From NCBI GenBank assembly GCA_035697515.1, contig DASSCS010000101.1:17540-81539 (forward strand): a DNA stretch of 64,000 nucleotides. The letters are read 5' to 3'. The position numbers were made by a program, and so were the translations under genes. Positions 1 through 64,000 of this stretch are shown here, piece after piece. This DNA comes from Acidimicrobiales bacterium. Its GTDB lineage: Bacteria; Actinomycetota; Acidimicrobiia; Acidimicrobiales; VFJN01. Positions within the stretch are counted from its first letter, which is position 1. Every line of letters begins with the position of its first letter. The notes below the pieces were generated by a model. The model did not search any database. It was not told the origin of the DNA and worked only from the letters and a program-made list of their open reading frames with translations.

Positions 1-174
1 GGCGCCCGCCGCGCCCTGCAGCTCGAACAGGAGCGAGACCGCGGTGCGCCGGTCGGCGGGCAGCGCCTCACCCCAGCCGAGCTCGCCGAGGGCGGCGTCG
101 AGCGCGTCCCCGGTGTTGGCAGCGGTGACGTGCCGCAGGCTCGTGGCGAACAGCTCGCGGGCGTCGGCGTCCAT
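1..174 (-). CDS. acyl-CoA dehydrogenase family protein, N-terminal 58 codons only (gene continues past the left edge)
   Basis: The minus-strand ATG at 172-174 overlaps the TGA (174-176) of the upstream ACAD (ATGA). Hand translation MDADARELFATSLRHVTAANTGDALDAALGELGWGEALPADRRTAVSLLFELQG resembles N-termini of FadE-type subunits. Confidence 0.6.
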   Translation of the reverse strand, partial: MDADARELFATSLRHVTAANTGDALDAALGELGWGEALPADRRTAVSLLFELQGAAGA

Positions 175-1304
175 CAGCGCTCGTTCCCCATGTCGAGCAG
201 TCGGCGGGCGACGATGTTGCGCTGGATCTCTGCACTGCCGCCGTAGATCGTGGCCGCCCTTGAGTACAGGAACTCGGACCGCCACCGCTCGCCGTCGGGG
301 TCGTCGCCCAGCACCACCTCGTCGGACAGCCCGTCGGCCACCAGGTCGTAGATCGCCTGCTCGGTGGTCGCCAGCAGGATCTTGTCGACCGACGTCTCGG
401 CGCCCAGCGTCTCGCCCGCGTCCAGCCGGTGCTGGGTGGCCAGCGACCGGGCCCGGAAGGCGAAGAGCTGGTGGAACACCTCGCCCACCTCGGTGGCCGT
501 CAGCGATCCGGCCGGCGCGGCGGCGAGCAGGCGCTCCATGCGCCTGTTGAGGTAGGCGCTCCGGTGCCACAGCGCCGTGCTGCGCTCGAACGGGAGCAGG
601 TCCATCGCCACGGCCCAGCCCCGGCCCTCGTCGCCGAGGGTGCGGTCGAACGGCACGGCGACGTCGTCGAAGAACACCTCGCAGAACTCGGGGGCGCCGT
701 GCATCGTCTCGATCGGCCGCACGGTGATGCCGGGCGTGTCCATGTCGACGAACAACGCCGTGATGCCCCGGTGCGCCGACTCGACGGTGCCTGTCCGCGT
801 GAGCAGCACGCAGCGCTGGGCGTACTGCGCAAGGCTGGTCCAGACCTTCTGACCGACGACCCGCCACCCGTCGTCGCGGCGCGTCGCCCGGCAGGCGAGC
901 GCGCCGAGGTTGCTGCCCGTGCCCGGCTCGGAGAAGCCCTGGCACCACGTCTCGTCGCCCCGCAGCAGCCGGGGCACCATGGTGGCGGCCAGCTCGGGGC
1001 GGGCGAAGCCGATCATCGTCGGTGCCAGCACCTCGGTCATCGAGTAGATGCCCGGCTCGACGAGGTCGCGGGCGGTCAGCGCCTCGCCCAGGTAGGCGCG
1101 CAGCAGGGTCGAGCCGCCCAGCCCGCCGACGTGCTCGGGCCACCCCCAGCGCATCCAGCCGGCGTCGAACGTGCGCCGCTTGACCAGCGAGAGGTGGGCC
1201 ATCTGCTCGTCGAGCGTCGCCGTCGGCCCGTGGTCGGGAGTGAGGTCGGCGGCGTTGTCGTCGAGCCAGCGCTCGACAGCCTCCCGGAACTCGGGCAGGT
1301 CCAT
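174..1304 (-). CDS. acyl-CoA dehydrogenase
   Basis: 376-aa ORF that is ACAD-like over its whole length (QGFSEPGTGSNL, C-terminal IYGGSAEIQRNIVARRLL). The start lies 3 nt after the stop of the SnoaL-like gene. Confidence 0.9.
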   Translation of the reverse strand: MDLPEFREAVERWLDDNAADLTPDHGPTATLDEQMAHLSLVKRRTFDAGWMRWGWPEHVGGLGGSTLLRAYLGEALTARDLVEPGIYSMTEVLAPTMIGFARPELAATMVPRLLRGDETWCQGFSEPGTGSNLGALACRATRRDDGWRVVGQKVWTSLAQYAQRCVLLTRTGTVESAHRGITALFVDMDTPGITVRPIETMHGAPEFCEVFFDDVAVPFDRTLGDEGRGWAVAMDLLPFERSTALWHRSAYLNRRMERLLAAAPAGSLTATEVGEVFHQLFAFRARSLATQHRLDAGETLGAETSVDKILLATTEQAIYDLVADGLSDEVVLGDDPDGERWRSEFLYSRAATIYGGSAEIQRNIVARRLLDMGNER

Positions 1305-1307
1305 GCG

Positions 1308-1745
1308 CTAGCCGGCCGTCGTGGTCGGCTCGGGCCGCGTGGGGTCGTGCGGCTCGCCCGAGTCGCGCTCGCCGCTGCGGCGCAGGAAGGTCATCGCCCG
1401 CGCGCGCAGCCGCCACCCGTGCTCGGTGCGGCGGTAGGTGTCGGTGTACCAGCCGATGCGCATGTGGTGGTTCGTCTGGTCGACGAAGCACAGCGGCTGC
1501 TCGCCCGTGCCCGTGTCGCCGTCGAGCTCGATGGCGGGTTCGCCGGTGAGGAACAGGCCCTTCGGCGCGGCCTGCACCAGCCTCGCGAAGTCGGCGAGCG
1601 TGTACGTGTCGCCGAAGGCGCCGTAGGTGCCGTCGGGCGTGAACACGTCGATGACGGCCTCGATGTCGTTCTTGGTCATGCCGACGGCGTACCGGGCGAG
1701 CACCTGCTCGATCTCGATGACGTCGGCCAGGCGCGATGGCTCCAC
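1308..1745 (-). CDS. SnoaL-like / NTF2-fold protein
   Basis: GTG at 1743-1745, 2 nt after the upstream stop and preceded by GGGGAG. The 145-aa product starts VEPSRLADVIEIEQVLARYAVGMTKNDIEAVIDVF. The rest of the 751-aa track ORF is Arg/Pro-rich frame noise. Confidence 0.75.
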   Translation of the reverse strand: MEPSRLADVIEIEQVLARYAVGMTKNDIEAVIDVFTPDGTYGAFGDTYTLADFARLVQAAPKGLFLTGEPAIELDGDTGTGEQPLCFVDQTNHHMRIGWYTDTYRRTEHGWRLRARAMTFLRRSGERDSGEPHDPTRPEPTTTAG

Positions 1746-1747
1746 GG

Positions 1748-2821
1748 TCAGCTCCCCTCGTAGACCACGTGGACCGACGGCGCGGTGGGCACGGACTGGC
1801 AGGTCAGCACCCAACCGTCCTCCACTTCGTCGTCGGCCAGCACGTCGTTGACGCGCATCTTGACAGTTCCCTCGACCAGCCTGGCCATGCACGTCGCGCA
1901 GGTGCCGGACTCGCACGAGAACGGCGGCGACATGCCCATCTGGCGGGCGGTCTGCAGGATGGTGGTGCCGGGCCGATGATCGACCGTGTCGGTGCGCCCG
2001 GCGAGCTCGACCGTGACCCGGGTGGTCGACCCGCCGTCGGCGCCGGCGGCCGGCCCGAGGTCGGGCGGCGGCTCGGCCGGCGTGAACCGTTCGATGTGGA
2101 TGCGGCCGGCGTCGACGCCGTGCGCCAGCAGCACCCCCTCGACGATGTCCATGAAGGGACCGGGGCCGCAGAGGTAGAACTCGCCGCCCGTGCCGGCCCC
2201 GAGGAAGGGCCGCAGCGCGTCGGGGTCGACGAGGCCCCGCTCGACGTCGAGGTGGTGGACCACATCGAGGCGGTCGGGGTGGCGTTCGGCCAGGGCGTCG
2301 AGCTCGGCGGCGAAGATGACCGCGTCGCGTTCGCGGTTGGCGTAGTAGAGGCGCACCCGCCGGTCGGTCGTGGCCAGCGCGCTCTTGACCAGGGAGAACA
2401 CGGGGGTGATGCCGCTGCCCGCGCTGAAGGCCACGAGGTCGCCGTCGCCGGGCCCGAGGCAGAAGACGCCCGCGGGCACGCTGGCCTCGACGACGTCGCC
2501 GGCGGCGAGGCTGTCGATCATCCAGTTCGACACGACCCCGCCGGGCACCCGCTTCACGGTCACCTGCAACTCGTCGTCGACGGCGGGTGACGACGACATC
2601 GAGTAGCAGCGGTGGTGTGTCTCGCCCCCGACCGGGGCTCGGAACGTGAGGAATTGGCCCGCCTCGTAGGCGAACGCGGCGCGCAGGTCGGCCGGTACCT
2701 CGAACACGAACGACGCCGCCTCGGCGGTCTCGTGCACGACACGGCGGATGCGCAGCGGGTGAAACCCGTGGTCGCGGACCGCACCCTGCTGCGAGGCCGG
2801 TGCTGCCGAGGTCGCCATCAC
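1748..2821 (-). CDS. ferredoxin-NAD(P)H oxidoreductase with C-terminal plant-type 2Fe-2S domain (KshB/PaaE-like oxygenase reductase)
   Basis: RCYSMSS (RxYS FAD motif), a GSGITP NAD-binding region, and the C-terminal cluster motif CESGTCATC...LTCQS. Confidence 0.85.
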   Translation of the reverse strand: MMATSAAPASQQGAVRDHGFHPLRIRRVVHETAEAASFVFEVPADLRAAFAYEAGQFLTFRAPVGGETHHRCYSMSSSPAVDDELQVTVKRVPGGVVSNWMIDSLAAGDVVEASVPAGVFCLGPGDGDLVAFSAGSGITPVFSLVKSALATTDRRVRLYYANRERDAVIFAAELDALAERHPDRLDVVHHLDVERGLVDPDALRPFLGAGTGGEFYLCGPGPFMDIVEGVLLAHGVDAGRIHIERFTPAEPPPDLGPAAGADGGSTTRVTVELAGRTDTVDHRPGTTILQTARQMGMSPPFSCESGTCATCMARLVEGTVKMRVNDVLADDEVEDGWVLTCQSVPTAPSVHVVYEGS

Positions 2822-2917
2822 GGGCTACGATAATGGAGTTCTCAATGAGCGGCAATGTGCCTAGCGCGCCGGAGGACCCGGCCATCCGCCCGGTGGTGGC
2901 GGAGAGAAGGAGGGGAC

Positions 2918-3076
2918 GTGACGCAGCCGACCACGATCGGCCGAGGCAGCTGGCGGCTGCGCTCGGTGCCGCAGCACCTCGCCGACCGCTACCGCGCCGA
3001 GGGCTGGTGGGCCGACGCCACCCTCGGGCAGATGATCGCCGACGGCCTCGGCAGCATGGGCCAGCCGATCCAGTGA
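2918..3076 (+). pseudogene. 52-codon remnant resembling the N-terminus of an AMP-dependent acyl-CoA ligase
   Basis: GTG preceded by GAGAAGGAGGGGAC. VTQPTTIGRGSWRLRSVPQHLADRYRAEGWWADATLGQMIADGLGS matches the usual ligase N-terminal stretch, then stops. The TGA overlaps the GTG of the next SDR (GTGA). Confidence 0.45.
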
Positions 3077-3867
3077 CCAGCGCCGTCGACGACCCCGTGG
3101 GCCGGGCCCCCGCGCCCGGCCACGAGCGCACGGCGATCGTCACCGGCGGCGGCTCCGGCATCGGCCTGGCCATCGCCGTGCGGCTCGCCGCCGACGGCCT
3201 GGCCGTCGCGGTCCTCGACTGCAACGGCGACGCCGCCGAGGGCACCGCGGCCAAGCTCGTCGCCGCCGGCGGCACGGGCATCGGCCTGACCGCGGACGTG
3301 ACCGACCGGGCCGCGATCGATGCCGCGGTCGAGAACGTGCGGGGACGCCTCGGCGCCGCGACGGTGCTCGTCAACAATGCCGGGCTCGACGGCTTCGACC
3401 CGTTCCTGAAGATCAGCGCCGAGAAGTGGAACCGCATCCTCGAGGTCAACCTCACGGGCACGTTCCACTGCTGCCAGGCCGTCGTCCCCGACATGATCGC
3501 CGCCGGCTGGGGCCGGATCGTGAACATCTCGTCGTCGAGCGCCCAGGGCGGCCAGCCCCTCATGACGCACTACGTGGCGGCCAAGGCGGGCGTGATCGGC
3601 TTCACCAAGGCGCTGGCGCTCGAGCTGGGCCCGCGCGGCATCACCGTCAACACGATCCCGCCGGGGTTCGTCGACACCCCCATGCTGCGGAGGTCCGAGG
3701 CCAAGGGCCTCCTCGGCGAGGGCGTCGACCACCACGCCTCGCTGACACCCGTGCGCCGCGTCGGGCGGCCCGAGGACATCGCCGCCGCCTGCGCGTTCCT
3801 GGTGCGCGACGAGGCCAGCTACATCACGGGGCAGGTCATCGGCGTGAACGGCGGCCGCAACACCTGA
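3073..3867 (+). CDS. short-chain dehydrogenase/reductase (FabG-like)
   Basis: TGGGSGIG Rossmann motif, NNAG, YxxxK (YVAAKAG), C-terminal ITGQVIGVNGG. The start is uncertain (GTG 3073 or GTG 3097). Confidence 0.85.
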   Translation: MTSAVDDPVGRAPAPGHERTAIVTGGGSGIGLAIAVRLAADGLAVAVLDCNGDAAEGTAAKLVAAGGTGIGLTADVTDRAAIDAAVENVRGRLGAATVLVNNAGLDGFDPFLKISAEKWNRILEVNLTGTFHCCQAVVPDMIAAGWGRIVNISSSSAQGGQPLMTHYVAAKAGVIGFTKALALELGPRGITVNTIPPGFVDTPMLRRSEAKGLLGEGVDHHASLTPVRRVGRPEDIAAACAFLVRDEASYITGQVIGVNGGRNT

Positions 3868-3968
3868 CGCGGCCCGAGAAGAGCATCGTTCTCCTCCTTC
3901 CGTCGGGAAAACGGCGACACTGCGAGATCAGTACTCTCCGGATCATTGGTACGGGCTTCTTCGAGGAG

Positions 3969-3974
3969 TACGCT
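3969..3974 (+). promoter_or_regulatory. candidate -10 hexamer TACGCT for a leaderless TetR mRNA
   Basis: A TANNNT hexamer lies 6 nt upstream of the ATG at 3981, and there is no Shine-Dalgarno sequence. Confidence 0.3.
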
Positions 3975-3980
3975 TCCGCC

Positions 3981-4703
3981 ATGGCACGAAACCAGCCGAC
4001 GGCCGGCGCCCGCACGACCGATCGTCCCGGCACGTGGCGCGAGCTGGCCGTCGCGCGGTCCCTCGACCCGGCGCGCGCCCGGGCCGAGGAGCGGGTGCAG
4101 CGCTTCCTCGACGCCGCGCTCGAGCTCATGATGGAGAACGACGCGGGCAAGGACTTCACGGTCCAGGACGTCGTCGAGCGCTCCGGCCAGTCGCTGCGCA
4201 GCTTCTACCAGTACTTCGCGGGCAAGCACGAGCTGCTGCTGGCCCTGTTCGAGGAGTCGGTGCGGTCGACGGCCGAGCACCTGCAGGAGGTGGTCACGGA
4301 GGTCGACGATCCCCTCGAGCGGCTCCATCGCTTCGTCGTCGAGCACTACCTGGTGTGCCGGCCTGCGCCGAAGTCGCGGTCGACGAAGAAGAGTGAGCCC
4401 ACGCCCGCCGCGATGGCCGAGTTCGGCCAAAAGCTCCTGACCGAGCACCCGAAGGAGGCCTCCCGGGCCTTCGTGCCGGTGGTCTCGCTGTTCGAGCAGC
4501 TGCTCGACGGGGCGGCGGCGGTCGGCGCCCTACGCCCCGGCATGAACCATCGCCGCGTCGCGGGCGCCTTGCTCCAGGCGATCATGTTCAATGCCTTCGC
4601 CGCGACGATCAGCGGTTCCTCGATCGGGCCCGATGGCCGAGACGAGGCAGAGGAGCTCTGGGATCTCCTCATCCACGGCATCGGGGCCGGCGATCCGGCC
4701 TGA
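3981..4703 (+). CDS. TetR family transcriptional regulator
   Basis: HTH segment FTVQDVVERSGQSLRSFYQYFAGKHELLLALF. The upstream part of the 425-aa track ORF is frame noise. Confidence 0.85.
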   Translation: MARNQPTAGARTTDRPGTWRELAVARSLDPARARAEERVQRFLDAALELMMENDAGKDFTVQDVVERSGQSLRSFYQYFAGKHELLLALFEESVRSTAEHLQEVVTEVDDPLERLHRFVVEHYLVCRPAPKSRSTKKSEPTPAAMAEFGQKLLTEHPKEASRAFVPVVSLFEQLLDGAAAVGALRPGMNHRRVAGALLQAIMFNAFAATISGSSIGPDGRDEAEELWDLLIHGIGAGDPA

Positions 4704-4829
4704 CCGACCTGTCGGGTACGCCCGCCTCGACGCCCCCGCCAGGCCTGCCCGGTGCGGACCGCATGCACGGCTGAGCGCCGTCATCCCCGCACGCGGTCAA
4801 GCATCGGCGGGGCCGCTGCTCGCGCGGGC

Positions 4830-5855
4830 TCAGGTCGGCGCGAGCAGCGCGTCCACCGGCGGTGCGTCGCGGCGCGTCTCGCGCCACAACTCGTAGGTCT
4901 GCACCACCCAGAACGCCAGGAACTCGATCATCAGCGCCGCCTCGATCCAGAGCACGCCGTGGCGCCACCCCGACACGCGCCAATAGAGGAGGCTGATGAC
5001 TCCCATCGACGCAACCATGGCCGTCCAGATCCCCACGTACAGCTTGCGGGCGATGACCCGCCGGCGCAGTTCGTCGAGATCTCCACCAGCGCCGGGACCC
5101 CCACCAGCGACGCTCTCGGGTGCTCGAACGTCGGGCGCGCGCTCGAGTGTCGTAGACGGAAGTTCGCGCGTCTCCTTGAGCAGACCGTCCACCGAACGTT
5201 CCATACCGGAGTCGAACGCGTTGATCGCCACGACGGCCAAGATCCCGATGAACGTGCCGAACGCGGCCGTGGTGTGGGCGTGGGCTCGGAATCCGTCCGG
5301 CCAGAGGGCGAAGGCGAGGCTGCCCAGGACGAGCACCCCGAGGAACACCCAGAGCGCGACAACGGGTGCCGTGCCCGGGCCCGGCGTCCCCCGTTCGCGT
5401 GCCGTCCGGGTCGAGAGGGCGACGAGGACCATGGCGAGCGCGATCGCCACGAACGAGACGATGATCGTCGCGACCATGTTGTTGTTCACCGCGTCCTCCA
5501 GCTGCCCCGGACCCGGGACGTTGCTGGCGCTGCAGGTGACGCCCGTCGCGCTGGGTACGCGAGTCGGGACGAAGGCGACCACGAAGGCGAGGGCGCCGCT
5601 GGCGTTGAGAGCGATGTCCTCCGCGTCCCGGTTGCCGCGGTAAACGATCAGGCAGGTGCCGAGCGCGCACAAGGCTGTCACGAACACCGCCCTGACAGAT
5701 GTGAAGTAGTAGGCGCTGATCGATCCCTCGAAGCAGATGCCAGGTGCCGACAGTGCCCTCAGGACGACGGCCACGAGGAGCAGCGCCAACAGCAGCGCCA
5801 TGGCTAGCCGCACGTGCCGGTAGGTGGTGAGGGTGTCCCGCCGATCGCCGTTCAT
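4830..5855 (-). CDS. integral membrane protein, function unknown
   Basis: Several hydrophobic helices (LAMALLLALLLVAVVL, ATIIVSFVAIALAMVLVAL, and others). The internal ATG (MNGDRRD) is preceded by GAAGGAGGCGGGG. Confidence 0.6.
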   Translation of the reverse strand: MNGDRRDTLTTYRHVRLAMALLLALLLVAVVLRALSAPGICFEGSISAYYFTSVRAVFVTALCALGTCLIVYRGNRDAEDIALNASGALAFVVAFVPTRVPSATGVTCSASNVPGPGQLEDAVNNNMVATIIVSFVAIALAMVLVALSTRTARERGTPGPGTAPVVALWVFLGVLVLGSLAFALWPDGFRAHAHTTAAFGTFIGILAVVAINAFDSGMERSVDGLLKETRELPSTTLERAPDVRAPESVAGGGPGAGGDLDELRRRVIARKLYVGIWTAMVASMGVISLLYWRVSGWRHGVLWIEAALMIEFLAFWVVQTYELWRETRRDAPPVDALLAPT

Positions 5856-5952
5856 CCCCGCCTCCTTCGGCCCAACGCTCTGCGGCGTTCCCAGGTAGCG
5901 CAACCTACCCGCGCTCGCAGAGGGGCGCCCTCCGCAGAGCGGGGTCGTGTCC

Positions 5953-7221
5953 CTAGCGCGGCGCGGCGTCGCCGTCGTCGTGCCGGTACACCTGGCCGCC
6001 CGGCATCACGAACCGGACCTGCTCGGTCACGGTGATGTCCGCGCTCGGGTCACCGGGGACGGCGATGACGTCGGCGAGCAGGCCGGCCTCGAGGCGGCCG
6101 CGGTCGTCGACGTCGATGAGCTCAGCCGCCACCGTCGTGGCCGCCCGGATCGCCTGGACCGGGGTCATCCCGCGGTCGACGAGGGCGATGAGCTCCTTGG
6201 CGTTGCGGCCGTGGGGGATGGCCGGCGCGTCGGTGCCGCACGCGATGCGGGCCCCGCGCTCGATCGCCTTGCTGACGGTCGCCTTGGCCCGCGGGAAGAC
6301 CTCCGCGGCCTTGGCCTGCAGCTCGGGCGCGGCGCGCGAGACGTCCATGCCGTCGGCGAGGTAGGTGGTCGGCACGAGGAAGGTCCCCCGCTCGATGATC
6401 AGGTCGAGCGTCTCGTCGCTCATGAGCGAGCCGTGCTCGATGCAGTCGATGCCCGCCTCGATCGCCGCCCGGATGCCGTCGTCGCCGTGCGCGTGGGCCG
6501 CCACCCTGAGCCCGGCCCGGTGCGCCTCGTCGGCGATGGCCGCCAGCTCCTCGTCGGAGTACTGCTGGGCGCCGGCGGGCCCGGTGTGGGACATCACGCC
6601 ACCCGACGCGCAGACCTTGATCAGCTGGGCGCCGTGCTTGATCTGGTAGCGGACGGCCTTGCGCACCTCCGGGACGCCGTTGGCGATGCCCTCCTCGACG
6701 GTGAGGGGCAGGACGTGGGGCGCGAACGCCTGGAACATCGTGGGGTCGAGATGGCCGCCCGTGGGCGTGATGGCGTGACCGGCGGGAACGATCCGCGGGC
6801 CGTCGATCCACCCGAGATCGATCGCCTTGCGCAGCGCCACGTCGAGCAGCAGCCCGCTGGTCTGGACGAACAGCCCGAGGTTGCGGACGGTCGTGAAGCC
6901 GGCCCGCAGAGTCCGCCGGGCATTGGCCACGGCGCGCAGCGTGCGCAGCGCCGGATCGTCTTGCACCGCGTTGAGCGGGCTCGCATGGTCGGGGCCGCCC
7001 AGCAGCAGGTTGACCTCCATGTCCATGAGGCCCGGGAGCAGCGTCAGGTCGCCCAGCTCGACGACGACCGCCCCGTCGGGCACCGACGTGGGTCCGACCT
7101 CGACGATGCGGCCGTCGTCGACCAGCAGCTCACCCGGTTCGACGAGCACGCCCTTGTCCACGTCGAGCATGCGGGAGCTCCGCAGGTGGACGGGCGGCTG
7201 TGGCGTTCGGGGACGGGCCAT
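5953..7221 (-). CDS. amidohydrolase family metallo-hydrolase
   Basis: LLPGLMDMEVNL, AAHAHGDDGI, CIEHGS and ACGTDAP metal-ligand style motifs. Alternative start at 7170. Confidence 0.85.
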   Translation of the reverse strand: MARPRTPQPPVHLRSSRMLDVDKGVLVEPGELLVDDGRIVEVGPTSVPDGAVVVELGDLTLLPGLMDMEVNLLLGGPDHASPLNAVQDDPALRTLRAVANARRTLRAGFTTVRNLGLFVQTSGLLLDVALRKAIDLGWIDGPRIVPAGHAITPTGGHLDPTMFQAFAPHVLPLTVEEGIANGVPEVRKAVRYQIKHGAQLIKVCASGGVMSHTGPAGAQQYSDEELAAIADEAHRAGLRVAAHAHGDDGIRAAIEAGIDCIEHGSLMSDETLDLIIERGTFLVPTTYLADGMDVSRAAPELQAKAAEVFPRAKATVSKAIERGARIACGTDAPAIPHGRNAKELIALVDRGMTPVQAIRAATTVAAELIDVDDRGRLEAGLLADVIAVPGDPSADITVTEQVRFVMPGGQVYRHDDGDAAPR

Positions 7222-7450
7222 GCGCCCGAGGCTATCCCGCCTGCCTATGGCGTTCCCGCTCAGCGTGAATCCGATTCTCGGTGCCTGTCGTGTGAATGGG
7301 GTCGCGGCACCCGAGGCTTTTCGTCCCAGCGGCGCGGCGGTACGTTTGGGAAGCGAGTCGACGGAACACCCAACCGGAGCACGAGCGAGGGGCGGCGGGC
7401 CGCCCACCACGCGACACGGTGCCGCCCCGCCTCGCAGAGAGGGGACGGCG

Positions 7451-8203
7451 ATGACAGCCACCGAGCAGGTGCCTGTGGCGACCCGAGCGGCGGGCACTCT
7501 CGACGCCGTCAAGATCTACGGGCAGGGCACGACGGAGGTGCGGGCGCTCGACGGCGTCACCGTGTCGTTCCAGACGGCACGGTTCACGGCGATCATGGGC
7601 CCGTCGGGCTCGGGAAAGTCGACCCTCCTGCACTGCGTGGCCGGTCTCGACACTCTCAGCTCAGGCCAGGCGTTCATCGGCGACACCGACCTGAGCGAAC
7701 TCGACGACAAGGCACTGACCATCCTCAGGCGCGAGCAGGTGGGCTTCGTGTTCCAGGCGTACAACCTCGTGCCGACGCTCACAGCGTACGAGAACATCAG
7801 ACTTCCGATGGTGCTCGGCGGCCGGAAGGGTGATGCGGACTGGATCGATCGTGTCATCGACACGGTCGGGCTCCACGACCGGCTCCACCACCGGCCGAGC
7901 GAGCTGTCGGGCGGGCAGCAGCAGCGCGTGGCGGTCGCCCGCGCCCTGGCGAGCCGGCCGCAGATCATCTTCGCCGACGAGCCGACGGGCAACCTCGACT
8001 CGCGCGCCGGTGGGGAGATCCTCGACTTCATGCGGCTGGCCGTACACGACCTCGGCCAGACGATCGTGATGGTCACCCACGACCCGGGGGCCGCGAGCTA
8101 CGCGGAGCGCATCGTGTTCCTCGCCGATGGGCGCATCGTCGACGAGATGCACCAACCGACCGCGGAGCGGGTGCTCGACCGCATGAAGCGGTTCGGGGGC
8201 TGA
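7451..8203 (+). CDS. ABC transporter ATP-binding protein (MacB/FtsE-LolD type)
   Basis: Walker A GPSGSGKST, signature LSGGQQQRV, Walker B IIFADEPT. Confidence 0.9.
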   Translation: MTATEQVPVATRAAGTLDAVKIYGQGTTEVRALDGVTVSFQTARFTAIMGPSGSGKSTLLHCVAGLDTLSSGQAFIGDTDLSELDDKALTILRREQVGFVFQAYNLVPTLTAYENIRLPMVLGGRKGDADWIDRVIDTVGLHDRLHHRPSELSGGQQQRVAVARALASRPQIIFADEPTGNLDSRAGGEILDFMRLAVHDLGQTIVMVTHDPGAASYAERIVFLADGRIVDEMHQPTAERVLDRMKRFGG

Positions 8204-8204
8204 G

Positions 8205-10757
8205 GTGCTGAAGACCGCGCTCCGGAACGTCTTCGCACACAAGCTGCGGCTCCTGACGACCGGGCTGGCCGTGATGCTCGGCGTCGCCTTCACCACCGGC
8301 ACGCTCGTCTTCACCGACACGATGGGGAAGACGTTCGACGACCTGTTCGCGTCGGTCTACGAGAACACCGACGCGGTCGTCCGTGCCGAGGCGGCGTTCG
8401 AGGACCCGTCCGGGTTCGGGGATCAGCGTGGTCGCGTCGACGCCTCCCTCGTCGACTCGGTCGCCGCCGTCGACGGGGTGGCCAGCGCCCAGGGCAACAC
8501 GACGGGGTACGCGCAGATCGTCGACAAGGACGGCGAGCCGCTCGGCAATCCCGAGTTCGGCGCACCCGTGTTCGGCGGGAACTGGGACGAGGACGAGGCC
8601 ACCAACCCCTTCACGATCGCCGCGGGTCGTGCCCCGGCCGCGGACGGCGAGGCGGTGATCGACCGCCAGAGCGCTACGGACGCCGGCTTCGAACCGGGCG
8701 ACCGCGCCACCGTGCTCGTGCAGGGTGGCCCGATCGAGGTCACGGTGACCGGCATCGTCACCTTCGGGTCGGCCGACTCGCCCGGCGGAGCGAGCGTCGT
8801 GCTGTTCCCGCTCGAGACGGCGCAGCGGCTCGTCGGCGAGCCCGGGATGTTCGACGAGATCGCCGTCGTCGCCGAGGACGGTATCTCCCAGGAGGAGATC
8901 GCACAGCGCGTCGAGGCCGGCCTGCCCGACGGCGTCGAGGCGGTCACGGGCGCCACCGTCACCGAGGAGACGCAGGACGCCATCAACAACGGCCTGTCGT
9001 TCATCAACACCTTCCTGCTCGTGTTCGCGGTGATCGCCCTGCTCGTCGGTGCCTTCATCATCTTCAACACGTTCTTCATCACCGTGGCCCAGCGCACCAG
9101 GGAGAACGCGCTGCTCCGGGCGCTCGGGGCGACCAAGCGACAGGTCCTCATGGCCGTGCTCGTCGAGGCGCTGGCCGTCGGTCTGGTCGCGTCCGCGGTG
9201 GGCGTGGCCGCCGGGCTCGCGGTGGCGGCGGGGTTGAAGGTGCTCCTCGACGCGTTCGGCATCTCGCTTCCGGCGGGCGGCATCGTGGTCACGAGCAGCA
9301 CGATCGTCACCGGGCTCGTGGCCGGCGTCGTCGTGACCCTCGTGGCCGCAATCTCACCCGCACGCAAGGCCGGCAAGGTGCCCCCGGTCGCCGCCATGCG
9401 CGACGTCGCCGTGAGCAGCACGGGCTACGGCTCGAAGCAGCGGGTGATCGTGGGACTCGTCATCCTCCTCGCCGGCGTCGGGGCGCTGCTGTACGGACTG
9501 TTCGGCAACGTCGACAACGCACTCCCGGTGGTTGGCCTCGGAGCCCTGATCACGCTCTTCGCCGTGACCGTGCTGGGTCGCACGGTCTCCCTCCCGCTGA
9601 GCCGGGTCATCAGCTGGCCGTTGGCGCGGCTGCGCGGCATCACTGGCGGGCTGGCCAGCGAGAACGCCAAGCGGAACCCGAAGCGCACAGCGGCGACGGC
9701 ATCGGCGCTGATGATCGGCGTCGGCCTCGTCGCCTTCATCACGATCTTCGCCTCGTCCTTCAAGGCGTCCGTCGACGCCACCGTGAGCGAGACGTTCACC
9801 GGCGACGTGATCGTCACCGGGCCGGGCGCCTTCGGCTCGGGTGGACTCGATCCCGAGGTGGCCGACCGGATCGCCGATCTGCCGGAGGTCGACGAGGTCG
9901 GCGCCATCCGGGGCGGCTTCGCCGAGATCGACGGCGACGCGCAGGACGTGCTCGGCATCGACAACGCACTGTTCGACCTGTTCGACGTCGGTGTGGTCAG
10001 CGGCTCGCCCGACGATCTCGACGCCACCTCGATCGCGGTGCACGAAGACGTTGCCGACGACAAGGGCCTGGGCATCGGCGACACCGTGCCGGTCGTGTTC
10101 CGCACGACCGGCGCCCAGGAGCTGACCGTTCGCCTCGTCTACAGCGAGCAGCAGCCGGCGGGCGACTGGGTGTTCCCGATGGAGGCCTGGGAGGCCAACA
10201 ACGCGGAGCAGTACGACTTCCAGGTCTTCGTGAAGGCGGCGGACGGCGTCGGCCCCGCCGCGGCGGCGGCCGCCATCGAGGACGTCACCGTCGACTACCC
10301 GGGCGCCAAGGTGCTCGACCAGTCGGAGTACGTCGCGGAGCAGACGGGCTTCGTCGACCAGATCCTCGGGCTGATCTACGCCCTGCTCGCGCTGGCGATC
10401 GTCATCGCTCTCCTCGGCATCGGCAACACGCTCGCCCTGTCGATCATCGAACGTACCCGTGAGCTCGGGGTGCTCCGCGCCGTCGGCATGACCCGTACCC
10501 AGCTGCGATCCACGATCCGGTGGGAGTCCGTCGTCATCGCGCTCCAGGGCACCGTGCTCGGCCTCGTCGTCGGCGTGTTCTTCGGCTGGGCGCTGGTCGA
10601 GGCGATGGCCGACGAGGGCCTCAACACCCTCGACATCCCCTACACAACGCTCGCGGTCGTCGTCGTCCTCGCCGCCATCGCCGGGATCGTCGCCGCCGTG
10701 CTGCCTGCGCGCCGCGCCGCGAAGCTCGACGTCCTCCGGGCGATCGTGTCGGAGTAG
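8205..10757 (+). CDS. FtsX-like ABC transporter permease (duplicated MacB-type, 850 aa)
   Basis: Starts 1 nt after the ATPase stop. Two FtsX-type TM bundles are separated by large extracytoplasmic domains. Confidence 0.9.
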   Translation: MLKTALRNVFAHKLRLLTTGLAVMLGVAFTTGTLVFTDTMGKTFDDLFASVYENTDAVVRAEAAFEDPSGFGDQRGRVDASLVDSVAAVDGVASAQGNTTGYAQIVDKDGEPLGNPEFGAPVFGGNWDEDEATNPFTIAAGRAPAADGEAVIDRQSATDAGFEPGDRATVLVQGGPIEVTVTGIVTFGSADSPGGASVVLFPLETAQRLVGEPGMFDEIAVVAEDGISQEEIAQRVEAGLPDGVEAVTGATVTEETQDAINNGLSFINTFLLVFAVIALLVGAFIIFNTFFITVAQRTRENALLRALGATKRQVLMAVLVEALAVGLVASAVGVAAGLAVAAGLKVLLDAFGISLPAGGIVVTSSTIVTGLVAGVVVTLVAAISPARKAGKVPPVAAMRDVAVSSTGYGSKQRVIVGLVILLAGVGALLYGLFGNVDNALPVVGLGALITLFAVTVLGRTVSLPLSRVISWPLARLRGITGGLASENAKRNPKRTAATASALMIGVGLVAFITIFASSFKASVDATVSETFTGDVIVTGPGAFGSGGLDPEVADRIADLPEVDEVGAIRGGFAEIDGDAQDVLGIDNALFDLFDVGVVSGSPDDLDATSIAVHEDVADDKGLGIGDTVPVVFRTTGAQELTVRLVYSEQQPAGDWVFPMEAWEANNAEQYDFQVFVKAADGVGPAAAAAAIEDVTVDYPGAKVLDQSEYVAEQTGFVDQILGLIYALLALAIVIALLGIGNTLALSIIERTRELGVLRAVGMTRTQLRSTIRWESVVIALQGTVLGLVVGVFFGWALVEAMADEGLNTLDIPYTTLAVVVVLAAIAGIVAAVLPARRAAKLDVLRAIVSE

Positions 10758-10816
10758 CGCCGCGGGGGAACGACGGTTAAGGATCGTCCGGGGACCCGGC
10801 GTGGCAGCATCGGCGG

Positions 10817-11581
10817 GTGCCATCCTTCGCAGCGCTCCATGACATGACCGGCAAGGTCGCCGTGGTCACCGGGGGGTCGCGCGGCCTCGGCCGCGCCATC
10901 GTGCAGTCGCTGGCCGAGGCCGGCGCCGACGTCGTCATCGCCTCGCGCAAGCTCGACGCGTGCGAGGCTGCGGCCGAACAGGTGCGGGCCTCGACCGGGC
11001 GCCGCGCCGAGGCGATCGCCTGCCACGTCGGCCGCTGGGCCGACTGCGAGCACCTCGTGGCTGAGACGCTCGACCGGCTCGGCCGGCTCGACGTGCTGGT
11101 CAACAACGCCGGCATGTCCCCGCTCTACGAAAGCCTCGAGGCCGTGAGCGAGGAGCTCTACGACAAGACCCTCGCCGTGAACCTGAAGGGCCCGTTCCGG
11201 CTGGCGGTGCTGGCCGCCACGCACATGGCGGCCCACGGCGGTGGGTCCATCATCAACATCGGCACGGTCGGGTCGCTCGTCGCCAGCGTCGACGACCTGC
11301 CCTACGCCTGTGCCAAGGCGGGCCTCAACGCCCTCACCGTCGGCCTGGCGGAGGCGTACGCGCCGACGGTGCGGGTCAACGCCATCCTGCCGGGCCCGTT
11401 CCGCACCGACGTCACCAAGGCATGGCCGCCCGAGGCCCTCGAGGGGTCGTTCGTGCCCTTGGGCCGGCTCGGCGAGCCCGAGGAGGTCGCGCCGCTGGCG
11501 CTGCACCTGGCCAGCGCCGCGTCGAGCTACACCACCGGCGCCATCGTCCGCGTCGACGGCGGCATCACCCGCAAGGTGTGA
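10817..11581 (+). CDS. short-chain dehydrogenase/reductase
   Basis: GKVAVVTGGSRGLG, NNAG, YACAKAG, C-terminal TTGAIVRVDGG. Confidence 0.85.
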   Translation: MPSFAALHDMTGKVAVVTGGSRGLGRAIVQSLAEAGADVVIASRKLDACEAAAEQVRASTGRRAEAIACHVGRWADCEHLVAETLDRLGRLDVLVNNAGMSPLYESLEAVSEELYDKTLAVNLKGPFRLAVLAATHMAAHGGGSIINIGTVGSLVASVDDLPYACAKAGLNALTVGLAEAYAPTVRVNAILPGPFRTDVTKAWPPEALEGSFVPLGRLGEPEEVAPLALHLASAASSYTTGAIVRVDGGITRKV

Positions 11582-11582
11582 G

Positions 11583-11730
11583 CCTCGGCAACCGGTTCCG
11601 CCCGAGGAGCCCGGGCGCAGGGGCCCGTAGACGCGAGGCGATAGGTTCCGTTCCGATGAGCCCGAGGCAATGGGTTCCGGATCCGGAACGCATTGCCTCA
11701 ACCTCCGGCCAGCGGAACCTATCGCCTCGC
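11583..11730. repeat. nested inverted-repeat element built from a 16-18 nt unit GAGGC(G/A)AT(A/G)GGTTCCG
   Basis: A perfect 18-bp IR joins 11633-11650 and 11713-11730. Inside it is a 16/17 IR (11664-11680 with 11683-11699) centred on GGATCC. A degenerate fifth unit lies at 11583-11600. The element sits between convergent genes. Confidence 0.8.
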
Positions 11731-11744
11731 CAGCCGCGGTGATG

Positions 11745-12626
11745 TCACCCCCTGCCCGCGGCATCGATGACCTCGCCGAAGCGGCGGAGCGTATCGGGCG
11801 GCGCGAAGTCGGCGAACCACACGTAGAACCGCTCGACGCCCCGCGAGCGCAGGGCCCCGAAGTGTGCGGCGAGCTCGCCGGTCGTTCCCACGACGACCCG
11901 GTCCCCCAGCCCGGAGCCGCCGAAGCGGCGGGTCACGAGCTCGGAGACCGCGGCCCGGTCGGCCTCTGTCGGGACGACCGCCACCATGGTCTGCACCGAG
12001 ACGCGGGCGCGGCCGACGCGGGCCTTGCGCTCGTCGAGCCGGTCGACCTGGTGGATCGGCACGTTCCACCAGTCGGCGTGGGCCCGGACGACCTCGAGCG
12101 TCCGCCCGCCGACGCCGCCGACGACGATCGGGATCGGGCGGGTCGGCGCCGGCCGCTGCTGGGCGTCGCGCAGCTGGAAGAACCGGCCGTCGTAGCTGAC
12201 CGGCTCGCCGGACCACAGGGCCCGGATGATGTCGAGGGACTCGCCCAGGCGGGCGACCCGCTCGCGCGGCGCGGCCGAACCGACCCCGAAGGTGACCAGC
12301 TCGTCCTGCACCGAGCCCCATCCGATGCCCAGCTCGAAGCGGCCGCCCGACGCGTGGTCGAGGGTGGCGGCCTGACGCGCCAGTACTGCGGGGTGCCGCA
12401 GCGGGTCGCAGAGGACGAGGTGGCCCACGACCAGCGACCGGGTCCTCGAGAGCAGCCAGGTCGCCGCCGTCATCGCCTCCCACATGTCGTGCTCGGCCGC
12501 CAGCGGCGGGGCGAGGTGGTCCATGAGCGCGAGGCCCTCGAACCCGGCGGCCTCGGCCGCGAGCGCCCGCTCGACGATGGCGTCGACCGGCATGCGCATC
12601 TGCGGCAGGAACAGGTGGAAGGTCAT
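11745..12626 (-). CDS. luciferase-like (LLM class) flavin/F420-dependent oxidoreductase
   Basis: MTFHLFLPQMRMP..GFEGLALMDHL..GGRFELGIGWG is typical of LLM proteins. The ATG overlaps the TGA of the upstream TetR (ATGA). Confidence 0.85.
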   Translation of the reverse strand: MTFHLFLPQMRMPVDAIVERALAAEAAGFEGLALMDHLAPPLAAEHDMWEAMTAATWLLSRTRSLVVGHLVLCDPLRHPAVLARQAATLDHASGGRFELGIGWGSVQDELVTFGVGSAAPRERVARLGESLDIIRALWSGEPVSYDGRFFQLRDAQQRPAPTRPIPIVVGGVGGRTLEVVRAHADWWNVPIHQVDRLDERKARVGRARVSVQTMVAVVPTEADRAAVSELVTRRFGGSGLGDRVVVGTTGELAAHFGALRSRGVERFYVWFADFAPPDTLRRFGEVIDAAGRG

Positions 12627-13279
12627 GGCCGGGGGCTCGTCCCCGTCGTGGCGACCGAGAGGCAGACGTCGGCGACGTGGTCGATCGCGGCCTGGGACGG
12701 CCGGGTGCGATCCCACAGGTGGTCCGACAGCGTGCCGACGACCGCGTGGGCCGCGAGCGAGGCGTCGAGATCGGGGTCGGTGCTGCCCAGCTCGGCGAAG
12801 GGCTCGCGCAGGAGGCTCGCCAGCGGGCGGCTGGCCGACGGGCGGCCCGCCGGCAGCGCCTCGCCCACGCTGCCCCCGTTCCACAGCACCGCCAGCGTGG
12901 TCGCGGCGATGTCCGCGTCGGCTGCCTGCGACAGGACGCCCTCGGTCCAGCGCCTGACCTTGCCCTGCGGCGTCGGCTCCTTGGCCATCTGGTGGGCCAG
13001 GTAGCTCTGCAGCCGGTCGGTCCCGTCCTCGAGGAGCGCCGCCACCAGCGCGTCCTTGGACGGGAAGTGCCGGTAAAAGGCGTCGTTCGACACGCCGGCG
13101 GCCGCCACGATGTCGGCGACGCGGGGGCGGGACGTCGTGCCGCACGCCCGCATGACGTCGAGGGCGGCGTCGAGGAGGCGCCGGACCTCGCTCGCGTAGT
13201 CGGGCCCCCGCCTGGCCAGCGTCCGCCGGGCGATCCGCGCCGCAACATCGTCCGGCAGTTCCGGAATTGTGTTAGGCAT
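12623..13279 (-). CDS. TetR family transcriptional regulator
   Basis: HTH segment RVADIVAAAGVSNDAFYRHFPSKDALVAALL. ATG at 13277-13279. Confidence 0.85.
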   Translation of the reverse strand: MPNTIPELPDDVAARIARRTLARRGPDYASEVRRLLDAALDVMRACGTTSRPRVADIVAAAGVSNDAFYRHFPSKDALVAALLEDGTDRLQSYLAHQMAKEPTPQGKVRRWTEGVLSQAADADIAATTLAVLWNGGSVGEALPAGRPSASRPLASLLREPFAELGSTDPDLDASLAAHAVVGTLSDHLWDRTRPSQAAIDHVADVCLSVATTGTSPRP

Positions 13280-13283
13280 GAAC

Positions 13284-13296
13284 AGAATCATATTCT
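13284..13296. promoter_or_regulatory. perfect palindrome AGAATCATATTCT in a 38-bp divergent intergenic region (candidate TetR operator overlapping both -10 boxes)
   Basis: Read directly from the sequence. TATGAT on the minus strand lies 7 nt from the TetR ATG, and TATTCT on the plus strand lies 21 nt from the ACAD ATG. Confidence 0.5.
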
Positions 13297-13317
13297 TCCC
13301 GGCCGGAGGGAGGCGCC

Positions 13318-14619
13318 ATGTCGTGGGACTTCGAGACCGATCCCGAGTTCCAGGCCAAGCTGGACTGGGCGGACGCATTCGTGCGGGAGGACGTCGAGCC
13401 GCTCGACCTCGTGTGGCCGGGCCTGGAGTTCACGCCGCTCGACGCGGCGCGGCGCAAGGTCGTCGAGCCGCTGAAGGCCGAGGTGCGCCGCCAGAAGCTG
13501 TGGGCCACCCACCTGGGCCCCGAGCTGGGGGGCGAGGGCTACGGCCAGCTCAAGCTCTCGCTGCTGAACGAGATCCTGGGCCGTTCGTCGTGGGCTCCGA
13601 TCGTGTTCGGCTGCCAGGCACCCGACACGGGCAACGCCGAGATCATCGCCCACTACGGCACGCCCGGGCAGAAGGAGCGCTACCTGCGCCCGCTCCTCGA
13701 CGGCGAGATCTTCTCGTGCTACTCGATGACCGAGCCCCACGCCGGCGCCGACCCCACGATGTTCACGACGCGGGCCACCCGGGACGGCGACGAGTGGGTG
13801 ATCAACGGCTGGAAGTTCTTCTCGTCGAACGCCAGGACCTCGACCTTCCTGATCGTGATGGCGGTGACGAACCCCGACGTGAGCCCGTACACGGGCATGT
13901 CGATGTTCCTGGTCCCGAGCGACACCCCGGGCGTCGACATCGTGCGCAACGTCGGCCTCGCCGGCGAGGCGGCGGACGAGGGCTCGCACGCGCTCATCCA
14001 CTACGACGACGTGCGCGTGCCGGCCGATGCGCTGCTCGGGGGTGACGGACAGGCCTTCGCCATCGCCCAGACCCGGCTCGGCGGGGGGCGCATCCACCAC
14101 GCCATGCGCACCATCGGCCTGGCCCGCAGCGCGCTCGACATGATGTGCGAGCGGGCCCTCAGCCGCGAGACGCAGGGCAGCCTGCTGGCGGACAAGCAGT
14201 TCGTGCAGGGCTACATCGCCGACTCGTACGCCCAGCTCATGCAGTTCCGCCTGTTCGTGCTCTACACCGCGTGGTCGATCGACAAGCACAACGACTACCG
14301 CAAGGTCCGCAAGGACATCGCGGCGGTCAAGGTCCTGATGCCGGGCGTCCTGCACGACGTCGCCTGGCGCGCCATGCAGGTGCACGGCGCGCTGGGCGTC
14401 AGCAACGAGATGCCCTTCCACCGGATGCTGCTGGGGGCCAGCGTCCTGGGGCTGGCCGACGGGCCCACCGAGGTGCACAAGGTCACCGTGGCCCGCCAGG
14501 TGCTGCGCGACCACTCCCCCAGCGACGACCTGTGGCCGACCCAGCACCTGCCGAAGCGCCTGGCGGCGGCACGGGCCAAGTACGCGGAGCACCTCGAGCA
14601 CGAGGTGGGGAACCTGTGA
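13318..14619 (+). CDS. acyl-CoA dehydrogenase, FadE2 / ACAD10-11-like
   Basis: 433 aa. YSMTEPHAGADP, GWKFFSSNA, and a C-terminal extension DDLWPTQHLPKRLAAARAKY typical of this ACAD subgroup. Confidence 0.9.
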   Translation: MSWDFETDPEFQAKLDWADAFVREDVEPLDLVWPGLEFTPLDAARRKVVEPLKAEVRRQKLWATHLGPELGGEGYGQLKLSLLNEILGRSSWAPIVFGCQAPDTGNAEIIAHYGTPGQKERYLRPLLDGEIFSCYSMTEPHAGADPTMFTTRATRDGDEWVINGWKFFSSNARTSTFLIVMAVTNPDVSPYTGMSMFLVPSDTPGVDIVRNVGLAGEAADEGSHALIHYDDVRVPADALLGGDGQAFAIAQTRLGGGRIHHAMRTIGLARSALDMMCERALSRETQGSLLADKQFVQGYIADSYAQLMQFRLFVLYTAWSIDKHNDYRKVRKDIAAVKVLMPGVLHDVAWRAMQVHGALGVSNEMPFHRMLLGASVLGLADGPTEVHKVTVARQVLRDHSPSDDLWPTQHLPKRLAAARAKYAEHLEHEVGNL

Positions 14620-15641
14620 TCGGCACCGACCGGCTCGCCACCTGGATGGACGGCGTCGGGCTCGCCAAGGGCGAGCCGATCGAGCACCGCTTCATCTCGG
14701 GGGGCACCCAGAACGAGATCTACGAGATCCGGCGCGGCGACCTGCACGCCGCGCTCCGCATCCCACCGGCGGCCGCCCCCGCGCCGCGCGACGACGGCAT
14801 CGTGCGCGAGTGGCGCATCATCGAGGCGCTCGGCGGCACCGACGTCCCCCATGCCGAGGCCCTTGCGATCTGCACCGACCCCGCGGTGCTGGGACGGACC
14901 TTCTACCTGATGGGCTACGTCGAGGGCTGGTCACCCATGGGGCGGACGGGTTGGCCCGCCCCCTTCGACACCGACCTCGCCGCCCGGCGTGGCCTGGCCT
15001 TCGAGCTCGTCGACGGCATCGCCCTGCTGTCGAAGGTCGACTGGCGGGCCAGGGGCCTCGACGACCTCGGGCGCCCCGACGGCTTCCACGAGCGGCAGGT
15101 CGACCGCTGGACCGCCTTCCTCGACCGCATCAGGGGCCGCGAGCTGCCCGGCTTCGACGTCGCCGCCGCCTGGCTGCGGGCGCACCGGCCGCTCGACTAC
15201 GTGCCGGGGATCATGCACGGCGACTACCAGTTCGCCAACGTGATGTTCCGCGCCGGCGCGCCGGCCCGGCTCGCCGCCATCGTCGACTGGGAGATGGGCA
15301 CCGTCGGCGACCCCAAGCTCGACCTCGGCTGGGTCGTGCACGGCTGGCCCGAGGACACGAGCGCGCCGGGGGACGAGTTCTCCAGCTACGTCGACATGAC
15401 CGGCATGCCGTCCCGCGCGGAGATGTTCGCTCGCTACGCCGAGGTGTCCGGTCGGCAGGTCGACGACGTCGACTACTACGTCGTCCTCGCCAAGTGGAAG
15501 CTCGCCATCGTGCTCGAGCAGGGGTTCCAGCGGGCCGGCGGCGACGAGAAGCTCCAGGCGTTCGGCCCCATCGTGCTGCAGCTCATGCAGGAGGCCGCCG
15601 ACGTCGCCGAGACGGCGGAGTACACCGGGCGGGCCGGCTGA
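14616..15641 (+). CDS. APH-fold phosphotransferase (aminoglycoside-phosphotransferase-like kinase)
   Basis: The GTG overlaps the ACAD stop (GTGA). Catalytic loop HGDYQFANVMF and metal-binding IVDWEM. Confidence 0.85.
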   Translation: MIGTDRLATWMDGVGLAKGEPIEHRFISGGTQNEIYEIRRGDLHAALRIPPAAAPAPRDDGIVREWRIIEALGGTDVPHAEALAICTDPAVLGRTFYLMGYVEGWSPMGRTGWPAPFDTDLAARRGLAFELVDGIALLSKVDWRARGLDDLGRPDGFHERQVDRWTAFLDRIRGRELPGFDVAAAWLRAHRPLDYVPGIMHGDYQFANVMFRAGAPARLAAIVDWEMGTVGDPKLDLGWVVHGWPEDTSAPGDEFSSYVDMTGMPSRAEMFARYAEVSGRQVDDVDYYVVLAKWKLAIVLEQGFQRAGGDEKLQAFGPIVLQLMQEAADVAETAEYTGRAG

Positions 15642-15642
15642 G

Positions 15643-16635
15643 GTGCGCGCGGCCGTCTGCCGGTCGTACGGCCCACCCGAGGTCGTCGAGACCGACGACG
15701 TCCCCGCACCGCCGATCGCGCCCGGGCAGGTTCAGGTTCGGGTACGGGTGGACGCTGCGGCGGTGAACTTCCCCGACGTGCTGCTCGTCGCGGATCGGTA
15801 CCAGCTCAGCGTGCCGACCCCGTTCGTGCCCGGCAGCGAGTTCGCAGGGGTGGTGACCGAGGTCGCCGACGACGTGGGCGACGTCGACGTCGGCGACCGG
15901 GTCTCGGGGACGACGTTCGTCGGGGCGTTCGCCGAGGAGGTGGTCGTCGGGGCCGGCGCGGTCGGCCGCATCCCGACGGGCGTGGACGTCCCCCACGCCG
16001 CCGCCTTCGGGGTGGCGCACCGCACCGCCTACCACGTGCTCCGCTCGGTGGCCGGCCTGCGAGCGGGCGACGAGCTGGTCGTGCTGGGCGCCGGCGGCGG
16101 CGTGGGCCTGGCGGCCGTGCAGCTCGGCGCACTGCTGGGCGCATCGGTGACGGCGGTGGCGTCGTCGGCCGACAAGCTCGACGCCGCCGCCTCCCACGGC
16201 GCCGTGCACGTGGTCGACCACCGGTCGGTCGAGCTGCGCCCGAGCCTGCGGGAGCTGCTCCCCGACGGCGCCGACGCGGTGGTCGACCCCGTGGGCGGCG
16301 ACCTGTCGGAACCGGCCCTGCGCTCGCTGCGCTGGGGCGGGCGCTTCGTCACGGTCGGCTACGCGTCGGGCGTGATCCCCTGCATCCCCCTCAACCTGGT
16401 GCTGCTCAAGGGCGTGCGGGTGCTCGGCTTCGAGTTCCGGGCCTTCGCCGCTCACGCCCCTGACGAGCTCCGCCGCAACGAGGACGAGCTGACCGCCCTG
16501 CTGGCCGAGGGCCGCGTCGTCCCGCACATCGGCGCCACGTTCGCGCTCGACGAGGCGGCCGCCGCCCTGCGACACGTCGCCGACGGCCGGGCGATCGGCA
16601 AGGTCGTCATCGACGTCGCCCGGGTGCCCACGTGA
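15643..16635 (+). CDS. NADPH:quinone oxidoreductase / zinc-type MDR alcohol dehydrogenase
   Basis: GTG 1 nt after the kinase stop. VNFPDVL, PGSEFAGVV, VLGAGGGVGLAAVQLG. Confidence 0.85.
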   Translation: MRAAVCRSYGPPEVVETDDVPAPPIAPGQVQVRVRVDAAAVNFPDVLLVADRYQLSVPTPFVPGSEFAGVVTEVADDVGDVDVGDRVSGTTFVGAFAEEVVVGAGAVGRIPTGVDVPHAAAFGVAHRTAYHVLRSVAGLRAGDELVVLGAGGGVGLAAVQLGALLGASVTAVASSADKLDAAASHGAVHVVDHRSVELRPSLRELLPDGADAVVDPVGGDLSEPALRSLRWGGRFVTVGYASGVIPCIPLNLVLLKGVRVLGFEFRAFAAHAPDELRRNEDELTALLAEGRVVPHIGATFALDEAAAALRHVADGRAIGKVVIDVARVPT

Positions 16636-16703
16636 ACCCCAGAGCCCCGCACTGCTAGGCTCCCTCTCCCAAGATGTGAATAGCGTTCTCACGAAGGGAA
16701 GCC

Positions 16704-18083
16704 ATGTCGGCGCACGCCACCACCACCGGGCGTCCCTCCGCCAGGCGGCAGATGTCGCTGGTGGGGTTCATGCAGGCCGGCAACGTCACGGTCTACGCAG
16801 GGTCGTGGCGCCACCCCGCGACCGAGCTCGGCTTCCTCGACGCCGGCTACTACCAGAAGCTCGGTCGCACCCTCGAAGAGGGCTGCTTCGACATGATGTT
16901 CTTCGACGACCGCCTGGCGATGCCCGGCATCCACGCCGGGTCGGTGGCCGACGCGGTGCGCCTGGGGGCGCGGCCGGTGAAGCTCGACCTGAGCATCGTG
17001 CTCAGGGTGATCGCCGGCGCCACCCGCCACATCGGCCTTGGTGCGACGTACTCGACGACCTACTACACCCCCTTCCACGTCGCCCGGACGTTCGCCACCC
17101 TCGACCACCTTTCCGGCGGCCGTGCGGCCTGGAACGTCGTCACGTCCGTGAACGACGGCGAGGCCCAGAACTACGGCGTCGAGCACCACCTCGACCACGA
17201 CGCCCGCTACAGCCGGGCCGACGAGTTCCTCGAGGCCACGACCGGCCTGTGGGACACGTGGGACGACGACGCCCTCGTGCTCGACCGTGCGGCCGGCGTC
17301 TTCGCCGACCCCGACAAGGTCCACCCGCTCGACCACGAGGGCGACTGGTTCCGCGTCCGCGGCCCGCTCACCGTCCCCCGGTCGCCGCAGGGCCGGCCGG
17401 TGCTGCTGCAGGCGGGGTCGTCGGGCCGGGGGCGGGACTTCGCCGCTCGCTGGGCCGAGCTCATCTTCACGGGCGACCCCAACCTCGACGTCGCCCGCTC
17501 GCACTACAAGGACCAGAAGGAGCGCATCGCCGAGGGCGGCCGCGACCCGGAGGCAGTGAGGATGCTGCCGATGGCCTACACCGTCGTCGGTGAGTCGCAG
17601 GCGCACGCCGAGGAGCGCGAGCAGCTCTTCCTGAACGAGCTCGTCGACCCCCAGGCGTCGTTGGCGCTGCTGTCGGAGCTGATGAACTACGACTTCTCCG
17701 GCCTCGGGCTCGACGCACCCATCACCGACGAGCTCGTCGAGTCGGTGTCCGGCATCCGCGGTCTCGTTCAGAACCTCCGCCAGCACATCGGCGGCACCGT
17801 CACGCTCGGCGACCTGGCCGGCCACCGCGCAACCCTTCTGCAGGGCCCCCGGTTCGTCGGGACGGCCCACGACGTCGCCGACCAGATGGACGAGTGGTTC
17901 GAGGGCGACGCCTGCGACGGCTTCGTCATCGCCGCGACACATGTGCCCGGCGCATACGAGGACGTTGTGCGGCTGGTGGTGCCCGAGCTGCAGCGCCGCG
18001 AGCTCTTCCGCACGCGCTACACGGCCACGACGCTGCGCGATCACCTCGGCCTCGAGCGACCGACCGTCGCCCGCCATGGCTGA
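16704..18083 (+). CDS. NtaA/SnaA/DszA-type FMN-dependent monooxygenase
   Basis: 459 aa. FDMMFFDDRLA, GATYSTTYYTPFHVAR, AAWNVVTS and QAGSSGRGRDFAA are typical of the family. Confidence 0.85.
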   Translation: MSAHATTTGRPSARRQMSLVGFMQAGNVTVYAGSWRHPATELGFLDAGYYQKLGRTLEEGCFDMMFFDDRLAMPGIHAGSVADAVRLGARPVKLDLSIVLRVIAGATRHIGLGATYSTTYYTPFHVARTFATLDHLSGGRAAWNVVTSVNDGEAQNYGVEHHLDHDARYSRADEFLEATTGLWDTWDDDALVLDRAAGVFADPDKVHPLDHEGDWFRVRGPLTVPRSPQGRPVLLQAGSSGRGRDFAARWAELIFTGDPNLDVARSHYKDQKERIAEGGRDPEAVRMLPMAYTVVGESQAHAEEREQLFLNELVDPQASLALLSELMNYDFSGLGLDAPITDELVESVSGIRGLVQNLRQHIGGTVTLGDLAGHRATLLQGPRFVGTAHDVADQMDEWFEGDACDGFVIAATHVPGAYEDVVRLVVPELQRRELFRTRYTATTLRDHLGLERPTVARHG

Positions 18084-18758
18084 CGAGCCGAGTCCCGGCC
18101 CGCTGCACGGGCTGCGCGTGGTCGAGGCGGCCACGCTCGCCGCGGGGCCGATGGTGGGGACCGCCCTCGGCGAGTTCGGCGCCGAGGTCATCAAGGTCGA
18201 GCCGCCGGGCGGCGGCGACCCGATGCGCACCTGGGGCAACCGCCGCGACGGCATCGGCCTCGTGTGGAAGAGCGTGAGCCGCAACAAGCGGTGCGTGACG
18301 CTCGATCTGCGCCGGCCCGAGGGGCAGGAGCTGTTCCACCGGCTGCTCGCCGTGAGCGACGTGCTCGTCGTCGGCAACCGGCCCAGCGCGCTCGTGCGTT
18401 GGGGCATCGACTACGAGGCGGTGCACGAGGCGCACCCCCACGTGTGATGCTCCACGTCAGCGGGTACGGGCGGGGCGGGCCCAAGAGCGACCGCCCCGGC
18501 TACGGCACGCTGGCCGAGGCGATGAGCGGGTTCGCCCACGTGACGGGCCAGCCCGACGGGCCGCCCACGTTGCCGCCGTTCATGCTGGCCGACGGCGTCG
18601 CCTCGCTGGCGGCCACCTACGCGGTGATGATGGCCCTCTACCACCGGGACGTGCATGGCGGCGGGGGGCAGCTCGTCGACGTCAGCCTGATCGAGCCCCT
18701 GGCCCGCCTCGTCGAGTCGTCGACGCTCGCCCACGACCAGCTCGGCACCGCCCCGGAA
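18076..18758 (+). pseudogene. family III (CaiB/BaiF) CoA-transferase, frameshifted and 3'-truncated
   Basis: The N-terminal 123 codons end at TGA 18445-18447. The homologous sequence continues (VMLHVSGYGRGGPKSDRPGYGTLAEAMSG...) in another frame from 18444. Similarity stops near 18758, about 230 of an expected 400 aa. Confidence 0.7.
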
Positions 18759-18811
18759 ACTAGCTTCTCGAAATTGGAGAGAGCACGTGTCAGGAAAGGG
18801 CCCGGCGGGCC

Positions 18812-19144
18812 TCAGATCGCGGGCTCGACGACGGCCTCGATGCTGGACGCACCGCTGTCGGGCACCCGCGGCTGCCGCCACACCTCGACCGGGAACGAGA
18901 CGGTCACCAGTGCGCCGAACAGCCACAGCAGGCGCTTGCCGTCGTCGGGCAGCGCGTCCATCCCGAACTGCTCGAGGTACGCCATGGCGGCCTCCACCCG
19001 GGGGAAGGCGGCGTCGTAGAACGCCTGGAGCTCGTCCATCGTGCTGGCCAGGCGCTTCGCGTAGCGCGCCCCCTCGGTCGGGAGCGCCCAGTCCGCGAAC
19101 GGCTCGAGGTCGGCGAAGGCGGAGGGCAGGAGGAGGTCGGGCAT
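18812..19144 (-). CDS. hypothetical 110-aa protein, coupled to the Rieske oxygenase
   Basis: Non-artefactual composition (MPDLLLPSAFADLEPFADWALPTEGARYAKRLASTMDELQAFYD...). It starts 17 nt after the oxygenase stop. Confidence 0.6.
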   Translation of the reverse strand: MPDLLLPSAFADLEPFADWALPTEGARYAKRLASTMDELQAFYDAAFPRVEAAMAYLEQFGMDALPDDGKRLLWLFGALVTVSFPVEVWRQPRVPDSGASSIEAVVEPAI

Positions 19145-19161
19145 GTCGGGGACTTCTCGGT

Positions 19162-20454
19162 TCACGACGCGGCCGAGATCCGGACCGGCGTGGCACCCTG
19201 CCGCTGCCCGTGCTCGCTCACGTAGCGCCGTGCGGTCGCGTGGAGGTGGCGCAGCAGGACCTCCTGGTCGTTCAGAGGGAACTCGGTAACCGCCCGCGAC
19301 TCGAGCATGGTCTGCGTCGCCTCCAGGGTGTTGCCGTCCTGCAGGGCGTACTCCTTGAACGTCACGACGGCGAGCTCCTGCTGCAGCCGCTCGTAGGCGT
19401 TCTTCGGGGGCACGAAGTACAGCGTCCCCTCGAAGACGTGCGTGTTGTACGAGGTCGGCCAGTAGTGGTACGTGAGGTACCAGTTCGGCTTCCAGACGAG
19501 CAGCATGAAGTTCGGGAAGAACACGAACGAATCGATGCCCCAGGCCGGGTGCCGGGCGGGGTTGAGGCCCGGCGGCAGCTCGTCGAGCCCGATGTCGGGC
19601 GCGTCCCACGGGCCGAACAGCCCGCTACACAGCTTCTGCTCGATGGGCTTCACCATGCTCGGGTCCTTGGGCGGCGACATGCCGCCCCACGACGACACCA
19701 TCGAGTGGGGGCCGTCGATGCGGTAGGCCAGCGCCTCGAAGCCGACGCCCTGCAACTTGCGTGACTCGTCGGCCACCGACTGCTTCGCGTGCAGGACGGG
19801 TGCGTGGTAGAATTCGGCGAACGCGTCGATGAACAGCTTCCAGTTGCTGCCGATCTCGGCGCGGTACTTGTGCACCTGGGTCATCCGGTGGAACGGGTAG
19901 CCGGCGATGCCCTCGGCCAGCCCGCCCAGGTAGTCGCGCAGCGGCGTCGTGTCCTCAGTGTCGAGGTTCACGAACACGAACCCCTCCCAGACCTCGCAGC
20001 GCACCGGCGCCAGCCCGAAGTCGGCCTTGTCGAGGTCGAAGAACTCCGACTCCTGCTGCACGAAGGTCAGGGCGCCGTCGAGGCCGTAGCGCCAGCCGTG
20101 GTACTTGCAGGTGAACTGCCGGCAGGTGCCGTTGACCTCCTCACGGGGGTAGTCGCTCCACACCAGCTTGTTGCCGCGGTGGCGGCAGATGTTGTGGAAG
20201 GCGTGCACCTGGCCCTGCATGTCTCGCACGACGACCACCGACGTGCGGGCGGCGTCCAGCTCCTTGGTGAAGTAGCTGCCGTTCCTCGGCAGCTGCTCGA
20301 CGCGACCGACGTTCAGCCACGTCCGGCGGAAGATGGCGTCACGCTCGAGCTCGTAGTGGGCGGGCGAGATCGAGTCCTCGTAGGAGACGGGGCCGGTATC
20401 GATGCCGTGGTGCTCCGTCCACGAGCCCTCGGCCGGCTTCTCGAAGTGCGGCAT
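19162..20454 (-). CDS. Rieske 2Fe-2S aromatic-ring/steroid-type oxygenase alpha subunit
   Basis: CRHRGNKL...CKYHGWRY Rieske motif and a NWKLFIDAFAEFYHAPVLH mononuclear-iron region. No beta subunit gene is adjacent. Confidence 0.9.
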   Translation of the reverse strand: MPHFEKPAEGSWTEHHGIDTGPVSYEDSISPAHYELERDAIFRRTWLNVGRVEQLPRNGSYFTKELDAARTSVVVVRDMQGQVHAFHNICRHRGNKLVWSDYPREEVNGTCRQFTCKYHGWRYGLDGALTFVQQESEFFDLDKADFGLAPVRCEVWEGFVFVNLDTEDTTPLRDYLGGLAEGIAGYPFHRMTQVHKYRAEIGSNWKLFIDAFAEFYHAPVLHAKQSVADESRKLQGVGFEALAYRIDGPHSMVSSWGGMSPPKDPSMVKPIEQKLCSGLFGPWDAPDIGLDELPPGLNPARHPAWGIDSFVFFPNFMLLVWKPNWYLTYHYWPTSYNTHVFEGTLYFVPPKNAYERLQQELAVVTFKEYALQDGNTLEATQTMLESRAVTEFPLNDQEVLLRHLHATARRYVSEHGQRQGATPVRISAAS

Positions 20455-20515
20455 GCGGCGTGGTCCTCCGGTGGGGTCGCATCGATGACAGCACTGATCT
20501 CCGCTGCCGAGAAGC

Positions 20516-21112
20516 CTATTCTCGCAGGAGGTCGTCGTCCAGCTCGACACGGCAGGCCCGCAGGGCCATCGCCAGCAGGTCGTAGGCGCCGACGGTGAAG
20601 ATCAGGTCCAGGAGCTGCTGCTCGTCGAGCTCGCGTGCCAGCGCCTCCCACGTGGCATCGGCGATCGTGGCGTCGCCGAGCAGCTCGTCGACCGCGCGGA
20701 GCATCGCCCGCTCGAGCGGCGACCAGCCGGGCGCACCCGGGCCTTCGGCGATCGCGGTGACCTCGTCGGCGTGGAGGCCGGCATCGCCGGCGAGGACGAC
20801 ATGCTGCCTCCGCTCGTACTCGGCGTCCCGAACCGCGGCGACTCGCAGCACGAGGAGCTCGCGCTGGCGCGCCGACAGCGTCGACGCGAAGAGCACGTGG
20901 GCGTTGAACGTGTGGAAGGCCCGGGCCAACGCCGGATGTCGTGCCAGGGTCCCCAGCACGTTGAGGCCCTTCGGGCGGTCGCCGTCCCGTGCCGGCAGGG
21001 GATGGCGAGGCTCGGGGGGCCGCAGGGCCGCGAGCGCCCCCCGCATCGCCTCCGGCCACTCGGCGGGGGGCAGCGGCCGGATCCGCGGAGCGTCGGGTGA
21101 TCGGCTCGTCAT
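20516..21112 (-). CDS. carboxymuconolactone decarboxylase (AhpD-like) family protein
   Basis: 198 aa. RELLVLRVAAVRDAEYERRQH and IFTVGAYDLLAMAL are typical of the CMD family. Confidence 0.8.
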   Translation of the reverse strand: MTSRSPDAPRIRPLPPAEWPEAMRGALAALRPPEPRHPLPARDGDRPKGLNVLGTLARHPALARAFHTFNAHVLFASTLSARQRELLVLRVAAVRDAEYERRQHVVLAGDAGLHADEVTAIAEGPGAPGWSPLERAMLRAVDELLGDATIADATWEALARELDEQQLLDLIFTVGAYDLLAMALRACRVELDDDLLRE

Positions 21113-21259
21113 CGAAGCGGCACTCTACCGGTCGCAGAACGCCGTTTCCCGCACAGCCGCCGACCGCCGCTGACGGCGATCTGCCGGACGGTGAGGAAGC
21201 CGGCGTCGGAGCAGAGCGGTGTCGATGATCGACGGCGACATGCGAGGATCGACCGCGAC

Positions 21260-21870
21260 ATGAGCACGACCCGCCGTCTCGGCGCCGAGGACTCGGCGAC
21301 CCGCACCGCCCTGCTCGACGCCGCCCAGCACCTCCTCCTCGAGGAGGGCTATGCGGCGGTGACCTCGCGTCGGGTCGCCGCCAGGGCGGGGCTGAAGCCG
21401 CAGCTCGTGCACTACTACTTCCGGACGATGGACGACCTGTTCCTCGCGCTGGTCCGGCGGGGCGCGGAGCAGAACCTCGAGCGCCAGGCCCGTGCGCTCG
21501 CATCGCCGAAGCCGCTGCGGGCCCTGTGGGAGTTCAGCAGCGACCCGGTGGGCACCAGGTTGACGGTCGAGCTCTTCGCCCTGGCCAACCACCGCAAGGC
21601 CCTCCGGGCCGAGCTCGCGGCCTACGCGGAGCGGTTCCGCCGGCTCCAGAGCGACGCGCTGGCCACGGTCCTCGAGGACGCCGGCATCGATCCCGCGGCG
21701 TTCCCGCCCGAGGCCGTGATGGTGCTCGTCACGAGCGTGTCGCGCGTCCTCGTGATGGAGGAGGCGCTCGGCATGACGACCGGCCACGCGGCGATGCGGG
21801 CTCTCGTCGACCGGTGCCTCGCCCGCGTCGAGCGGGACGCGCCTCCCGCGGAGCGCTCAGGTCCCCCCGG

Positions 21871-21874
<4 letters not shown>
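21260..21874 (+). CDS. TetR family transcriptional regulator
   Basis: HTH segment AVTSRRVAARAGLKPQLVHYYFRTMDDLFLALV. Its TAG shares the tetranucleotide CTAG with the stop of the convergent ABC gene. Confidence 0.8.
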
Positions 21875-23801
<1,927 letters not shown>

Positions 23802-23805
<4 letters not shown>

Positions 23806-25538
23806 GCCGCGTCCCCCTCTCGGACCTGCGAGGACACGATCTCGGCGTAGGTCGGGCACGTGGCCAGCAGCTCGGCGTGGGTGCCGAGCCCGACGGGGCG
23901 CCCGTCCTCGAGCACCAGGATCTGGTCGGCTGTGGCGATGGTCGACACCCGCTGGGCGACGACCAGCACCGTGGCGTCGCGCGTCCACGGCCCCAGCCGG
24001 GCCCGCAGGCGGGCGTCGGTGGCGAGGTCGAGCGCCGAGAACGAGTCGTCGAATACGTAGATCTCCGGACGGCGGACGAGCGCCCGGGCGATGGCGAGGC
24101 GCTGGCGCTGGCCGCCCGACACGTTGGTGCCGCCCTGGGCGATCCGGGCGTCGAGCCCACCGGGCATGGCCCGCACGAACTCGGCCGCCTCGGCGACGGT
24201 GAGGGCCTCCCACATCTCGTGCTCGGTGGCGTCGGGCTTGCCGTAGCGCAGGTTGCTGGCCACCGTGCCCGAGAACAGGAAGGGCTTCTGGGGCACCAGG
24301 CCGATGCGGTCCCACAGGTCGTCGGGGGCGAGCTGTCGCAGGTCGACGCCGTCGACCAGCACCCGCCCCTCGGTCGCGTCGATGAGGCGGGCGACGAGGT
24401 TGACGAGCGTGGTCTTGCCGGCGCCGGTGCTGCCGATGACGGCCGTCGTCTCGCCGGCGAGCGACGTGAGCGACACGCCCTGCAACACCGGTTCCTCCGC
24501 GCCGGGGTAGCGGAACCCGACATCGCGCAGCTCGAGCGACGCGGCGCCGGGGGGAACGGGCACAGGGTGCTCGGGGGCCGCCACCGAGGGGAGCGTGTCG
24601 AGCACCTCGACGATGCGCTCGGCGCACACGGCGGCACGGGGCGCCATCAGGGCGACGAACATCGCCATCATCACCGCGATGAGCATGAGGGTGAAGTAGC
24701 TGAGGAAGGCGATCAGCGAGCCGGCGGTCATGTCGCCGCTGTCGATGCGGTTGGCCCCGAACCAGAGCACCCCGACGCTCGACGCGTTGATGATGAACAG
24801 CAGCATCGGGAACATCAGCGCCATCAGCCGCCCCGCGCGCAGCGACACGTCGGTCAGGTCGTCGTTCACCTCGCCGAACCGCTCGACCTCACGGGGCTCG
24901 CGGACGAACGCCCGCACGACGCGGATACCGGTGATCTGCTCGCGCAGCACCGTGTTGGCGCCGTCGATGCGGTCCTGCATGGTGCGGAACAGGGGCACCA
25001 TCCTCCACACGACCGACCCGACGCTCAGCCCGAGGGCCGGCAGGGCGATGACGACGAGCCACGACAGGCCGACGTCCTGCTGCAGGGCCAGGATGCTGCC
25101 GCCGATCACGGTGATGGGGGCCGCGACGGCCAGCGTGCACGCCATGACCACCAGCATCTGCACTTGCTGGACGTCGTTGGTGATGCGGGTGATCAGCGAG
25201 GGCGCCCCGAACTGGTTGACCTCGCGGGCCGAGAAGTCGGTGACCCGGTGGAAGAGGTCGCCGCGCACGTCGCGCCCGAAGCCCATCGCCACCCGGGCGC
25301 TGCAGTAGACGGCGGCCACCGAGAACACGACCTGGATCAGCGTCACGCCAAGCATGACCACTCCGATCGAGCGGATGTAGCCGTTGTCGCCCCGCAGGAC
25401 GCCCCGGTCGATGATGTCGGCGTTGAGCGTGGGCAGGTACAGCGACGCCAGCGCCTGCACCGCCTGCAACACGAGCACCGCGGCGAGCAGGCCCCGGTAG
25501 GGCCGCAGCACGTGGGAGCGGAGCAGGCGGGTCAGCAC
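23802..25538 (-). CDS. ABC exporter, fused permease/ATPase (heterodimer partner 1)
   Basis: 578 aa. Walker A GSTGAGKTT, signature VSGGQRQRL. Confidence 0.9.
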
Positions 25539-25800
25539 GGCTACCTCGGGATCTCGGGGGGAACGGGCCCGGCATCGACGAAACGGTTTGCAGATCGTGC
25601 AACGTCCAGGGGCCCCCGCACCAACTCGGCGGCGGATCCGGTTCCTGCGCGCGAGATGCGGGCCGCCGGCTCCCCCCGCTGCCGACGACGCTGACGAAGC
25701 TCACGCACCGGCAGGGTTGGCCACCCGGGTCGTGGATGAGCGCCAGCGTCCTGCGGTTGCGCACGTGGCGACAGCTGCAGGACGCTGGGATGATCGCTCC

Positions 25801-26619
25801 ATGAGCGAGCGAGTCGTGGGCCCAGTGAGTGATCGCCACCCGTCCGATGACGGCAAGCCCTCGGTGCTGCGGCTCTTCGCGCTCGACGGCCGGGTCGCCC
25901 TGGTCACGGGCGCGTCGTCGGGGCTCGGTGCAGCCGTCGCCCGCACGCTGGCCGCGGCCGGCGCCCGCGTCGCCGTCACGGCCCGACGGCACGAACGCCT
26001 GGCCGCGCTGGCCGACCAGATCGGCGGTGCGGCGGTGGGCTGCGATCTGCTCGACCCTGCGCAGGTCGACGCGCTCGTCCCCAGGGTGGTCGAGGCGCTT
26101 GGCGGCCCCGAGATCCTCGTCAACGCCGCGGGCACGTTCGCCGGCGCCTGCCCTGCCGAGGACGAGCCGGTCGACTCGGTGACGCAGACGCTGAACCTCA
26201 ACCTCGTCGCCCCCCTCCGCCTCTGCCAGGCCGTCTTCCCCCACATGCGGGCGGCCGGCCGGGGGGCGATCGTCAACGTGTCGTCGATCAGCGGGCAGGT
26301 CGGGATCCCGGGCATCCCCCAGGCGTCGTACGCCGCCGCCAAGGCCGGGCTGTCGGGGCTGACCTCCGAGCTGGCCGTGCAGTGGGCCCGCCACGCCATC
26401 CGAGTCAACACGGTCGCCCCGGGGTTCTTCCGGAGCGAGATCACCGAGGGCATGTACGACGACGAGCGCAGCCGCGCCTGGCTCCGCCGCAACACGCCCC
26501 TCCCCAACGACGGGACCGTCGACGACTTCGTGGGCGCGGTCCTCTGGCTCGCCACCGACGCCGGCCGGTTCGTCACCGGCCAGACGATCGTCGTCGACGG
26601 CGGTTGGACGGCGAGGTAG
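25801..26619 (+). CDS. short-chain dehydrogenase/reductase
   Basis: GRVALVTGASSGLG, YAAAKAG, TGQTIVVDGG. Confidence 0.85.
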   Translation: MSERVVGPVSDRHPSDDGKPSVLRLFALDGRVALVTGASSGLGAAVARTLAAAGARVAVTARRHERLAALADQIGGAAVGCDLLDPAQVDALVPRVVEALGGPEILVNAAGTFAGACPAEDEPVDSVTQTLNLNLVAPLRLCQAVFPHMRAAGRGAIVNVSSISGQVGIPGIPQASYAAAKAGLSGLTSELAVQWARHAIRVNTVAPGFFRSEITEGMYDDERSRAWLRRNTPLPNDGTVDDFVGAVLWLATDAGRFVTGQTIVVDGGWTAR

Positions 26620-26820
26620 CAGCCCTGCGAACGGCGCCACCCGGGAGCGGAGGTTGGCAACCAGATTCGGGTACACAGACATTCTCCCTGGCGGAGAGCA
26701 TGGGGCTCGCACAGGGGGGAGGCCATGGCACGCGCGCTGCGAGCACACGTGGACGCGACGACTGGCATTCCCACGCCGCTGATGATGGCGCAGCACCTCC
26801 GCGCGGTCCCGGAGCCATAG

Positions 26821-27960
26821 GTGCGCCGGGTACCGATCCGCATCAAGCTGGCGGTCGCGCTCGCCATCCCGCTGCTCGCCATGGGCCTGGTCACGGTGAT
26901 CGAGGTCGCGAGCGTGGCCCGCGAGGCCCGTGACGTGCGGGACCAGACCGAGCTGGCCACGGCCACGATCGGCCCCAACGGCCTCATCACCGCCCTGCAG
27001 AACGAGCGCAACTGGACCTCGGCGCACCTCGTCGGCGTCGACCAGCAGCTCGACCTCGAGGTCACCGGCTACGACCGCACGCGGGCGGACACCGACGACG
27101 CACGCGCCGAGTTCGAGCTGGAGCTCGACCGCCGTGGCGAGGCGGCGAGCGCGGCCTACGCAGAGGCGCTGGACGGGCTCGCCTCCCTGCGGGACCTCCG
27201 CAGCGAGATCGACACGTACGCCGACGACACCGACCTCAGCCTCGCCAACATCGCGCTCACCACCGGGCTGTTCGATCGGTTCACGGCACTGATCGAGCCC
27301 TTCTTCGGTGGCATGTCCCGGATCTCGATCGCGATGAACGACCCCGAGCTGCGCCAGGGCGCCCTGCTGATGGCGACCGTGACCCGCCAGCTCGAGACGG
27401 TCCCGCAGCTCACCAACGCCCTCGTCCTCCCCGCCAAGGTGCCGGCCGGTGACGGCGACCGGGCCGGGATCGACCGCCCGGCCGAGATCGCCGAGGTCGC
27501 CCACCTGCAGGACATCTTCCGCCGCCTGGCCGACAGGCTGCGGTCGGCGACCGGCCCGTTCGCCGAGATCGCGGCGCAGTACTTCCCCGAGGAGTTCACC
27601 CGGACCCTCGACGAGCAGACCTCTCAGGCCATCGCCACGGGGCAGATCGACGTCGACGTCCTCCTGTCGGGTCTCGAGGCGCCCTCCCCCGACCTGCCCT
27701 ACGTCGGCTACCGCGACCAGGTCGCCACCGCGCTCCAGGACCGGGCGGACGAGCTCAACGCATCGGCGACGAGCCGCCAGGCGCGATTCGCGCTGCTCAT
27801 GGCCGTGACCTTCGCTGCCGCCGTGGCGCTGACCGTGCCGGTGTCGCTGTCGATCACGCGTCCGTTGCGGTCCCTGACGCGGCAGGCCAAGGACATGGCC
27901 GACCATCGGCTGCCCGAGGCGGTCACCGACATCCTCGACACGCCATTGGGCGAGGACTGA
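26821..27960 (+). CDS. CvnA-like (conservon-type) sensor kinase, N-terminal half: TM, NIT-like sensor region, second TM, start of HAMP
   Basis: RIKLAVALAIPLLAMGLV, LITALQNERNWTSAHLVG (NIT-type), ITRPLRSLTRQAKDMA (HAMP). It ends at TGA 27958-27960. Confidence 0.7.
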   Translation: MRRVPIRIKLAVALAIPLLAMGLVTVIEVASVAREARDVRDQTELATATIGPNGLITALQNERNWTSAHLVGVDQQLDLEVTGYDRTRADTDDARAEFELELDRRGEAASAAYAEALDGLASLRDLRSEIDTYADDTDLSLANIALTTGLFDRFTALIEPFFGGMSRISIAMNDPELRQGALLMATVTRQLETVPQLTNALVLPAKVPAGDGDRAGIDRPAEIAEVAHLQDIFRRLADRLRSATGPFAEIAAQYFPEEFTRTLDEQTSQAIATGQIDVDVLLSGLEAPSPDLPYVGYRDQVATALQDRADELNASATSRQARFALLMAVTFAAAVALTVPVSLSITRPLRSLTRQAKDMADHRLPEAVTDILDTPLGED

Positions 27961-27962
27961 GG

Positions 27963-29333
27963 GTGCCCGAGGTGGCACCCGTGCGGGTTGCGACCCGCGA
28001 CGAGGTCGCCGATGTCGCGGATGCGTTGAACACGGTGCAGGACTCGGCCCTCGACCTGGCCGTCGAGCAGGCGGTGCTGCGCCGCAACATCGCCGACAGC
28101 TTCGTCAACCTCGGGCGCCGCAACCAGAACCTGCTGGGACGCCAGCTCGACTTCATCACCGAGCTCGAGTCCAGGGAGACCGACCCCGACACCCTGGCCA
28201 GCCTGTTCCGGCTCGATCATCTGGCCACCCGCATGCGCCGCAACGCCGAGTCGCTGCTGGTGCTGGCGGGCATCGAGCCGCCCCGCCAGTGGGCCGCGCC
28301 CGTTCGGCTCACGGACGTCATCCGCGCCGCGCTCGGCGAGGTCGAGAACTACCAGCGGGTCACCGTCCGCCGCGTCGAGCCCGCCACCATCGTGGGGTCC
28401 GCGGCCGCCGACCTGGCCCACCTGCTGGCCGAGCTCATCGAGAACGCCCTGGTGTTCTCGCCGCCCGACCAGACCGTGGACATCCGGGGTGTCGCCCAGA
28501 GCTCGGGGCAACCGGGCGGCTACACCCTCGCCGTCGTCGACTGCGGCCTCGGCATGCCCCCCGCCGACATCGCGGCGGCCAACCGGCGCCTCGCCGGCGC
28601 CGAATCGTTCACCATCGCCCCCTCCAAGTACCTGGGCCACTACGTCGCCGGCAACCTCGCCGCCCGCCACGACATCACCGTGCACCTGCACAGCTCCCCC
28701 GGCACCGGCATCACCGCGACCGTCGAGCTGCCGGCCGACCTCCTCACCGCCGACCCCGGCGCGCTTGCCGCCCCGGTCACTCCCCGCCGCGGCCAGCGCT
28801 CGCTCGCCGCACCCGCCCCCGCGGCGATGTCCCCCACGCCCGGCGGTCTCGTCCCGCGTGCCCCGCGGCAGCCCGGGGTCGCCCCGGCAGGCCCCATGCG
28901 AGCCCCGGCCTCACGGACCGACGCCCACCTGGCTTCCCTCGCACGCGCCGCCGCGCGGGCCCGCGCAGGGCAGCACCCGGCCGCTCCTGCCGGCCCGGCC
29001 CGCGCCGCCCCCGGCGGGCCCTGGCCCGGCGGCCAGCCCTTCGGCCAGGCGGGGACGGGAACCGGGACGCCCTGGCCACCGCCGCACACCGGCCCCGGCG
29101 TTGGCGCGCCCCCACCTCTGACCCGCCGCGACCGCGGCGCGCAGATGCCCGTGACGACCCCCCACAGCGTCCGGCGCACGCCGCCCGCCAGTGCGGCGCT
29201 CGGCGGGCCGTCGCCGAGCCACCCCCCGCGCGCCGCCCTGGAGATCTACGGGTTCCTGGCGAGCTTCACCGCGGGCGTGCAGCGGGGCCTCGCGGCGACG
29301 CGCACGGTCCATCGGGACGAGCCCGGCCGCTGA
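27963..29333 (+). CDS. CvnA-like sensor kinase, C-terminal half: kinase-like/HATPase domain plus Pro/Ala-rich tail
   Basis: LDFITELESRETDPDTLASLFRLDHLATRMRRNAESLLVLAG, ELIENALVFSPP, DCGLGM, C-terminal FLASFTAGVQRG. It is in a different frame from the N-terminal half. Confidence 0.7.
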   Translation: MPEVAPVRVATRDEVADVADALNTVQDSALDLAVEQAVLRRNIADSFVNLGRRNQNLLGRQLDFITELESRETDPDTLASLFRLDHLATRMRRNAESLLVLAGIEPPRQWAAPVRLTDVIRAALGEVENYQRVTVRRVEPATIVGSAAADLAHLLAELIENALVFSPPDQTVDIRGVAQSSGQPGGYTLAVVDCGLGMPPADIAAANRRLAGAESFTIAPSKYLGHYVAGNLAARHDITVHLHSSPGTGITATVELPADLLTADPGALAAPVTPRRGQRSLAAPAPAAMSPTPGGLVPRAPRQPGVAPAGPMRAPASRTDAHLASLARAAARARAGQHPAAPAGPARAAPGGPWPGGQPFGQAGTGTGTPWPPPHTGPGVGAPPPLTRRDRGAQMPVTTPHSVRRTPPASAALGGPSPSHPPRAALEIYGFLASFTAGVQRGLAATRTVHRDEPGR

Positions 29334-29455
29334 CTTCTGGTCTCGGCGGCGCTCGGCCCCGCTTGCGGGCCCGCGCGGCAGCGCTATGGTTAGTGAGCAA
29401 ACACTCTCTACATCGGCGAGTCCGCAGGGGCGCTCGGTCGCCGGGAGGAGGACGC

Positions 29456-30142
29456 ATGGCCAAGCACGCCACCCGCTCGTCCACGAAGGGCAGCGAGTCC
29501 CGGCGTGCACCTCGGCTCACCGCCGAGGCGCGGAAGCAGTCGATCCTCCAGGCGGCCCGGCGCGCCTTCACCGAGACCGGCGACGTGAACGGCACGACCA
29601 TCCGCCACATCGCCGAGCGGGGCGGCATCAGCGAGGGTGTGATCTACCGCCACTTCGAGAGCAAGGACCAGCTGTTCATCGAAGCGGTGGTCGAGCCGCT
29701 CACGGACGCGGTCGACAAGCTGGTGGCGGCCTCCCAGGTGGTCGACCGGGACGAGCCGCTCACACCCGAGCGTCAGGTCGAGACCATGCACGGGCTCTAC
29801 CGCCAGCTCGTCTCCAGCCTCGAAGAGATCCTGCCGCTCCTGGGCCTCGTGCTCTTCGGCGACCCGAAGGTCGCGCGCCGGTTCTACCGCGAGAACTTCG
29901 CCGTCGCCATGGACCGCCTCGCCGCCGCCTGGCGGGAGATCGAGGTCGGGTACGGGTTCGAGACCGAGTCCCCCGACATCTCGGCCAGGGCGGTCATGGG
30001 GATCGCGCTGGTCCTCGCCCTCGAGAGCCGCCACACCAGCCGGTTCGACCGCGACCGCGCCGTGGCCCTGGCCAGCAAGGGCACCATCGAGGGGTTCTTC
30101 CCCAGCGTCGAGCCGGCCCGGCGGCCGAGCCGAACGTCCTGA
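29456..30142 (+). CDS. TetR family transcriptional regulator
   Basis: ATG preceded by GGGAGGAGGAC. HTH segment GTTIRHIAERGGISEGVIYRHFESKDQLFIEAV. Confidence 0.85.
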   Translation: MAKHATRSSTKGSESRRAPRLTAEARKQSILQAARRAFTETGDVNGTTIRHIAERGGISEGVIYRHFESKDQLFIEAVVEPLTDAVDKLVAASQVVDRDEPLTPERQVETMHGLYRQLVSSLEEILPLLGLVLFGDPKVARRFYRENFAVAMDRLAAAWREIEVGYGFETESPDISARAVMGIALVLALESRHTSRFDRDRAVALASKGTIEGFFPSVEPARRPSRTS

Positions 30143-30507
30143 CCCATCGGGCTGCCCGTCGTCCGTACGTCCGCACGGCCGTCACGTGTGAGCTGGCGCC
30201 GCCAGGTCGGTCGTGGAGGACCGCCGCTCGCGCCGGGTCGAAGCAGAGCAGGGCGCGCCGCGGGAGGCGGCTGCTGACAGGCGAAAGTCGATCGCCCCGG
30301 TCCCTACCCGGGACGTACTGTCTGCGCCGGCTGCACGACATCGCAGGTGGAGTTCTCGTGGACGATCGCTGACTGACCGTTGCACAAGCGCAGGCCCGCG
30401 CTGAGCGCTGACGCGCCGCGTGGCCGCGTCCGTCGCGTCTGTTCGGAGGATCGTTCCGTGATGAGTGTTGTCAACAGTTGGTCGCGCACGCCCACGGGAG
30501 CGTCGTG

Positions 30508-30723
30508 ATGGGTGCCGTCTGCGAGATCTGCGGCAAGCGCCCCAGCTTCGGGCACAAGGTCAGTCGCCTCGGCAAGGGAGCGATCAAACGACGGGTCAGA
30601 AGCCGGGTGCCCCGACGTTTCGACCCCAACATCCAGCGCGTGCGCGCCGTCATCAACGGCAGTGTGCGTCGCGTCGACGCCTGCACCTCCTGCATCAAGG
30701 CAGGGAGGATCCAGAAGCCGTGA
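30508..30723 (+). CDS. rpmB: ribosomal protein L28 paralogue (Cys-containing form, atypical central segment)
   Basis: MGAVCEICGKRPSFGHKVS...PNIQRVRAVINGSVRRVDACTSCIKAGRI. GGGAG lies 8 nt upstream of the ATG. Confidence 0.75.
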   Translation: MGAVCEICGKRPSFGHKVSRLGKGAIKRRVRSRVPRRFDPNIQRVRAVINGSVRRVDACTSCIKAGRIQKP

Positions 30724-30846
30724 CCGTCAGGGGTAGACGGAGCAGACCCTGTCGATGTAGCGAACAAGTGAGCACTCACCCATCACGACGGCTGTGGTAG
30801 AACCGCGGCCTCGACGTCGAGACCGCGCAACCAGAGGGGGAGCACG

Positions 30847-32304
30847 GTGACAGCAGGGGTGAGCTTCGCTCGCCGTGTCCGGCAGCTCGCTGACCGGTGT
30901 CCCGATGCGCCGGTGTACCACCACGTCGGCCCGGACGGCAGCGGGCCGGTGCTCACGTGGCGCGAGCTCGACCGCCGATCGAGCCAGCTCGCGGGCGCGC
31001 TGGCGACGCGCGGCCTCGGCGTCGGCGACCGGCTCGGGCTCGGGGTCCGCAACTCGCCTCAGCTCGTGGTGAGCGCCCTCGCGGCCTGGAAGCTGGGCGC
31101 CGTGCCCGTGCCGGTGCGCTGGGACCTGCCCGACTGGGAGCTGGCCCGGGTCCGCGACGTGATCGCCGCGCGCGTCCACCTCGGACCCGAGGACGTCCCC
31201 TGGATCGACGCCACGGCTCAGCAGGACGTGCCCGATCTCCCCGACGCCGTCTCGCCGCAGGTCAACGGCATCTGCAGCAGCGGCTCGACCGGCACGCCGA
31301 AGGTGATCCTGAGCGAGCGGGCTGCCGTGTACGACCCGGCGCTCGGCACGCCGTTCATGGAGGCGTGGCGCCCCGTGACGCGCCCCCAGACGATCCTCGT
31401 GCCCGCCCCCATGTACCACGCCAACGGGTTCGCGACGCTCTTCAGCCTGATCGCGGGCGATCGCCTCGTGGTGTTGGGGCGCTTCGACGCCGCCCGCGCC
31501 GTCGACGCCATCGAGCGCCACCGGATCTCGACGTTCACCGCCACGCCGACGATGCTGCAGCGGATCGCCGACCTTCCCGGCATCGACGACCGCGACCTGT
31601 CCAGCGTCGACTGGATCCTCCAGGGGGCGGCGCCGATGCCGCCGTCGCTCGTGCACCGGTGGGCCGGCCTGATCGGCGCAGAGCGCATCGTCATGGTCTA
31701 CGGCATGACGGAGGGCCTGGGCTTCACCGCACTGCGCGGCGACGACTGGATGGGCCACCCGGGCAGCGTCGGTCGCGGGATCCGGGGCACCGAGGTCCGC
31801 ATCCTCGACCCCGACGGCCACGACCTGCCCGCCGGAGAGATCGGCGAGATCTACCTCCGCTCCCCCATGAGCGCCGGCTTCCGCTACCTCGGCGACGCCG
31901 CGCCCCGGGGCGGGACGGACGACGGCTTCTCGACGGTCGGCGACCTCGGCTATCTCGACACCGACGGCTACCTGTTCCTGGTCGACCGCCGGGTGGACCT
32001 GATCGTCACCGGCGGCGCCAACGTGTACCCCGCCGAGGTCGAGACCGCGCTCATCGACCACCCCGCGATCGCCGACATCGTGGTCGTCGGCCTGCGCGAC
32101 CCGGCGTGGGGCCGCCGCGTGCACGCCATCGTCGAGCCGGCCGACCCGGCCGCTCCGCCCGTGGACGGGGACGTCATCGCCTACGCCAAGAGCCGCCTCG
32201 CGGCCTACAAGGTGCCCAAGACGGTCGAGATCGTCGACGCCATCCCCCGCAGCGAGGCCACCAAGGTCAATCGCCGGGCCCTCGTCGAGGCCCGCGGCGG
32301 CTGA
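30847..32304 (+). CDS. AMP-dependent acyl-CoA synthetase/ligase
   Basis: SSGSTGTPKV (AMP motif), YGMTEG, GDLGYLDTDGYLFLVDR, and C-terminal KVPK. Confidence 0.9.
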   Translation: MTAGVSFARRVRQLADRCPDAPVYHHVGPDGSGPVLTWRELDRRSSQLAGALATRGLGVGDRLGLGVRNSPQLVVSALAAWKLGAVPVPVRWDLPDWELARVRDVIAARVHLGPEDVPWIDATAQQDVPDLPDAVSPQVNGICSSGSTGTPKVILSERAAVYDPALGTPFMEAWRPVTRPQTILVPAPMYHANGFATLFSLIAGDRLVVLGRFDAARAVDAIERHRISTFTATPTMLQRIADLPGIDDRDLSSVDWILQGAAPMPPSLVHRWAGLIGAERIVMVYGMTEGLGFTALRGDDWMGHPGSVGRGIRGTEVRILDPDGHDLPAGEIGEIYLRSPMSAGFRYLGDAAPRGGTDDGFSTVGDLGYLDTDGYLFLVDRRVDLIVTGGANVYPAEVETALIDHPAIADIVVVGLRDPAWGRRVHAIVEPADPAAPPVDGDVIAYAKSRLAAYKVPKTVEIVDAIPRSEATKVNRRALVEARGG

Positions 32305-32355
32305 CCACCCCCCGCACGTCCAGGCGACCCGGCCGGGCAGGAAGCCGTCTCCGCC

Positions 32356-32373
32356 GTCTAACATCTCGGTCAC
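32356..32373 (+). promoter_or_regulatory. 18-bp box GTCTAACATCTCGGTCAC, copy a
   Basis: Identical 18/18 to the copy at 39244-39261. It ends 23 nt upstream of the ATG at 32396 and is followed by GGAGGGGAGGAGGGG. Confidence 0.7.
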
Positions 32374-32395
32374 TTCGTCGGAGGGGAGGAGGGGC

Positions 32396-33382
32396 ATGAC
32401 CGAGACGGGTGCGTTCCTGGCGCTGCGCTACGACCTGCGGGCGCCCGCCTTCGGGCCGCCGGCCGAGGCCCTCTACCAGGCGGCCCTCGAGCAATGCGCC
32501 TGGGCCGAGGACCACGGCTTCCTCATGGCCACGCTGTCCGAGCACCACGGGTCCGACGACGGGTACTGCCCCTCCCCCCTCGTGATGGCCGCCGCCATCG
32601 CCGGCCGGACACGCACCCTGCGGATCCTGATCGCCGCACTCGTCCTGCCGCTGTACGACCCCATCCGCCTCGCCGAGGACCTCGCCGTGCTCGACCTCGC
32701 CAGCGGGGGCCGGATCGACCTCATCCTCGGCGCCGGCTACCGGCCGGAGGAGCTGGCGATGTTCGGCCGCGCGCTGGACGACCGCGTGCCGCTGCTCGAG
32801 GAGGGGATCGCCGTCCTCCGCTCGGCATGGACGGGCGAGGAGTTCGAGTACCGCGGCCGTCGTGTCCGGGTCACGCCCCGGCCGGCTCGGCCGGAGGGGC
32901 CGGGGCTCATCATGGGCGGCGCCACGCCGGCTGCCGCCCGGCGCGCGGCGCGGCTCGGCGCCGGGTTCCTGCCCGTCGACGCGTCGCTGTGGGCGCCCTA
33001 CGAGGAGGCCTGCCGCGCGCTGGGTCGCGAGGCCGGGCCGCCACCCCCCGTCGGCGGGCCCAAGTTCATCCACGTCGCCGACGACCCCGACGAGGCCTGG
33101 AGGAGGATCGCCCCCCACGCCCTGCACGAGACCAACTCGTACGGCGGCTGGCTGGCCAGCGCCGACGCCCTCGGGCCCTACGAGACCAGCGACGACGCCG
33201 ACGCGCTGCGGGCGAGGGGCGACTACCTGGTGCTGACCCCCGACGAGTGCGTGGAGAGGGTGCGCACCACCGGTTCGCTGCTGCTGCACCCGCTGATGGG
33301 CGGGCTCGATCCGGACCTGGCCTGGGAGAGCCTGGAGCTCGTCGCCTCGAAGGTGATCCCCCGCCTAGCGGAGCCTGCGTAG
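32396..33382 (+). CDS. luciferase-like (LLM class) flavin-dependent oxidoreductase
   Basis: 328 aa. AEDHGFLMATLSEHH and GGRIDLILGAGY. Confidence 0.85.
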   Translation: MTETGAFLALRYDLRAPAFGPPAEALYQAALEQCAWAEDHGFLMATLSEHHGSDDGYCPSPLVMAAAIAGRTRTLRILIAALVLPLYDPIRLAEDLAVLDLASGGRIDLILGAGYRPEELAMFGRALDDRVPLLEEGIAVLRSAWTGEEFEYRGRRVRVTPRPARPEGPGLIMGGATPAAARRAARLGAGFLPVDASLWAPYEEACRALGREAGPPPPVGGPKFIHVADDPDEAWRRIAPHALHETNSYGGWLASADALGPYETSDDADALRARGDYLVLTPDECVERVRTTGSLLLHPLMGGLDPDLAWESLELVASKVIPRLAEPA

Positions 33383-33449
33383 CCGCGGGTCGCGCCTGCG
33401 CTCCGGGGCGCGATGGGCCTCGCGCGAGCGGCGAGGCCGACGCAGGCTC
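33371..33449. terminator. nested GC-rich hairpin between convergent genes (candidate bidirectional terminator)
   Basis: Outer 9-bp stem GAGCCTGCG (33371-33379) pairs with CGCAGGCTC (33441-33449) and encloses both stop codons. Inner 8-bp stem GGCCTCGC (33416-33423) pairs with GCGAGGCC (33431-33438). Confidence 0.5.
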
Positions 33450-34725
33450 AGTTGCCCGGCACCGGCAGGTCGACCGACCGGGTGGCGTGCTGCCCGACCT
33501 TGTCGGCCTTCACCGAGCGGAGCGACACGTCGTGGCCGGCCGCCCGGGCCCGCAGCGCGCCGACGGTGCAGTTCTCGCGCCCGCCCTGGGTCGGGAAGGG
33601 GTCGTAGCTGAAGTGCTTCATGGCGTTGAGGTGCGTGACGCGATCGATGTCGTGGTCACTGACCCCGCCGAGGTTGGTGGCCAGCTCCTCGGGGGCGAAG
33701 GGCCACGTCGAGTCGGAGTGGGGATAGTCGCACTCCCACATCACGTTGTCCATGTTGAGGAAGTCCCGGCTGGCCATGCCGAACTTGTCGTCGATGAAGC
33801 AGGTCAGCACCCGCTCGCTGAAGACCTCGCTCGGCAGCTTGTCGCCGAAGTCCTGCCCCGTCCACGCGTGGTGGCGCCGGTAGTTGTAGTCGACCCGCTC
33901 GAGGAAGTACGGGATCCAGCCGATCCCGCCCTCGGACAGGGCGATCTTCAGGTCGGGGAACCCCCGCAGCACGGGCGACCAGATCAGGTCGGCGGCCGCC
34001 TGCACGATGTTGATCGGGGTGAGCGTGATCAGGCAGTCGATCGGCGCGTCGGGGGCGGTGATGACGAGCTGCGACGACGACCCGATGTGCAGGCAGACGA
34101 CGACGCCCTCGTCGGAGCAGGCCTGCCAGAACGGGTTCCAGTGGTCGGAGTGGAAGCTCGGCCAGCCGAGCTTCGACGGGTTCTCCGAGAAGGTCACCGC
34201 GTGCGCCCCCATGCGGGCGGTGCGGCGCACCTCGCCGGCGAGCGTCTCGGGGTCCCAGATCGCCGGGAGCGAGCACGGGATGAAGCGACCGGGGTGCGTG
34301 CCGCACCAGTCCTCGATGTGCCAGTCGTTGTAGGCCCGCACCATGGCGAGCGCGACGTCCTTGTCGTCGGTGCGCGCGAACAGCTGGCCGCAGAACTGCG
34401 GGAACGACGGGAAGCAGAGCGAGCCGAGGACGCCGTTGGCGTCCATGTCCTTCACCCGCTCGTCGATGTCGTAGCAGCCGGCGCGCAGCTCGGCGAAGGA
34501 TGTCGGCTCCATGCCGTACTCCTCCGGCGGGCGGCCGGCCACGGCGTTGAGCGCGACGTTGGCGATCTCCTGGCCCTCGTACGCCCAGGCGTTCGTGCCG
34601 TCGTCGCGGGTCACGAACCTGGGGGCGAGGTCGGCGTACTTCGCGGGCAGCCGCCCGTCGAACAGGTGCGGCGGCTCGACCACGTGGTCGTCGACACTGA
34701 CCAGCACCATCTCGTTGATGTCCAT
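33448..34725 (-). CDS. amidohydrolase-2 (ACMSD-like metal-dependent hydrolase/decarboxylase) family protein
   Basis: 425 aa. VSVDDHVVEPP, LHIGSS, WECDYPHSDSTWP. Confidence 0.85.
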   Translation of the reverse strand: MDINEMVLVSVDDHVVEPPHLFDGRLPAKYADLAPRFVTRDDGTNAWAYEGQEIANVALNAVAGRPPEEYGMEPTSFAELRAGCYDIDERVKDMDANGVLGSLCFPSFPQFCGQLFARTDDKDVALAMVRAYNDWHIEDWCGTHPGRFIPCSLPAIWDPETLAGEVRRTARMGAHAVTFSENPSKLGWPSFHSDHWNPFWQACSDEGVVVCLHIGSSSQLVITAPDAPIDCLITLTPINIVQAAADLIWSPVLRGFPDLKIALSEGGIGWIPYFLERVDYNYRRHHAWTGQDFGDKLPSEVFSERVLTCFIDDKFGMASRDFLNMDNVMWECDYPHSDSTWPFAPEELATNLGGVSDHDIDRVTHLNAMKHFSYDPFPTQGGRENCTVGALRARAAGHDVSLRSVKADKVGQHATRSVDLPVPGN

Positions 34726-34754
34726 CGCCGACCCCCTCGGTTGACCTCGCTCGG

Positions 34755-34772
34755 AACTAACATCTGGGTCGC
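34755..34772 (+). promoter_or_regulatory. 18-bp box, degenerate copy d (AACTAACATCTGGGTCGC, 14/18)
   Basis: It lies in the 96-bp gap between two minus-strand genes. It is therefore inverted relative to the amidohydrolase start at 34725. Confidence 0.4.
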
Positions 34773-34821
34773 GACGGTAGCACGACGCGGCGCTCGACGG
34801 TCCGGGTTGCCGTCGGAGTGG

Positions 34822-36306
34822 TCAGCCCGTGGCCAGGAGGTCGGCCTGCACGACCCGGCGCAGAAGCTTGCCGGTCTCGGTATAGGGCAACGTCTCGACG
34901 AAGCTGACGATCTCGGGCGACTTCGAGCCCCGGAGCGACCGGCGGGCGAAGGCCTGCACGTCGTCGGCCTCGACGGTGGCGCCGGGCCGGGGCACCACCA
35001 CGGCGGCGATGCGCTGGCCCCACTCGTCGTCGGGGACACCGACGACGGCGCACTGCGCGATGTCGGGGTGCTGCAACAGCACCTCCTCGATCTCGGCCGG
35101 GGCGATGTTCTCGCCGCCGCGGATGATCGTGTCGTCGCTGCGGCCCTCGATGAACAGGTACCCGTCGTCGTCGAGCCGGCCGCGATCCCGCGTCGGGAAC
35201 CACCCCCCGACGTCGAGCGGCGCGCCCCCGCCCGCGTACTCGCCCGACACCTGCTCGCCGCGCACCCAGATCTCGCCGGGCTCGCCGGCGGGGAGCGGCT
35301 CGCCGAGCGGTCCGCGGACCTCCACCTCGACGGTGGGCAGCACACGTCCCGCCGAGGACAGGCGGGCGGTCGCCGCGGGATCGCCGTCCCGGGCGGCCCG
35401 GTGATCGTCGGGGCCCAACACCGCGATCGTCGAGCTGGTCTCGGTCAGCCCGTAGGCGTTGGTGAGGTCGACGTCGGGCAGCAGCGTCATCACCCGCTGC
35501 ACCACGGTGGCCGGCGTGCGCGCGCCGCCGTAGGACAGCGCCCGCAGGGAGGGCAGGCCACCGCCGTCGGCATCGAGCACGTCGCAGATGCGCGCCAGCA
35601 TCGTGGGCACCACCATCGCGTTGGTGACCCGCTCCCGCCGCACCGCCTCGACCCAGGCGGTGGCGTCGAACTGGGCGAGGTAGACGATCCGGCGGCCCAG
35701 GTAGAGGTTGCTGAGCAGGTTCGCCAGCCCGGCCACGTGGTACGGCGGCACGCTCACCAGCACGGCCTCGTCGGGCCCGGCGGCCGCGAACTCGACGGTG
35801 CCGATCACGTACGACGTCAGGTGCCGGTGCCGCAGCACCGCAGCCTTGGGCGCCGACGTCGTGCCGCTGGTGTACAGCAGCACGGCCGGCCCGTCGCCAT
35901 CGGCGGGCACCTCACCCGCCGCGCCGCGAGCCCGCGCGGCGGCCACGAACTCCCCTGCGTCGAGCACCCGGTGGCCCCGGGCGACGAGCGCCGCCGCCAC
36001 GTCACCCTCGGCGACCACCAGGGTGTCGCCCAGCGGGGCGAGCAGGTCGTGGAGCTGGTCGTCGCTCAGGCGGTAGTTCAGCGGCACGAAGGGCATGCCC
36101 GCCGCGGCGGCGGCGAACAGCCCGATCGGGACGGCGAGGCCGTTGGTGCCCACGTAGGCCAGGGCCGAGGCGCCCACCGCCAGCTCGGCCGCGCGCCACG
36201 CGCTCGCGAGCAGCTCGCCGCCGGTGAGCCGGTCGTCGCCCGCCTGCACGGCGACCTCGTCACCGCGGCCCGCGGCGACCATGTCGAGCAGGAGGAGCAG
36301 GTTCAT
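34822..36306 (-). CDS. AMP-dependent acyl-CoA synthetase/ligase
   Basis: YTSGTTSAPKAA, YGLTETS, TRDRGRLDDDGYLFIEGR, and C-terminal TGKLLRR. Confidence 0.9.
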   Translation of the reverse strand: MNLLLLLDMVAAGRGDEVAVQAGDDRLTGGELLASAWRAAELAVGASALAYVGTNGLAVPIGLFAAAAAGMPFVPLNYRLSDDQLHDLLAPLGDTLVVAEGDVAAALVARGHRVLDAGEFVAAARARGAAGEVPADGDGPAVLLYTSGTTSAPKAAVLRHRHLTSYVIGTVEFAAAGPDEAVLVSVPPYHVAGLANLLSNLYLGRRIVYLAQFDATAWVEAVRRERVTNAMVVPTMLARICDVLDADGGGLPSLRALSYGGARTPATVVQRVMTLLPDVDLTNAYGLTETSSTIAVLGPDDHRAARDGDPAATARLSSAGRVLPTVEVEVRGPLGEPLPAGEPGEIWVRGEQVSGEYAGGGAPLDVGGWFPTRDRGRLDDDGYLFIEGRSDDTIIRGGENIAPAEIEEVLLQHPDIAQCAVVGVPDDEWGQRIAAVVVPRPGATVEADDVQAFARRSLRGSKSPEIVSFVETLPYTETGKLLRRVVQADLLATG

Positions 36307-36403
36307 GCCGGTGTCCGCCCCTGTGTGCAGAGACCGCCGGCCGGCTCGCTGGTCGCAAACGTACGCGCGGTGGGGTTCATGGATCCGCGATGTCTGTACT
36401 CGA

Positions 36404-36712
36404 TCAGTCGGACGAGGGCAGCGGCTTGGCGTCCTTGACGAGGAGCGGGCGGCCGTCGACCGTCAGCGCGCCCGTGCCGGCGCGGGTGCACAGCAACTCG
36501 AGGCCGAGGTCGTCGTCCGCGTAGCGCTTGCCGAGCAGCGGCCCGTCACCGAGCGACGGATCGAGCGTCGCGGCGCCGTCGGCGTCCTGCCCGTCGTCGA
36601 GCAGCGGCGCGCCGCCGCAGCCGAGCGACACGTCGGCGGACGGCGCCCTGACGACGACGACCTGCGCGTCGCACACCGCGCTGCGCAGCTTCTGACCCGG
36701 TCGTAGCTTCAT
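36404..36712 (-). CDS. hypothetical 102-aa protein
   Basis: ATG preceded by GAGGGGCAC. Protein-like composition (MKLRPGQKLRSAVCDAQVVVVRAPSADVSLGCGGAPLL...). No family recognised. Confidence 0.5.
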   Translation of the reverse strand: MKLRPGQKLRSAVCDAQVVVVRAPSADVSLGCGGAPLLDDGQDADGAATLDPSLGDGPLLGKRYADDDLGLELLCTRAGTGALTVDGRPLLVKDAKPLPSSD

Positions 36713-36802
36713 GTGCCCCTCGATGTCCGTCCCCGGGATGAACACGTGCGGTGGCGCCGTGACGTCTCCCGCTCAGGGATGCTAGCTGGTGCGATGCACC
36801 CG

Positions 36803-36820
36803 GTCTAACAGTAGGGTCAC
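36803..36820 (+). promoter_or_regulatory. 18-bp box, copy e (GTCTAACAGTAGGGTCAC, 14/18; all mismatches in the N5 spacer region)
   Basis: It ends 36 nt upstream of the ATG at 36856, in the divergent region between the 102-aa ORF and the hydratase/tandem-TetR pair. Confidence 0.6.
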
Positions 36821-36855
36821 GGTCGGACCTGCGGCGCCCGCATACGGAGGGGACC

Positions 36856-37764
36856 ATGCCCGAGTACAAGTTCGTGCTGTACGAGACGCTCGACGAGGGG
36901 CGGATCGCCCGCATCGTGTTGAACCGGCCCGAGGCCCGGAACGCCCAGAACCGCGGGATGCTCGTCGAGCTCGGCGACGCCTTCCTCCGCGCCGAGGCCG
37001 ACGACGAGGTGCGCGTCGTCATCCTCGCCGGCGCGGGGCCGATGTTCTCGTCCGGGCACGACATGGGATCGAAGGTCTCGCTCGAGGAGTACATGCCCGG
37101 GCCCGACCAGCACCCGACGCGAACGATCAACGGCGCCACCCGCGAGGGGGCCGAGAACCTGATGCTGCAGGAGTGGCACTACTTCTTCGAGAACACCCGC
37201 CGCTGGCGCAACCTCCGCAAGATCACGATCGGCCAAGCGCACGGCGACGTGTACGCCGCCGCGCTGATGCTGCTCTGGGCGTGTGATCTCATCGTCGCCG
37301 CCGACGACACCCGCTTCACCGACGTGGTGGGCACCCGGCTCGGGATGTGCGGTGTCGAGTACTTCGCCCACCCGTGGGAGTTCGGTCCCCGCAAGGCGAA
37401 GGAGCTGCTGCTGACCGGCGACTCGATCGACGCCGACGAGGCGCACGCCCTGGGCATGGTGAGCAAGATCTTCCCGGCCGACGGGCTCGGCGAGCACACC
37501 CTGCAGTTCGCCCGGCGGATCGCGCAGCTCCCCACGATGACGGCGCTGCTCATCAAGGAGGCGGTCAACCAGAGCGTCGACAACATGGGCTTCTACAACG
37601 CCCTCAACGCCTGCTTCACCCTGCACGAGCTGAACCACTCCCACTGGGCGCAGGTGAACGACGACGGCTACCCCGTGGCGAAGGAGGACTCGGGCATCCC
37701 CAACTGGAGGGAGGCTCCGCCCATCGTCCCCGCCGTCAAGGACAAGGTGCGCGCCGACCAGTAG
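36856..37764 (+). CDS. enoyl-CoA hydratase/isomerase (crotonase) family protein
   Basis: IARIVLNRPEARNAQN, VVILAGAGPMFSSGHDM, AAALMLLWACDLIVAADD. Confidence 0.9.
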   Translation: MPEYKFVLYETLDEGRIARIVLNRPEARNAQNRGMLVELGDAFLRAEADDEVRVVILAGAGPMFSSGHDMGSKVSLEEYMPGPDQHPTRTINGATREGAENLMLQEWHYFFENTRRWRNLRKITIGQAHGDVYAAALMLLWACDLIVAADDTRFTDVVGTRLGMCGVEYFAHPWEFGPRKAKELLLTGDSIDADEAHALGMVSKIFPADGLGEHTLQFARRIAQLPTMTALLIKEAVNQSVDNMGFYNALNACFTLHELNHSHWAQVNDDGYPVAKEDSGIPNWREAPPIVPAVKDKVRADQ

Positions 37765-37842
37765 CCCGCTTGCCGGGCCTGGTGGCGGCGGGTCGCACCG
37801 TCGCTGTTGGTACCTTGCCGGCCGACCTCCCCAAGGTGATGC

Positions 37843-39207
37843 ATGGCTCCTCTGCGAAGGGATCCCGAAGCTGCGCCGGCCGGCGCCGCCGTCGCCGACG
37901 ACCGGCGTGACGACGGCGAGTCCGACGCCGTGGTGCGCCGCGCCCCGTTCTCCGACAACCCCCGGGTCGGCGCCCGCGGGCAGCGGACGCAGCAGCGGAT
38001 CGTCGACGCCGCGCTGCGCGTCTTCGGCGAGGAGGGCTACCACCAGTGTGGTGTCGCCCGCATCACGCAGCTCGCCGGGTGCTCGCGGGCATCGTTCTAC
38101 CAGTACTTCTCCGGCAAGGAGGACGTGTTCCGCCATCTGGCGGGGCAGGTGGCGCGCCAGCTGAGCGCGTCGACCGAGGCGCTCGGCCTGGTCACGCCCG
38201 ACGCCGACGGCTGGCGGTCGACCCGGGCGTGGGTCGCCCGCTACGCCGACGTCTACGAGCGCTACGAGCCGGTCTTCCTCGTGTTCCAGACCGCGGCGGC
38301 GAGCGACGCGGCGGTCGCCGGCGGCTCGGCCCGCACGGGCGAGCGTCACGTCGCCTCCTTCCGGTCCCGGCTGACGGCGACGACCCTGCCCCCACGCCAG
38401 CTCGACCCGGTGATCACCCTCCTGCTCGGGTGCCTCCCCCGGACCCTCGACATCGCCGGCATCCTGCGGTCGGCCACGCCGTCCGCGTACCCGAGGGAGC
38501 GGATCGAGGACGCCCTCGCCGACGTCGTGCACCGCACGTTGTTCGGGCTCCAGGCCGTCAACGTGCACGCGCCCGCCCGGCGCCGGCCGCCGGTGCTCGA
38601 GTTCAGCCCCGCCGTGCAGGACGCCCTCGGCCACGACGGCACGGCGCGCCACCTGACCCCCGGTGGCAGGCGCACCCTGCAGGCCCTGATGGACGCAGGG
38701 CGCGAGCTGTTCGTTGCCCGGGGCTACCACGACACCCGCATCAACGACGTCGTCGCCGCCGCGGGCCTCTCCAAGGGGGCGTTCTACCGCTACTTCGAGA
38801 GCAAGGACCGCCTGGTCCAGGTCCTCGCCGTGCAGGCGATCCGCACCGTCTCGGCGACCCTGGCCGACATCCCTCCCGCCACTGCGCCCGACGGCGCGGC
38901 CCGCACGGCGGCCCTGCGCCGTTGGCTTCGGCGGTACAACGCCACGCAGGCCGGCGAGGCGGCGATGATCCGAGTCTGGGCCGACGCCGCGCTCGACGAC
39001 ACGGCGTTCAGATCCGATTCGGCCGCGGCTCTCGACTGGGGTCGGCGGCGGCTGGCGCACGTCCTGCGGCCACGGGGCTTCGGCGACGTCGACTCCGAGG
39101 CCGTCTTCGCCGTGGCCCTGCTCGGGACGTTCGGGGCCCGCGAGCGCCCCGCCGCCACGATCGACGCCGCCGCCCACATCATCGAGCGGGGGCTCCTCGG
39201 CCGTTGA
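37843..39207 (+). CDS. tandem (two-module, pseudodimeric) TetR family regulator, 454 aa
   Basis: Two complete TetR HTH segments in one ORF: RIVDAALRVFGEEGYHQCGVARITQLAGCSRASFYQYFSGKEDVF and LQALMDAGRELFVARGYHDTRINDVVAAAGLSKGAFYRYFESKDRLV. Each is followed by about 150 aa of helical ligand-domain-like sequence. The start codon is uncertain. Confidence 0.8.
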   Translation: MAPLRRDPEAAPAGAAVADDRRDDGESDAVVRRAPFSDNPRVGARGQRTQQRIVDAALRVFGEEGYHQCGVARITQLAGCSRASFYQYFSGKEDVFRHLAGQVARQLSASTEALGLVTPDADGWRSTRAWVARYADVYERYEPVFLVFQTAAASDAAVAGGSARTGERHVASFRSRLTATTLPPRQLDPVITLLLGCLPRTLDIAGILRSATPSAYPRERIEDALADVVHRTLFGLQAVNVHAPARRRPPVLEFSPAVQDALGHDGTARHLTPGGRRTLQALMDAGRELFVARGYHDTRINDVVAAAGLSKGAFYRYFESKDRLVQVLAVQAIRTVSATLADIPPATAPDGAARTAALRRWLRRYNATQAGEAAMIRVWADAALDDTAFRSDSAAALDWGRRRLAHVLRPRGFGDVDSEAVFAVALLGTFGARERPAATIDAAAHIIERGLLGR

Positions 39208-39243
39208 CCGGCGACGCGGTCGGTTCCGGCCACCGCGCATGTG

Positions 39244-39261
39244 GTCTAACATCTCGGTCAC
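39244..39261 (+). promoter_or_regulatory. 18-bp box GTCTAACATCTCGGTCAC, copy b
   Basis: It starts 37 nt after the tandem-TetR stop and ends 23 nt upstream of the GTG at 39284. It is followed by GAGGAGGGGGAG. Confidence 0.7.
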
Positions 39262-39283
39262 CTGGCGAGGAGGGGGAGACAAC

Positions 39284-40039
39284 GTGCGAACCGTGGTCGT
39301 GGGCGCGTCGAGCGGGCTCGGGCGCTGCATCGGGATCGGGCTGGCCCAGCGCGGCGCCCACGTGGCGCTGCTCGCGCGGCGACGCGGGCGGCTCGACGAC
39401 GCCGCCAAGGAGGCGGGCCCCGACACGCTGGTCGTCGAGTGCGACGTCACCGACGGAGACTCGTGCCGCACAGCGATCGACGAGGCCGCCGCCGGGCTCG
39501 GCGGCATCGACGCCCTTGTCTACGCCCCCGGGATCGGTCCCCTGGTCCGGCTGGTCGACACCGACGCGGAGACGTGGCGGCGCGTGTTCGACACGAACGT
39601 CACCGGCGCCGCGCTCACGACCGCGGCGGCCGTCCCGCACCTCACGGCGTCGTCCGGCGCCGCGGTCTACCTGTCGTCGGTCAGCGGGGCGCTCACGCCA
39701 CCCTGGCCCGGTCTGGGCGCCTACGCGGTCAGCAAGGCGGCGCTCGACAAGCTGGTCGACGCCTGGCGGGAGGAGCACCCCCACATCGGGTTCACCCGCG
39801 TCGTCGTCGGCGACTGCGCGGGCGGCGAGGGCGACTCGCGGACCCAGTTCAACGAGGGCTGGGACATGGCGCTGGCCACGGAGGTGGTCCCGATCTGGGT
39901 GGCGCGCAACTACCTGAGCGGCACGCTGATGGACGTCGAGCGCCTCGTGGCCGTCGTGGACACGTTGCTGCGGGAGGGCGCGACGCTGTCGGTCCCGTCC
40001 GTGACGCTCGCGCCGCGCCGGGCCGCCCCGCCGTCGTGA
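39284..40039 (+). CDS. short-chain dehydrogenase/reductase
   Basis: VVVGASSGLG and YAVSKAAL. The GTG start was chosen for Shine-Dalgarno spacing. Confidence 0.8.
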   Translation: MRTVVVGASSGLGRCIGIGLAQRGAHVALLARRRGRLDDAAKEAGPDTLVVECDVTDGDSCRTAIDEAAAGLGGIDALVYAPGIGPLVRLVDTDAETWRRVFDTNVTGAALTTAAAVPHLTASSGAAVYLSSVSGALTPPWPGLGAYAVSKAALDKLVDAWREEHPHIGFTRVVVGDCAGGEGDSRTQFNEGWDMALATEVVPIWVARNYLSGTLMDVERLVAVVDTLLREGATLSVPSVTLAPRRAAPPS

Positions 40040-40076
40040 CCCGCTGACCGGGTCGAGACCCCTCCCCAACACCCCG

Positions 40077-40898
40077 TCAACGCAGCCGCCACTGCGGCCG
40101 TTGACCCGACGAGAACCGGTCCTGGCCGGCCTTGAAGGCGGCGGCGTCCGACCCGATGCGGGTGAACAGGTTGGCGAGCCCGATCGCCTGCGTTCGGGGG
40201 ACCTCCAGCGCCGTCCACAGCGCCCGCATCGTGCCCTGCACGGCCAAGGCCGGCGCGTCGGCGATCACCCGGGCGGCCCAGCCGGCCCGCTCGCGGAGCT
40301 CGTCGCGGGGGACGACCTCGCTCACCAACCCGATCTCGCGCGCCCGCTCGGCCGACATCCGCTCGTGGGCGCCGAGCAGCGACAGCCGCATGATCTCCTG
40401 GAACGGCATCTTGGCCAGCATCTGCATGGGCTCGAACGCTGCGGTCATCCCGTAGGTGACGTGGGGGTCGAAGAACACCGCGTCCTCGGCGGCGATGATG
40501 AACTCGACCTCACCGAGGATGTAGAACGCGCCCCCGCACGCCATGCCGTGCACGGCGGCGATCACCGGCTTCCACAGGTCGCAGGTCTTGGGGCCGACGT
40601 CGCGGCCGGGATCGTCGTACATCCATGGCGTCGGGTAGTCGGGGAAGTTGCCGGCCGCCATGGCGGCGTTGTTGTCCTCGGAGACCGCCTCGGCGCGGTC
40701 GATGCCGGTGCAGAAGGCGTCGCCCTCGCCGGTCAGCACGATGCAGCGCACGTCGTCGTCGTAGCGGAAGCCGTGCCACACCTCGTGCAGCTCCGCCTGC
40801 ATCTGCTTGTTGATGGCGTTGCGCACCGTCGGCCGGTCGAGCGACACCCAGGCGATGCCGTCGTCCTCGGCCACCGACAACGTCTCGTAGCTGGTCAT
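40077..40898 (-). CDS. enoyl-CoA hydratase/isomerase (crotonase) family protein
   Basis: [43 protein letters not shown]. Confidence 0.9.
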
Positions 40899-41016
40899 GG
40901 ATGCCGAGCTTAGGGTCGGGCCTCGTCCTCACCTGATTCCCCGTCAGGTCGTGCGGGCGCAGTCGGGCATCGCTCGCTAGTGCGACGCCGCGGGTCCGCG
41001 CAGCGCCGCGCACACG

Positions 41017-41208
41017 CCCGCCGTCGACGAGCACGTCGACGCCCGTGACGAAGCTCGCCCCGTCGGAGAGCAGGAAGGCGACGACGGCCGCGAGCTCCTC
41101 GGGCCGGCCGACGCGGCCGAGCGGTGTCCGCTCCACCAGCACGTCCATGAACGGTTGGCTCGCTGCCTCCTGCCGGCCCTGCGGCGTGTCGACGATGCCC
41201 GGCGTCAC
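41017..41208 (-). pseudogene. C-terminal remnant (about 64 codons) of an SDR
   Basis: TPGIVDTP...[36 protein letters not shown] is the SDR C-terminal third. There is no Rossmann or catalytic part upstream and no nearby in-frame stop. Confidence 0.55.
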
Positions 41209-41272
41209 GTCACGTCGGCCGCGTCGTGGAGGTACGCCCGGAGGCGGTCGTGGGCCGCCGCGGTCGCGGGCC

Positions 41273-42037
41273 TCATCGCGCCACCTCCAGCTCGCCGAGG
41301 TAGGCGCGTTCGAGCGTCCGGCTGTCGCTGCGCAGCTCGTCGGCGGTTCCCCGGAGCACGATGCTGCCGCGGTCGAGGACGGCCGCCTCGTCGGCCACGT
41401 CGAGCGCGAGCCTGACGTGCTGCTCGACGAGCACGACGGCGGCGCCGTGGTCGCGGGCGATCGTGCGCACGGTGTCGAAGAGCGTCTCGACGACGAGGGG
41501 GGCCAAGCCCATGCTCATCTCGTCGACGAGCAGCACCCGGGGCCGCTGGATCAGGGCCCGGGCCATGGCGAGCATCTGCTGCTCACCACCGGAGAGCGCA
41601 CCGGCCGCCAGGCCCCAGCGCTTGTCCAGCGCAGGGAAGATGTCGAGGAGGTCGCGCGGCGCGGGGCCGCCCCGGGACCTCGCGACCTCGAGGTTCTCCT
41701 CGACGGTCAGCGTCGCGAAGAGCGACCGGTCGTCGGGGACGAGCACCACGCCGGCGCGGCTGGCGGCGACGGCGTTCCCGCTGCGCAGCGTGACTCCGTC
41801 CACGGTCGCTCGTCCGGCACGCGCCGGGAGCAGCCCGGCCAGTGTGAGCAGCAGCGTCGACTTGCCGGCGCCGTTCGGGCCGAGCAGCGCGAGCACGGTG
41901 CCCGCGTGCACGTCGAGGTCCAGGTCGCGGAACACGACCGTGGCGCCGTGGCCCCCGCTGAGGCCTGCGCACTCGAGCCGGACGCTCGTCGCCTCGGTCG
42001 CGTCGGCTCCCGCCGCAGTCGCTCGACGCTCGTTCAT
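41273..42037 (-). CDS. branched-chain-amino-acid-type ABC transporter ATP-binding protein (LivF-like)
   Basis: The ATG overlaps the upstream stop (ATGA). Walker [10 protein letters not shown], signature LSGGEQQML. Confidence 0.9.
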
Positions 42038-44787
42038 GCCGTCGCCACCTCGCTCTCGTGCATCGTGCCGAGGTACGCCTCGGCGACCGCGCGGTCGGCC
42101 CGGATCGCGTCCGGCGGTCCCTCGGCGATGACCTCTCCGAAGTCGAGCACGTAGACGTGTTCGCACACGTTGAGCACGAGGTTGACGTCGTGGTCGACGA
42201 GGAGCATGGCGGCGCCCGCCGAGCGGATGGTGCGGATGCGCTCGCCGAGCCATGCGCTCTCGTCGCTGTCGAGCCCGGCGGCAGGTTCGTCGAGCAGCAG
42301 GACCGCAGGGTCCGCCACGCACGCACGGGCGATCGAGACGAGCTGGCGCTCACCCTGGCTCAGCGCACCCGCCGGGCGGTCGCGCAGCCCCGAGATGCCG
42401 ACGTTGTCGAGCGCCCGTGCCACCGCGGCGCGGCGGTCGGTGTGGCGGCGCCCCGACGCGGCAACGCTGACGTTCTCCTCGACCGAGAGGTCGCCGTAGA
42501 GCTCGAGCGACTGGAACGTGCGGGCGAGGCCGGCGCGCACGCGAGCGTGCGGGGCGAGCGTGTCGATGCGCCGTCCGCCGAGCTCGACTGACCCCCTGGC
42601 CTCGGCGAAGCCGCTGACGGCGTCGATGACGCTGGTCTTGCCAGCCCCGTTCGGTCCGATGAGCCCCACGATCGTGCCGCCGTCGATGCGGAGCGTCACG
42701 TCGTTGACGGCGACGACACCGCCGTAGCGCACCGTGAGGTGGTCGATCCGGAGGGCGGCGGCACCATCCACCGGCGCGACGGCCGCGGGCGCGGCGGCCG
42801 TGGGCGCGACGGCCGCGACCGCCCGGCGCTCGACGCCGGCACCGCCGGCGCTTCGGCTCGACCTCCAGCGTGCCCAGCGGTCCGCGAGCTGGTGGCCCGC
42901 AGCGGCGATGCCCTCGGGGTTGACGATGAGGGTCACGATGAGGAGGACGCCGGTGATGACCTGGAACCACTCGCCGAGGTCCACCCAGCGGTCGAGGGCG
43001 ATGAACATGATGCCGGTGGACGCGATGATGCCGGCGCTGATGCCGCCCCAGACCGACGTGATGCCGGCCAGGTAGGCGGTCGACAGCAGCGCGAGCCCGC
43101 CGATCGCGGTGAACGAGTCGAACGTGACGACCCCCCGGCGGTACGCCAGCAGGCCGCCCCCCAGCCCGGCGATGAACGAGGCGAGCGCGAAGCTGAGGAC
43201 CTTCACGCGCACGACGTTGACCCCGGCGGCTGCGGCCGAGCGCTCGTTGGCCCGGACGGCGAGCATGGCCGAGCCGAGCGTGCTCCGCCGCAGGGCGGCG
43301 ACGCCCAGGGCGACGGCCACGAGGGTGACGAGGCACACGAGGCCGAACTCGATCCTCGGGAACTCCTGGCCGGACCCGATGCCCAGGTCGATGCCGAACA
43401 TCGAGGGCGGGGTGACGCGGGCGCCCGAGCTCGGGACGATGTCGGAGTTGCGGAACCAGACCGCCTCGATGGCGTAGGCCAGCGCCAATGTCACCACGCC
43501 GAGCGTGAGGCCCCGCGTCCGCAGGGCCGGCAGGCCCACAACCACCCCGATGGCGGTGGAGACGAGCGCGGCCAGCAGGGGCGCGAACGGGAAGGGCACG
43601 CCCCAGTCCTCGGTGAGCATGCTGAGGGTGAACGCCGCGGTGCCGGCGAGGGCGAGCTGGGCCAGCGACACCTGGCCGGCGTAGCCCGTGACGACGACGA
43701 GCGAGAGCCCGATGACCGCGGCGATGAACGTGCTGATCACCGCGGCGCGCCACGTCCCCGCCGTGAGCGCCAAGGCCAGCAAGCCGACGACCGATCCGGC
43801 GATCATGGGGAGGAGGAGGGACCGCGGGCGGGGCGCGTAGCCCAGACGCTGCCGGGTGAGGCCGCCGCGCACGGGCATCCCGCCGCCGACGAGCACCAGC
43901 GCGACGAGGATGACGATCAGCGGCACGAGCTCGGCCGCCCCGGTCTGGGGCATCCACGAGACGTCCGACGCCAGCGACAGCGCCTCGGCCTGCAGCATCC
44001 CGATGGCGATGCCGGCGGCCACGATCGTCACGATGCTCTGGAACCGTCCCACGACGGCGGCGGCGAGCGCCGGGACGACGAACAGGGTGTAGGTCACGGG
44101 CGTGAGCGGGTTCACGGGGGCGATGAGGATGCCGGCGATGCCGGCGACCATCGCGCTGATCATCCAGTTGACGAGGGCGATGCGGTCGGGCGAGACGCCG
44201 CTGACGAAGGCGCCCGTCTGCGACTCCGCCGTCGCCCGCGTCAGCAGCCCGAAGCGCGTGTACCGGAAGCCGGCCGAGAGCACGACCGCGAGGACGACGA
44301 CGGTGAGCGCGAGGTAGAACCGGTCGGACAGCACGATCACCTCGCCCAGCTCCCAGCGGTCGACCGGGAAGATCGGCCGGACGCTCACGGTGTTGGTGCC
44401 CTGGCGGATCGCCAGCACGCCCTGGATCACCACGAGGACGCCGAGCGACGCGACCGCCCGGGCCAGCGGGGGCGCAGCGCGGAGCGGCCGGAACACCAGC
44501 AGGTAGAGCAGCGCGCCCAGCACGGCCGCGATGACCAGCGAGAGCGCGACGGCCGGAGCGAAGGCGAGCTCCCGGCCGAGGTCGACGGTCTTCGGGAGCC
44601 CCGGGACCGGAACGAGCAGCTCGCCGCGGCGCAGGCCCGCGTAGGTGTACGCCACGTACAGAGCCAGCGCGCCCGTCGCGAAGTTCACGACGCCCGAGGC
44701 GCGGTAGGTGATCACGAGGGCGAGCGCGAGGGCGGCGAACACGCCCCCGCTGCCGAGGCCGAGCAAGAGGGAAGCGACGTGGTCCAC
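42034..44787 (-). CDS. fused LivH-like permease / LivM-like permease / LivG-like ATPase (917 aa)
   Basis: One uninterrupted ORF. LivH-like region with FRPLRAAPPLARAV, LivM-like region with VTGYAGQVSLAQLALAG, then GPNGAGKTS...LSQGERQL. Confidence 0.85.
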   Translation of the reverse strand: MDHVASLLLGLGSGGVFAALALALVITYRASGVVNFATGALALYVAYTYAGLRRGELLVPVPGLPKTVDLGRELAFAPAVALSLVIAAVLGALLYLLVFRPLRAAPPLARAVASLGVLVVIQGVLAIRQGTNTVSVRPIFPVDRWELGEVIVLSDRFYLALTVVVLAVVLSAGFRYTRFGLLTRATAESQTGAFVSGVSPDRIALVNWMISAMVAGIAGILIAPVNPLTPVTYTLFVVPALAAAVVGRFQSIVTIVAAGIAIGMLQAEALSLASDVSWMPQTGAAELVPLIVILVALVLVGGGMPVRGGLTRQRLGYAPRPRSLLLPMIAGSVVGLLALALTAGTWRAAVISTFIAAVIGLSLVVVTGYAGQVSLAQLALAGTAAFTLSMLTEDWGVPFPFAPLLAALVSTAIGVVVGLPALRTRGLTLGVVTLALAYAIEAVWFRNSDIVPSSGARVTPPSMFGIDLGIGSGQEFPRIEFGLVCLVTLVAVALGVAALRRSTLGSAMLAVRANERSAAAAGVNVVRVKVLSFALASFIAGLGGGLLAYRRGVVTFDSFTAIGGLALLSTAYLAGITSVWGGISAGIIASTGIMFIALDRWVDLGEWFQVITGVLLIVTLIVNPEGIAAAGHQLADRWARWRSSRSAGGAGVERRAVAAVAPTAAAPAAVAPVDGAAALRIDHLTVRYGGVVAVNDVTLRIDGGTIVGLIGPNGAGKTSVIDAVSGFAEARGSVELGGRRIDTLAPHARVRAGLARTFQSLELYGDLSVEENVSVAASGRRHTDRRAAVARALDNVGISGLRDRPAGALSQGERQLVSIARACVADPAVLLLDEPAAGLDSDESAWLGERIRTIRSAGAAMLLVDHDVNLVLNVCEHVYVLDFGEVIAEGPPDAIRADRAVAEAYLGTMHESEVATA

Positions 44788-44902
44788 GGCAAGCGTCTCC
44801 GAACGTCAGGGAGGAGGGCGGGTCGGGCGGGAAGCCCCCCGGTGGTCGCCGTGCGCCGCCGGAGACAGCGCACGGCGACCGGGGAAGGGGCACCGTGGCC
44901 CG

Positions 44903-46216
44903 TTACAGCCCTTCGACGATGTCCGACGAGTCGACGGGCTCGTAGCTGGCGGGGTTGCCCTCGGCGTCGAGCGTGGCCCGCAGCGAGTTGTTCGAGCACA
45001 CGGCCGGCTGGTCCGGGAACGCCGTCCCGCCGCACTGGAACGTGAGGCCGTCGGCCCCGGGGTAGTCGGCCTCGTCCATCGACTTGATCGCCTCCGCCGC
45101 GGCCTCCGGGGTGATGTCGTCCGCGATCCCCTCGAGGGCTGCGGCGAGCGACGCCACCGTGGTGTACGCGCCCATGGCGAGGGCGTTCTCGACGTCCTCG
45201 ACGTCCTCACCGTAGGCGTCCATCACCTCCTGGTAGAGCTGGTACGCCGGGTCGTCGGTCGCGCCGACGGCCATGGTGGCGGTGAGCGAGATCCCCTCGA
45301 GCTGGTCGCCCGGCACCGCCTCGCGCGTGGCATCGGTGATGCACTGCGAGATCGAGGTGATCTGGCCCTCGTAGCCGACGGCGTTGAGCCCCTGGATCGC
45401 GGCGATGCAGAAGGCGTCGTTGCCGATGATCTGCACGACACCCGCGTCGCTCTCGGCGACCTCCTGCATCTGCGAGGTCATGTCGGCCGTGCCCGGCGGG
45501 ATCTTGACGAGCTCGTACTCGAGCCCGGCGTTCCCGAGGACGGCGTCCGCGGCACCGGATTCGAACGAGGCGTTCGCCTGGGGGACGTCGATGTTGACGA
45601 AGGCGATCTTGTCGGTGCCCTCGCTCTCGGCCACGGCGATCGGAACCCCGAACAGCGTGGCGAGCGGGTTGACCATGGTGAAGCTCGTCTCGCCGTCGCT
45701 GAGGAGGTCCTCGGCGCTGGTCTGGAAGAACAACGTCGGCACCCCGGCGGCGTGCAGCGGCTCCCAGACCGCGTCGGCCACCGCGGACTGGCTGAGGGCG
45801 ACCGCCACGACCTGCTCCTCGACCATCTGGTTGGCGCAGTTGGTCCCGCCGGCCGGGTCGGCGCCCGTCTCGCAGGTCACGATCTCGATCGGCCGGCCGC
45901 CAACGCCACCGCGGTGGGTGTTCCAGTACTCGGCCGTGGCCTCGGCGGTGCGGAGCTCGTCGGTGTTGTCGAACGCCTGCGTGGCGCCGTCGGAGACCAT
46001 CGCGATCCTGACCGGCTCACCCGACGCGGCGTCCTCGGGCCCGAGCAGGTCGGTGGCCTCGGAGCCGGACGTGGTCTCGTCGCCCGCTGTCGACGCGTCG
46101 TCGTCATCGCCGCCGCACGCTGCGACCGCGAGCAGCAGCACGGGCAGGACCGCCAGGGCGATCCCCCGCCGGGGCGACCCGCCGCGGCGCCCTGTCGCCT
46201 CCCCCGGCTTCTCCAT
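44903..46216 (-). CDS. ABC substrate-binding lipoprotein, Leu/Ile/Val-binding (type I PBP) family
   Basis: ATG preceded by AGGAGGGGGCAC. Signal SPRRGIALAVLPVLLLAVAACGG (lipobox, possible twin-arginine). Confidence 0.85.
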   Translation of the reverse strand: MEKPGEATGRRGGSPRRGIALAVLPVLLLAVAACGGDDDDASTAGDETTSGSEATDLLGPEDAASGEPVRIAMVSDGATQAFDNTDELRTAEATAEYWNTHRGGVGGRPIEIVTCETGADPAGGTNCANQMVEEQVVAVALSQSAVADAVWEPLHAAGVPTLFFQTSAEDLLSDGETSFTMVNPLATLFGVPIAVAESEGTDKIAFVNIDVPQANASFESGAADAVLGNAGLEYELVKIPPGTADMTSQMQEVAESDAGVVQIIGNDAFCIAAIQGLNAVGYEGQITSISQCITDATREAVPGDQLEGISLTATMAVGATDDPAYQLYQEVMDAYGEDVEDVENALAMGAYTTVASLAAALEGIADDITPEAAAEAIKSMDEADYPGADGLTFQCGGTAFPDQPAVCSNNSLRATLDAEGNPASYEPVDSSDIVEGL

Positions 46217-46541
46217 GTGCCCCCTCCTGGGTTGTGGACGGTGTGTCCTGGACATCTCTTCCCCTTGCTGTCGTGGGATCGGCGGTCGCGCCCGAGCCCC
46301 TGGGTGCGCGTCGTCGCTCATGGGGCCGGCACGTCCAGCACGACCGCGGTCGACATCCCCTCCTCTGGGCCGGGCGCACGTCCGGCTGGAACCCCCGTCC
46401 GCTGTGCCCCCGTGATGTGAAGGCTATGTTCGCAGTGAGAGAACGTCATTGCAACAGCGGGCAACGCTCCGACGCACCCAGCCAGAAGCATCGTGCCGAT
46501 CCACCCTTCGCACCGCCGCTCCGGCCACTCGACGCGGGGCA

Positions 46542-47378
46542 CTAGAGGGTGGGCCCGGTGCGCGCGGCGTCGAGCGGGCGGATCATCCCGTCCTGGACGA
46601 ACGACGCGACCAGCGAGCCGTCGGGCCGGAACACGTTCCCGGTCCCGTAGCACCGCCCGCGCCCGGCATAGGGGCTGTGGTGCGAGAGCAGCAGCCACTG
46701 CCCGGCCGGGGCCGGCTCGTGGAAGGTGAGCGTGTGGCTGACCACCCCGGTCGAGACCGTGACGTGCGCCTGGGCCTGCCCGAGCCCGGGATGGGGCCGC
46801 ATCGCGGTGGCGATGAGGAAGCCGTCGGTGGCGAACGCCAGCAGCGCCTGGTCGATGGCGGCGTCGTCGGGCGCACCGACGAAGCGCGTCCAGACGCAGA
46901 GGTCGGGCGGGCCGACCGCCTCGGGATCGTTCACGTCGACGTCGCCCGCGATGCGCACCTGCCAGGCGCCCGCGTCGTCGCCTCCGCCGGTGCCGCCCTC
47001 GGGGCCCGGCGAGGTGGGGGCGGGGTCGGCGTGACGGATGAAGTCCGGCTCGTCCGCGCTCAGCAGCACCAGCGAGCGGGCGCACAGCCGGTCGTCCTGG
47101 CTGAGCGACACCGTGCTGCTCGCGAACGCGCGACCCGTGTGCATGCGGTCGACCGCGATGTCGACGGGCGCGTCCGGCCTGCCGGGGCGGGCGAAGATCG
47201 TGTGCACCGTCTTGACGCGCTTGCCGTCCTGACCGGCCAGGCCGGCGACGACCGACTGCGCCAGCAACTGGCCCCCGAAGATCACCCCGGGGCCGGCAGC
47301 GGCGTTGCCGGCTCGGTAGCGGTCGGGGCCGAGCGGTTCGAGGGTGAGCGCCCCGACGAGGCTGTCGATGGTGAGCAC
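46542..47378 (-). CDS. acyl-CoA thioesterase II (TesB-like, double hotdog)
   Basis: 278 aa. FGGQLLAQS, TGRAFASSTV, LLAFATDGF. Confidence 0.8.
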   Translation of the reverse strand: MLTIDSLVGALTLEPLGPDRYRAGNAAAGPGVIFGGQLLAQSVVAGLAGQDGKRVKTVHTIFARPGRPDAPVDIAVDRMHTGRAFASSTVSLSQDDRLCARSLVLLSADEPDFIRHADPAPTSPGPEGGTGGGDDAGAWQVRIAGDVDVNDPEAVGPPDLCVWTRFVGAPDDAAIDQALLAFATDGFLIATAMRPHPGLGQAQAHVTVSTGVVSHTLTFHEPAPAGQWLLLSHHSPYAGRGRCYGTGNVFRPDGSLVASFVQDGMIRPLDAARTGPTL

Positions 47379-47420
47379 GTGCTACTCCGGCGGGAAGCGC
47401 GCGTCGTCGGGCGGGCCACG

Positions 47421-48617
47421 TCAGGCCGTGGCCGGCACCGCGACCCGCATGAGTCGGGCGAGGTTCCCGCCCATGATGGCGGCGACGTCGTCGTCCGGGA
47501 GGCCGTCGGGCAGGTGGTCGACGTAGCTGCACGGCTCGGCCAGGCCCTCGGGGTGGGGGTAGTCGGAGCCGAACAGGAGGTGATCGGCGCCCATGACGTC
47601 GACGAGCTGCTCGATGTCGTCCTCGTGGAACGGGCTGACGTAGACGTTGCGCCTGAACGCGTCGACCGGGTCCTCGTCGAACGCCTGGGGCATCTTCCTG
47701 TGGACGTCCTCGAGGTGCTCGACGAACGGCGTCACCCAGTCGCCGCCGTTCTCGATCGACGCGACCCGCAGCTCGGGGAACCGCGTGAAGGCACCGTGGC
47801 AGACGAACGCGGCCATGCTGTCGTCAATGGGCCGCGAGGCCATGGTGAGCATGCGGAACGGGTCGGGCCGGAACGGCAGCATCTCCATCGGCCCCGTCCA
47901 GTCGCTCTGGTACCGCGAGTAGCCGCTGTCGGAGGCATGCATCGACACCAGCACGTCGTTGTCGACCACGGCCTGCCAGAACGGGTCGAACTCCTCGAAG
48001 CCGAACGAGCGGGAGCCCCCGTACGCCGGCACCGGCGCGGGCCGGACCAGCACCGTCCGCGCCCCGCGCTCGACCACCCACTCAAGCTCCTCGATGGCCT
48101 TCTCCACGATGGGCAGGCTGATGACCGGCGTGGCGAAGATGCGGTCCTCGTAGTCGAACGTCCACTCCTCGTACAGCCACTCGTTGAGGGAGTGGATCAC
48201 CGCGTGGATCAACACCGGGTCGTCACGCATGCGCTCCTCGAGCAGGCTGGCCAGCGTGGGGAACATGAGTGCCCGGTCGACGCCGAGCTCGTCCATGAGC
48301 TCGAGGCGAGGTCCCGGCTCGCGGAACGCCGGGATGCTGCGCATCGGCTCGCCCACGAGCTCGCGGTACGACTTCCCCTCGGGGTTACCGCTGCGGAAGT
48401 ACTCCTCCTGCGCGCCCGGGCGGGCCACCACCTCGAACGTCGGGTTCGGGATGTACTCGCTGATCGTGCCGCGGACCACGATCTTCGTGCGCCCCCGGAC
48501 GTCGACGTAGTCGACCGCGCCCTTGTACCGGTCGGGCAGGTGGCGGGTGAACGCCTCCCTGGTCTCGTACAGGTGGTTGTCCGCATCGAAGACCGGGAAA
48601 CCGAGCCGTCTCGTCAT
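47421..48617 (-). CDS. amidohydrolase-2 family protein
   Basis: FPVFDADNHLYE, MHASDSG, FGSDYPHPEG. The start is ATG 48617 (preferred) or TTG 48653. Confidence 0.8.
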   Translation of the reverse strand: MTRRLGFPVFDADNHLYETREAFTRHLPDRYKGAVDYVDVRGRTKIVVRGTISEYIPNPTFEVVARPGAQEEYFRSGNPEGKSYRELVGEPMRSIPAFREPGPRLELMDELGVDRALMFPTLASLLEERMRDDPVLIHAVIHSLNEWLYEEWTFDYEDRIFATPVISLPIVEKAIEELEWVVERGARTVLVRPAPVPAYGGSRSFGFEEFDPFWQAVVDNDVLVSMHASDSGYSRYQSDWTGPMEMLPFRPDPFRMLTMASRPIDDSMAAFVCHGAFTRFPELRVASIENGGDWVTPFVEHLEDVHRKMPQAFDEDPVDAFRRNVYVSPFHEDDIEQLVDVMGADHLLFGSDYPHPEGLAEPCSYVDHLPDGLPDDDVAAIMGGNLARLMRVAVPATA

Positions 48618-48635
48618 GCTCAGCACGGTAGGTTT

Positions 48636-48653
48636 TTCTAACGGTTGGGTCAA
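48636..48653 (+). promoter_or_regulatory. 18-bp box, weak copy f (TTCTAACGGTTGGGTCAA, 12/18; TCTAAC-N5-GGTCA retained)
   Basis: It lies 85 bp upstream of copy c in the same divergent intergenic region. Confidence 0.4.
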
Positions 48654-48720
48654 CTCTCTGTGCGCCTCACGGGACCGGGGCTGCGCATGCGGTCGCTTGG
48701 GGGCAGTCGGTGTGCGTGCT

Positions 48721-48738
48721 ACCTAACATCTCGGTCAT
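48721..48738 (+). promoter_or_regulatory. 18-bp box, copy c (ACCTAACATCTCGGTCAT, 15/18)
   Basis: It ends about 25 nt upstream of the ATG at 48763 and is followed by AAGGAGGGG. Confidence 0.65.
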
Positions 48739-48762
48739 ACTGGCGGCCGACAAGGAGGGGTC

Positions 48763-49980
48763 ATGACCGCAGTCATGCAGGGCGTCCGCATCCTCGAGGT
48801 CGCCGAGCACACGTTCGTCCCTGCGGCATCGGCGCTCCTCGCCGACTGGGGCGCCGAGGTCGTCAAGGTCGAGCACGTCGAGCGGGGCGATGCCATGCGG
48901 GGCCTGGCGTCCAGCGGGCTCGCGATCATGGGCACCAGCGTCCACGTGCTGCTCGAGCACTCGAACCGGGGCAAGCAGAGCCTGGCGCTCGACCTCACGT
49001 CGGAGGAGGGCCTCGAGATCCTGTACCGGCTGGCGGCGACGTGCGACGTCTTCCTCACCAACAAGCTCCCGAGCGTCCGGTCGAAGCTCCGCATCGACGT
49101 CGACGACGTCCGGGCCCACAACCCGCGCATCATCTACGTCCGCGGCACTGGCCAGGGTGAGCGGGGCCCCGACGCCGACCGCGGGTCCTACGACTCGCTC
49201 GCCTACTGGTGCCGGGCGGGCATCGCCGCCGGCATGAAGCAGCCCGAGTACGACTACGTGCCTGCGCCACCGGCGCCGGCGTTCGGCGACTCGATCGGGG
49301 CGATGACGATCGCCGGCGGGATCATGGGGGCGCTGTTCCACCGCGAGCGCACCGGCGAGGCGACCACCGTGGACGTGTCGCTGCTCGGCATCGGCATGTG
49401 GTCGATGGGCGCCGCCCTGGCGCTGTCGCTCCAGCACGGCGTCGGGTGGACTCCCCCACCGCCGCACGCGCCCACCGGCAACCCGCTCAGCGCCATCTAC
49501 ACGACGAAGGACGGGAAGTACCTGGCGCTCACGTGCCTCCAGGCGGCGCGGTACTGGCCGGAGGTCTGCGCGGTGATCGAACGGCCCGAGCTGGCGACCG
49601 ACGAGCGCTTCGCCGACGCCGAGTCGATCAGGCAGAACGTCGCCGTCGCGGCCGACCTGCTCCGCGACGCCTTCGCCCAGCGTGAGGCGAGCGAGTGGCG
49701 CGAGCGGCTCGCCGGCTTCAGCGGCCAGTGGGCGATGGTGCAGGACACGCTCGAGGCGTCGACCGACCCGCAGACGGTCGCCAACGGCTACGTGCAGGAC
49801 TGCGAGACCGCGGAGGGCGTGGCGTTCCAGCTGGCCGCCGCCCCGGTCCAGTACGACGGGCAACCCGCGGCGCCCCGGCGGGCCCCGGCGTTCAACGAGC
49901 ACGGCGACGCCATCCTCGGCGACCTCGGCCTCGACTGGGACGCGATCGTGGACCTGAAGGTCCGCGGCGTGGTGGCCTGA
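48763..49980 (+). CDS. family III (CaiB/BaiF) CoA-transferase
   Basis: 405 aa. GVRILEVAEHTFVPAASALLADWGAEVVKVE and RGTGQGERGPDADRGSYD. Confidence 0.9.
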   Translation: MTAVMQGVRILEVAEHTFVPAASALLADWGAEVVKVEHVERGDAMRGLASSGLAIMGTSVHVLLEHSNRGKQSLALDLTSEEGLEILYRLAATCDVFLTNKLPSVRSKLRIDVDDVRAHNPRIIYVRGTGQGERGPDADRGSYDSLAYWCRAGIAAGMKQPEYDYVPAPPAPAFGDSIGAMTIAGGIMGALFHRERTGEATTVDVSLLGIGMWSMGAALALSLQHGVGWTPPPPHAPTGNPLSAIYTTKDGKYLALTCLQAARYWPEVCAVIERPELATDERFADAESIRQNVAVAADLLRDAFAQREASEWRERLAGFSGQWAMVQDTLEASTDPQTVANGYVQDCETAEGVAFQLAAAPVQYDGQPAAPRRAPAFNEHGDAILGDLGLDWDAIVDLKVRGVVA

Positions 49981-50082
49981 GCGAGCGTCCGCGCTGCAGC
50001 GAGTCGCCGCCAGGCGACACCAGCCGGAACCACAGAGCGGCCGACGATCACCCACACCACTACCCCACACGGAGCGATCCAC

Positions 50083-50910
50083 ATGAGCACGTTCGACGCA
50101 TTCAGGTACGACGGCAAGCGAGCGCTCGTCGTCGGCGGCGCCACCGGGATGGGCGCGGCGGTCGCGGAGCTGGCCAAGGACGCCGGTGCCGAGGTCGTCG
50201 TCATGGACCGCGCCGAGGTCGCCCTCTCGGGCGTCAAGGCCATCCGGGTCGACCTCGCCGCCAAGGCGTCCATCGACGCCGCCGTCGACGAATGCGGCGG
50301 CCCGGTGCATGCGCTGTTCTCGTGCGCCGGGGTGGCCGACGGCACCCCCGGCATCGAGCGGATCAACTTCATCGGGCACCGCCACCTCATCGACCGGCTG
50401 CTCGACGGTGACCTGCTCCCGCGCGGCGCCGCCATCGGGCTCATCTCCTCCGCGGCAGGGTTCGGGTGGCAGGCGAACCTGCCCCGCCTGCAGGAGTACC
50501 TCGACGTCGTCGACTTCGACGAGGCCACGCGCTGGGCCCAGGAGAACGGCAAGGCCGACTACATGTGGAGCAAGCTGGCGATCAACGCCTACGTCGCCCG
50601 CGAGGCCTTCGGGCTGCTCACGCGGGGCGTGCGCATCAACGCCATCCTCCCCGGCCCGACCGACACGCCCCTCGCCCGAGCCAACGAGGAGACGTGGCTC
50701 ACCTTCGGCGCCGACTACCGCGGCGAGGTCGGCATCGAGGCCTCCACGCCGCTCGAGCAGGCCTACCCGCTGGTGTTCCTGTGCAGCGACGCGGCCCGGG
50801 GCATCACCGGCATCACCATGGTCACCGACGCCGGGTACTTCAGCTCCGGGATCGCCGGGTCGTTCCCGGCGGCGACACCGGTCGTCGAGTTCCTGTCCAG
50901 CACCTTCTGA
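50083..50910 (+). CDS. short-chain dehydrogenase/reductase (3-alpha-HSD-like atypical SDR)
   Basis: GKRALVVGGATGMG, YMWSKLAI, INAILPGPTDTP. Confidence 0.8.
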   Translation: MSTFDAFRYDGKRALVVGGATGMGAAVAELAKDAGAEVVVMDRAEVALSGVKAIRVDLAAKASIDAAVDECGGPVHALFSCAGVADGTPGIERINFIGHRHLIDRLLDGDLLPRGAAIGLISSAAGFGWQANLPRLQEYLDVVDFDEATRWAQENGKADYMWSKLAINAYVAREAFGLLTRGVRINAILPGPTDTPLARANEETWLTFGADYRGEVGIEASTPLEQAYPLVFLCSDAARGITGITMVTDAGYFSSGIAGSFPAATPVVEFLSSTF

Positions 50911-50917
50911 CCACTCC

Positions 50918-52549
50918 GTGCGCCCGCTTCCGCAGGTCACGCCCACCAACGAGTGGTTCTGGACGTCGGGCGCCGACAGTCGCCTCCGGATCCAGGGCTG
51001 CCGGGACTGCAAGGCGCTCGTCCATCCGCCGGTGCCGGTGTGCCCGAACTGCCGCAGCCGGGCATGGGAGCCCACCGTCGTGTCGGGACGCGGCACCGTC
51101 GTGGCGTTCACCGTCAACCACCACCAGTGGCTGCCGGGGCTCGAGCCGCCGTACGCGATCGCCAACGTCGCGCTGGCGGAGGACCCGACGGTGCACCTCA
51201 CGACGAACATCGTCGGGTGCGACCCCGACGCGGTCCACGTCGGCCAGCAGGTCAGCGTCCGCTTCGAGCAGCACGACGACGTCTGGTTGCCGATGTTCGA
51301 GCCGGCGGGCGGGACCGACACCGTGGACCGGGTGGGCGAGCCGCAGCGTCCGGCGCCCCGCCCGCCGGCCACCGGCGACCGGTTCGAGCACCGGGCGGTG
51401 CTGTCCGGCGTCGGCCGCTCAGCGCTGGGGCGCCGGCTGATGGTCGATCCGCTGTCCCTCACGATCGACGCCTGCCTGGCCGCGGTGGCGGACGCGGGTC
51501 TCAATCTCGACGACATCGACGGGCTGTCCACGTATCCGGGCGCCGTGGGGATGGGCATGAGCGAGGGCGGCGTCACCGCCGTGGAGGAGGCGCTGCGGCT
51601 GCGGCCGACGTGGATCAACGGCGGTGGCGACCTGCCCGGGCCGGGTGGATCGGTGATAGCGGCGATGCTCGCCGTCGCCGGCGGACTGTGCCGGCACGTC
51701 CTGTGCTTCCGCACCGTGTGGGAGTCGACCTTCGCGGCCCTCCGCCTCGGCGCGGGCGGCGCTGGCGGCCGGGTGTCGGGGCCCATGCAGGAGTGGCGCG
51801 CGCCCTTCGGCGCCCTGTCGGCCGCGAACTGGATCGGCATGAACGCCAACCACTATCTGTACCGGTACGGCGCCACCCGCGAGGTGCTGGGCTGGATCGC
51901 GCTCAACGGCCGGGCCAACGCCGCCCGCAACCCCGCGGCGATCTACCGCGAGCCGATGAGCATGGACGACTACCTGTCGGCCCGGCCCATCACCAGCCCG
52001 TTCGGGCTCTACGACTGCGACGTCCCGTGTGACGCGTCGATCGCGGTCGTCGTGTCCGACGCGTCGGTCGCGGCCGACCTGCCGAAGCCCGCCGTACGGG
52101 TCGAGGCCGTGGGCACCCAGATCACCGAGCGGATCTCGTGGGACCAGGGGACGATCACCCACGAGCCCCAGGTCCTCGGCCAGTCGGCGCACCTGTGGAC
52201 CCGCACCAGCCTGCGGCCGGGCGACGTCGACGTGGCGCTCGTCTACGACGGGTTCACCTTCAACGCCGTCTCGTGGATCGAAGCGCTGGGGTTCTGCGGC
52301 ATCGGCGAGGCCAAGGACTGGCTCGACGGCGGCCGACGCATCGCGCTCGACGGCGAGCTACCGGTCAACCCGCACGGTGGCCAGCTCTCCGAGGGACGCA
52401 CCCATGGCTTCGGCTTCATCTACGAGGCGATGGCCCAGCTCCGCCACGAGGCCGGCGAGCGCCAGGTGGCGGGCGCCCGGACGGCGGTCGTCACCTCGGG
52501 CGGCGGCACACCGTCGGGGGTCCTGCTCCTGCGCCGAGATCAGACCTGA
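50918..52549 (+). CDS. fusion of a DUF35 OB-fold/zinc-ribbon domain with an SCP-x/Ltp-type thiolase-fold domain
   Basis: N-terminal CRDCKALVHPPVPVCPNC plus an OB-fold segment, a Pro-rich linker, then a thiolase fold (DCDVPCDASIAVVVS, NPHGGQLSEGRTHGFG). The GTG start has no clear Shine-Dalgarno sequence. Confidence 0.8.
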   Translation: MRPLPQVTPTNEWFWTSGADSRLRIQGCRDCKALVHPPVPVCPNCRSRAWEPTVVSGRGTVVAFTVNHHQWLPGLEPPYAIANVALAEDPTVHLTTNIVGCDPDAVHVGQQVSVRFEQHDDVWLPMFEPAGGTDTVDRVGEPQRPAPRPPATGDRFEHRAVLSGVGRSALGRRLMVDPLSLTIDACLAAVADAGLNLDDIDGLSTYPGAVGMGMSEGGVTAVEEALRLRPTWINGGGDLPGPGGSVIAAMLAVAGGLCRHVLCFRTVWESTFAALRLGAGGAGGRVSGPMQEWRAPFGALSAANWIGMNANHYLYRYGATREVLGWIALNGRANAARNPAAIYREPMSMDDYLSARPITSPFGLYDCDVPCDASIAVVVSDASVAADLPKPAVRVEAVGTQITERISWDQGTITHEPQVLGQSAHLWTRTSLRPGDVDVALVYDGFTFNAVSWIEALGFCGIGEAKDWLDGGRRIALDGELPVNPHGGQLSEGRTHGFGFIYEAMAQLRHEAGERQVAGARTAVVTSGGGTPSGVLLLRRDQT

Positions 52550-52561
52550 GCGCCCAGCCGA

Positions 52562-53008
52562 TCACGCCTCGCGGTCGGTCGCCGCGGCGACGACCGGGTC
52601 GCGCCACACTACGGCCTCGCCGTCGAGGACGGTCGGTCCACCCTCGATGGCGATGGTCGTGCGCAGCCGCACCACGGGCTTGTCGGCCCGCGCCTCGAGC
52701 ACCTCGACCTCGGCGGTGATCTGGTCGCCCGGGCGGACGGGCGCCAGGTACCGCCACGACGTCTCGAGGAAGACGCTCCCCGGTCCGGGCAGGTCCTCGG
52801 CGACGACCGCGTTGAGCAGGCCGGAGGTGACACCGCCTTGGACGATGATGCCGCCGAACCGGCTCGCGGCCGCGAGCTCCGCGTCGTAGTGGACGGGGTT
52901 GCGGTCACCGGTCAGCTCGGTGAACAGGCCGATGTCGCGGGTTGTCACGCGCCGCGACCGTCGGGCGCGGTCGCCCACCGCGAGCGATCGGCGGGGGGAG
53001 CTCTGCAT
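52562..53008 (-). CDS. MaoC-like (R)-specific enoyl-CoA hydratase (hotdog fold)
   Basis: ATG preceded by GTGAGGAGGATCACG. FTELTGDRNPVHYD motif. Confidence 0.85.
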   Translation of the reverse strand: MQSSPRRSLAVGDRARRSRRVTTRDIGLFTELTGDRNPVHYDAELAAASRFGGIIVQGGVTSGLLNAVVAEDLPGPGSVFLETSWRYLAPVRPGDQITAEVEVLEARADKPVVRLRTTIAIEGGPTVLDGEAVVWRDPVVAAATDREA

Positions 53009-53039
53009 CGTGATCCTCCTCACAACGAACGGGCGAGCC

Positions 53040-53149
53040 GGTCGGCCTGGCGACCACCGCGGCTCCGAGGTCTTGGTGGTGTCGAGCCGCTGGGCCACGG
53101 TGCTCTTGCCGGCCCCGATGGGCCCCGTGATCACGATGAGCTGTGCCAC
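53040..53149 (-). pseudogene. 5' remnant of a P-loop NTPase/kinase gene
   Basis: VAQLIVITGPIGAGKSTVAQRL (Walker A at the N-terminus) is followed by non-protein-like sequence that runs in frame into the MaoC gene. Confidence 0.35.
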
Positions 53150-54324
53150 CACCGCCAGTCTGGGGCAGCGGCCTCGTGAACCCCGCGTGCGCCTCGATGC
53201 GCCGCGTCCCACCAGTCCGTGATCTGGACGTAGACGTCGGGGTGGTTGGCGAGCGCGATGTGGTTGACCTTGGGGCAGAGGCGGACGCTGACCCTCGGGA
53301 ACAGGGCCGGCTCGTCGCCGCCGAGCCGGCCGCTGGCGCTCGACGCCGTCACCAGCGCGTCGCCGAGGAGGCGGTTGACGAGAACGGGACGATCGGCGTC
53401 CGGTTCGTGGGCGAGCGAGCCGGCGACCACGAGGTATCGGGCCCGCCGGGGAACGCGCACCCGGTGCCGCGCGGGGCGCTCGGTGGCGCCCGGGTCGCGC
53501 TCGTGCCAGTCCTCGTCGAGCACCGCACCCCAGCGAAGGTCCTTGATGCCGTCGCTGCGCCGGTCGAGCCCGGCACCGATCAGCCGGGTGACGGGGGTCG
53601 GCACCGACCACAACGCCGCGCTGGTGAGGTTGGCGATCACCTCGAGGGAGGCGCCGCTGTTGGGCACGCCCAGCAGCACCACGCGCCTCACCTTGGCGGT
53701 CCACGGCCCGCGGCGTCGCACCCGGTCGGCGAGGGTGGCGCGCCCCCTGCCGTAATGGCAGGCACTCCGAACAACCAGCCCGCCCATGCTGTGACCGATG
53801 AGGTCGATCTCGCGCACCCGCACCGGCCAGGCCCGCACCAGCCGCTGGAGCCCCGCGGCGAGCGCGCGCCCGTTGGTCGAGATGTGGCGCCCGGTGTTGT
53901 AGCGGACGTACACGGGGGTCACCCCGCGGTCACGTGCCAGCAGCTCGCCGTAGCCGAACTCGCGCCGGCCGCCGATCCTCCACACCGTCTCCGACGACAT
54001 GAGCCCGTGCACCAGCACGCAAAGCCGGGCCCCGGCGTCCGGGAGCGCCTGCCGGAGCCCGCGGCGATCGAGCGGGAGTGCGTCGCCCGACGCCGTGCAG
54101 AACGTCAGAGGCACGGCGAAGGAGGAGCCGCTCTCGGCCAGCGCGTCGCCGAACAGGCCGTTGAGCACGGCCCGCGCGTCCGCGCCCCGACCGGGCAACG
54201 ATCTCAGGAGCCGGACCACCAGGTCGATCGTCGCCGGTGTCGGTACCGACCCCGACCGTCGGCCGCGCGGTCCCGTCACGACCTGGCGACGCGGCGGGGA
54301 CTCGTTCACCCACCCACTCTGCAT
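53131..54324 (-). CDS. alpha/beta hydrolase (lipase/esterase-like)
   Basis: Nucleophile elbow GHSMGG. 397 aa. Confidence 0.75.
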   Translation of the reverse strand: MQSGWVNESPPRRQVVTGPRGRRSGSVPTPATIDLVVRLLRSLPGRGADARAVLNGLFGDALAESGSSFAVPLTFCTASGDALPLDRRGLRQALPDAGARLCVLVHGLMSSETVWRIGGRREFGYGELLARDRGVTPVYVRYNTGRHISTNGRALAAGLQRLVRAWPVRVREIDLIGHSMGGLVVRSACHYGRGRATLADRVRRRGPWTAKVRRVVLLGVPNSGASLEVIANLTSAALWSVPTPVTRLIGAGLDRRSDGIKDLRWGAVLDEDWHERDPGATERPARHRVRVPRRARYLVVAGSLAHEPDADRPVLVNRLLGDALVTASSASGRLGGDEPALFPRVSVRLCPKVNHIALANHPDVYVQITDWWDAAHRGARGVHEAAAPDWRWWHSSS

Positions 54325-54427
54325 CCCGGGCGGCGCACAGCACAGATCGACGTGCTCTCACCCGCATCCGCCGCGGTTGCCGTCGTCGGCCGGGGCGGGC
54401 AGAGAACCGCCGGTGGGCCTCGCCGGG

Positions 54428-57031
54428 TCAGCCCATGCCCAGCGCGTGTCCCCGCTGCACGGCCTCCCCACGTGAGTTGACGCCGAGCTTGCGGTAGATG
54501 GCCTTGACGTGGGAGCGGACCGTGTTGACCGACACGTAGAGCTCACCCGCGATCTCCGTGCACGTGAGGCGGCTGGCGAGGTAGCGGAGCACGGTGGCCT
54601 CCCGGTCGCTCAGCAGCTCGAGCGGCACCTCGCCGGAGACCGGCGGGCGCGAAGGCACGATCCGGTGGGCGGCAGCGAGGAGGTCGGCGATGTAGTCGGC
54701 GAGCGGGCCGTGGGCGGGGAGCGATTCCAGGAGCTTCCACAGCGCCGGGCCCTCGGCCAGGAACGTGCGCCGGAAGCCGGCAGGCGCGGCGCGGGCCAGT
54801 GCCAGGCGCAGGGCCTCGTGCGCACGCGCCGGCGCGGTGCCGGCGGCGGCCAGCGCGCTGAGGACCCCGCCCTCGACCTCCGACCGCCTGGTCAGCCGGC
54901 GGCCGGCCATCGGACCGAGGATGTCGAGGGCGCCGGCGGGGTCGTCGAGCGCAAGCCGGACACGGGCCGCGAGCAGGGCCGACGAGTCGGAGGGCGGAAG
55001 CCTCGGCAACAGCGCCCCGGCCGCCCGGTGGTCACCTCGATCGAGCGCGAGGCGCAGGTCGACCTGGTCGATGCGCGCCAGCACCGGGTCGGTGGCGCGG
55101 GGAAGCACCGCCCGGGCCTGTTCGACGAGCCGGCCGGCCGCGCCTCCGTCGCCCCGGGCGTTCACGATCGTCGCGAGCTGGAGGTGGGCCAGCAGCTCGA
55201 GCAGGGGGCGACGCCCGTGCTCGACGGTGCGCATCACCTGCTCGACGTGGGCTTCAGCGTCACCGAGTCGGTCCCGCTCGGTCGCGACCATGGCGAGCGT
55301 CAGATGCGGCTCGGCCCGCCCGAAGTTCCGCGGGTGGAGGCCGAGCTCGTCGGCGGCGTCGAGGGCTGCGCCAGCCAGCCGTTCGGCGTCGGTCAGCTCG
55401 CCGCGCAGGGCCGCGACCTGGGACGCGTACGCCGGTAGCCGCACCTCGGAGAGCACCGGCGGATGGACCCCGGCCCGCACGGCCTCGATGGCGGCGTCCA
55501 CGCCGTCGAGGTTGTCGAGCCACAGCTGCGACTGGATCGCCATGTTGGGGAGCGCCTCGACCCAGGCGCCGTGCGCAGGGCCCTCCTCCAGGACGGCCTC
55601 GGCGCGGCGGGCGTGGTCCGCCGCAGCGCGGGGGTCGCCGTGCTGGAGTCGGTCGAAGCTCCGTGCGCCGTGGAGGAGCAGCCGGGTGTCCCGGTCGAGC
55701 TCGTCCTCGCGGGCCTCGACCTGGCGCAGCCACGGCTCGGCGACGTCGCCGTGCCCGGTCGCATTGAGCACGATCGTGCACGCGAGCACCGCCCGGGGCG
55801 CGGCCTCGAGCTGGGCGGCGCCGCGCTCCCTGATCCAGGCGCGGGCCGTGGCGCCGCCGGTCAGCTGGTCCTCGAGCGAGAAGGTCTCCTGCACGTACGA
55901 CTCGAGCCGGGCCACGGCCGCATCGACGTCGCCCGCTCTCATGCTGTGGTGGACGGCCTTCATCAGTTCGCCGCGACGTCCGTACGCCTCGGCGGCGGCA
56001 CGGTGGATCTCCGGGACCCGCTCGGGGTCAACGGCCCGCAGCCTGGCCTGGAGGTACTGCCCGAACAGATGGTGATATCGGTGCCAGCCGCCGACGCGGT
56101 CGAGCGACACCAGGAAGAGGTTGGCTGCGTCGACGCGCTGCAGCAGTTCGGCGCTGCCATGCCGGTCCCGCACGGCGTCGCACAGCGCGGCGTCGAACGT
56201 CTCGAGCTCGGCCGTGACGGTCAGGAACTCGACGATCTCCGGCGGCTGGAGCTCGATGACCTCGTTGACGAGGAAGTCGACCAGGACGCGATCGGTCTCG
56301 GCCAGGCCACGGAGCAGCCCGGCCGGGTTCTGGTTGGCCCGGAGCCACAGGCCCGCCAGGTGCATCCCGGCGGTCCAGCCTTCGGTGACCGATGTGATCT
56401 GTTCGAGCTCGGGGTCGGTGACCTCGACACCCAGCCCCGCGAGGAGCGCCCTGGCTTCGGCGGTGGTGAACCGCAGGTCGGCCTGCCGCAGCTCGAGCAG
56501 CCTGCCCTGCAGCCGCAGCCTGCCGACCGGGAACGCGGGGTCGCTGCGACTGCCGAGCACGAGGCGCACCCGCGGCGGGAGCGCATCGACGAAGGCCTTC
56601 ATGGCCGCGGGCCCCGGCTCGGCCAGGTGGAAGTCGTCGACGACGATGACACCGGGCTGGCCGAGCCTGCCCAGCTCGTTCGCCAGGCCGACGGCGTGCT
56701 GGTCGTGGTCGTCGCCCTCGACGAGCTCCGCGGCTGCCAGCTCGAGCTCGGTCCACGTCAGCCCGACGCTCCTCACCAGGTCGTTCCAGAAGCAGCCGGC
56801 GTCTGCGTCGGTGCCGTCACAGGACATCCACGCCAACCGCCCGCCCAGCCCGTCGACCCACTGGGTCAGCAGAGACGTCTTGCCCGACCCCGGCGCCCCG
56901 ACGACGAGCGTGAGCGGACGATCGGTCGCGGCATCGAGTCGCGCCAACAGATCGTCGCGGCGGATCGTGGCATTGGGAACCTGGGGAACGCTGAACTTCG
57001 TCCGCGCAGAGACAGCGTGCCCGCTGTGCAC
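54428..57031 (-). CDS. LAL-type (large ATP-binding LuxR/MalT family) transcriptional regulator
   Basis: GAPGSGKTS Walker A, a long helical-repeat middle region, and the C-terminal LuxR HTH TEIAGELYVSVNTVRSHVKAIYRKLG. GTG start. Confidence 0.9.
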   Translation of the reverse strand: MHSGHAVSARTKFSVPQVPNATIRRDDLLARLDAATDRPLTLVVGAPGSGKTSLLTQWVDGLGGRLAWMSCDGTDADAGCFWNDLVRSVGLTWTELELAAAELVEGDDHDQHAVGLANELGRLGQPGVIVVDDFHLAEPGPAAMKAFVDALPPRVRLVLGSRSDPAFPVGRLRLQGRLLELRQADLRFTTAEARALLAGLGVEVTDPELEQITSVTEGWTAGMHLAGLWLRANQNPAGLLRGLAETDRVLVDFLVNEVIELQPPEIVEFLTVTAELETFDAALCDAVRDRHGSAELLQRVDAANLFLVSLDRVGGWHRYHHLFGQYLQARLRAVDPERVPEIHRAAAEAYGRRGELMKAVHHSMRAGDVDAAVARLESYVQETFSLEDQLTGGATARAWIRERGAAQLEAAPRAVLACTIVLNATGHGDVAEPWLRQVEAREDELDRDTRLLLHGARSFDRLQHGDPRAAADHARRAEAVLEEGPAHGAWVEALPNMAIQSQLWLDNLDGVDAAIEAVRAGVHPPVLSEVRLPAYASQVAALRGELTDAERLAGAALDAADELGLHPRNFGRAEPHLTLAMVATERDRLGDAEAHVEQVMRTVEHGRRPLLELLAHLQLATIVNARGDGGAAGRLVEQARAVLPRATDPVLARIDQVDLRLALDRGDHRAAGALLPRLPPSDSSALLAARVRLALDDPAGALDILGPMAGRRLTRRSEVEGGVLSALAAAGTAPARAHEALRLALARAAPAGFRRTFLAEGPALWKLLESLPAHGPLADYIADLLAAAHRIVPSRPPVSGEVPLELLSDREATVLRYLASRLTCTEIAGELYVSVNTVRSHVKAIYRKLGVNSRGEAVQRGHALGMG

Positions 57032-57232
57032 CGCTCGCGACCTGACGCGACGCTGAGATGCGGAGATGACACAGAGCGTAGCCGGGAGCCCGCCGGACAG
57101 CCATGGATCCGGCTCCCTGCCGTCCCGACGGAAGCCGCCACGCTGGTGCGTTCACCTACCGGTGGGTGGTGCCCGCTCACCCGGGCTGGGGTCACGGTCG
57201 GTGGTGGTGGTGGTCGATGATTCGAGGGAGCG

Positions 57233-57472
57233 ATGGCTGAGCTGATCTACGAACTGTCGTTCAAGGGTGCCGCCAGCGACACCCTGGCCGCCGCGTTCGA
57301 GGGTTGCGACGTCGCCACCGAGCGCGGGGTCACGATCGTCCGCAGTCGCGTCCCGGATCAGGCTGCGCTCCAGGGTCTCATCGCCCGGATCAACGCCCTG
57401 GGCCTGGAGCTGCTCGACGTCCACCTCGTCGCAGAGGGCGGCAGCGATGCCTCGTGGGCGGGCGACGGCTGA
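57233..57472 (+). CDS. small conserved hypothetical protein (79 aa)
   Basis: MAELIYELSFKGAASDTLAAAFEGCDV...PDQAALQGLIARINALGLELLDVHLV. This resembles a small protein type that, as I recall, is common in actinobacteria. GAGGGAG lies upstream. Confidence 0.6.
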   Translation: MAELIYELSFKGAASDTLAAAFEGCDVATERGVTIVRSRVPDQAALQGLIARINALGLELLDVHLVAEGGSDASWAGDG

Positions 57473-57646
57473 TCACCACGCCTCCGTCGCCCGGCCGCCA
57501 GCCGCATCTCACCCAGGGTTGGGGGGTGACCGCTCACCCGCGTGCTGGCGATGGTGAGGGCCACTCCCGGACGAAAGTCGTCGGGACCCCGGTGCCGGTC
57601 GTCCGGCGCCAGCACGGAACTCTCCGCATCGAACAGGAGCAGGACC

Positions 57647-58081
57647 ATGGAAAGCGAGACCTATCGAGAACCGACCCGTACGGGCGAGACGTACGACGAG
57701 CCGACAGGCTGGGTCGGCTGGATCTTCTTCGCGGCGGTGCTGATGATCCTCGCGGGCATCATGAACGCCATCCACGGCTTCATCGCCCTGGTCAACGACG
57801 AGTGGGTCGTGTGGAGCAACCGCGGCGACCTCTACCTCGACCTGACGACGTGGGGCTGGCTGCACCTCATCGTCGGCATCGTGGTCTTCCTGGCGGGCAT
57901 CGGCCTGCTCAGCGGCAACGTCCTGGCGCGAGCCATCGCCGTCATCGTGGCCAGCGTCGGCATCATCGCCAACTTCCTGTTCATCCCCGCCTTCCCGGTG
58001 TGGGCCCTCACCGTCATCACGATCAACGTCTTCGTGATCTACGCCCTCACCGCACACGGCAGGGAGCTGCGCCGCGTTTGA
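57647..58081 (+). CDS. small integral membrane protein (4 TM)
   Basis: GWVGWIFFAAVLMILAGIMNAIHGFIAL...WGWLHLIVGIVVFLAGIGLL. CAGGAGCAGG lies upstream. Confidence 0.7.
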   Translation: MESETYREPTRTGETYDEPTGWVGWIFFAAVLMILAGIMNAIHGFIALVNDEWVVWSNRGDLYLDLTTWGWLHLIVGIVVFLAGIGLLSGNVLARAIAVIVASVGIIANFLFIPAFPVWALTVITINVFVIYALTAHGRELRRV

Positions 58082-58270
58082 CCCGACCGGGAGCCCTTCC
58101 CAACTGACGCCTCGGGCACCGGAGGTCGGAGCACCCGTCGCTCGGATCACTCCCTTCGGGTGATGCCCGGGGCGGCGGCGGCCGACCAGGGTCAGCCCTG
58201 GTGAGCGCGTCGCACGCGCCCCTGGTCGAGGTCCAACCGCGGACACCGCCGGCGACATCGGAGAGCCTCC

Positions 58271-59944
58271 ATGACGAGCGCAGACCAGCTGTCCGACCAC
58301 GGGGGCCAACCGATTCGGCTGGGCGGCGCGGCCACGATGGCCGCGGGCGGCGTGCTGCTCACGCTCGCGTCCGGGCAGTTCCTCATGGCGCTCGACAGCT
58401 CGGTGATGAACGTGTCCATCGCCAGCGTGGCCGAGGACGTCGGCACGACCGTCACCGGCATCCAGGGAGCCATCACGCTCTACACGCTGGTCATGGCCGC
58501 GTTCATGATCACCGGGGGCAAGATCGGCACGACCATCGGCCGGCGGCGGGCGTTCTCGATCGGGTGCGCGGTCTACGGTGCCGGCTCCCTGACCACGTCG
58601 CTCGCCCCCAACCTGGCCGTGCTCCTGTTCGGGTGGTCGATCCTCGAGGGCCTCGGCGCAGCCCTGATCATGCCGGCCATCGTCGGGCTGGTGGCGTCGA
58701 ACTTCCCCGCCGAGGGTCGTCCTCGGGCCTACGGGCTGGTGGCCTCGGCGGGGGCGATCGCCGTCGCCGCGGGCCCGCTCATCGGCGGGCTCGTCACCAC
58801 GTACGCCTCGTGGCGGTGGGTGTTCGCCGGCGAGGTGCTCGTGGTCCTGGCGATCCTCGTCTTCGCCCGCAGGCTGGAGGAGGAGCGCCTGGGCGACGAG
58901 CGGGCACGCCTCGACCTCGTCGGCACCGCCCTCTCCGCGCTCGGGCTCGGCCTCATCGTGTTCGGCGTCCTGCGGTCGAGCGAGTGGGGCTGGATCGCGC
59001 CCAAGGCGGGCGCCGAGGAGTGGTTGGGCCTGTCGCCCGTGATCTGGCTGATCCTCGGCGGCCTCGCGGTGCTGTACGGGTTCTCGCGCTGGGAGCTGGG
59101 CGTGGTGCGGCGCGGCGGCGAGCCGCTGGTGCGGCCCGGGATGCTCAGGAACGCGCAGCTCCGGGGCGGCATCACGATGTTCTTCTTCCAGTACTTCGTG
59201 CAGGGCGGCGTGTTCTTCGTCGTTCCGCTGTACCTCTCGATCGTGGTCGGGCTGTCGGCCGCCGGCACAGGCGTCCGCCTCCTGCCGCTGTCGCTCACGC
59301 TGCTGCTCGCAGCCGTCGCGATCCCCAGGTTCTGGCCTCACGCGTCGCCTCGCCGTGTGGTCAGGGGCGCGCTGCTGGCGCTGCTCGCGGGGGTCGTCAT
59401 ACTCGTCGCCGCGCTGGAGCTGGGGGCCGGAGCCGAGATCACCACCGGCCCGCTGCTGCTCGTCGGCCTCGGTATCGGCGCCCTCGCGTCCCAGCTGGGC
59501 AGCGTCACGGTCTCGTCGGTCCCGGAGGAGGAGAGCGGCGAGGTGGGCGGACTGCAGAACACAGGCTCGTTCCTGGGCACGTCGGTGGGCACCGCCCTGG
59601 TCGGATCGGTGCTCATCGGCACCCTGACCTCGTCGTTCCTGCAGCTCATCGAAGACGACCCCGCGGTCCCCGCGGAGCTGAGCGCCGAGGCCGCCGTCGA
59701 TCTCGCGGGCGGGGCCCCGTTCGTCGCCGACGACGACCTCGAGGCGTCGCTGGAGGCCGCCGGCGTCGACGAGGAGGTCGTGCCCGCCATCGTCGACGAC
59801 AACGCCGAAGCCAGGATCGTCGCCCTGCGCGTCAGCCTGTCGATCGTCGCCCTGGTCACGCTCCTCGCCCTGTTCTTCACGCCGGGGATTCCGGCGACGC
59901 AGCCCGGCGACGAGCGCGCGGCCGCCGGCGGCGACCGGCCCTGA
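58271..59944 (+). CDS. MFS transporter, DHA2 (EmrB/QacA, 14-TM) type
   Basis: 557 aa. LDSSVMNVSIASV, GKIGTTIGRRRAF, WRWVF. Confidence 0.85.
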   Translation: MTSADQLSDHGGQPIRLGGAATMAAGGVLLTLASGQFLMALDSSVMNVSIASVAEDVGTTVTGIQGAITLYTLVMAAFMITGGKIGTTIGRRRAFSIGCAVYGAGSLTTSLAPNLAVLLFGWSILEGLGAALIMPAIVGLVASNFPAEGRPRAYGLVASAGAIAVAAGPLIGGLVTTYASWRWVFAGEVLVVLAILVFARRLEEERLGDERARLDLVGTALSALGLGLIVFGVLRSSEWGWIAPKAGAEEWLGLSPVIWLILGGLAVLYGFSRWELGVVRRGGEPLVRPGMLRNAQLRGGITMFFFQYFVQGGVFFVVPLYLSIVVGLSAAGTGVRLLPLSLTLLLAAVAIPRFWPHASPRRVVRGALLALLAGVVILVAALELGAGAEITTGPLLLVGLGIGALASQLGSVTVSSVPEEESGEVGGLQNTGSFLGTSVGTALVGSVLIGTLTSSFLQLIEDDPAVPAELSAEAAVDLAGGAPFVADDDLEASLEAAGVDEEVVPAIVDDNAEARIVALRVSLSIVALVTLLALFFTPGIPATQPGDERAAAGGDRP

Positions 59945-60037
59945 GCGGCGGAGGATCGTCGGCGGACCGGCGCGCCTGCGCCCCTGGCGTCACGCCAAGG
60001 TCACCGCGACGAGACCTGACGTCTCACACCGGGACGC

Positions 60038-60328
60038 TCACGACCCGAGCAGCCTGGCCTTCTCGGCCGCGAACTCGGCCTCGGTCAGGACGCCCTGCGC
60101 CTTCAGCTCGCCGAGCTCCCTCAACGCCGTGATCCGGTCGGTCTCCGGCGCTGCAGCGGCGGGAGCGGGTGCCGGTGCGGGGGGCGGGGCGTAGGCCTGC
60201 GCCTCGTACCGCTGCTGCTCCTGAGCCGCCCACCGGTTGCCCTGGCGCCGCGACACGCGGTTCGACACCGCGGTCGCGGTGCCGGCCACGACTGCGGTGC
60301 GGGCGACTCCTCGGATGAGTCCTGGCAT
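60038..60328 (-). CDS. SHOCT domain protein
   Basis: C-terminal ITALRELGELKAQGVLTEAEFAAEKARLLG after a Pro/Ala-rich linker. Confidence 0.75.
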   Translation of the reverse strand: MPGLIRGVARTAVVAGTATAVSNRVSRRQGNRWAAQEQQRYEAQAYAPPPAPAPAPAAAAPETDRITALRELGELKAQGVLTEAEFAAEKARLLGS

Positions 60329-60349
60329 GGGACCGTCCTCCTCTGGGGC

Positions 60350-60799
60350 TCAGGTCTCGGGCTCGAGCGTGTCGAGCGTGGCGAGGAGGGCCTGCACCGG
60401 TATCCGGCCGCTGGCCACGAGTTGGGCGCCGTTGCGGCGTAGGGCCCTGGCGAACGGTGCCGCCCAGGTGTTCTCGTACACGAGGACCGCGGCCGAGCAC
60501 CCCGGCTCGAGCACCGCGCCCGCCTCTTCGAGGTCGGCGCCGTCGACGAGTCCGGACGACGCCTCGGCGAACAAGGTGACGTCGAGCTCACCTTGGAGCC
60601 CGACGTCCGCGATGTCGACCCCGACCACCGAGCCGTCGGGGTCCTTCCTGATGAAGGCGAGGTCGAGCACGCGGATGATGCCCCGCGCCGTCAGGTCGTG
60701 GAGGAGGGGCAGGGCGGATCCGTCGGGCTGCCGGTCGGCCGGGAACTCGACGACGAGGTAGTCGACGGGACCGAGCTCGTCGAGATCGATGTCGCTCAT
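60350..60799 (-). CDS. DUF6325-like protein (family name from memory)
   Basis: ATG preceded by AAGGAGGCGTCAG. GPVDYLVVEFP...IRVLDLAFIRKD...LVYENTWAAPFARALRRNGAQLVASGRIP. Confidence 0.65.
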   Translation of the reverse strand: MSDIDLDELGPVDYLVVEFPADRQPDGSALPLLHDLTARGIIRVLDLAFIRKDPDGSVVGVDIADVGLQGELDVTLFAEASSGLVDGADLEEAGAVLEPGCSAAVLVYENTWAAPFARALRRNGAQLVASGRIPVQALLATLDTLEPET

Positions 60800-60940
60800 C
60801 TGACGCCTCCTTGTGCGCACGGCGATCGTGACCCGCAGCCAGGCCCGACGCATCGCCCGATCGGGGTGATCGGACCTCCCGCTCGCTCACGGGTCGCACA
60901 CCCGATGCCGCCCCGCTCGCCAGCAGCCGCTCGCGCACCG

Positions 60941-61105
60941 ACCGGGGCCATCGTCGCGGCGCCGACGGCCGGCTTGCCCGAGCAGGTGGGGGGCGAGCGC
61001 AGCAACCTCCCGCAGGCGTTCACCCACCTCTCGCTCATCAACGCGGCGATCAACCTCGACCACCAGCTCGACCACGGCGCCGGGCGCGTCGCCGTCATCT
61101 CCTGA
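60941..61105 (+). pseudogene. collapsed remnant of a glycoside hydrolase family 15 gene
   Basis: TGAIVAAPTAGLPEQVGGER (a GH15 catalytic-domain entry motif) is joined directly to NLPQAFTHLSLINAAINLD (the GH15 C-terminal motif) and the stop. Confidence 0.5.
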
Positions 61106-61145
61106 CCCGGCCCGGTGGCCCGCCGAGGGTCAGCGTGGTTCGCGT

Positions 61146-62534
61146 TCACGCCCTGCCCGGGGCCGGCTCCACGGTCGGTGGTGGCTCCGTCGTGGGCGGC
61201 GGGCCCGACCGCGCCCCGATGCGGTAGACGGCCAGCTCGAACGCCCCGACCAGCGCCAGCACTACGAGCAGTCCCAGCCACGACAGGTCGGCGAACCACA
61301 GGATCGCCAGCCCGACGACCGCGCCGGCCGCGAGGAGCGCGTCGCGGTGGTCGCCGATCCACGCCACCGTCGCCTCGTCACGGGCGCGTTCGCCGGTGGT
61401 GGTGACCACGAGCGCCCACAGCCCGCCGACGCGCCGCCGCAGCGAGACGGCCCACGGGTAGTCGGCGGTGAGCACGGCCACGGCGGCGACCACGAGGGCG
61501 CCGGCGATCACCCAGGCGCCGAAGGTGGTCAGAGGGTTGAGGAAGGCATTGGCGGCCAGCTCGGCGGACTCCTGGCCCTGCCGCCGGGGAGGCAGTGCCG
61601 CCAGCTCGTCCTGGAGCCGGAAGCCGACCCGCCGGATGAGGACCATCCCCAAGACGAGACCGGCGGCGAGCTGCAGCAGCGTGCGGCGCCGGCGGTGCGA
61701 GAGCCACAGGGCCAGCGCGGCGATCAGGACGCCCAGGAACAGGAGCACCACGACGAGTCGGTCGAACAGGCTGATCGCGTCCTGGGCCGCCGTCAGCGTG
61801 CCGTCGTCGTAGACCGTGAACTGGCCGAAGTCGTCGTCGAGGTCAACGCCCAGGGCGTTCTCGATACGGGAGATCGCGGCCTCGGGGATCTCGTCGACGC
61901 TGACGTCGGGCAGGTTCACCTCACGGCCGAGGATCTCGGGGGACTGGGCGGTGATTCGAGCCAACACGGCGTTGATCACCGGCAGCAGGTTCAGCGTGAC
62001 CTGCCCGTCGGAGGTCGTCACGGCCTCACTCTCGTCGCGGAGCACCCGGACCGCCGTGCCGTGCGCGACCTCGAGCGCGCCGACCCAGAGCCGCTCGAAG
62101 GCGTCCGACGCGATGAACGTGTCCACCTGGTCGCCGACGAACCCCTCGACCGCGTTGGCCAGGGGGACGGCGAGGATCTGGCCCCGCTCGGGCAGCGCAT
62201 CCTCGAACAGCGCCTCGGGGTCGATCAGAGTCATCAGCTGCTCGGTCAGGCGCACCGACAGCGCCCCCTGCACGGCCGGCTCCTCGATCAGCGGTCCCGC
62301 CCGGTCGACGAAGCGCCCGGTGTCGAGGAAGTTCCGGCGGGCCCACACCCCGACCACGGCAGCCACGAGGACGACGCACGAGAGGGCCACGAGCAGGGCC
62401 GCCGTCGTCTGCCGCCACCACCCGGCCCGCCGCGCGTGCCCGCGCAGGCTCTCGATCTCGCTACGGAGCGAGTCGCGCTCCGCACGGAGACGTGCGATCT
62501 CGTCTGTGGCTTCGGGGTCGGGCTGCGTCGTCAC
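61146..62534 (-). CDS. integral membrane protein, function unknown
   Basis: 462 aa. N-terminal coiled segment, one TM, a large soluble domain, then 4-5 TM helices. Confidence 0.65.
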   Translation of the reverse strand: MTTQPDPEATDEIARLRAERDSLRSEIESLRGHARRAGWWRQTTAALLVALSCVVLVAAVVGVWARRNFLDTGRFVDRAGPLIEEPAVQGALSVRLTEQLMTLIDPEALFEDALPERGQILAVPLANAVEGFVGDQVDTFIASDAFERLWVGALEVAHGTAVRVLRDESEAVTTSDGQVTLNLLPVINAVLARITAQSPEILGREVNLPDVSVDEIPEAAISRIENALGVDLDDDFGQFTVYDDGTLTAAQDAISLFDRLVVVLLFLGVLIAALALWLSHRRRRTLLQLAAGLVLGMVLIRRVGFRLQDELAALPPRRQGQESAELAANAFLNPLTTFGAWVIAGALVVAAVAVLTADYPWAVSLRRRVGGLWALVVTTTGERARDEATVAWIGDHRDALLAAGAVVGLAILWFADLSWLGLLVVLALVGAFELAVYRIGARSGPPPTTEPPPTVEPAPGRA

Positions 62535-62821
62535 GGGTGCCGCTCCGGTTGCACCGCCGCCGGACGACCGAGCGGTGCGGACCAGGTCGCAGCGGCGTCA
62601 TTTGTGGATCTCCGACCTCCTCACGGAGGCCCGCTCGCCCTCCACAGTGCAGCTTTGCGGTGGGCGCGGCTTCACCCCGTGCGGATGATCTCTTCCCGGC
62701 CGTGACCACCCGGCGTGTCGACGTTCGATGACGCAGGTGTGGGACGGCCGCTCGCCGCTACCGCGGGGTCAAGGTCCTCATCGGCTCTGACGAGACGCCC
62801 CTCGCCGGGTGATCGTCCCTG

Positions 62822-63202
62822 CTAGTGCTCCGCCGCCTCGGCCGCGTCGGCGTCCGCCTTGGTCTGGTGGACCGTGCCGGGCGCGTGATGGGGCGGCGCG
62901 TAGATCGTGTAGAGCCGCAGCGGCTCGTCGCCGGTGTTGCGGAAGTTGTGCCTCGTGCCCGCGGGCACGAACGCCAGGCTGCCGACACCGACGCCCGACG
63001 TCTCGCCGGCCAGCATCGCCTCGCCCTCGCCGGACACGAACACGAGCGTCTGGTCGTTGTCCGCGTGCACCTCCTCGCCGATCTCTCCTCCCGGCGGGAT
63101 GGTCATCAGCACGACCTGGCTGTGCTCGCCGGTCACGACCTCGCGCCGGAAGGCGTCGTTCTCCCGGGCGCGCGCAGCGATGTCAGCGTTCAACGGGTGC
63201 AT
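62822..63202 (-). CDS. cupin domain protein
   Basis: ATG preceded by GAGGAGGACC. GGEIGEEVHADNDQTLVFVSGEG...FVPAGTRHNFRN. Confidence 0.8.
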   Translation of the reverse strand: MHPLNADIAARARENDAFRREVVTGEHSQVVLMTIPPGGEIGEEVHADNDQTLVFVSGEGEAMLAGETSGVGVGSLAFVPAGTRHNFRNTGDEPLRLYTIYAPPHHAPGTVHQTKADADAAEAAEH

Positions 63203-63345
63203 GGTCCTCCTCAGGGTCGACAACACCACTACCAGTGTCGACGCACGCCGGCTAGTGCCGAAGGTCCTCGCGCCCCCGGCCGGGGCTGCCGGTCGACCGG
63301 TCATCCGCCTTTGGCGCACGCTGTCGTTCCGCGACGCGCACTACG

Positions 63346-63759
63346 TTGGCGGGGATGGTGTCGGTCGACGACGTCGCTCGGCTCGCCCTGGAGCTACCCG
63401 AGGTCACCGAGGGCGAGCGCCACGGCAACCGCACGTGGTCGGTTGCCGGCAAGGGCTTCGCCTGGGAGAGGCGGTTCAGCAAGGCCGACATCCGGCGCTT
63501 CGGCGATGCCACCCCGCCGGAGGGACCGATCCTCGCGGTGCGGGTCGAGGACCTGAGCGAGAAGGAGGCGGTGCTCGCCGCGCAACCCACGGCCTTCTTC
63601 ACGATTCCGCACTTCGACGGCTACTCGGCCGTGTTGATCCAGCTGCAGGCGGTCACGAGGCGGGCGCTGCGGGAAGCGCTCGTCGACGGTTGGTTGGCGT
63701 GCGCGCCGCGCACGCTCGCCGACGAGTACATCACGCAGGAATCGGGCCGTCGTGAGTGA
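63346..63759 (+). CDS. MmcQ/YjbR family protein
   Basis: VDDVARLALELPEVTEG...WSVAGKGFAW...FFTIPHFDGY. Confidence 0.7.
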   Translation: MAGMVSVDDVARLALELPEVTEGERHGNRTWSVAGKGFAWERRFSKADIRRFGDATPPEGPILAVRVEDLSEKEAVLAAQPTAFFTIPHFDGYSAVLIQLQAVTRRALREALVDGWLACAPRTLADEYITQESGRRE

Positions 63760-63872
63760 TCCGGCGCTTCGGCCACCCGTCGAGCGGCCACGGGCCCTCG
63801 CCCGGTGTGGCGGTCTGGCGACGCTCCTAGCCGAGGCTCCATGGCCTGTCGCGCGCTGGACGCGGCCCATGC

Positions 63873-64000
63873 TCACATCGGCGCGTCGAAGAGGTAGCGC
63901 AGGGACCGTGAGAGGTTGAGGAGCGGGACGGTCACGTGGAACTCACCAGGCAGGACCACCTGGTCGAGCTCCAGGCTCGGGTAGTGCCGGCTGCGGAGTG
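63873..64000 (-). CDS. 3' end of an unidentified gene entering from the right edge
   Basis: Hand translation ...LRSRHYPSLELDQVVLPGEFHVTVPLLNLSRSLRYLFDAPM followed by TGA (63873-63875). It is too short to classify. Confidence 0.3.
   Translation of the reverse strand, partial: LRSRHYPSLELDQVVLPGEFHVTVPLLNLSRSLRYLFDAPM

Follow-up and report, generated by a model that had tools for sequence, protein, structure and literature searches.

Genes and boxes of the catabolic cluster

The window, by which we mean the whole 64-kb stretch of DNA analysed from an uncultured Acidimicrobiales bacterium, carries a cluster of catabolic genes with six copies of an 18-bp box (Table 1). The gene order of the unit formed by hyp113, AMP-ligase 2, and Amidohydrolase_2 is kept in three related loci (L085, L099, and L126). 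ECH1 is putatively the first gene of an operon shared with the gene of a tandem TetR protein (ECH1-TetR operon). The long unit running from Box 5 encodes an Amidohydrolase_2 protein, an acyl-CoA thioesterase, a solute-binding protein, a Liv-type ABC permease/ATPase, and ECH2. The common strand and small gaps of these genes suggest that they probably form one operon, and a scan with a position weight matrix (PWM) of the box found no site inside it.

Table 1. Coordinates of the genes, predicted target units, helix-turn-helix (HTH) segments, and boxes in the window
Feature	Position	Strand	Description
Box 1	32356..32373	+	GTCTAACATCTCGGTCAC; exact 18-mer; PWM 30.2 bits
LLM oxidoreductase (luciferase-like), predicted target	32396..33382	+	Pfam Bac_luciferase, E 4.5e-52
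hyp113 + AMP-ligase 2 + Amidohydrolase_2, predicted target unit	33448..36745	-	Pfam
Amidohydrolase_2 (of hyp113 unit)	33448-34725	-	Pfam
Box 2	34755..34772	+	AACTAACATCTGGGTCGC; PWM 19.3 bits
AMP-ligase 2	34822-36306	-	Pfam
hyp113	36404-36745	-	
Box 3	36803..36820	+	GTCTAACAGTAGGGTCAC; PWM 26.7 bits
Enoyl-CoA hydratase ECH1, predicted target	36856..37764	+	Pfam ECH_1; NCBIfam PRK08290, 394.8 bits (cutoff 280)
Tandem TetR gene	37843..39207	+	454 aa, single chain; two TetR_N stretches (Pfam)
HTH1, helices alpha2-alpha3	38053..38106	+	Residues 71-88, VARITQLAGCSRASFYQ; AF2 helices H71-78, H82-88
HTH2, helices alpha2'-alpha3'	38740..38793	+	Residues 300-317, INDVVAAAGLSKGAFYRY; AF2 helices H300-307, H311-317
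Box 4	39244..39261	+	GTCTAACATCTCGGTCAC; exact 18-mer; PWM 29.5 bits
Short-chain dehydrogenase SDR1, predicted target	39284..40039	+	Pfam adh_short
Long unit from Box 5	40077..48617	-	Pfam
Box 5	48636..48653	+	TTCTAACGGTTGGGTCAA; PWM 30.1 bits
Box 6	48721..48738	+	ACCTAACATCTCGGTCAT; 3 mismatches to 18-mer; PWM 23.7 bits
CoA-transferase + SDR2, predicted target unit	48763..50910	+	
Family III CoA-transferase	48763-49980	+	Pfam CoA_transf_3, E 1.9e-84
SDR2	50083-50910	+	Pfam adh_short

All six boxes lie on the + strand, each between genes supported by GC3. Box 1 is located 23 nt upstream of the LLM oxidoreductase ATG, and Box 4 lies 37 nt downstream of the TetR stop codon and 23 nt upstream of the GTG start of SDR1. 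Box 3, situated where hyp113 (-) and ECH1 (+) diverge, is 36 nt upstream of the ECH1 ATG and is a putative autoregulatory site of the ECH1-tandem TetR operon. Box 2 has the AMP-ligase-2 stop on one side and the Amidohydrolase-1 start on the other; as these are - strand genes, the box runs opposite to them. Boxes 5 and 6 form a pair, with Box 6 lying 85 bp downstream of Box 5 and 25 nt upstream of the family III CoA-transferase ATG. Box 5 is 18 nt from the probable Amidohydrolase-2 ATG at 48617 (-), and its region read on the - strand (TTGACC, 17 nt, TACCGT, 7 nt, ATG) looks like a leaderless promoter, judging from the sequence. An earlier note on this DNA had reported the coordinates, mismatch counts, and four of the distances to start codons (23, 23, 25, and 36 nt) and had placed all the copies in intergenic DNA; the rescan returned the same values and the same placement.

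Statistics and conservation of the box

The recurrence of the 18-bp box is genuine, and its conservation is strong. The 18-mer GTCTAACATCTCGGTCAC had three matches in the window (two exact and one with three mismatches), while 0.02 were expected, and none of 100 shuffled windows contained at least three. The core TCTAAC-N5-GGTCA, with at most one mismatch, was found 6 times versus 0.16 expected. One of these six matches, at 40432 and absent from the earlier list, falls within the coding sequence of ECH2 and was rejected by the PWM. The 34755 copy, which had been listed among the weaker ones, was missed by the core scan, yet it scores 19.3 bits. This PWM was trained solely on sites of other organisms, outside the window. 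It gave the six boxes 19.3 to 30.2 bits, and the best position beyond them in the 64 kb stayed at a background level of 9.3 bits (null maximum, 95th percentile at 15.7 bits).

The analysis of 656 kb of related Acidimicrobiales loci revealed 168 sites of at least 16 bits, many of the compared sites being orthologous and hence not independent. Four of them (2.4%) had a coding-like context, versus 62% of random positions. The 93 unique sites, drawn from loci whose TetR is 36 to 96% identical, gave the consensus gTCTAACAnYngGGTCAc, in which the scanned core positions are fixed, with extra preferences at A7, Y9, and G11 and almost no information beyond these 17 to 18 bp. The earlier description of the box as non-palindromic needs qualifying, as it overlooked an imperfect dyad, TAAC-N6-GTCA, matching at 3/4 positions.

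The box behaves as a phylogenetic footprint, since sites keep their positions before the starts of orthologous SDR, enoyl-CoA hydratase, LLM, and CoA-transferase genes. The distance to the called SDR1 start is mostly 21 to 26 nt (13, 14, and 19 nt in three deeper-branching loci). The ECH1-class box, TCTAACAGTAGnGTCA, lies mostly 31 to 37 nt before the called ECH1 start in loci with a TetR 57 to 96% identical. Distances are 23 to 26 nt for LLM (26 nt in L013/L014), with a further box in L099 about 13 nt before the start of an LLM tblastn match, and 25 to 39 nt for the CoA-transferase (27 to 39 nt for orthologous proximal boxes). Orthologues of Box 2, ACTAACAAnnGGGTCAC, occupy the same position in L005, L010, L015, L024, L084, L099, and L126, and the paired layout of Boxes 5 and 6 is also present in L013, L021, L098, and L036-L045. 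These comparative data agree with the view, already put forward in the earlier note, of a cis-regulatory element ahead of catabolic genes.

This conservation might come from RNA polymerase contacts, if the box were a promoter element, such as an extended -10/discriminator or a dedicated alternative sigma or activator site. Box 1 contains TAACAT, which fits the -10-like hexamer TANNNT, and the same letters are found at box positions 3 to 8 in all 14 unique SDR1 boxes. TANNNT is also present at positions 9 to 14 in 7 of the 8 unique ECH1 boxes, TAGGGT at these positions in Box 3 being similar. Moreover, the start codon stands at a fixed 21 to 26 nt, with a Shine-Dalgarno sequence in between, and most boxes in related loci are oriented toward the gene that follows (101 on the + strand, 30 on the -). 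We nevertheless consider a promoter element quite improbable. No -35 or other signal is conserved beyond the 18 bp, leaving the hexamer without a -35 partner. Only 6 bp separate the two conserved blocks, against the 16 to 18 nt expected between -35 and -10 elements. The TANNNT register varies by gene class while TCTAAC and GTCA stay fixed, so the spacer is conserved within a class and differs between classes. Among the six boxes, those at 34755 and 48636 point away from the gene that they precede, a placement kept in relatives, and the consensus sigma-70 scan found nothing. The dedicated sigma or activator site suggested earlier is thus not upheld, while the other suggestion, a promoter fused to an operator, appears to fit the comparative data.

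The short, fixed distance upstream of Shine-Dalgarno sequences and the presence of six copies within 16 kb could also recall a motif acting in RNA (5'-UTR motif, sRNA target, or riboswitch fragment) or the remnant of a small mobile repeat. Either is barely credible. The leaders fold no better than shuffled sequences (z-scores of -1.2 to +1.7) and share no common structure, no Rfam match was found in 30-52 kb, and some copies are inverted. The boxes have unrelated flanks and hence are not parts of a longer repeat unit, and if the in-box hexamer is a -10, most of the box lies outside the transcript.

The tandem TetR protein as candidate regulator

The protein encoded at 37843-39207, proposed earlier as a candidate binder, is supported in this role by the comparative data. 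Its AF2 model (pLDDT, 82.8; pTM, 0.80) has a single full-length match in the PDB, Mce3R (9b7y_A; E value, 4.7e-8; 428 alignment columns). The two recognition helices differ (CSRASFYQYF in HTH1 and LSKGAFYRYF in HTH2), and each is conserved across the family: the motifs AGCSRxxFYQYF of HTH1 and AGxS(K/H)GxFYRYF of HTH2 are kept, and both helices are near invariant down to 36% protein identity. The tandem TetR is present in 88/88 box-bearing loci, a co-occurrence that is partly built in because 80 of them were selected through the TetR gene. The other eight, Acidimicrobiales genome loci, were found by the DNA pattern alone, and in all of them the TetR adjoins a box. The box also precedes TetR transcription units without ECH1 ahead (L020, L021, L042, L044, L055, L060, and L072), and when the TetR is only 36 to 37% identical, a site lies within about 130 bp of its gene in 5 of 6 loci.

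We therefore regard it as likely that the six boxes are operators for this single-chain, two-HTH TetR. The polypeptide would fold as a pseudo-dimer whose unlike recognition helices enter consecutive major grooves at the half-sites TCTAAC and GGTCA, with about 10 bp from one half-site centre to the other. Since the HTHs are not alike, the operator would be an asymmetric quasi-palindrome (TAAC-N6-GTCA) and not a true palindrome; the double architecture, overlooked in the earlier note, would thus explain the asymmetry of the box, with Mce3R as the solved precedent (PMC11667970). We infer repression, and not activation, from the predicted overlap of the boxes with hexamers resembling a -10, or one resembling a -35, in five putative promoter regions, where the bound protein would block RNA polymerase. 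Such occlusion is not evident at every site, since the proximal CoA-transferase and Amidohydrolase-1 boxes have no in-box TANNNT. The protein would keep down its own ECH1-TetR operon and about 18 genes that serve to take up an organic acid, activate it with CoA, and process it in a beta-oxidation-like way, until a metabolite of the pathway, probably an acyl-CoA, relieves the repression.

Co-localisation is no proof of binding, and the tandem TetR could be merely a member of a regulon whose operator is read by another factor. The window holds four further TetR genes and a LuxR-family gene, and the candidates include the TetR at about 29.5-30.1 kb, the MalT/LuxR-type protein at 54428-57031, and a single-domain TetR elsewhere in the genome. 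The dyad could suit an ordinary homodimer, as could the fully palindromic TCTGAC-N6-GTCAGA sites that arise in distant clades, where position 4 of the left half-site is sometimes G; given such sites, the asymmetry may partly reflect relaxed specificity and not strict recognition. Another factor is nonetheless unlikely. No homolog of the 29.5-kb TetR, the only other one nearby, occurs in the 88 loci, the remaining TetRs of the window have true homologs in at most one locus, and the MalT/LuxR gene is missing from box-bearing loci. The box, for its part, accompanies the tandem TetR gene through changes of gene neighbourhood. In addition, position 4 is A at 90/93 unique sites and its mirror position is G, even without a -10 constraint, an asymmetry that a symmetric homodimer does not explain.

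Comparison with known TetR systems

The closest known system to the proposed tandem TetR and its boxes is Mce3R of Mycobacterium tuberculosis (Rv1963c; mce3/yrbE3A operator; 9b7y), also a single polypeptide with two TetR units and non-identical HTHs arranged as a pseudo-dimer. Its cryo-EM structure showed both HTHs of one chain bound to a non-palindromic operator (PMC11667970), and the operator is non-palindromic in both systems. Mce3R is autoregulated, as proposed here for the tandem TetR, its regulon comprises lipid and beta-oxidation-type enzymes, and paired sites occur in one control region in both, those of Mce3R being 53 bp apart. In contrast, the two proteins are only 16% identical, with sequence similarity confined to the HTHs. 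The Mce3R site is AT-rich, 25 to 27 bp long, and devoid of dyad, while the box is a compact quasi-palindrome of 17 to 18 bp, and under the box PWM the Mce3R probe reaches no more than -2.3 bits. Mce3R orthologs are confined to some pathogenic mycobacteria (PMC11667970), whereas the present lineage is Acidimicrobiales and no mce genes are among the annotated genes of the 30-52 kb cluster.

A group of Actinomycetes repressors with a "tandem TetR-family signature" was described in 2013 with more than 200 predicted members (PMC3711444). It shares the double TetR architecture and the Actinomycetota affiliation with the protein studied here; as presented in that description, the group is defined by predicted secondary structure only, and an operator or regulon is given for Mce3R alone among its members (PMC3711444). 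The double-TetR/box system of this bacterium would add a new case to a regulator type of which Mce3R alone has been studied so far.

KstR, KstR2, Fad35R, and FadR-type regulators resemble the proposed system in controlling acyl-CoA catabolic genes through operators of about 15 to 20 bp that overlap promoters and have half-sites one helical turn apart, and CoA thioesters are the reported ligands of KstR2 and Fad35R (PMC11667970). Unlike the tandem TetR, they are symmetric homodimers acting on true palindromes. Read against the box letters, the KstR consensus TnnAACnnGTTnnA given in the earlier note agrees with the left half alone (TCTAAC); it would need GTT at positions 9 to 11, where the boxes carry CTC or TAG.

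The box in the window and in related loci

The six boxes described in the earlier note were scored with a position-weight matrix (PWM) trained only on sites from other organisms. All six stood apart from the background, with 19.3 to 30.2 bits against at most 9.3 bits in the rest of the 64 kb (95th percentile of the null maximum, 15.7), and they were strand specific, each reaching 19 to 30 bits on one strand and none exceeding 8 bits on the opposite one. The 18-mer GTCTAACATCTCGGTCAC was found exactly at 32356 and 39244 and with three mismatches at 48721 (3 matches for a chance expectation of 0.02), while the core TCTAAC-N5-GGTCA, with at most one mismatch, occurred 6 times in the 64-kb window, for 0.16 expected. 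The GC content of the window is 72%, and the near-identical homologs of its proteins, as well as the related genome records, are labeled as Acidimicrobiales MAGs. Gene calling based on GC3, together with Pfam, placed every reported box between genes. One other core match (TCGAACGCTGCGGTCA) was rejected as a box: it lies within the ECH2 coding sequence, on the opposite strand, and below the PWM listing threshold. It recurs in two comparison loci (L002 and L038) as conserved coding sequence. As a sequence element, the box is real and has good support from comparative genomics.

Positions of the boxes, genes and related sites (box positions are starts; window coordinates unless a comparison locus is named)
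Feature	Position	Strand	Context
Box	32356		between AMP-ligase 1 and the LLM gene
Box	34755		between AMP-ligase 2 (-) and Amidohydrolase 1 (-)
Box	36803		between hyp113 (-) and ECH1 (+)
Box	39244		between the tandem TetR gene and SDR1
Boxes	48636, 48721		between Amidohydrolase 2 (-) and CoA-transferase (+)
Rejected core match	40432-40447		within ECH2
Tandem TetR gene	37843-39207	+	454 aa
N-terminal arm	37936-37986		residues 32-48 of tandem TetR
Lys311 codon	38773-38775		HTH2 of tandem TetR (LSKG)
hyp113	36404-36745	-	113 aa
Histidine-kinase-like gene	27963-29333
Single-domain TetR gene	29336-30142	+	directly after the histidine-kinase-like gene, about 2.2 kb upstream of the first box
MalT/LuxR-type regulator gene	54428-57031	-	AAA_16, MalT-like TPR and GerE domains; 5.7 kb past the last box
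Paired boxes	window 48636/48721; L013 15566/15641; L021 15494/15559; L098 2467/2552; L021 11359/11414; L036-L045
Palindromic variants	L056 8615; L057 4651; L072 11280; L071 6628		TCTGACA-N4-TGTCAGA or CTGAC-N6-GTCAG

The core was present 103 times in 600 kb from 80 metagenome loci gathered via the tandem TetR protein encoded next to SDR1, where about 1.5 occurrences are expected (scaled from 0.16 per 64 kb). The logo built from 93 unique sites reads g-T-C-T-A-A-C-A-n-Y-n-g-g-G-T-C-A-c, a motif of 17 to 18 bp in which the centers of TAAC and GTCA are 10 bp apart. This agrees with the size and spacing of generic TetR operators (about 15 to 20 bp, with half-sites about one helical turn apart). 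Among the same 93 sites, every flanking position examined (-11 to -1 and +18 to +28) carried close to zero information, showing that the box is the whole element, with neither a -35 partner nor a longer repeat around it. The intergenic placement reported within the window also extended to the relatives: in 656 kb of Acidimicrobiales loci, only 4 of the 168 sites with at least 16 bits (2.4%) were coding-like, versus 62% of random positions.

The box had been called non-palindromic, a description that holds for the element as a whole and less so for its center. The core, TAAC-N6-GTCA, forms an imperfect dyad in which the right half, reverse complemented, gives TGAC; it is symmetric at 3 of the 4 core positions, and the flanks are asymmetric, so that the full dyad symmetry of TetR operators was not found. 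Symmetry is broken by TC at positions 1-2 and by two adenines, one at position 4 (90 of 93 sites) and one at position 7. Position 4 keeps its A where no -10 hexamer demands it, in the boxes of ECH1 and the inverted ones at the Amidohydrolase genes, which indicates that the asymmetry is intrinsic to the site and not a by-product of the promoter. Palindromic TCTGAC-N6-GTCAGA variants were confined to distant clades, where the tandem TetR homologs are 36 to 55% identical. The distribution of these sequences suggests a palindromic ancestor from which the asymmetric box arose.

That the box might be an RNA element or a mobile repeat is hardly credible. Four leaders folded no better than shuffled sequences (z scores of -1.2 to +1.7) and shared no common structure, and Rfam gave no match in the 30-52 kb region. 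The search for a mobile or longer repeat yielded nothing but GC-rich noise, and the sequences flanking the boxes are unrelated. Matches were also retrieved elsewhere when a genome collection was scanned with the pattern TCTAACATCTSGGTCAC, a scan in which the source genome was not among the matches. The exact 17-mer TCTAACATCTCGGTCAC occurred in 27 MAGs of about 64% GC, labeled Actinomycetota or "Propionibacteriaceae," in one shared conserved context (L087 5296-6681 [+] and 26 similar loci, L088-L143). Only L087 was translated, and there the 17-mer sits in the 3' end of a 461-aa ORF ending in VTEMLEDVAV and the stop codon, on the opposite strand; by eye only, this ORF looks PIN/PhoH-like. These 27 matches look like a single inherited coincidence and were rejected as regulon boxes. 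About 30 matches in unrelated phyla, consistent with chance, were rejected as well.

The tandem TetR protein as candidate binder

Whatever the gene context, a box precedes the transcription unit of the tandem TetR gene. Where ECH1 and the TetR gene form a unit, the box is found ahead of ECH1; where ECH1 is not upstream, it directly precedes the TetR gene (6 to 171 nt; L020, L021, L042, L044, L055, L060, and L072). A site adjacent to the regulator gene, as expected under autoregulation, was thus found despite differing gene orders, and even among loci whose homologs are only 36 to 37% identical a site was within about 130 bp of the TetR gene in 5 of 6. The scan of 185,579 species genomes, which used the DNA pattern only, retrieved eight Acidimicrobiales MAG loci, and all eight carried a tandem TetR beside the box together with the same enzyme genes. 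These counts are not independent events, since 80 of the 88 loci were picked through the tandem TetR gene and many sites are orthologous. Binding by another transcription factor is improbable: no other regulator is co-conserved with the box, and a symmetric homodimer does not explain its conserved asymmetry. None of the 88 loci contained a homolog of the single-domain TetR, the other TetRs of the window were not co-conserved with the box in these loci, and the MalT/LuxR gene was not conserved in related loci. The proposal of an operator fused to a promoter and bound by a local protein is thus largely upheld, as a prediction from comparative genomics. The double nature of the TetR had gone unseen, and it is the key to the asymmetry of the box.

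Pfam TetR_N matched two stretches of the tandem TetR (E = 1.1e-31), with HTHs at residues 70-92 and 299-321. Its AlphaFold2 model (pLDDT, 82.8; pTM, 0.80) had Mce3R (9b7y_A) as top Foldseek match in the PDB (E = 4.7e-8; 428 columns; TM scores, 0.53/0.61). This was the sole full-length match, all others spanning one half of the protein, and in the model the single chain folds as a pseudo-dimeric TetR like 9b7y. The recognition helices are non-identical (HTH1, AGCSRASFYQYFSGK; HTH2, AGLSKGAFYRYFESK) and each is conserved in the family. The helices AGCSRASFYQYF and AGLSKGAFYRYF hardly vary among homologs with overall identities as low as 36%, much as the two DNA half-sites stay constant. The N-terminal arm RRAPFSDNPxVGARGQR shows no variation in 34 homologs and is disordered in the AlphaFold2 model. 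In Mce3R, N-terminal Arg/Lys residues contact DNA (PMC11667970), and the arm of the tandem TetR may add to asymmetric recognition. HTH2 carries Lys311 only in close orthologs. Position 12 of the box is G at all 18 unique sites where Lys311 is present, and G (18), A (21), T (14) or C (35) in the His311 clades. HTH2 may therefore read the GGTCA half-site, but this covariation, though suggestive, is confounded by phylogeny and was set aside as evidence.

Mce3R is so far the only natural tandem TetR with both a defined operator and a solved structure. Its single chain forms an asymmetric pseudo-dimer on a non-palindromic operator, with two non-identical HTHs, as resolved by cryo-EM (9b7y; PMC11667970). 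A synthetic-biology paper from 2013 counted more than 200 actinomycete proteins with a tandem TetR signature, for which it appears to give no operators (PMC3711444). Our search for literature on characterized tandem TetRs returned only Mce3R and this paper. Like Mce3R, the protein studied here has two TetR_N HTH domains in one polypeptide and non-identical recognition helices. Unlike an ortholog, it shares only 16% identity in the structural alignment, and phmmer aligned the HTH regions only (E = 4.5e-10). The operators also differ: that of Mce3R is AT-rich, 25 to 27 bp long and without dyad, whereas the box is compact and quasi-palindromic. The Mce3R operator probe scored at most -2.3 bits with the box PWM, and no mce gene was among the annotated genes of the 30-52 kb cluster. 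The system would work like Mce3R without being its ortholog. Non-palindromic binding by both HTHs of one chain is predicted, the DNA side being asymmetric at positions 1-2, 4 and 7. A KstR/KstR2-type operator was rejected too, in line with the earlier note: of the palindromic KstR consensus cited there (TnnAACnnGTTnnA), only the left half of the box, TCTAAC, fits, positions 9-11 being CTC, TAG or GTT-less and the right half GGTCA.

The locus thus points to an uncharacterized and widespread tandem TetR clade with a newly defined compact, quasi-palindromic operator and a regulon, all predicted from sequence. The clade, second to Mce3R and unrelated to it, exceeds 1,000 sequence clusters (1,282 at 90% identity with E of at most 1e-20 among the candidates scored), most of them from uncultured Acidimicrobiales. 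The operator predicted for it is unusually clean, being compact, multicopy and deeply conserved. Because its asymmetry resides in few base positions, the reading of two half-sites by a fused TetR is directly testable. No current view is overturned, and specialists would not be surprised after the 2024 structure of Mce3R. The value lies in a second, clean system in which to study how fused TetRs read DNA asymmetrically and, for synthetic biology, in a single-chain repressor and its operator as a candidate orthogonal pair.

Possible promoter overlap and predicted regulation

The distances between the boxes and the downstream genes, the starting point of the earlier note, are kept in relatives. 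From the end of the box there are mostly 21 to 26 nt to the GTG of SDR1 (13, 14 and 19 nt in three deeper-branching loci), mostly 31 to 37 nt to the ATG of ECH1 (called starts, related loci), 23 to 26 nt to the LLM start and, from the proximal box, 25 to 39 nt to the CoA-transferase start. The second box of the CoA-transferase region lies 65 to 100 bp upstream of the proximal one, beside the divergent Amidohydrolase 2. The spacer of the box is alike within a gene class and unlike between classes, which the register of the -10-like hexamer TANNNT would explain. In all 14 unique SDR1 boxes this hexamer occupies positions 3-8 as TAACAT, and in 7 of 8 ECH1 boxes positions 9-14 as TAGnGT; it was found within 2 of 2 LLM, 2 of 10 CoA-transferase and 0 of 3 Amidohydrolase-1 boxes. 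At box 48636, the minus strand reads TTGACC, 17 nt, TACCGT, 7 nt and ATG, which looks like a leaderless promoter, a candidate for that of Amidohydrolase 2. Plausibly, then, the boxes overlap core promoter elements at most sites, not all. A sigma-70 consensus scan of 32-50 kb found no promoter-like sites, such a scan being uninformative for an actinobacterium of 72% GC.

The box could also be a promoter and nothing else, or an alternative-sigma element, as the earlier note had offered with a dedicated sigma factor. The -10-like hexamers are what such an element would contain, but the 93 sites show no conserved -35, and the conserved blocks are 6 bp apart instead of the 16 to 18 nt that separate -35 and -10. 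From one gene class to another the TANNNT register moves and the outer blocks do not, and two boxes are inverted relative to their genes. We consider this alternative very unlikely.

For repression by the tandem TetR, we infer that the protein binds the box and that it lowers expression, and we likewise infer the ligand and where transcription starts. One single-chain TetR would sit on each box, its two HTHs on half-sites 10 bp apart, and would occlude the -10 or -35 element. Five control regions, covering about 18 genes, would be repressed. The predicted regulon comprises an LLM oxidoreductase, two Amidohydro_2 proteins, an AMP-ligase, two enoyl-CoA hydratases, two SDRs, a thioesterase, a family III CoA-transferase, a Liv-type ABC importer and the tandem TetR itself. 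The inducer would be an acyl-CoA of the pathway, by analogy with KstR2 and Fad35R. This annotates a conserved predicted regulon of an acyl-CoA pathway; NCBIfam naming of the cluster enzymes assigned no pathway, with only ECH1 above a subfamily cutoff.

Paired boxes always have the same orientation. The members of the CoA-transferase/Amidohydrolase-2 pair are 65, 75 or 85 bp apart, depending on the lineage, and those of the SDR1 pair 54 to 55 bp. Other pairs are separated by 76, 84, 86, 90, 98 to 100, or 133 bp. Steps of 10 bp are a hint of helical phasing and of a bridging dimer, such as has been proposed for Mce3R, although some spacings are off-phase. A joint reading, which we regard as possible rather than probable, is that the box combines a directional operator with a promoter -10 element, bound one way by the repressor, with looping of divergent promoters. 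Each HTH would have its own half-site, so that the repressor would be bound in one orientation; the conserved N-terminal arm may join in, and HTH2 would sit on GGTCA, as hinted by the restriction of Lys311 to loci with G at position 12. Single-chain dimers, like those of Mce3R, would then bridge boxes whose helical phasing is drawn from the 65/75/85-bp spacing and would loop the divergent promoters. If true, this would give a general rule for duplicated and fused TetRs, in which asymmetric recognition evolves from a palindromic ancestor, CTGAC-N6-GTCAG.

Within these loci, the enzymes are more conserved than the regulator (median identities of 87% for ECH1, 85% for Amidohydrolase 1 and 84% for AMP-ligase 2, and 71% for the tandem TetR). 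The hypothetical protein hyp113, without a Pfam or NCBIfam match, is kept in 26 loci with a median identity of 81%. It is always divergent from ECH1 and heads the AMP-ligase/Amidohydrolase unit in these 26 loci.

Follow-up and report, generated by a model that had tools for sequence, protein, structure and literature searches.

A conserved single-chain double-TetR regulator of Acidimicrobiia and its candidate asymmetric 17-bp operator

A 64,000-nt stretch of DNA from an Acidimicrobiales bacterium (the window) was found to encode a 454-aa protein, designated dTetR (37843–39207, + strand; ATG start), which, judged by the sequence criteria of the TetR family, is a real single-chain regulator that contains the TetR_N domain twice. 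A 17-bp non-palindromic box, TCTAACA-N4-GGTCAC, precedes several genes in the same region. We interpreted this box as the likely operator of dTetR, through which the regulator would probably repress itself and a catabolic island. As a family member dTetR is new; the double-TetR design is already known.

The dTetR reading frame gave a codon-position GC of 0.75/0.55/0.94, typical for real genes in this 72% GC window, and its ATG start was supported by the consensus of the orthologue alignment, which opens with MAP. Two TetR_N stretches were found by Pfam in the whole protein (E 1.1e-31). When the halves were scanned separately, each alone exceeded the 24-bit cut-off: the first helix-turn-helix (HTH) segment, M1 (aa 53-98; 37999–38136, + strand), scored 51.7 bits (E 7.5e-14), and the second, M2 (aa 282-326; 38686–38820, + strand), scored 59.9 bits (E 2e-16). 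In the AlphaFold2 (AF2) model (pLDDT 83.7, pTM 0.82) there were nine helices in aa 44-234, one in the linker and eight in aa 273-451, with a helical domain following each HTH, in line with the all-helical TetR fold of about nine helices. The two complete TetR units read in the initial annotation were therefore both present, although the HTH positions given there (58-105 and 270-317) were off by a few residues. The linker between the units (aa 235-272; 38545–38658, + strand) had a single short helix (256-263) in the secondary structure of the model.

The M1 helices of the model span aa 71-78 and 82-88. The latter is the recognition helix (SRASFYQ), which is near-invariant across the dTetR family. 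The recognition helix of M2 spans aa 311-317 (KGAFYRY), and the codon of its R316 lies at 38788–38790. Aligned with each other over 120 aa, the halves of dTetR shared 31% identity (E 1e-13); the two HTHs are thus different, as had been proposed. Two complete, non-identical TetR units in a conserved fusion place dTetR, by its sequence, in the double-TFR subfamily.

Each half of the model superposed on solved TFRs (EthR, FadR, FasR and similar), and the best HTH matches included the FadR-type regulators 5gpa, 3whb and 1vi0. Neither ligand domain matched the Pfam TetR_C families when the halves were scanned separately. The first half matched the NCBIfam FasR model with E 7.8e-19, far under the cut-off of that model. 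Residues 1-41 were disordered in the AF2 model (pLDDT < 50). They overlap an N-terminal basic arm (aa 30-43, VVRRAPFSDNPRVG; 37930–37971, + strand) defined by invariant alignment columns, in which R32, R33, P35, F36, N39, P40, V42 and G43 do not vary. Mce3R of Mycobacterium tuberculosis likewise has basic N-terminal residues, and its R9-R15 contact DNA (PMC11667970); by this likeness, the arm of dTetR may contact DNA too.

The fusion was widely conserved. More than 120 protein clusters contained full-length orthologues (65-99% identity), and the fusion was present at 80 genomic loci from independent assemblies, all of the carriers being Acidimicrobiia. At a clustering identity of 50%, 165 clusters matched with E < 1e-30, and these were mostly 420-460 aa long and colinear with dTetR. 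The assemblies included megabase-size contigs and the finished chromosome of Aquihabitans. It is scarcely conceivable, then, that the 454-aa ORF represents two neighbouring TetR genes merged by an assembly or frameshift error, a concern raised in the initial annotation: a colinear protein of about 450 aa in so many clusters, loci and independent assemblies argues that the fused ORF is no artefact.

The box has a rigid spacing, and six copies of its core, CTAAC-N5-GGTC, were found in the window, all on the + strand, where about 0.3 was expected from base composition. Each stood 19-35 nt ahead of a start codon, and all six fell in intergenic DNA, which makes up 8.4% of the 20-kb cluster. When up to three mismatches were allowed, there were 15 matches against 4.8 expected, and none of 100 shuffles reached 15. 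In the related loci (1.41 Mb), the core occurred 79 times on the strand of the regulator and once on the opposite strand (3.7 expected per strand). The spacer between CTAAC and GGTC was exactly 5 in 86 cases, and the other spacers from 2 to 9 occurred in at most one case each.

Box 3 (TCTAACAGTAGGGTCAC; 36804–36820, + strand) lies 35 nt before the ATG of an enoyl-CoA hydratase gene (36856–37764, + strand; Pfam ECH_1; NCBIfam PRK08290, 394.8 bits). The hydratase and dTetR genes are probably co-transcribed, from their synteny and the 78-nt gap between them, in which no terminator-like site was seen. Box 3 is proposed to be the autoregulatory operator of this operon. Box 4 (TCTAACATCTCGGTCAC; 39245–39261, + strand) starts 37 nt past the stop codon of dTetR and ends 22 nt before the GTG of an SDR oxidoreductase gene (39284–40039, + strand; Pfam adh_short), its predicted target. 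The start of the SDR gene was reassigned to this GTG (39284) because GGAGGGGGAG precedes it and the conserved MRTVVVGASSGLG begins there. Boxes 3 and 4 correspond to copies e and b of the initial annotation, and both were where it had placed them, upstream of the hydratase gene and just past the regulator.

The other copies have predicted targets as well. Box 1 (TCTAACATCTCGGTCAC; 32357–32373, + strand) ends 22 nt before the ATG of a luciferase-like (LLM) monooxygenase gene (32396–33382, + strand; Pfam Bac_luciferase, E 4.5e-52). Box 2 (ACTAACATCTGGGTCGC; 34756–34772, + strand) lies 30 nt upstream of the start of a DitZ-like di-metal oxygenase gene on the minus strand (33448–34725; Pfam Amidohydro_2; PDB 8uyr DitZ, E 1.8e-105; DxH and DYPHSD motifs), and is inverted relative to it. 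Box 5 (TCTAACGGTTGGGTCAA; 48637–48653, + strand) lies 19 nt ahead of the likely ATG (48617) of a second, ARO-type oxygenase-like gene, also on the minus strand (47421–48617; Pfam Amidohydro_2; PDB 4dzi, E 2.5e-87; PtmU3, E 2.3e-19; DNH and DYPHPE motifs); the PDB alignment begins at aa 15. Box 6 (CCTAACATCTCGGTCAT; 48722–48738, + strand) is spaced 85 bp from Box 5 and stops 24 nt short of the ATG of a family III CoA-transferase gene (48763–49980, + strand; Pfam CoA_transf_3, E 1.9e-84). Both DitZ/PtmU3-like di-metal oxygenases carry an amidohydrolase annotation. The island neighbours were two acyl-CoA ligases, a second hydratase, a thioesterase and a Liv-type ABC importer, and the substrate of the island is most likely an oily carboxylic acid.

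A sigma-70 consensus scan of 32250–39350 detected no promoter-like site, and a terminator scan of the same region detected one terminator-like site, inside the hydratase gene; both scans are uninformative in 72% GC DNA. Overlap of operator and promoter was thus deduced from the distances to the start codons. A general repeat finder run on 30.5-51 kb returned dominantly GC-rich coding noise, and recovered neither the box nor an alternative operator.

In the related loci the box followed the promoter of the regulator. Ahead of the hydratase-dTetR operon, TCTAACAGTAGGGTCAC kept the same sequence and position in orthologues with as little as 55% amino acid identity. In the group B loci, which have no hydratase gene, a box of the same type (GCTAACAGTAGAGTCGA) was found directly upstream of dTetR. 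Box 4 was kept in all close orthologues and in 12 high-GC metagenome contigs, a box at the position of Box 2 was found also in L002-L004, L007, L009, L010 and L058, and the Box 5/Box 6 pair recurred with a spacing of 85 bp in L001 and of 75 bp in L015. These loci had been collected via the regulator itself, which biases the co-occurrence of box and regulator.

Metagenome contigs were also scanned for TCTAACATYYSGGTCAC. Most of the matches listed were chance hits or conserved coding sequence in unrelated taxa of lower GC, and for this reason the scan cannot establish the specificity of the box. Among the matches listed, the only contigs of relevance were the 13 that had a GC of 0.72 or more, and 12 of these 13 carried dTetR immediately upstream.

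The box and the protein also co-evolved. The left half-site was invariant and the M1 helix nearly so, and the right half-site varied with residue 316 of M2. With R at this position, the right half was GTCAC in 52 of 75 sites; with H, it was GTC[GA]A (13/13 sites); with Q, it was GTCAG (6/6 sites). On the tree, H arose twice independently and Q/E once. About three independent substitutions underlie the covariation, which is not without exceptions: in L017, R316 goes with GTCAA and GTCAG sites, and in paralogues of 35% identity it goes with GTCAG. The connection between dTetR and the box, which the initial annotation had offered as inference, thus gains comparative support from three sides, namely the tracking of the regulator promoter by the box, the rigid spacing, and the covariation of M2 with the right half.

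We propose the following mechanism. The two non-identical TetR units would pack together in one chain like the subunits of an ordinary TetR dimer, placing the two HTHs about one helical turn apart to read jointly a single operator, T-CTAAC-A-N4-G-GTCAC, with half-site centres about 11 bp apart. M1 (helix CSRxSFYQYF) would read the invariant left half, CTAACA, and M2 (helix S[KH]GAFY-R316-YF) the variable right half, GGTCAC. The candidate operators lie just ahead of ribosome-binding sites, and, from their distances of 19-35 nt to the start codons, the bound protein would cover the -10/transcription-start region and repress. The operator before the hydratase-dTetR operon would therefore mediate negative autoregulation. 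The five further putative operators precede the genes for the LLM monooxygenase, the two di-metal oxygenases, the SDR and the CoA-transferase. An intermediate of the pathway would occupy the ligand pocket and so release the DNA; guessed from the gene context alone, the likeliest ligand is a hydrophobic carboxylic acid, free or as its CoA thioester.

Two alternatives leave the box as a DNA element, and we regard each as unlikely, to much the same degree. In one, the box is bound by another factor encoded elsewhere, or is a shared core-promoter element, while dTetR reads some other site. Box 3 contains a TAGGGT hexamer that resembles a -10 element and may be one, and the remaining copies contain TAACAT; the retrieval of the loci through the regulator also leaves room for this reading. 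Against a core promoter, the conserved blocks are 5 bp apart, unlike a -35/-10 pair, and Box 2 points the opposite way to its target gene. As to another binder, the other regulators of the window were rejected, as they lack synteny with the boxes: the LAL-type regulator gene (54428–57031) was absent from 80/80 loci, and the two other TetR genes were present in at most 3 of 80. A k-mer count of intergenic DNA gave box-derived words and the ribosome-binding site as the sole shared motifs, and the right half-site shifted with M2 residue 316 in three independent lineages. In the other alternative, dTetR binds the box as an activator or a dual regulator. A few TetR-family proteins, such as FasR, do activate transcription; the first half of dTetR scores, below cut-off, against the FasR model, and the sign of regulation is unreadable from sequence. 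The positions of the boxes, however, are those for blocking RNA polymerase and not for recruiting it, Mce3R as the closest analogue acts as a repressor (PMC11667970, PMC2277422), and so do the majority of TetR-family proteins that have been studied (PMC3511530).

The operator reading is challenged still less by two further models. By domain swapping, two chains could give symmetric M1-M1 and M2-M2 pairs, each with its own palindrome and ligand. Such dimers were weighed for Mce3R before its structure was solved (PMC11667970), the model was formally open for double TetRs (PMC11667970; PMC3711444), and engineered tandem TetR fusions retain two independent specificities. This arrangement is nevertheless very improbable here. 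No CTAAC...GTTAG palindrome was found in the related loci, against the 86 asymmetric pairs with fixed spacing; the cryo-EM structure of Mce3R shows an intramolecular fold; and the pTM of the predicted model suggests confident packing of the halves within one chain. An even fainter prospect is that the box acts in RNA as a 5'-UTR element unrelated to the regulator. Four copies are indeed sense-oriented, 22-35 nt before starts on the + strand. Relative to their target genes, however, Box 2 and probably Box 5 have the antisense orientation, in an arrangement that is conserved; the 17-mer has no internal complementarity, and an Rfam scan of the whole 64,000-nt window gave no matches.

The initial annotation had named Mce3R as the precedent for a double-TetR repressor. 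Mce3R (Rv1963c; PDB 9b7y) is the prototype of the double-TFR subfamily, and cryo-EM showed an intramolecular M1-M2 pseudodimer, with an asymmetric four-helix bundle, on a non-palindromic operator that is bound by the two HTHs of a single chain (PMC11667970). It is autoregulated and controls catabolic genes of the lipid/CoA type, those for a hydratase, an LLM monooxygenase and an SDR among them (PMC11667970). Like it, dTetR is one polypeptide with two non-identical TetR units. When the dTetR model was compared with the PDB, the sole full-length match was Mce3R (9b7y_A; E 1.1e-6, 427 aligned columns), and the fit was moderate (TM 0.51/0.58, rmsd 10.6 A, 14% identity). The other PDB matches listed aligned about 150-230 columns of one query half to single TetR chains of about 175-220 residues.

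Architecture is thus common to the two proteins, but orthology is absent. The structural identity is 14%, the similarity detected by phmmer (E 4.5e-10) is confined to the HTH segments, and it is no better than that to single-domain TetRs: the dTetR family profile ranks Mce3R fifth, after four single-domain TFR sequences. The HTH comparison yielded no M1-to-M1 and M2-to-M2 correspondence. The model of dTetR has 18 helices in 454 aa, and Mce3R has 21 in 406 aa; the halves of dTetR are 31% identical, whereas those of Mce3R were described as weakly homologous (PMC3711444). The precedent held, therefore, as a structural match and not as an orthologue.

The DNA sites differ as well. The box spans a compact 17 bp and lies in GC-rich DNA, whereas the Mce3R sites are 25 bp and AT-rich. 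The mce3 operator comprises two sites separated by a 53-bp gap; the Box 5/Box 6 pair here is spaced at 85 bp. [quoted passage not shown] Membership of the Mce3R group by context was rejected too, there being no adjacent mce (MlaD-type) operon and no fadE17/fadE18-echA13 regulon. The gene content, which had been called strikingly similar to the Mce3R regulon, turned out to be generic: it includes genes for a hydratase, an LLM monooxygenase and an SDR, but the box cluster was free of fadE and mce genes, and dTetR, unlike Mce3R, has no mce transporter genes nearby. The sole acyl-CoA dehydrogenase gene found (13318–14619) is about 18 kb from the nearest box, and a Mce/MlaD domain was found in 0 of the 36 window ORFs scanned with Pfam.

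Nor is Mce3R the lone precedent it had been taken for, except as a structure. Double TetRs are already a recognised subfamily, with 204 other putative Actinomycetes repressors bearing the double TetR signature counted in 2013 (PMC3711444). Our literature search for further characterised members surfaced only two papers, both related to Mce3R.

Classical TFRs (TetR, QacR and the acyl-CoA-responsive FadR/YsiA, SaFadR, KstR2 and Fad35R) share with dTetR a TetR_N HTH followed by an all-helical ligand domain. They likewise have operators at the promoters of adjacent catabolic genes, where those of dTetR are putative, and ligand-induced release would be expected in both. Classical TFRs, however, have chains of about 200 aa and bind palindromes as symmetric dimers, whereas dTetR is a covalent 'dimer' with an asymmetric predicted operator of fixed polarity. 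Engineered tandem fusions (ScbR-TetR, PMC3711444) also have two TetR units per chain. These fusions keep two independent dimeric specificities, while dTetR appears to pair one HTH from each unit on one composite site.

A broader view of the lineage can be offered tentatively, and taken as a whole we consider it rather doubtful. In the double TetRs of Acidimicrobiia, M1 would be an anchor fixed on CTAACA and retained across paralogues of a mere 35% identity, and M2 an evolvable module whose right half-site (GTCAC, GTC[GA]A or GTCAG) is retuned by single changes of residue 316 (to R, H or Q, respectively). The several paralogues in a genome, each beside its own ARO-oxygenase cluster, could in this way be insulated from one another. 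The 31% identity of the halves suggests that an internal duplication may have given rise to the family, separately from the Mce3R fusion.

Mce3R has been the sole studied double TetR, and its operator is long and poorly defined. The dTetR family, with a compact asymmetric candidate operator and many natural variants, offers a cleaner system, in which the assignment of HTHs to half-sites is testable and residue 316 is a candidate determinant of specificity. Such a system is useful for studying the reading of asymmetric DNA by single-chain pseudodimers, and in the engineering of orthogonal TetR switches of defined orientation. For the uncultured Acidimicrobiia, dTetR gives a regulatory handle on gene islands with DitZ/PtmU3-like oxygenases, which may degrade terpenoid-like or resin-acid-like carboxylic acids.

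The gene for the double-TetR regulator (dTetR; 37843-39207, plus strand) starts with ATG and encodes 454 aa. Its GC3 of 0.94, in a window of 72% GC, bore out the initial annotation of a real open reading frame. Two TetR_N stretches were found by Pfam in the whole protein. When the halves were scanned separately, the first unit (M1; aa 53-98, E 7.5e-14, 51.7 bits) and the second (M2; aa 282-326, E 2e-16, 59.9 bits) each exceeded the cut-off of 24 bits, as expected from the two TetR units that had been claimed. The halves were homologous yet clearly different, since they shared 31% identity over 120 aa (E 1e-13), and the recognition helices, SRASFYQYF in the first and SKGAFYRYF in the second, agreed with the proposal of two different HTHs. 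The AlphaFold2 model, computed from an alignment of 65 sequences (pLDDT 83.7, pTM 0.82), had nine helices over aa 44-234 and eight over aa 273-451, joined by a linker that forms a single short helix. The model was disordered over residues 1-41, among which R32, R33, P35, F36, N39 and P40 were nevertheless invariant.

Two TetR genes fused by an assembly error would also give such a reading frame. Full-length fused dTetR was present in more than 120 clusters at 65-99% identity, and every one of these named by organism was an Acidimicrobiales MAG. At E < 1e-30, an exhaustive search of cluster representatives gave 165 clusters; most were 420-460 aa long and colinear with dTetR. A genome scan gave 80 loci, nearly always labeled Acidimicrobiia or plain Actinomycetota, which took in contigs of megabase size and, from Aquihabitans sp. 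McL0605, a finished chromosome; several genomes had more than one paralogue. The full-length fusion in the >120 clusters and 80 loci ruled out the assembly error, and the single chain stood.

The core CTAAC-N5-GGTC of the 17-bp box occurred six times in the window, always on the plus strand, against about 0.3 copies expected from base composition by our own arithmetic. Box 1 (32357-32373, TCTAACATCTCGGTCAC) ends 22 nt before the ATG of the luciferase-like monooxygenase (LLM) gene, and Box 2 (34756-34772, ACTAACATCTGGGTCGC) lies 30 nt upstream of a minus-strand DitZ-like gene. Box 3 (36804-36820, TCTAACAGTAGGGTCAC) ends 35 nt before the hydratase ATG. Box 4 (39245-39261, TCTAACATCTCGGTCAC) starts 37 nt after the dTetR stop and ends 22 nt before the GTG of an SDR oxidoreductase gene. 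Box 5 (48637-48653, TCTAACGGTTGGGTCAA) lies 19 nt upstream of the probable start of a second oxygenase-like gene (minus strand), and Box 6 (48722-48738, CCTAACATCTCGGTCAT) ends 24 nt before the CoA-transferase ATG. Boxes 3 and 4 were where the initial annotation had placed them, as copies e and b. All six fell within the intergenic 8.4% of the 20-kb cluster, just upstream of ribosome-binding sites. The longest reading frame of the SDR gene begins at ATG 39239 and would run through Box 4. Both the conserved N-terminus and the ribosome-binding site favour GTG 39284 as the true start.

The shared strand of the six boxes held whichever way the preceded gene runs. The divergent oxygenase/CoA-transferase intergenic region (48637-48738) contained two boxes in the same orientation, and such pairs, 65-85 bp apart when related loci are included (L001, 15261/15346; L015, 13828/13903; L017, 5884/5949), recall the two sites of Mce3R with their 53-bp gap.

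When 76 distinct sites from the related loci were compared, only 17 positions were informative, and their consensus, T-CTAAC-A-nTnn-G-GTCAC, is non-palindromic. Palindromic CTAAC...GTTAG did not occur in these loci. The 1.41 Mb of sequence in the 80 loci had 79 copies of the core on the strand of the regulator and one on the other, with about 3.7 expected per strand; conserved gene order accounts for some of this bias. The spacer was exactly 5 in 86 cases, and every other spacer from 2 to 9 was found at most once. The centres of the conserved blocks are separated by about 11 bp, or one helical turn, which is the spacing expected between the HTHs in a TetR-type (pseudo)dimer. The HTHs of Mce3R are about 32 A apart.

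Ahead of the hydratase-regulator operon, the putative autoregulatory copy (Box 3 in the window) was the identical 17-mer TCTAACAGTAGGGTCAC in orthologues down to 55-60% protein identity. Its AGTAG spacer was frozen in about 40 loci (orthologues of 55-91% identity), unlike the variable spacers of the other copies, and it yields TAGGGT, TAGAGT or TAGTGT. The actinobacterial -10 pattern is TAnnnT, and from this fit we infer the hexamers to be -10-like. An overlap between operator and -10 element would explain the frozen spacer. In group B (dTetR loci of 68-70% identity, lacking the hydratase gene), a box of this type, GCTAACAGTAGAGTCGA, was directly upstream of the regulator gene, and a second box lay between the stop of the regulator and the SDR gene. 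We interpreted the regulator, and not the hydratase, to be the gene that the box accompanies.

In the Acidimicrobiaceae loci L038-L060, further boxes were seen on the minus strand at about 11420 and about 20000-20240; their right half differs (TCTAACATTGACGTCGA, TCTAACATCGCCGTCAG), and they are presumably sites of another regulator paralogue in the same genomes. In a scan of metagenome contigs, exact TCTAACATCTCGGTCAC was also found, among the matches listed, within two conserved but unrelated sequences from other taxa, one of GC 0.61-0.65 (L081, L086, L088, L095, L096 and about 15 more listed) and one of GC 0.40-0.47 (L082, L097, L111 and others listed). Both are probably coding. A lone 17-bp match is therefore non-diagnostic outside Acidimicrobiia.

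The M1 recognition helix was CSR[AVP][SA]FYQYF, and the left half-site CTAAC, in all groups, including paralogues of 35% identity. In the M2 recognition helix residue 316 varied, and with it the right half-site. With R316 the right half was GTCAC (52 of 75 sites), with H it was GTCGA or GTCAA (13 of 13), and with Q it was GTCAG (6 of 6). On a neighbour-joining tree R was ancestral, H was gained twice (group B and L073), and Q/E once. Locus L022 fell in the H-bearing clade and carried R316, with sites ending in GTCAC and GTCAT. Paralogues of the same MAG, such as L023 (H) and L025 (R), also differed in their right halves. The exceptions were L017 (R316 with GTCAA and GTCAG) and the group of 35% identity (R316 with GTCAG). 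The covariation still suggests that M1 may read the left half-site, CTAAC, and M2 the right one; with few independent events, it falls short of being conclusive.

By Pfam and NCBIfam, the cluster encodes two acyl-CoA ligases, two enoyl-CoA hydratases, a family III CoA-transferase, a TesB-like thioesterase, the LLM monooxygenase, two SDRs and a Liv-type ABC importer. Judged by this context, a candidate inducer is a pathway intermediate, either a carboxylic acid or a CoA thioester. Two minus-strand genes were assigned to Amidohydro_2 by Pfam. The DitZ-like product (33448-34725) matched the diiron diterpenoid hydroxylase DitZ (8uyr, E 1.8e-105) and PtmU3 (E 2.2e-43). The second oxygenase-like product (47421-48617) matched 4dzi, PtmU3 and DitZ. 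Both proteins contain the D-x-H and D-x-P-H-x-D/E motifs, which define amidohydrolase-related dinuclear oxygenases and reportedly do not occur in those hydrolases and decarboxylases that have been characterised (PMC13154177). Both are thus probably such oxygenases, not hydrolases, and their homologues flank most dTetR paralogues in the 80 loci.

A small conserved reading frame of about 102-113 aa (36404-36745, minus strand; probable start M12, 36712) gave no Pfam or NCBIfam match. Its homologues adjoin the second acyl-CoA ligase gene in related loci, and it is divergent from the hydratase-regulator operon where that operon adjoins. A 917-aa fusion of two Liv-type permease domains (BPD_transp_2) and an ABC ATPase (42034-44787, minus strand) is encoded next to two further genes, one for a separate ATPase and one for a Peripla_BP_6 binding protein.

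Other regulators of the window were rejected as box-linked. No box was associated in the window with the single-domain TetR gene (12623-13378, minus strand) beside an acyl-CoA dehydrogenase gene, with that dehydrogenase (13318-14619, plus strand), with a Rieske ring-hydroxylating oxygenase alpha subunit (19162-20550, minus strand), with a second single-domain TetR gene (21191-21874, plus strand), or with a large LAL-type (AAA-TPR-LuxR) regulator (54428-57031, minus strand). The LAL-type regulator was found in none of the 80 related loci and the two single TetR genes in at most three; none was syntenic with the boxes.

One dTetR chain would fold as an intramolecular pseudodimer, whose two HTHs would bind a single asymmetric 17-bp site. 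Such sites take in the stretch just ahead of the ribosome-binding sites, which is probably the -10/start region. From this placement dTetR is most likely a repressor, which would act on its own operon as well. The box might act in RNA rather than on DNA. The inversion of Box 2 relative to its predicted target gene, an arrangement conserved in related loci, argues against this, as does Rfam, which found nothing. Action of dTetR on DNA in this manner is predicted to resemble that of Mce3R, which was shown in 2024 to have an asymmetric M1-M2 fold and to place both HTHs on a 25-bp non-palindromic site (PMC11667970).

Mce3R, the precedent named initially, was the sole full-length structural match of dTetR (E 1.1e-6, 427 aligned columns, TM 0.51/0.58). 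It is not an orthologue, because identity in the structural alignment was 14%, sequence similarity did not extend beyond the HTHs and was of a degree also seen with ordinary TetRs, the four HTHs when compared gave no M1-to-M1 or M2-to-M2 correspondence, the predicted dTetR operator is unrelated to that of Mce3R, and the box cluster has no mce or fadE genes. The gene content, which had been called strikingly similar to the Mce3R regulon, is alike only in a generic way. With these two corrections the initial interpretation as a whole was supported.

Double TetRs are an already recognised subfamily; the double signature was counted in 204 other putative repressors of Actinomycetes in 2013 (PMC3711444). 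A literature search found no characterised member other than Mce3R. What is new here, for a double TetR, is a predicted operator that is compact, clearly defined and asymmetric, together with computational evidence that the two HTHs of the protein divide the work between them.

Follow-up and report, generated by a model that had tools for sequence, protein, structure and literature searches.

Ltp2 and Sal are, to our knowledge, the only DUF35-dependent aldolases with a thiolase fold that have been characterized; both act on steroid side chains, with different catalytic acids. The hallmark reaction of Ltp2 is the retro-aldol cleavage of 17-hydroxy-3-oxo-4-pregnene-20-carboxyl-CoA. In Ltp2 of Thermomonospora curvata (TcLtp2), Tyr294 is the catalytic base, His296 of the YDHF motif lies in the oxyanion hole and Tyr344 is the catalytic acid, and in Sal of Comamonas testosteroni (CtSal) the acid is Cys304 and the DUF35 partner has a C3H1 zinc site (PMC12329534). 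In both complexes the DUF35 chain acts in trans, docking on the thiolase-fold subunit and helping to shape the substrate cleft. PtmU3 β-hydroxylates a CoA ester before ring A is cleaved. Ambrox catabolism is proposed to run through CoA activation, C5-H hydroxylation and retro-aldol cleavage, a scheme with unassigned enzymes that has also been noted for platensimycin, where a ring-opening C–C cleavage has to follow the β-hydroxylation of a CoA ester (PMC13599519).

Here we describe a protein that is a predicted single-chain form of the two-protein C–C lyases composed of a DUF35 protein and a cysteine-less thiolase-fold protein. It is encoded in the window, by which we mean the whole 64-kb stretch of DNA that was analysed. 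Literature searches found no published description of a DUF35–thiolase fusion.

Architecture and active site of the fusion

The frame at 50918-52549 (+) is free of stops and encodes 543 aa, with the following features.

50918..52549 (+): whole ORF, 543 aa, comprising DUF35, a linker and a thiolase-fold domain without catalytic cysteines (translation, Pfam, homologues, AlphaFold2)
50960..51070 (+): zf-ChsH2 rubredoxin-like zinc ribbon, aa 15-51 (PF12172, E 5e-10, 39.4 bits vs 23.2)
51080..51268 (+): OB_ChsH2_C OB-fold, aa 55-117 (PF01796, E 2.8e-16, 59.6 bits vs 27.1)
51308..51388 (+): Pro-rich interdomain linker, ~aa 131-157, flanked by the end of the DUF35 match at aa 130 and the start of the Ltp2 match at aa 160
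51389..52540 (+): SCP2/Ltp-type thiolase-fold domain, aa 158-541 (6OK1_A Ltp2, Foldseek, NF005892)
51629..51646 (+): thiolase nucleophile position without Cys, aa 238-243, D-L-P-G-P-G (alignment to 6ESQ_A (CASG), TcLtp2, CtSal and 4U4E)
52244..52255 (+): Y443-D444-G445-F446, equivalent to HDCF of thiolases, YDHF of Ltp2 and YDCY of Sal, with Tyr as the predicted catalytic base
52394..52408 (+): G493-R494-T-H496-G497, with Arg494 in place of Tyr344 of Ltp2, Gln352 of Sal and the His of thiolase GHP

Homologues of 540-548 aa match the protein end to end with 82-90% identity. Because they align over their full length, the ORF is neither split nor the product of an assembly error, a possibility that the earlier note had raised. 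The frame stays open on the 5' side as far as 50186, but this extension is Pro/Arg/Ser-rich and was rejected as non-coding read-through.

Pfam and the matches to 6OK1 bear out the earlier description of a DUF35 module joined through a Pro-rich linker to an SCP-x/Ltp-type thiolase fold. Both DUF35 models (PF12172 and PF01796) exceed their gathering scores, and the zinc site, read from the translation at 50999-51052, is C28-x2-C31-x10-C42-x2-C45, which is the canonical C4 pattern of DUF35 proteins, C-x2-C-x10-C-x2-C (PMC12329534). Residues 7-130 match the ChsH2(DUF35) chain 6OK1_B (E 1.8e-22) and the thiolase-fold domain matches Ltp2, 6OK1_A (E 3e-54, 33.5% identity), and both halves find their best match in this one complex. 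Thiolase_C_1 is recognized by Pfam at aa 428-532 (E 8e-30, 103.9 bits vs 28). The AlphaFold2 model of the two-domain chain has a pLDDT of 91 and a pTM of 0.90; its top Foldseek match is 6OK1_A (TM 0.90), followed by 4U4E and Sal (9MYR), and TM scores of 0.80-0.90 to 6OK1, 4U4E, 9MYR, 6HRV and 6ESQ place it among SCP2/Ltp-type folds. In split homologues, a 4-nt overlap of the OB and thiolase genes falls at the position of the linker. By analogy with the Ltp2 and Sal complexes, the zinc-ribbon/OB domain is likely to pack against the thiolase fold of its own chain and to help shape the substrate cleft. A tblastn search of the window for a second DUF35 or thiolase-like gene returned only the ORF itself.

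Aligned with a true thiolase, 6ESQ_A, the fusion has L-P-G-P-G-G opposite C-A-S-G, confirming the missing nucleophile that the earlier note had read by eye, and none of the family representatives in the alignment has a Cys at this site. The second cysteine is also absent, as the earlier note had said, but it was sought in the wrong place: in the SCP2-type subgroup the site is the HDCF motif rather than the C-terminal CxG loop, and the acid/base Cys of HDCF lies opposite G445. The true-thiolase signature (C-x-S/T-G with H-D-C-F) is thus replaced by L-P-G-P-G-G and Y-D-G-F, and because both cysteines are lost no thiolysis is possible for the catalytic domain. The fusion might yet be a thiolase, or an acyltransferase of the BbsB or PhlC kind, that works through a differently placed cysteine, e.g. 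Cys367, which sits in a D-C-D motif and is ≥90% conserved in 40 sequences, and NCBIfam and JGI label relatives of the fusion as acetyl-CoA acetyltransferase. We give this reading hardly any credence, since the D-C motif plays no catalytic part in true thiolases and the aldolase TcLtp2, which also have it, the nucleophile loop reads L-P-G-P-G-G, and no NCBIfam thiolase model reaches its cutoff.

The remaining active-site positions are well conserved in the same 40 sequences: Y443 and D444 are invariant, and G445, F446, N484, R494 and H496 are ≥90% conserved. Y443 aligns with the base Tyr294 of TcLtp2, Ltp2 His296 is replaced by Gly445, and the Ltp2 acid Tyr344 is replaced by Arg494 (roles of the TcLtp2 and CtSal residues from PMC12329534). 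One of the two catalytic tyrosines of Ltp2 is therefore kept and the other is not. The likeness to Ltp2 previously proposed for this protein holds for the base Tyr, and Ltp2 and Sal are its closest solved relatives; it fails at YDHF (YDGF), at Tyr344 (Arg494) and at the cutoff of the family model described below. The NPHGG motif that had been described as retained is present as N484-P-H486-G-G, but the family reads NTxGG and does not conserve His486, and the GHP His position is occupied by Arg494.

Its sequence motifs assign the fusion to a large clade that is the sister group of the aldolases Ltp2 and Sal. We define this YDGF/Arg clade by Y-D-G-F together with G-G-Q-L-S-x-G-R-x-H-G, the absence of a nucleophile Cys, and a DUF35 domain that is either fused or encoded immediately upstream. 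The YDGF and Arg signature is carried by the query and 37 of the 50%-identity cluster representatives examined, and members are mostly unfused (32 unfused, 5 fused). A neighbour-joining tree separates the clade from Ltp2, Sal and 4U4E. Its motifs are also seen in examples from Rhodococcus, Streptomyces and Sphingopyxis; in the Sphingomonas paeninsulae member the GGQL pattern is not matched and the Arg is seen in the alignment only. Nor is the fusion rare: relatives occur in at least 586 species-level genomes, mainly of Acidimicrobiia, Frankia and Mycobacterium, the closest being Acidimicrobiales MAGs.

On the NCBIfam model NF005892 (PRK07855, 'lipid-transfer protein') the fusion scores 245.4 bits against a cutoff of 469, whereas two other fused proteins, P0168 and P0205, pass with 493-495 bits. 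We infer that NF005892 represents Ltp2, as TcLtp2-like fused proteins with YDAF and AY-x-HG pass its cutoff; genuine Ltp2-type fusions such as P0168 and P0205 therefore exist elsewhere, but the fusion in the window is not one of them. Membership among Ltp3/Ltp4-like proteins was rejected at 102 bits on NF006102 and 18 bits on NF005924, which we take to be the models of M. tuberculosis Ltp3/Ltp4.

Neighbouring genes and their conservation

The genes that surround the fusion in the window are the following.

42034..46216 (-): LIV-type ABC transporter, with a fused permease/ATPase (42034-44787) and a substrate-binding protein (44903-46216) (Pfam)
46542..47378 (-): TesB-like acyl-CoA thioesterase II, downstream of the ARO gene (TIGR00189, E 1.6e-34)
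47421..48626 (-): 'Amidohydro_2' protein with ARO motifs, divergent from the fusion (4DZI, PtmU3 and DitZ matches)
48763..49980 (+): family III CoA-transferase, upstream of the fusion (PF02515, E 2e-84; PDB matches)
50083..50910 (+): SDR, 275 aa, 3-alpha-hydroxysteroid-dehydrogenase/CalA-like, stop 7 nt before the fusion start (Pfam, NCBIfam)
52562..53008 (-): stand-alone MaoC (R)-hydratase, convergent, 12 nt from the fusion stop (PF01575, E 2e-21)

The CoA-transferase and SDR upstream and the convergent MaoC gene are all present as the earlier note described them. AROs are amidohydrolase-related dinuclear oxygenases, defined by a PF04909 fold with an N-terminal D-x-H and a C-terminal D-x-P-H-x-D/E that is preceded by at least ~200 residues, and 4DZI has been named a putative ARO (PMC13154177). 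By its motifs and Pfam match, the 47421-48626 protein belongs to this group: it scores 83 bits on PF04909, has D-N-H near its N-terminus and D-Y-P-H-P-E at residue 355 of 401, and matches 4DZI (E 2e-87), PtmU3 (2e-19) and DitZ (2e-12). No reductase partner for it was evident, a point against the route predicted below. The best PDB matches of the SDR, 2DKN and 1FJH, are both 3alpha-HSDs.

We compared the neighbourhoods of related loci. The gene caller was likelihood-based and left the fusion uncalled in 14 of 83 loci, so that the neighbourhood counts rest on 69. The conserved partners of the fusion are an ARO-type oxygenase, a CoA-transferase and an SDR, and not MaoC. Orthologues of the 47421-48626 protein occur in 31 loci, and 28 of the 44 loci with full flanks have an ARO-motif gene ≤8 kb from the fusion (27 of 44 within 5 kb). 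ARO density is highest at 2-6 kb, with 7-9 genes per 100 kb, vs 1.5 per 100 kb at 6-8 kb, although the abundance of Amidohydro_2/ARO genes in these genomes (two in the 64-kb window) inflates chance co-occurrence. Compact operons are found in R. rhodochrous GD02 (ARO-hyp-fusion-CoA-transferase) and S. paeninsulae (abH-OB-thiolase-like-ARO), and of the 13 plasmids with a DitZ-like ARO, 12 rank within the top 21 plasmid matches of the fusion in 72,556 records. The coupling is not universal, because about a third of the full-flank loci lack an ARO inside 8 kb and some contexts, such as that of the Streptomyces plasmid, carry MaoC/ECH hydratases and ACADs instead.

The family III CoA-transferase recurs beside fused or split homologues, and an SDR orthologue lies immediately upstream of fusion relatives in 12 loci; the SDR is a probable operon partner. 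Genes for P450, ALDH, paired ACADs, ECH and TetR are also common nearby. The TesB-like thioesterase is syntenic in L005, L007, L008, L049 and L081. The LIV-type transporter is syntenic in L081, an 89%-identical locus, and LIV permeases lie near the fusion in ~19 loci; the transporter is a possible uptake system of the cluster. A promoter and terminator scan of 47.3-54.5 kb, uninformative at 72% GC, returned nothing.

The earlier note had proposed a rewired hydratase/aldolase module, i.e. a steroid-type, Ltp2-like aldolase fed by the convergent MaoC enzyme, equivalent to a ChsH1/ChsH2-Ltp2 system in which the aldolase instead of the hydratase bears DUF35. In its favour, a genuine MaoC domain is encoded next to the fusion, MaoC hydratases precede both Ltp2 and Sal in their pathways (PMC12329534), and MaoC genes lie in or near the operon in some distant contexts of the fused or split family (the Streptomyces NBC_00080 plasmid, and ~10 kb off in DK17 and R. 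qingshengii). However, the MaoC gene of the window belongs to a LuxR-abH-MaoC unit that is transcribed from the other strand. Its orthologue was found in none of 80 related loci by tblastn (E<1e-10), phmmer gave one weak MaoC-like gene in 82 loci, and the syntenic locus L081 has a DUF559 gene in its place. No steroid-catabolic gene (KstD, KshA, Hsa, ChsE) was recognized in the ~43 kb annotated (21.9-64 kb), and the fusion has neither the Ltp2 motif nor a score above the NF005892 cutoff. We therefore consider a MaoC-fed aldolase quite unlikely; the MaoC gene is probably not part of the fusion's module and probably does not make its β-hydroxy substrate.

Inert partner domains occur in steroid side-chain enzymes, and the fusion could likewise be an inactive scaffold or substrate-presenting subunit for the SDR, for the ARO or for the true thiolase of some loci. 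It has lost both thiolase cysteines and both known aldolase acids, and a true thiolase occurs in L081 and, with translational coupling to the fusion, in the Streptomyces plasmid. DUF35 proteins scaffold the HMGCS/thiolase and PhlABC complexes (PMC12329534). Most loci, however, have no co-located true thiolase, and Y443, D444, N484, R494 and H496 are invariant or nearly so among proteins only 33-50% identical, which argues for catalysis and makes an inert protein very unlikely.

A predicted route of C–C bond cleavage

The reading that we favour, at a probability of about 0.55, is that CoA activation and β-hydroxylation by the ARO are followed by retro-aldol cleavage by the fusion, with every function predicted from sequence and analogy. 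The family III CoA-transferase (48763-49980) would form the thioester of the acid substrate, and the ARO-type oxygenase (47421-48626), a predicted hydroxylase, would then hydroxylate this thioester as PtmU3 does. The fusion would cleave the resulting β-hydroxyacyl-CoA: Tyr443 of YDGF is predicted to take the proton from the β-hydroxyl, while Arg494 and His496 may stabilize the acyl-CoA enolate in place of the thiolase oxyanion-hole His and the Ltp2 acid Tyr344. The products would be a ketone or aldehyde and a shorter acyl-CoA, which the SDR and TesB thioesterase may process, with no particular step given to the SDR. Our best guess for the substrate is a bulky alicyclic, terpenoid-like or branched acid.

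It counts against retro-aldol chemistry that the acid residues of both aldolases (Tyr344 of Ltp2, Cys304 of Sal) are missing and that the oxyanion His296 is Gly; because of these absences the chemistry may differ from that of Ltp2 and Sal. The thiolase-fold domain might instead be another enolate-forming enzyme, e.g. a decarboxylase of α-carboxy (malonyl-type) acyl-CoAs derived from gem-methyl oxidation, with Arg494 binding the leaving carboxylate or stabilizing the enolate. Consistent with this, the conserved Arg stands in for the proton-donating residue of both known aldolases, P450, ALDH and ARO oxidases that often adjoin could build the carboxylate, and the structural matches found by Foldseek include the cysteine-less relative TbSLP, which has weak malonyl-CoA decarboxylase activity (PMC12329534). 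That activity is very low, however, and its authors now suspect an aldolase function (PMC12329534). In addition, the aldolase base Tyr is strictly conserved and would be superfluous for decarboxylation, the closest characterized relatives are aldolases, and the frequent ALDH neighbours fit an aldehyde product. We regard a decarboxylase as unlikely and retain retro-aldol cleavage as the preferred reading.

More tentatively, and as a generalization that we would entertain rather than favour, AROs may team up with cysteine-less thiolase-fold/DUF35 proteins in a general module whose first step is hydroxylation of a β-carbon and whose second is a retro-aldol reaction. The YDGF/Arg clade would be the missing aldolase, with an Arg-based stabilization of the enolate unlike that of Ltp2 or Sal. 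Such a module would break C–C bonds of CoA-activated acids with a quaternary or ring-locked α-carbon, on which ordinary β-oxidation cannot start, for example in ring A of terpenoids and resin acids. The Tyr, Gly and Arg of the fusion suggest a third active-site solution for this fold. Soil Actinomycetota carry the clade in great abundance, and it also occurs in sphingomonads; its recurrent linkage to AROs suggests that it holds enzymes for the ring opening by C–H hydroxylation and retro-aldol cleavage seen in proposals for Ambrox and platensimycin. If confirmed, these ideas would explain what thousands of genes do that are at present annotated as 'OB-fold domain-containing protein', as 'thiolase family protein' or as 'amidohydrolase', and would provide single-chain aldolases for C–C bond biocatalysis whose DUF35 partner needs no separate expression.

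Comparison with known systems

Ltp2-ChsH2(DUF35), represented by 6OK1 of T. curvata and by M. tuberculosis Ltp2, is the best match in sequence and fold for both halves of the fusion. The two share an SCP2-type thiolase fold without a nucleophilic Cys, a C4 zinc-ribbon/OB DUF35 domain and the base Tyr of Y-D-x-F. They differ in that DUF35 is in cis in the fusion, whereas that of Ltp2 is borne by the MaoC hydratase ChsH2, and in YDGF vs YDHF, Arg494 vs Tyr344 and the modest sequence identity. In the ~43 kb annotated, the fusion also lacks the ChsH1/ChsH2 MaoC hydratase, the ChsE ACAD and the steroid-ring genes with which Ltp2 is associated. Sal-Shy(DUF35), the bile-acid C5 side-chain aldolase of C. 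testosteroni (9MYR), matches in fold (TM 0.85, 28% identity) and likewise has a thiolase fold without a nucleophile Cys, a DUF35 partner and the base Tyr. Its acid is Cys304 of YDCY, it has Gln at the Arg494 position and its zinc site is C3H1, in contrast to the YDGF and C4 site of the fusion.

IpfD/IpfE (ibuprofen side-chain removal), the benzoylsuccinyl-CoA thiolase BbsAB, the PhlABC acylase and the archaeal thiolase/HMGCS/DUF35 complex also have an SCP2-type thiolase-fold subunit that acts together with a DUF35 subunit on CoA thioesters, and the bbs operon, too, pairs a family III CoA-transferase with SDRs. Similarity to the fusion is lower (E 1e-12 to 1e-25). Unlike the fusion, the archaeal thiolase, BbsB and PhlC still have their catalytic Cys and carry out thiolysis or acyl transfer, and the fusion has no HMG-CoA synthase or PhlA partner.

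Two systems, which lend the predicted route an independent precedent, share the parts of the fusion's locus, i.e. an ARO, an acyl-CoA-forming enzyme, a Cys-less Thiolase_C_1 protein with Y-D, and DUF35. In a platensimycin-type diterpenoid cluster (L089), a protein 99% identical to PtmU3 is directly followed by genes for an acyl-CoA synthetase, a Thiolase_C_1 protein without the nucleophile Cys and DUF35; a Frankia operon (L090/L091) reads ARO-4HBT-Thiolase_C_1-DUF35-CoA-transferase. Unlike the fusion, both have two genes in the opposite order, thiolase-like and then DUF35, and the PtmU3-linked thiolase-like protein is of another clade (YDPN, GGCLSYAW, 34% identity over 245 aa to the fusion), which weakens the precedent.

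Unfused YDGF/Arg pairs, annotated as 'OB-fold domain-containing protein' and 'thiolase family protein', occur in Rhodococcus sp. DK17, Mycobacterium, Sphingomonas, Sphingopyxis, Caulobacter and Massilia. They have the motifs of the fusion and its order of DUF35 and then thiolase, are 42-51% identical and collinear with it, and often adjoin ARO and CoA-transferase genes. These pairs are encoded by two genes with a 4-nt overlap, and the protein in the window is their fused state.

The fused gene and its active site

Translation of the ORF at 50918–52549 (+) gives 543 residues with no stop, in a window with a GC content of 70–75% throughout. More than 120 database proteins of 531–564 residues (one of 650) match the product end to end at 82–90% identity, and the stop-free frame and these homologues together indicate that the gene is intact, with neither a hidden frameshift nor the split by assembly error that the earlier note had considered. 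A longer open frame reaching back to 50186 was rejected as coding: its translation is Pro/Arg/Ser-rich nonsense, and it overlaps the real SDR gene (50083–50910), which uses another frame. Pfam places zf-ChsH2 at residues 15–51, OB_ChsH2_C at 55–117 and Thiolase_C_1 at 428–532, all far over gathering scores. The zinc ribbon reads C28-x2-C31-x10-C42-x2-C45, and C-x2-C-x10-C-x2-C is the canonical C4 pattern of DUF35 proteins (PMC12329534). The feature is real, and the earlier description of its domains and residues was correct.

Both halves of the fusion retrieve the Ltp2–ChsH2(DUF35) aldolase complex first among PDB sequences, residues 160–541 matching 6OK1_A (E 3e-54) and residues 7–130 matching 6OK1_B (E 1.8e-22); 4U4E, the Sal–Shy(DUF35) aldolase 9MYR and true thiolases follow. 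AlphaFold2, given a 40-sequence alignment, predicts the full two-domain chain with a pLDDT of 91 and a pTM of 0.90, and a Foldseek search with this model returns 6OK1_A at the top (TM 0.90, 31% identity), then 4U4E and 9MYR_A.

Residue equivalences were taken from the search alignments and from a MAFFT alignment that included reference sequences in reconstructed form. Opposite the nucleophilic cysteine of the archaeal thiolase 6ESQ_A (C-A-S-G) the fusion reads L-P-G-P-G-G, and Gly445 of Y443-D-G-F lies opposite the acid/base cysteine of the SCP2-type H-D-C-F motif. Both catalytic cysteines are therefore absent, as had been claimed, although the relevant second site is HDCF and not the C-terminal CxG loop originally chosen. 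A cryptic thiolase is a rival reading of the fusion, and the L-P-G-P-G-G loop speaks against it. The N-P-H-G-G motif said to be kept is indeed present, but its histidine is not conserved, and relatives read NTxGG.

In Thermomonospora curvata Ltp2 (TcLtp2), Tyr294 of YDHF is the base, His296 forms the oxyanion hole and Tyr344 is the acid, whereas Comamonas testosteroni Sal (CtSal) relies on Tyr302 and Cys304 of YDCY, with Gln352 standing where TcLtp2 has Tyr344 (PMC12329534). A comparison with the Ltp2 catalytic tyrosines, which had been suggested as a check, gives a divided answer: the base tyrosine is kept as Y443, but the Tyr344/Gln352 position, which is that of the thiolase GHP histidine, is occupied by Arg494 (in G-G-Q-L-S-E-G-R-T-H-G). 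Gly445 stands at the His296/Cys304 position. Y443 and D444 are invariant in the 40-sequence alignment, which reaches down to 31% identity, and conservation in it is 90% or higher at G445, F446, N484, G493, R494 and H496. A further rival, that the fusion is an inert scaffold, is compatible with the missing cysteines and has to be weighed against this conserved Tyr/Arg/His set.

Family placement and spread of the fusion

Among 1.84 billion 50%-identity representatives, 4,597 proteins match the fusion at E ≤ 1e-10. A motif survey of representatives of at least 340 residues among the best 150 of these found YDGF together with the arginine in 32 unfused (∼390 residues) and 5 fused (∼520–560 residues) proteins. 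In a rough NJ tree this YDGF/Arg clade is separate from the Ltp2 clade (TcLtp2 and the database representatives P0168 and P0205), from Sal and from 4U4E/P0208. Against the NCBIfam model NF005892 (cutoff 469), the fusion and the unfused YDGF proteins score 245–295 bits; P0168 and P0205, which are fused and carry YDAF and AY-x-HG, reach 493–495 bits. Given the low scores, the separate clade and Gly445/Arg494, the fusion is not an Ltp2-type protein, contrary to the label proposed earlier. Among thiolase-fold aldolases that depend on DUF35, it appears to represent an abundant variant whose active site is composed differently. Because fused proteins fall in each of the YDGF, Ltp2-type and 4U4E-like clades, DUF35 fusions occur in at least three.

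When GTDB species were scanned with one genome each, at least 586 relatives were confirmed from 600 candidate stretches, so that the fusion itself is ordinary in frequency. Hosts among the matches listed include Acidimicrobiia MAGs, Frankia/Parafrankia, Mycobacterium and Mycolicibacterium. Within a plasmid collection, Streptomyces and Rhodococcus carry the fused form, at 54–62% identity and annotated as "OB-fold domain-containing protein". Plasmids of Rhodococcus sp. DK17, Mycobacterium, Sphingobium, Sphingomonas, Sphingopyxis, Caulobacter and Massilia carry a collinear two-gene form, an "OB-fold domain-containing protein" followed by a "thiolase family protein". In the split pairs inspected, where YDGF is present, the second gene begins with a 4-nt overlap of the first; GR-x-HG was seen for DK17 and Sphingopyxis. 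Since the split genes are collinear and overlapping, the fusion is a joined version of two genes that commonly stand side by side. We found no paper or structure describing a DUF35–thiolase fusion, and all PDB matches are separate chains.

Some genomes hold two copies. One Microthrixaceae MAG (L061) has the fused gene at 8001–9635 (+) and at about 14324 (−), 5–6 kb apart, with 81% and 51% identity to the window fusion, and Frankia sp. AgB1.9 and F. nepalensis each have two paralogues on separate contigs (L033/L052 and L054/L064).

Neighboring genes and a candidate ARO-type oxygenase

Genes around the fusion in the window (Pfam/NCBIfam)
42034–46216 (−): LIV-type ABC transporter and binding protein
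46542–47378 (−): TesB thioesterase
47421–48626 (−): Amidohydro_2 protein (ARO candidate)
48763–49980 (+): CoA-transferase III
50083–50910 (+): SDR
50918–52549 (+): fusion
52562–53008 (−): MaoC protein
53131–54324 (−): alpha/beta hydrolase-like protein
54428–56947 (−): LuxR/MalT regulator

The Amidohydro_2 orthologue (59–85% identity), CoA-transferase, SDR and TesB genes recur in tblastn searches of 80 related loci. The MaoC gene, proposed in the earlier note as the hydratase partner of the fusion, adjoins it in the window but was never recovered by tblastn in the same 80 loci; phmmer found a single weak MaoC-like gene among 82 loci, and syntenic L081 (89% identical) has a DUF559 gene at this position. 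Because MaoC is not conserved across related loci, the rival reading that couples the fusion to this hydratase is not supported for the window gene. Clustering of genes from all loci identified P450s, aldehyde dehydrogenases, paired acyl-CoA dehydrogenases, enoyl-CoA hydratases, CoA-transferases, SDRs, LIV transporters and two Amidohydro_2 clusters as recurrent neighbors.

A TetR gene lies directly downstream of the fusion in 16 loci. In the window, the large regulator at 54428–56947 (−; AAA_16, TPR_MalT and GerE) opens a unit on the minus strand whose last genes are the alpha/beta-hydrolase-like and MaoC genes. At 37843–39207 (+), between enoyl-CoA hydratase and SDR genes, a 454-residue protein is encoded that carries the TetR_N DNA-binding domain twice, a TetR regulator in duplicated or fused form. 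The transporter includes a 917-residue ORF (42034–44787, −) that combines an ABC ATPase domain with a pair of permease domains of the branched-chain-amino-acid type, a fusion also present in L081.

The 47421–48626 product matches 4DZI (E 2e-87), PtmU3 (2e-19), the characterised hydroxylase of platensimycin biosynthesis, and DitZ (2e-12). Amidohydrolase-related dinuclear oxygenases (AROs) are defined by PF04909 together with two motifs, D-x-H at the N-terminal and D-x-P-H-x-D/E at the C-terminal end; hydrolases and decarboxylases of this fold that have been characterised do not carry the C-terminal one, and 4DZI has been named a putative ARO (PMC13154177). The window protein carries F-D-A-D-N-H and S-D-Y-P-H-P-E-G, which makes this "amidohydrolase" a candidate ARO-type oxygenase. 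The C-terminal motif is present in 31/31 of its orthologues in related loci and in 25/26 members of a second, DitZ-like cluster (34–51% identical to 8UYR), but is missing from a third Amidohydro_2 cluster.

Flanks of 7 kb or more on each side of the fusion are available for 44 loci. An ARO-motif gene lies within 8 kb in 28 of them and within 5 kb in 27, and ARO density per 100 kb is 8.7 at 2–4 kb, 6.8 at 4–6 kb and 1.5 at 6–8 kb. DitZ-like AROs (E ≤ 1e-40) occur on 13 of 72,556 plasmids, 12 of which are within the fusion's 21 best plasmid matches. The window ARO's top plasmid match (Streptomyces sp. N50, 64% identity) is 9 kb from a fusion gene. On the R. rhodochrous GD02 plasmid (L083), ARO, a small ORF, fusion and CoA-transferase form one co-directional block at 6.5–11 kb of pGD02.2.1, flanked by transposases, and S. 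paeninsulae has the order abH, OB, thiolase-like, ARO. The small GD02 ORF (L083:7780–8016) encodes a 78-residue acidic coiled-coil-like hypothetical protein.

Other arrangements occur. A second ARO-motif Amidohydro_2 gene in the window (33448–34725, −; V-D-D-H near the N-terminus, D-Y-P-H-S-D) encodes a product that shares 40% identity with DitZ (8UYR), a diterpenoid hydroxylase, and is flanked by genes for a luciferase-like monooxygenase, two acyl-CoA ligases and an enoyl-CoA hydratase (30913–32304, +; 32396–33382, +; 34822–36306, −; 36856–37764, +). Together these genes resemble an independent oxidative module that depends on CoA and has neither a DUF35 nor a thiolase-like gene. On the Streptomyces sp. 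NBC_00080 plasmid (L086:8844–11668), the fused gene shares its first 4 nt with the gene for a genuine acetyl-CoA C-acyltransferase (TIGR01930, 445 bits); further products of this operon are a 425-residue MaoC protein, ECH, ACAD, CoA ligase, P450 and two CoA-transferases, a hydratase-containing context with no nearby ARO.

Proposed reaction and comparison with PtmU3 and Ambrox pathways

The fusion is most likely a retro-aldolase for a beta-hydroxyacyl-CoA. In the window cluster its substrate would be made by the CoA-transferase and ARO rather than by a hydratase. Tyr443 would serve as base, Arg494/His496 may stabilize the enolate from the site where thiolases have their oxyanion hole, and the DUF35 domain would dock in cis on the thiolase fold. 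By alignment, the fusion has neither known aldolase acid residue, which counts against retro-aldol cleavage; decarboxylase-type chemistry is a rival here, set against the aldolase complexes that both halves of the fusion match best. Against coupling to an ARO, about one-third of the loci have no nearby ARO and some carry hydratases instead, the genomes are rich in AROs, and the DitZ-like ARO at 33448–34725 has no second fusion; the tightly linked 3alpha-HSD-like SDR is also without an assigned step. Through its linkage to AROs, the fusion becomes a testable candidate for an unassigned step of C–C cleavage in terpenoid-type pathways, both catabolic and biosynthetic.

Dong et al. reportedly found in 2019 that PtmU3 beta-hydroxylates C-5 of C-19 CoA esters. 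PtmU3 has been summarized as preparing A-ring cleavage (PMC13599519). The prediction, set beforehand, that a thiolase-like protein without the cysteine and a DUF35 protein would also be encoded at a PtmU3 locus held. In L089:10001–14229 (contig_6170 of the environmental assembly ERZ25039530), the product of one gene is 99% identical to the PtmU3 chain, and directly 3′ of it are genes for an AMP-binding enzyme, a 385-residue Thiolase_C_1 protein and a 133-residue zf-ChsH2/OB protein. The surrounding platensimycin/platencin-like diterpenoid cluster encodes a terpene synthase, SQHop-type cyclase, UbiA, P450s, TauD, ACAD and MaoC. The AMP-binding gene is in two ORFs (11100–12176 and 12160–12669), possibly through a frameshift or sequencing error.

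Frankia alni-type loci (L090/L091:9090–15348, including CT573213.2) have the co-directional order ALDH, SDR, ARO, 4HBT, Thiolase_C_1, DUF35, CoA-transferase, with an ARO 66% identical to PtmU3 and a 750-residue double CoA_transf_3 protein; a second OB gene paired with a true thiolase lies 5 kb upstream. Like the fusion, the PtmU3-linked and Frankia thiolase-like proteins have no nucleophilic cysteine and keep Y-D, but they belong to another clade (YDPN, GGCLSYAW; 34% identity). Because the thiolase-like proteins span clades, the ARO association links kinds of protein and not one orthologous group.

For Ambrox catabolism, the order proposed from metabolites is methyl oxidation, CoA ligation, C5-H hydroxylation, retro-aldol cleavage and beta-oxidation, and the proposal names neither the monooxygenase nor the aldolase (PMC13599519). 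The recurrent neighbors of the fusion match this list of steps.
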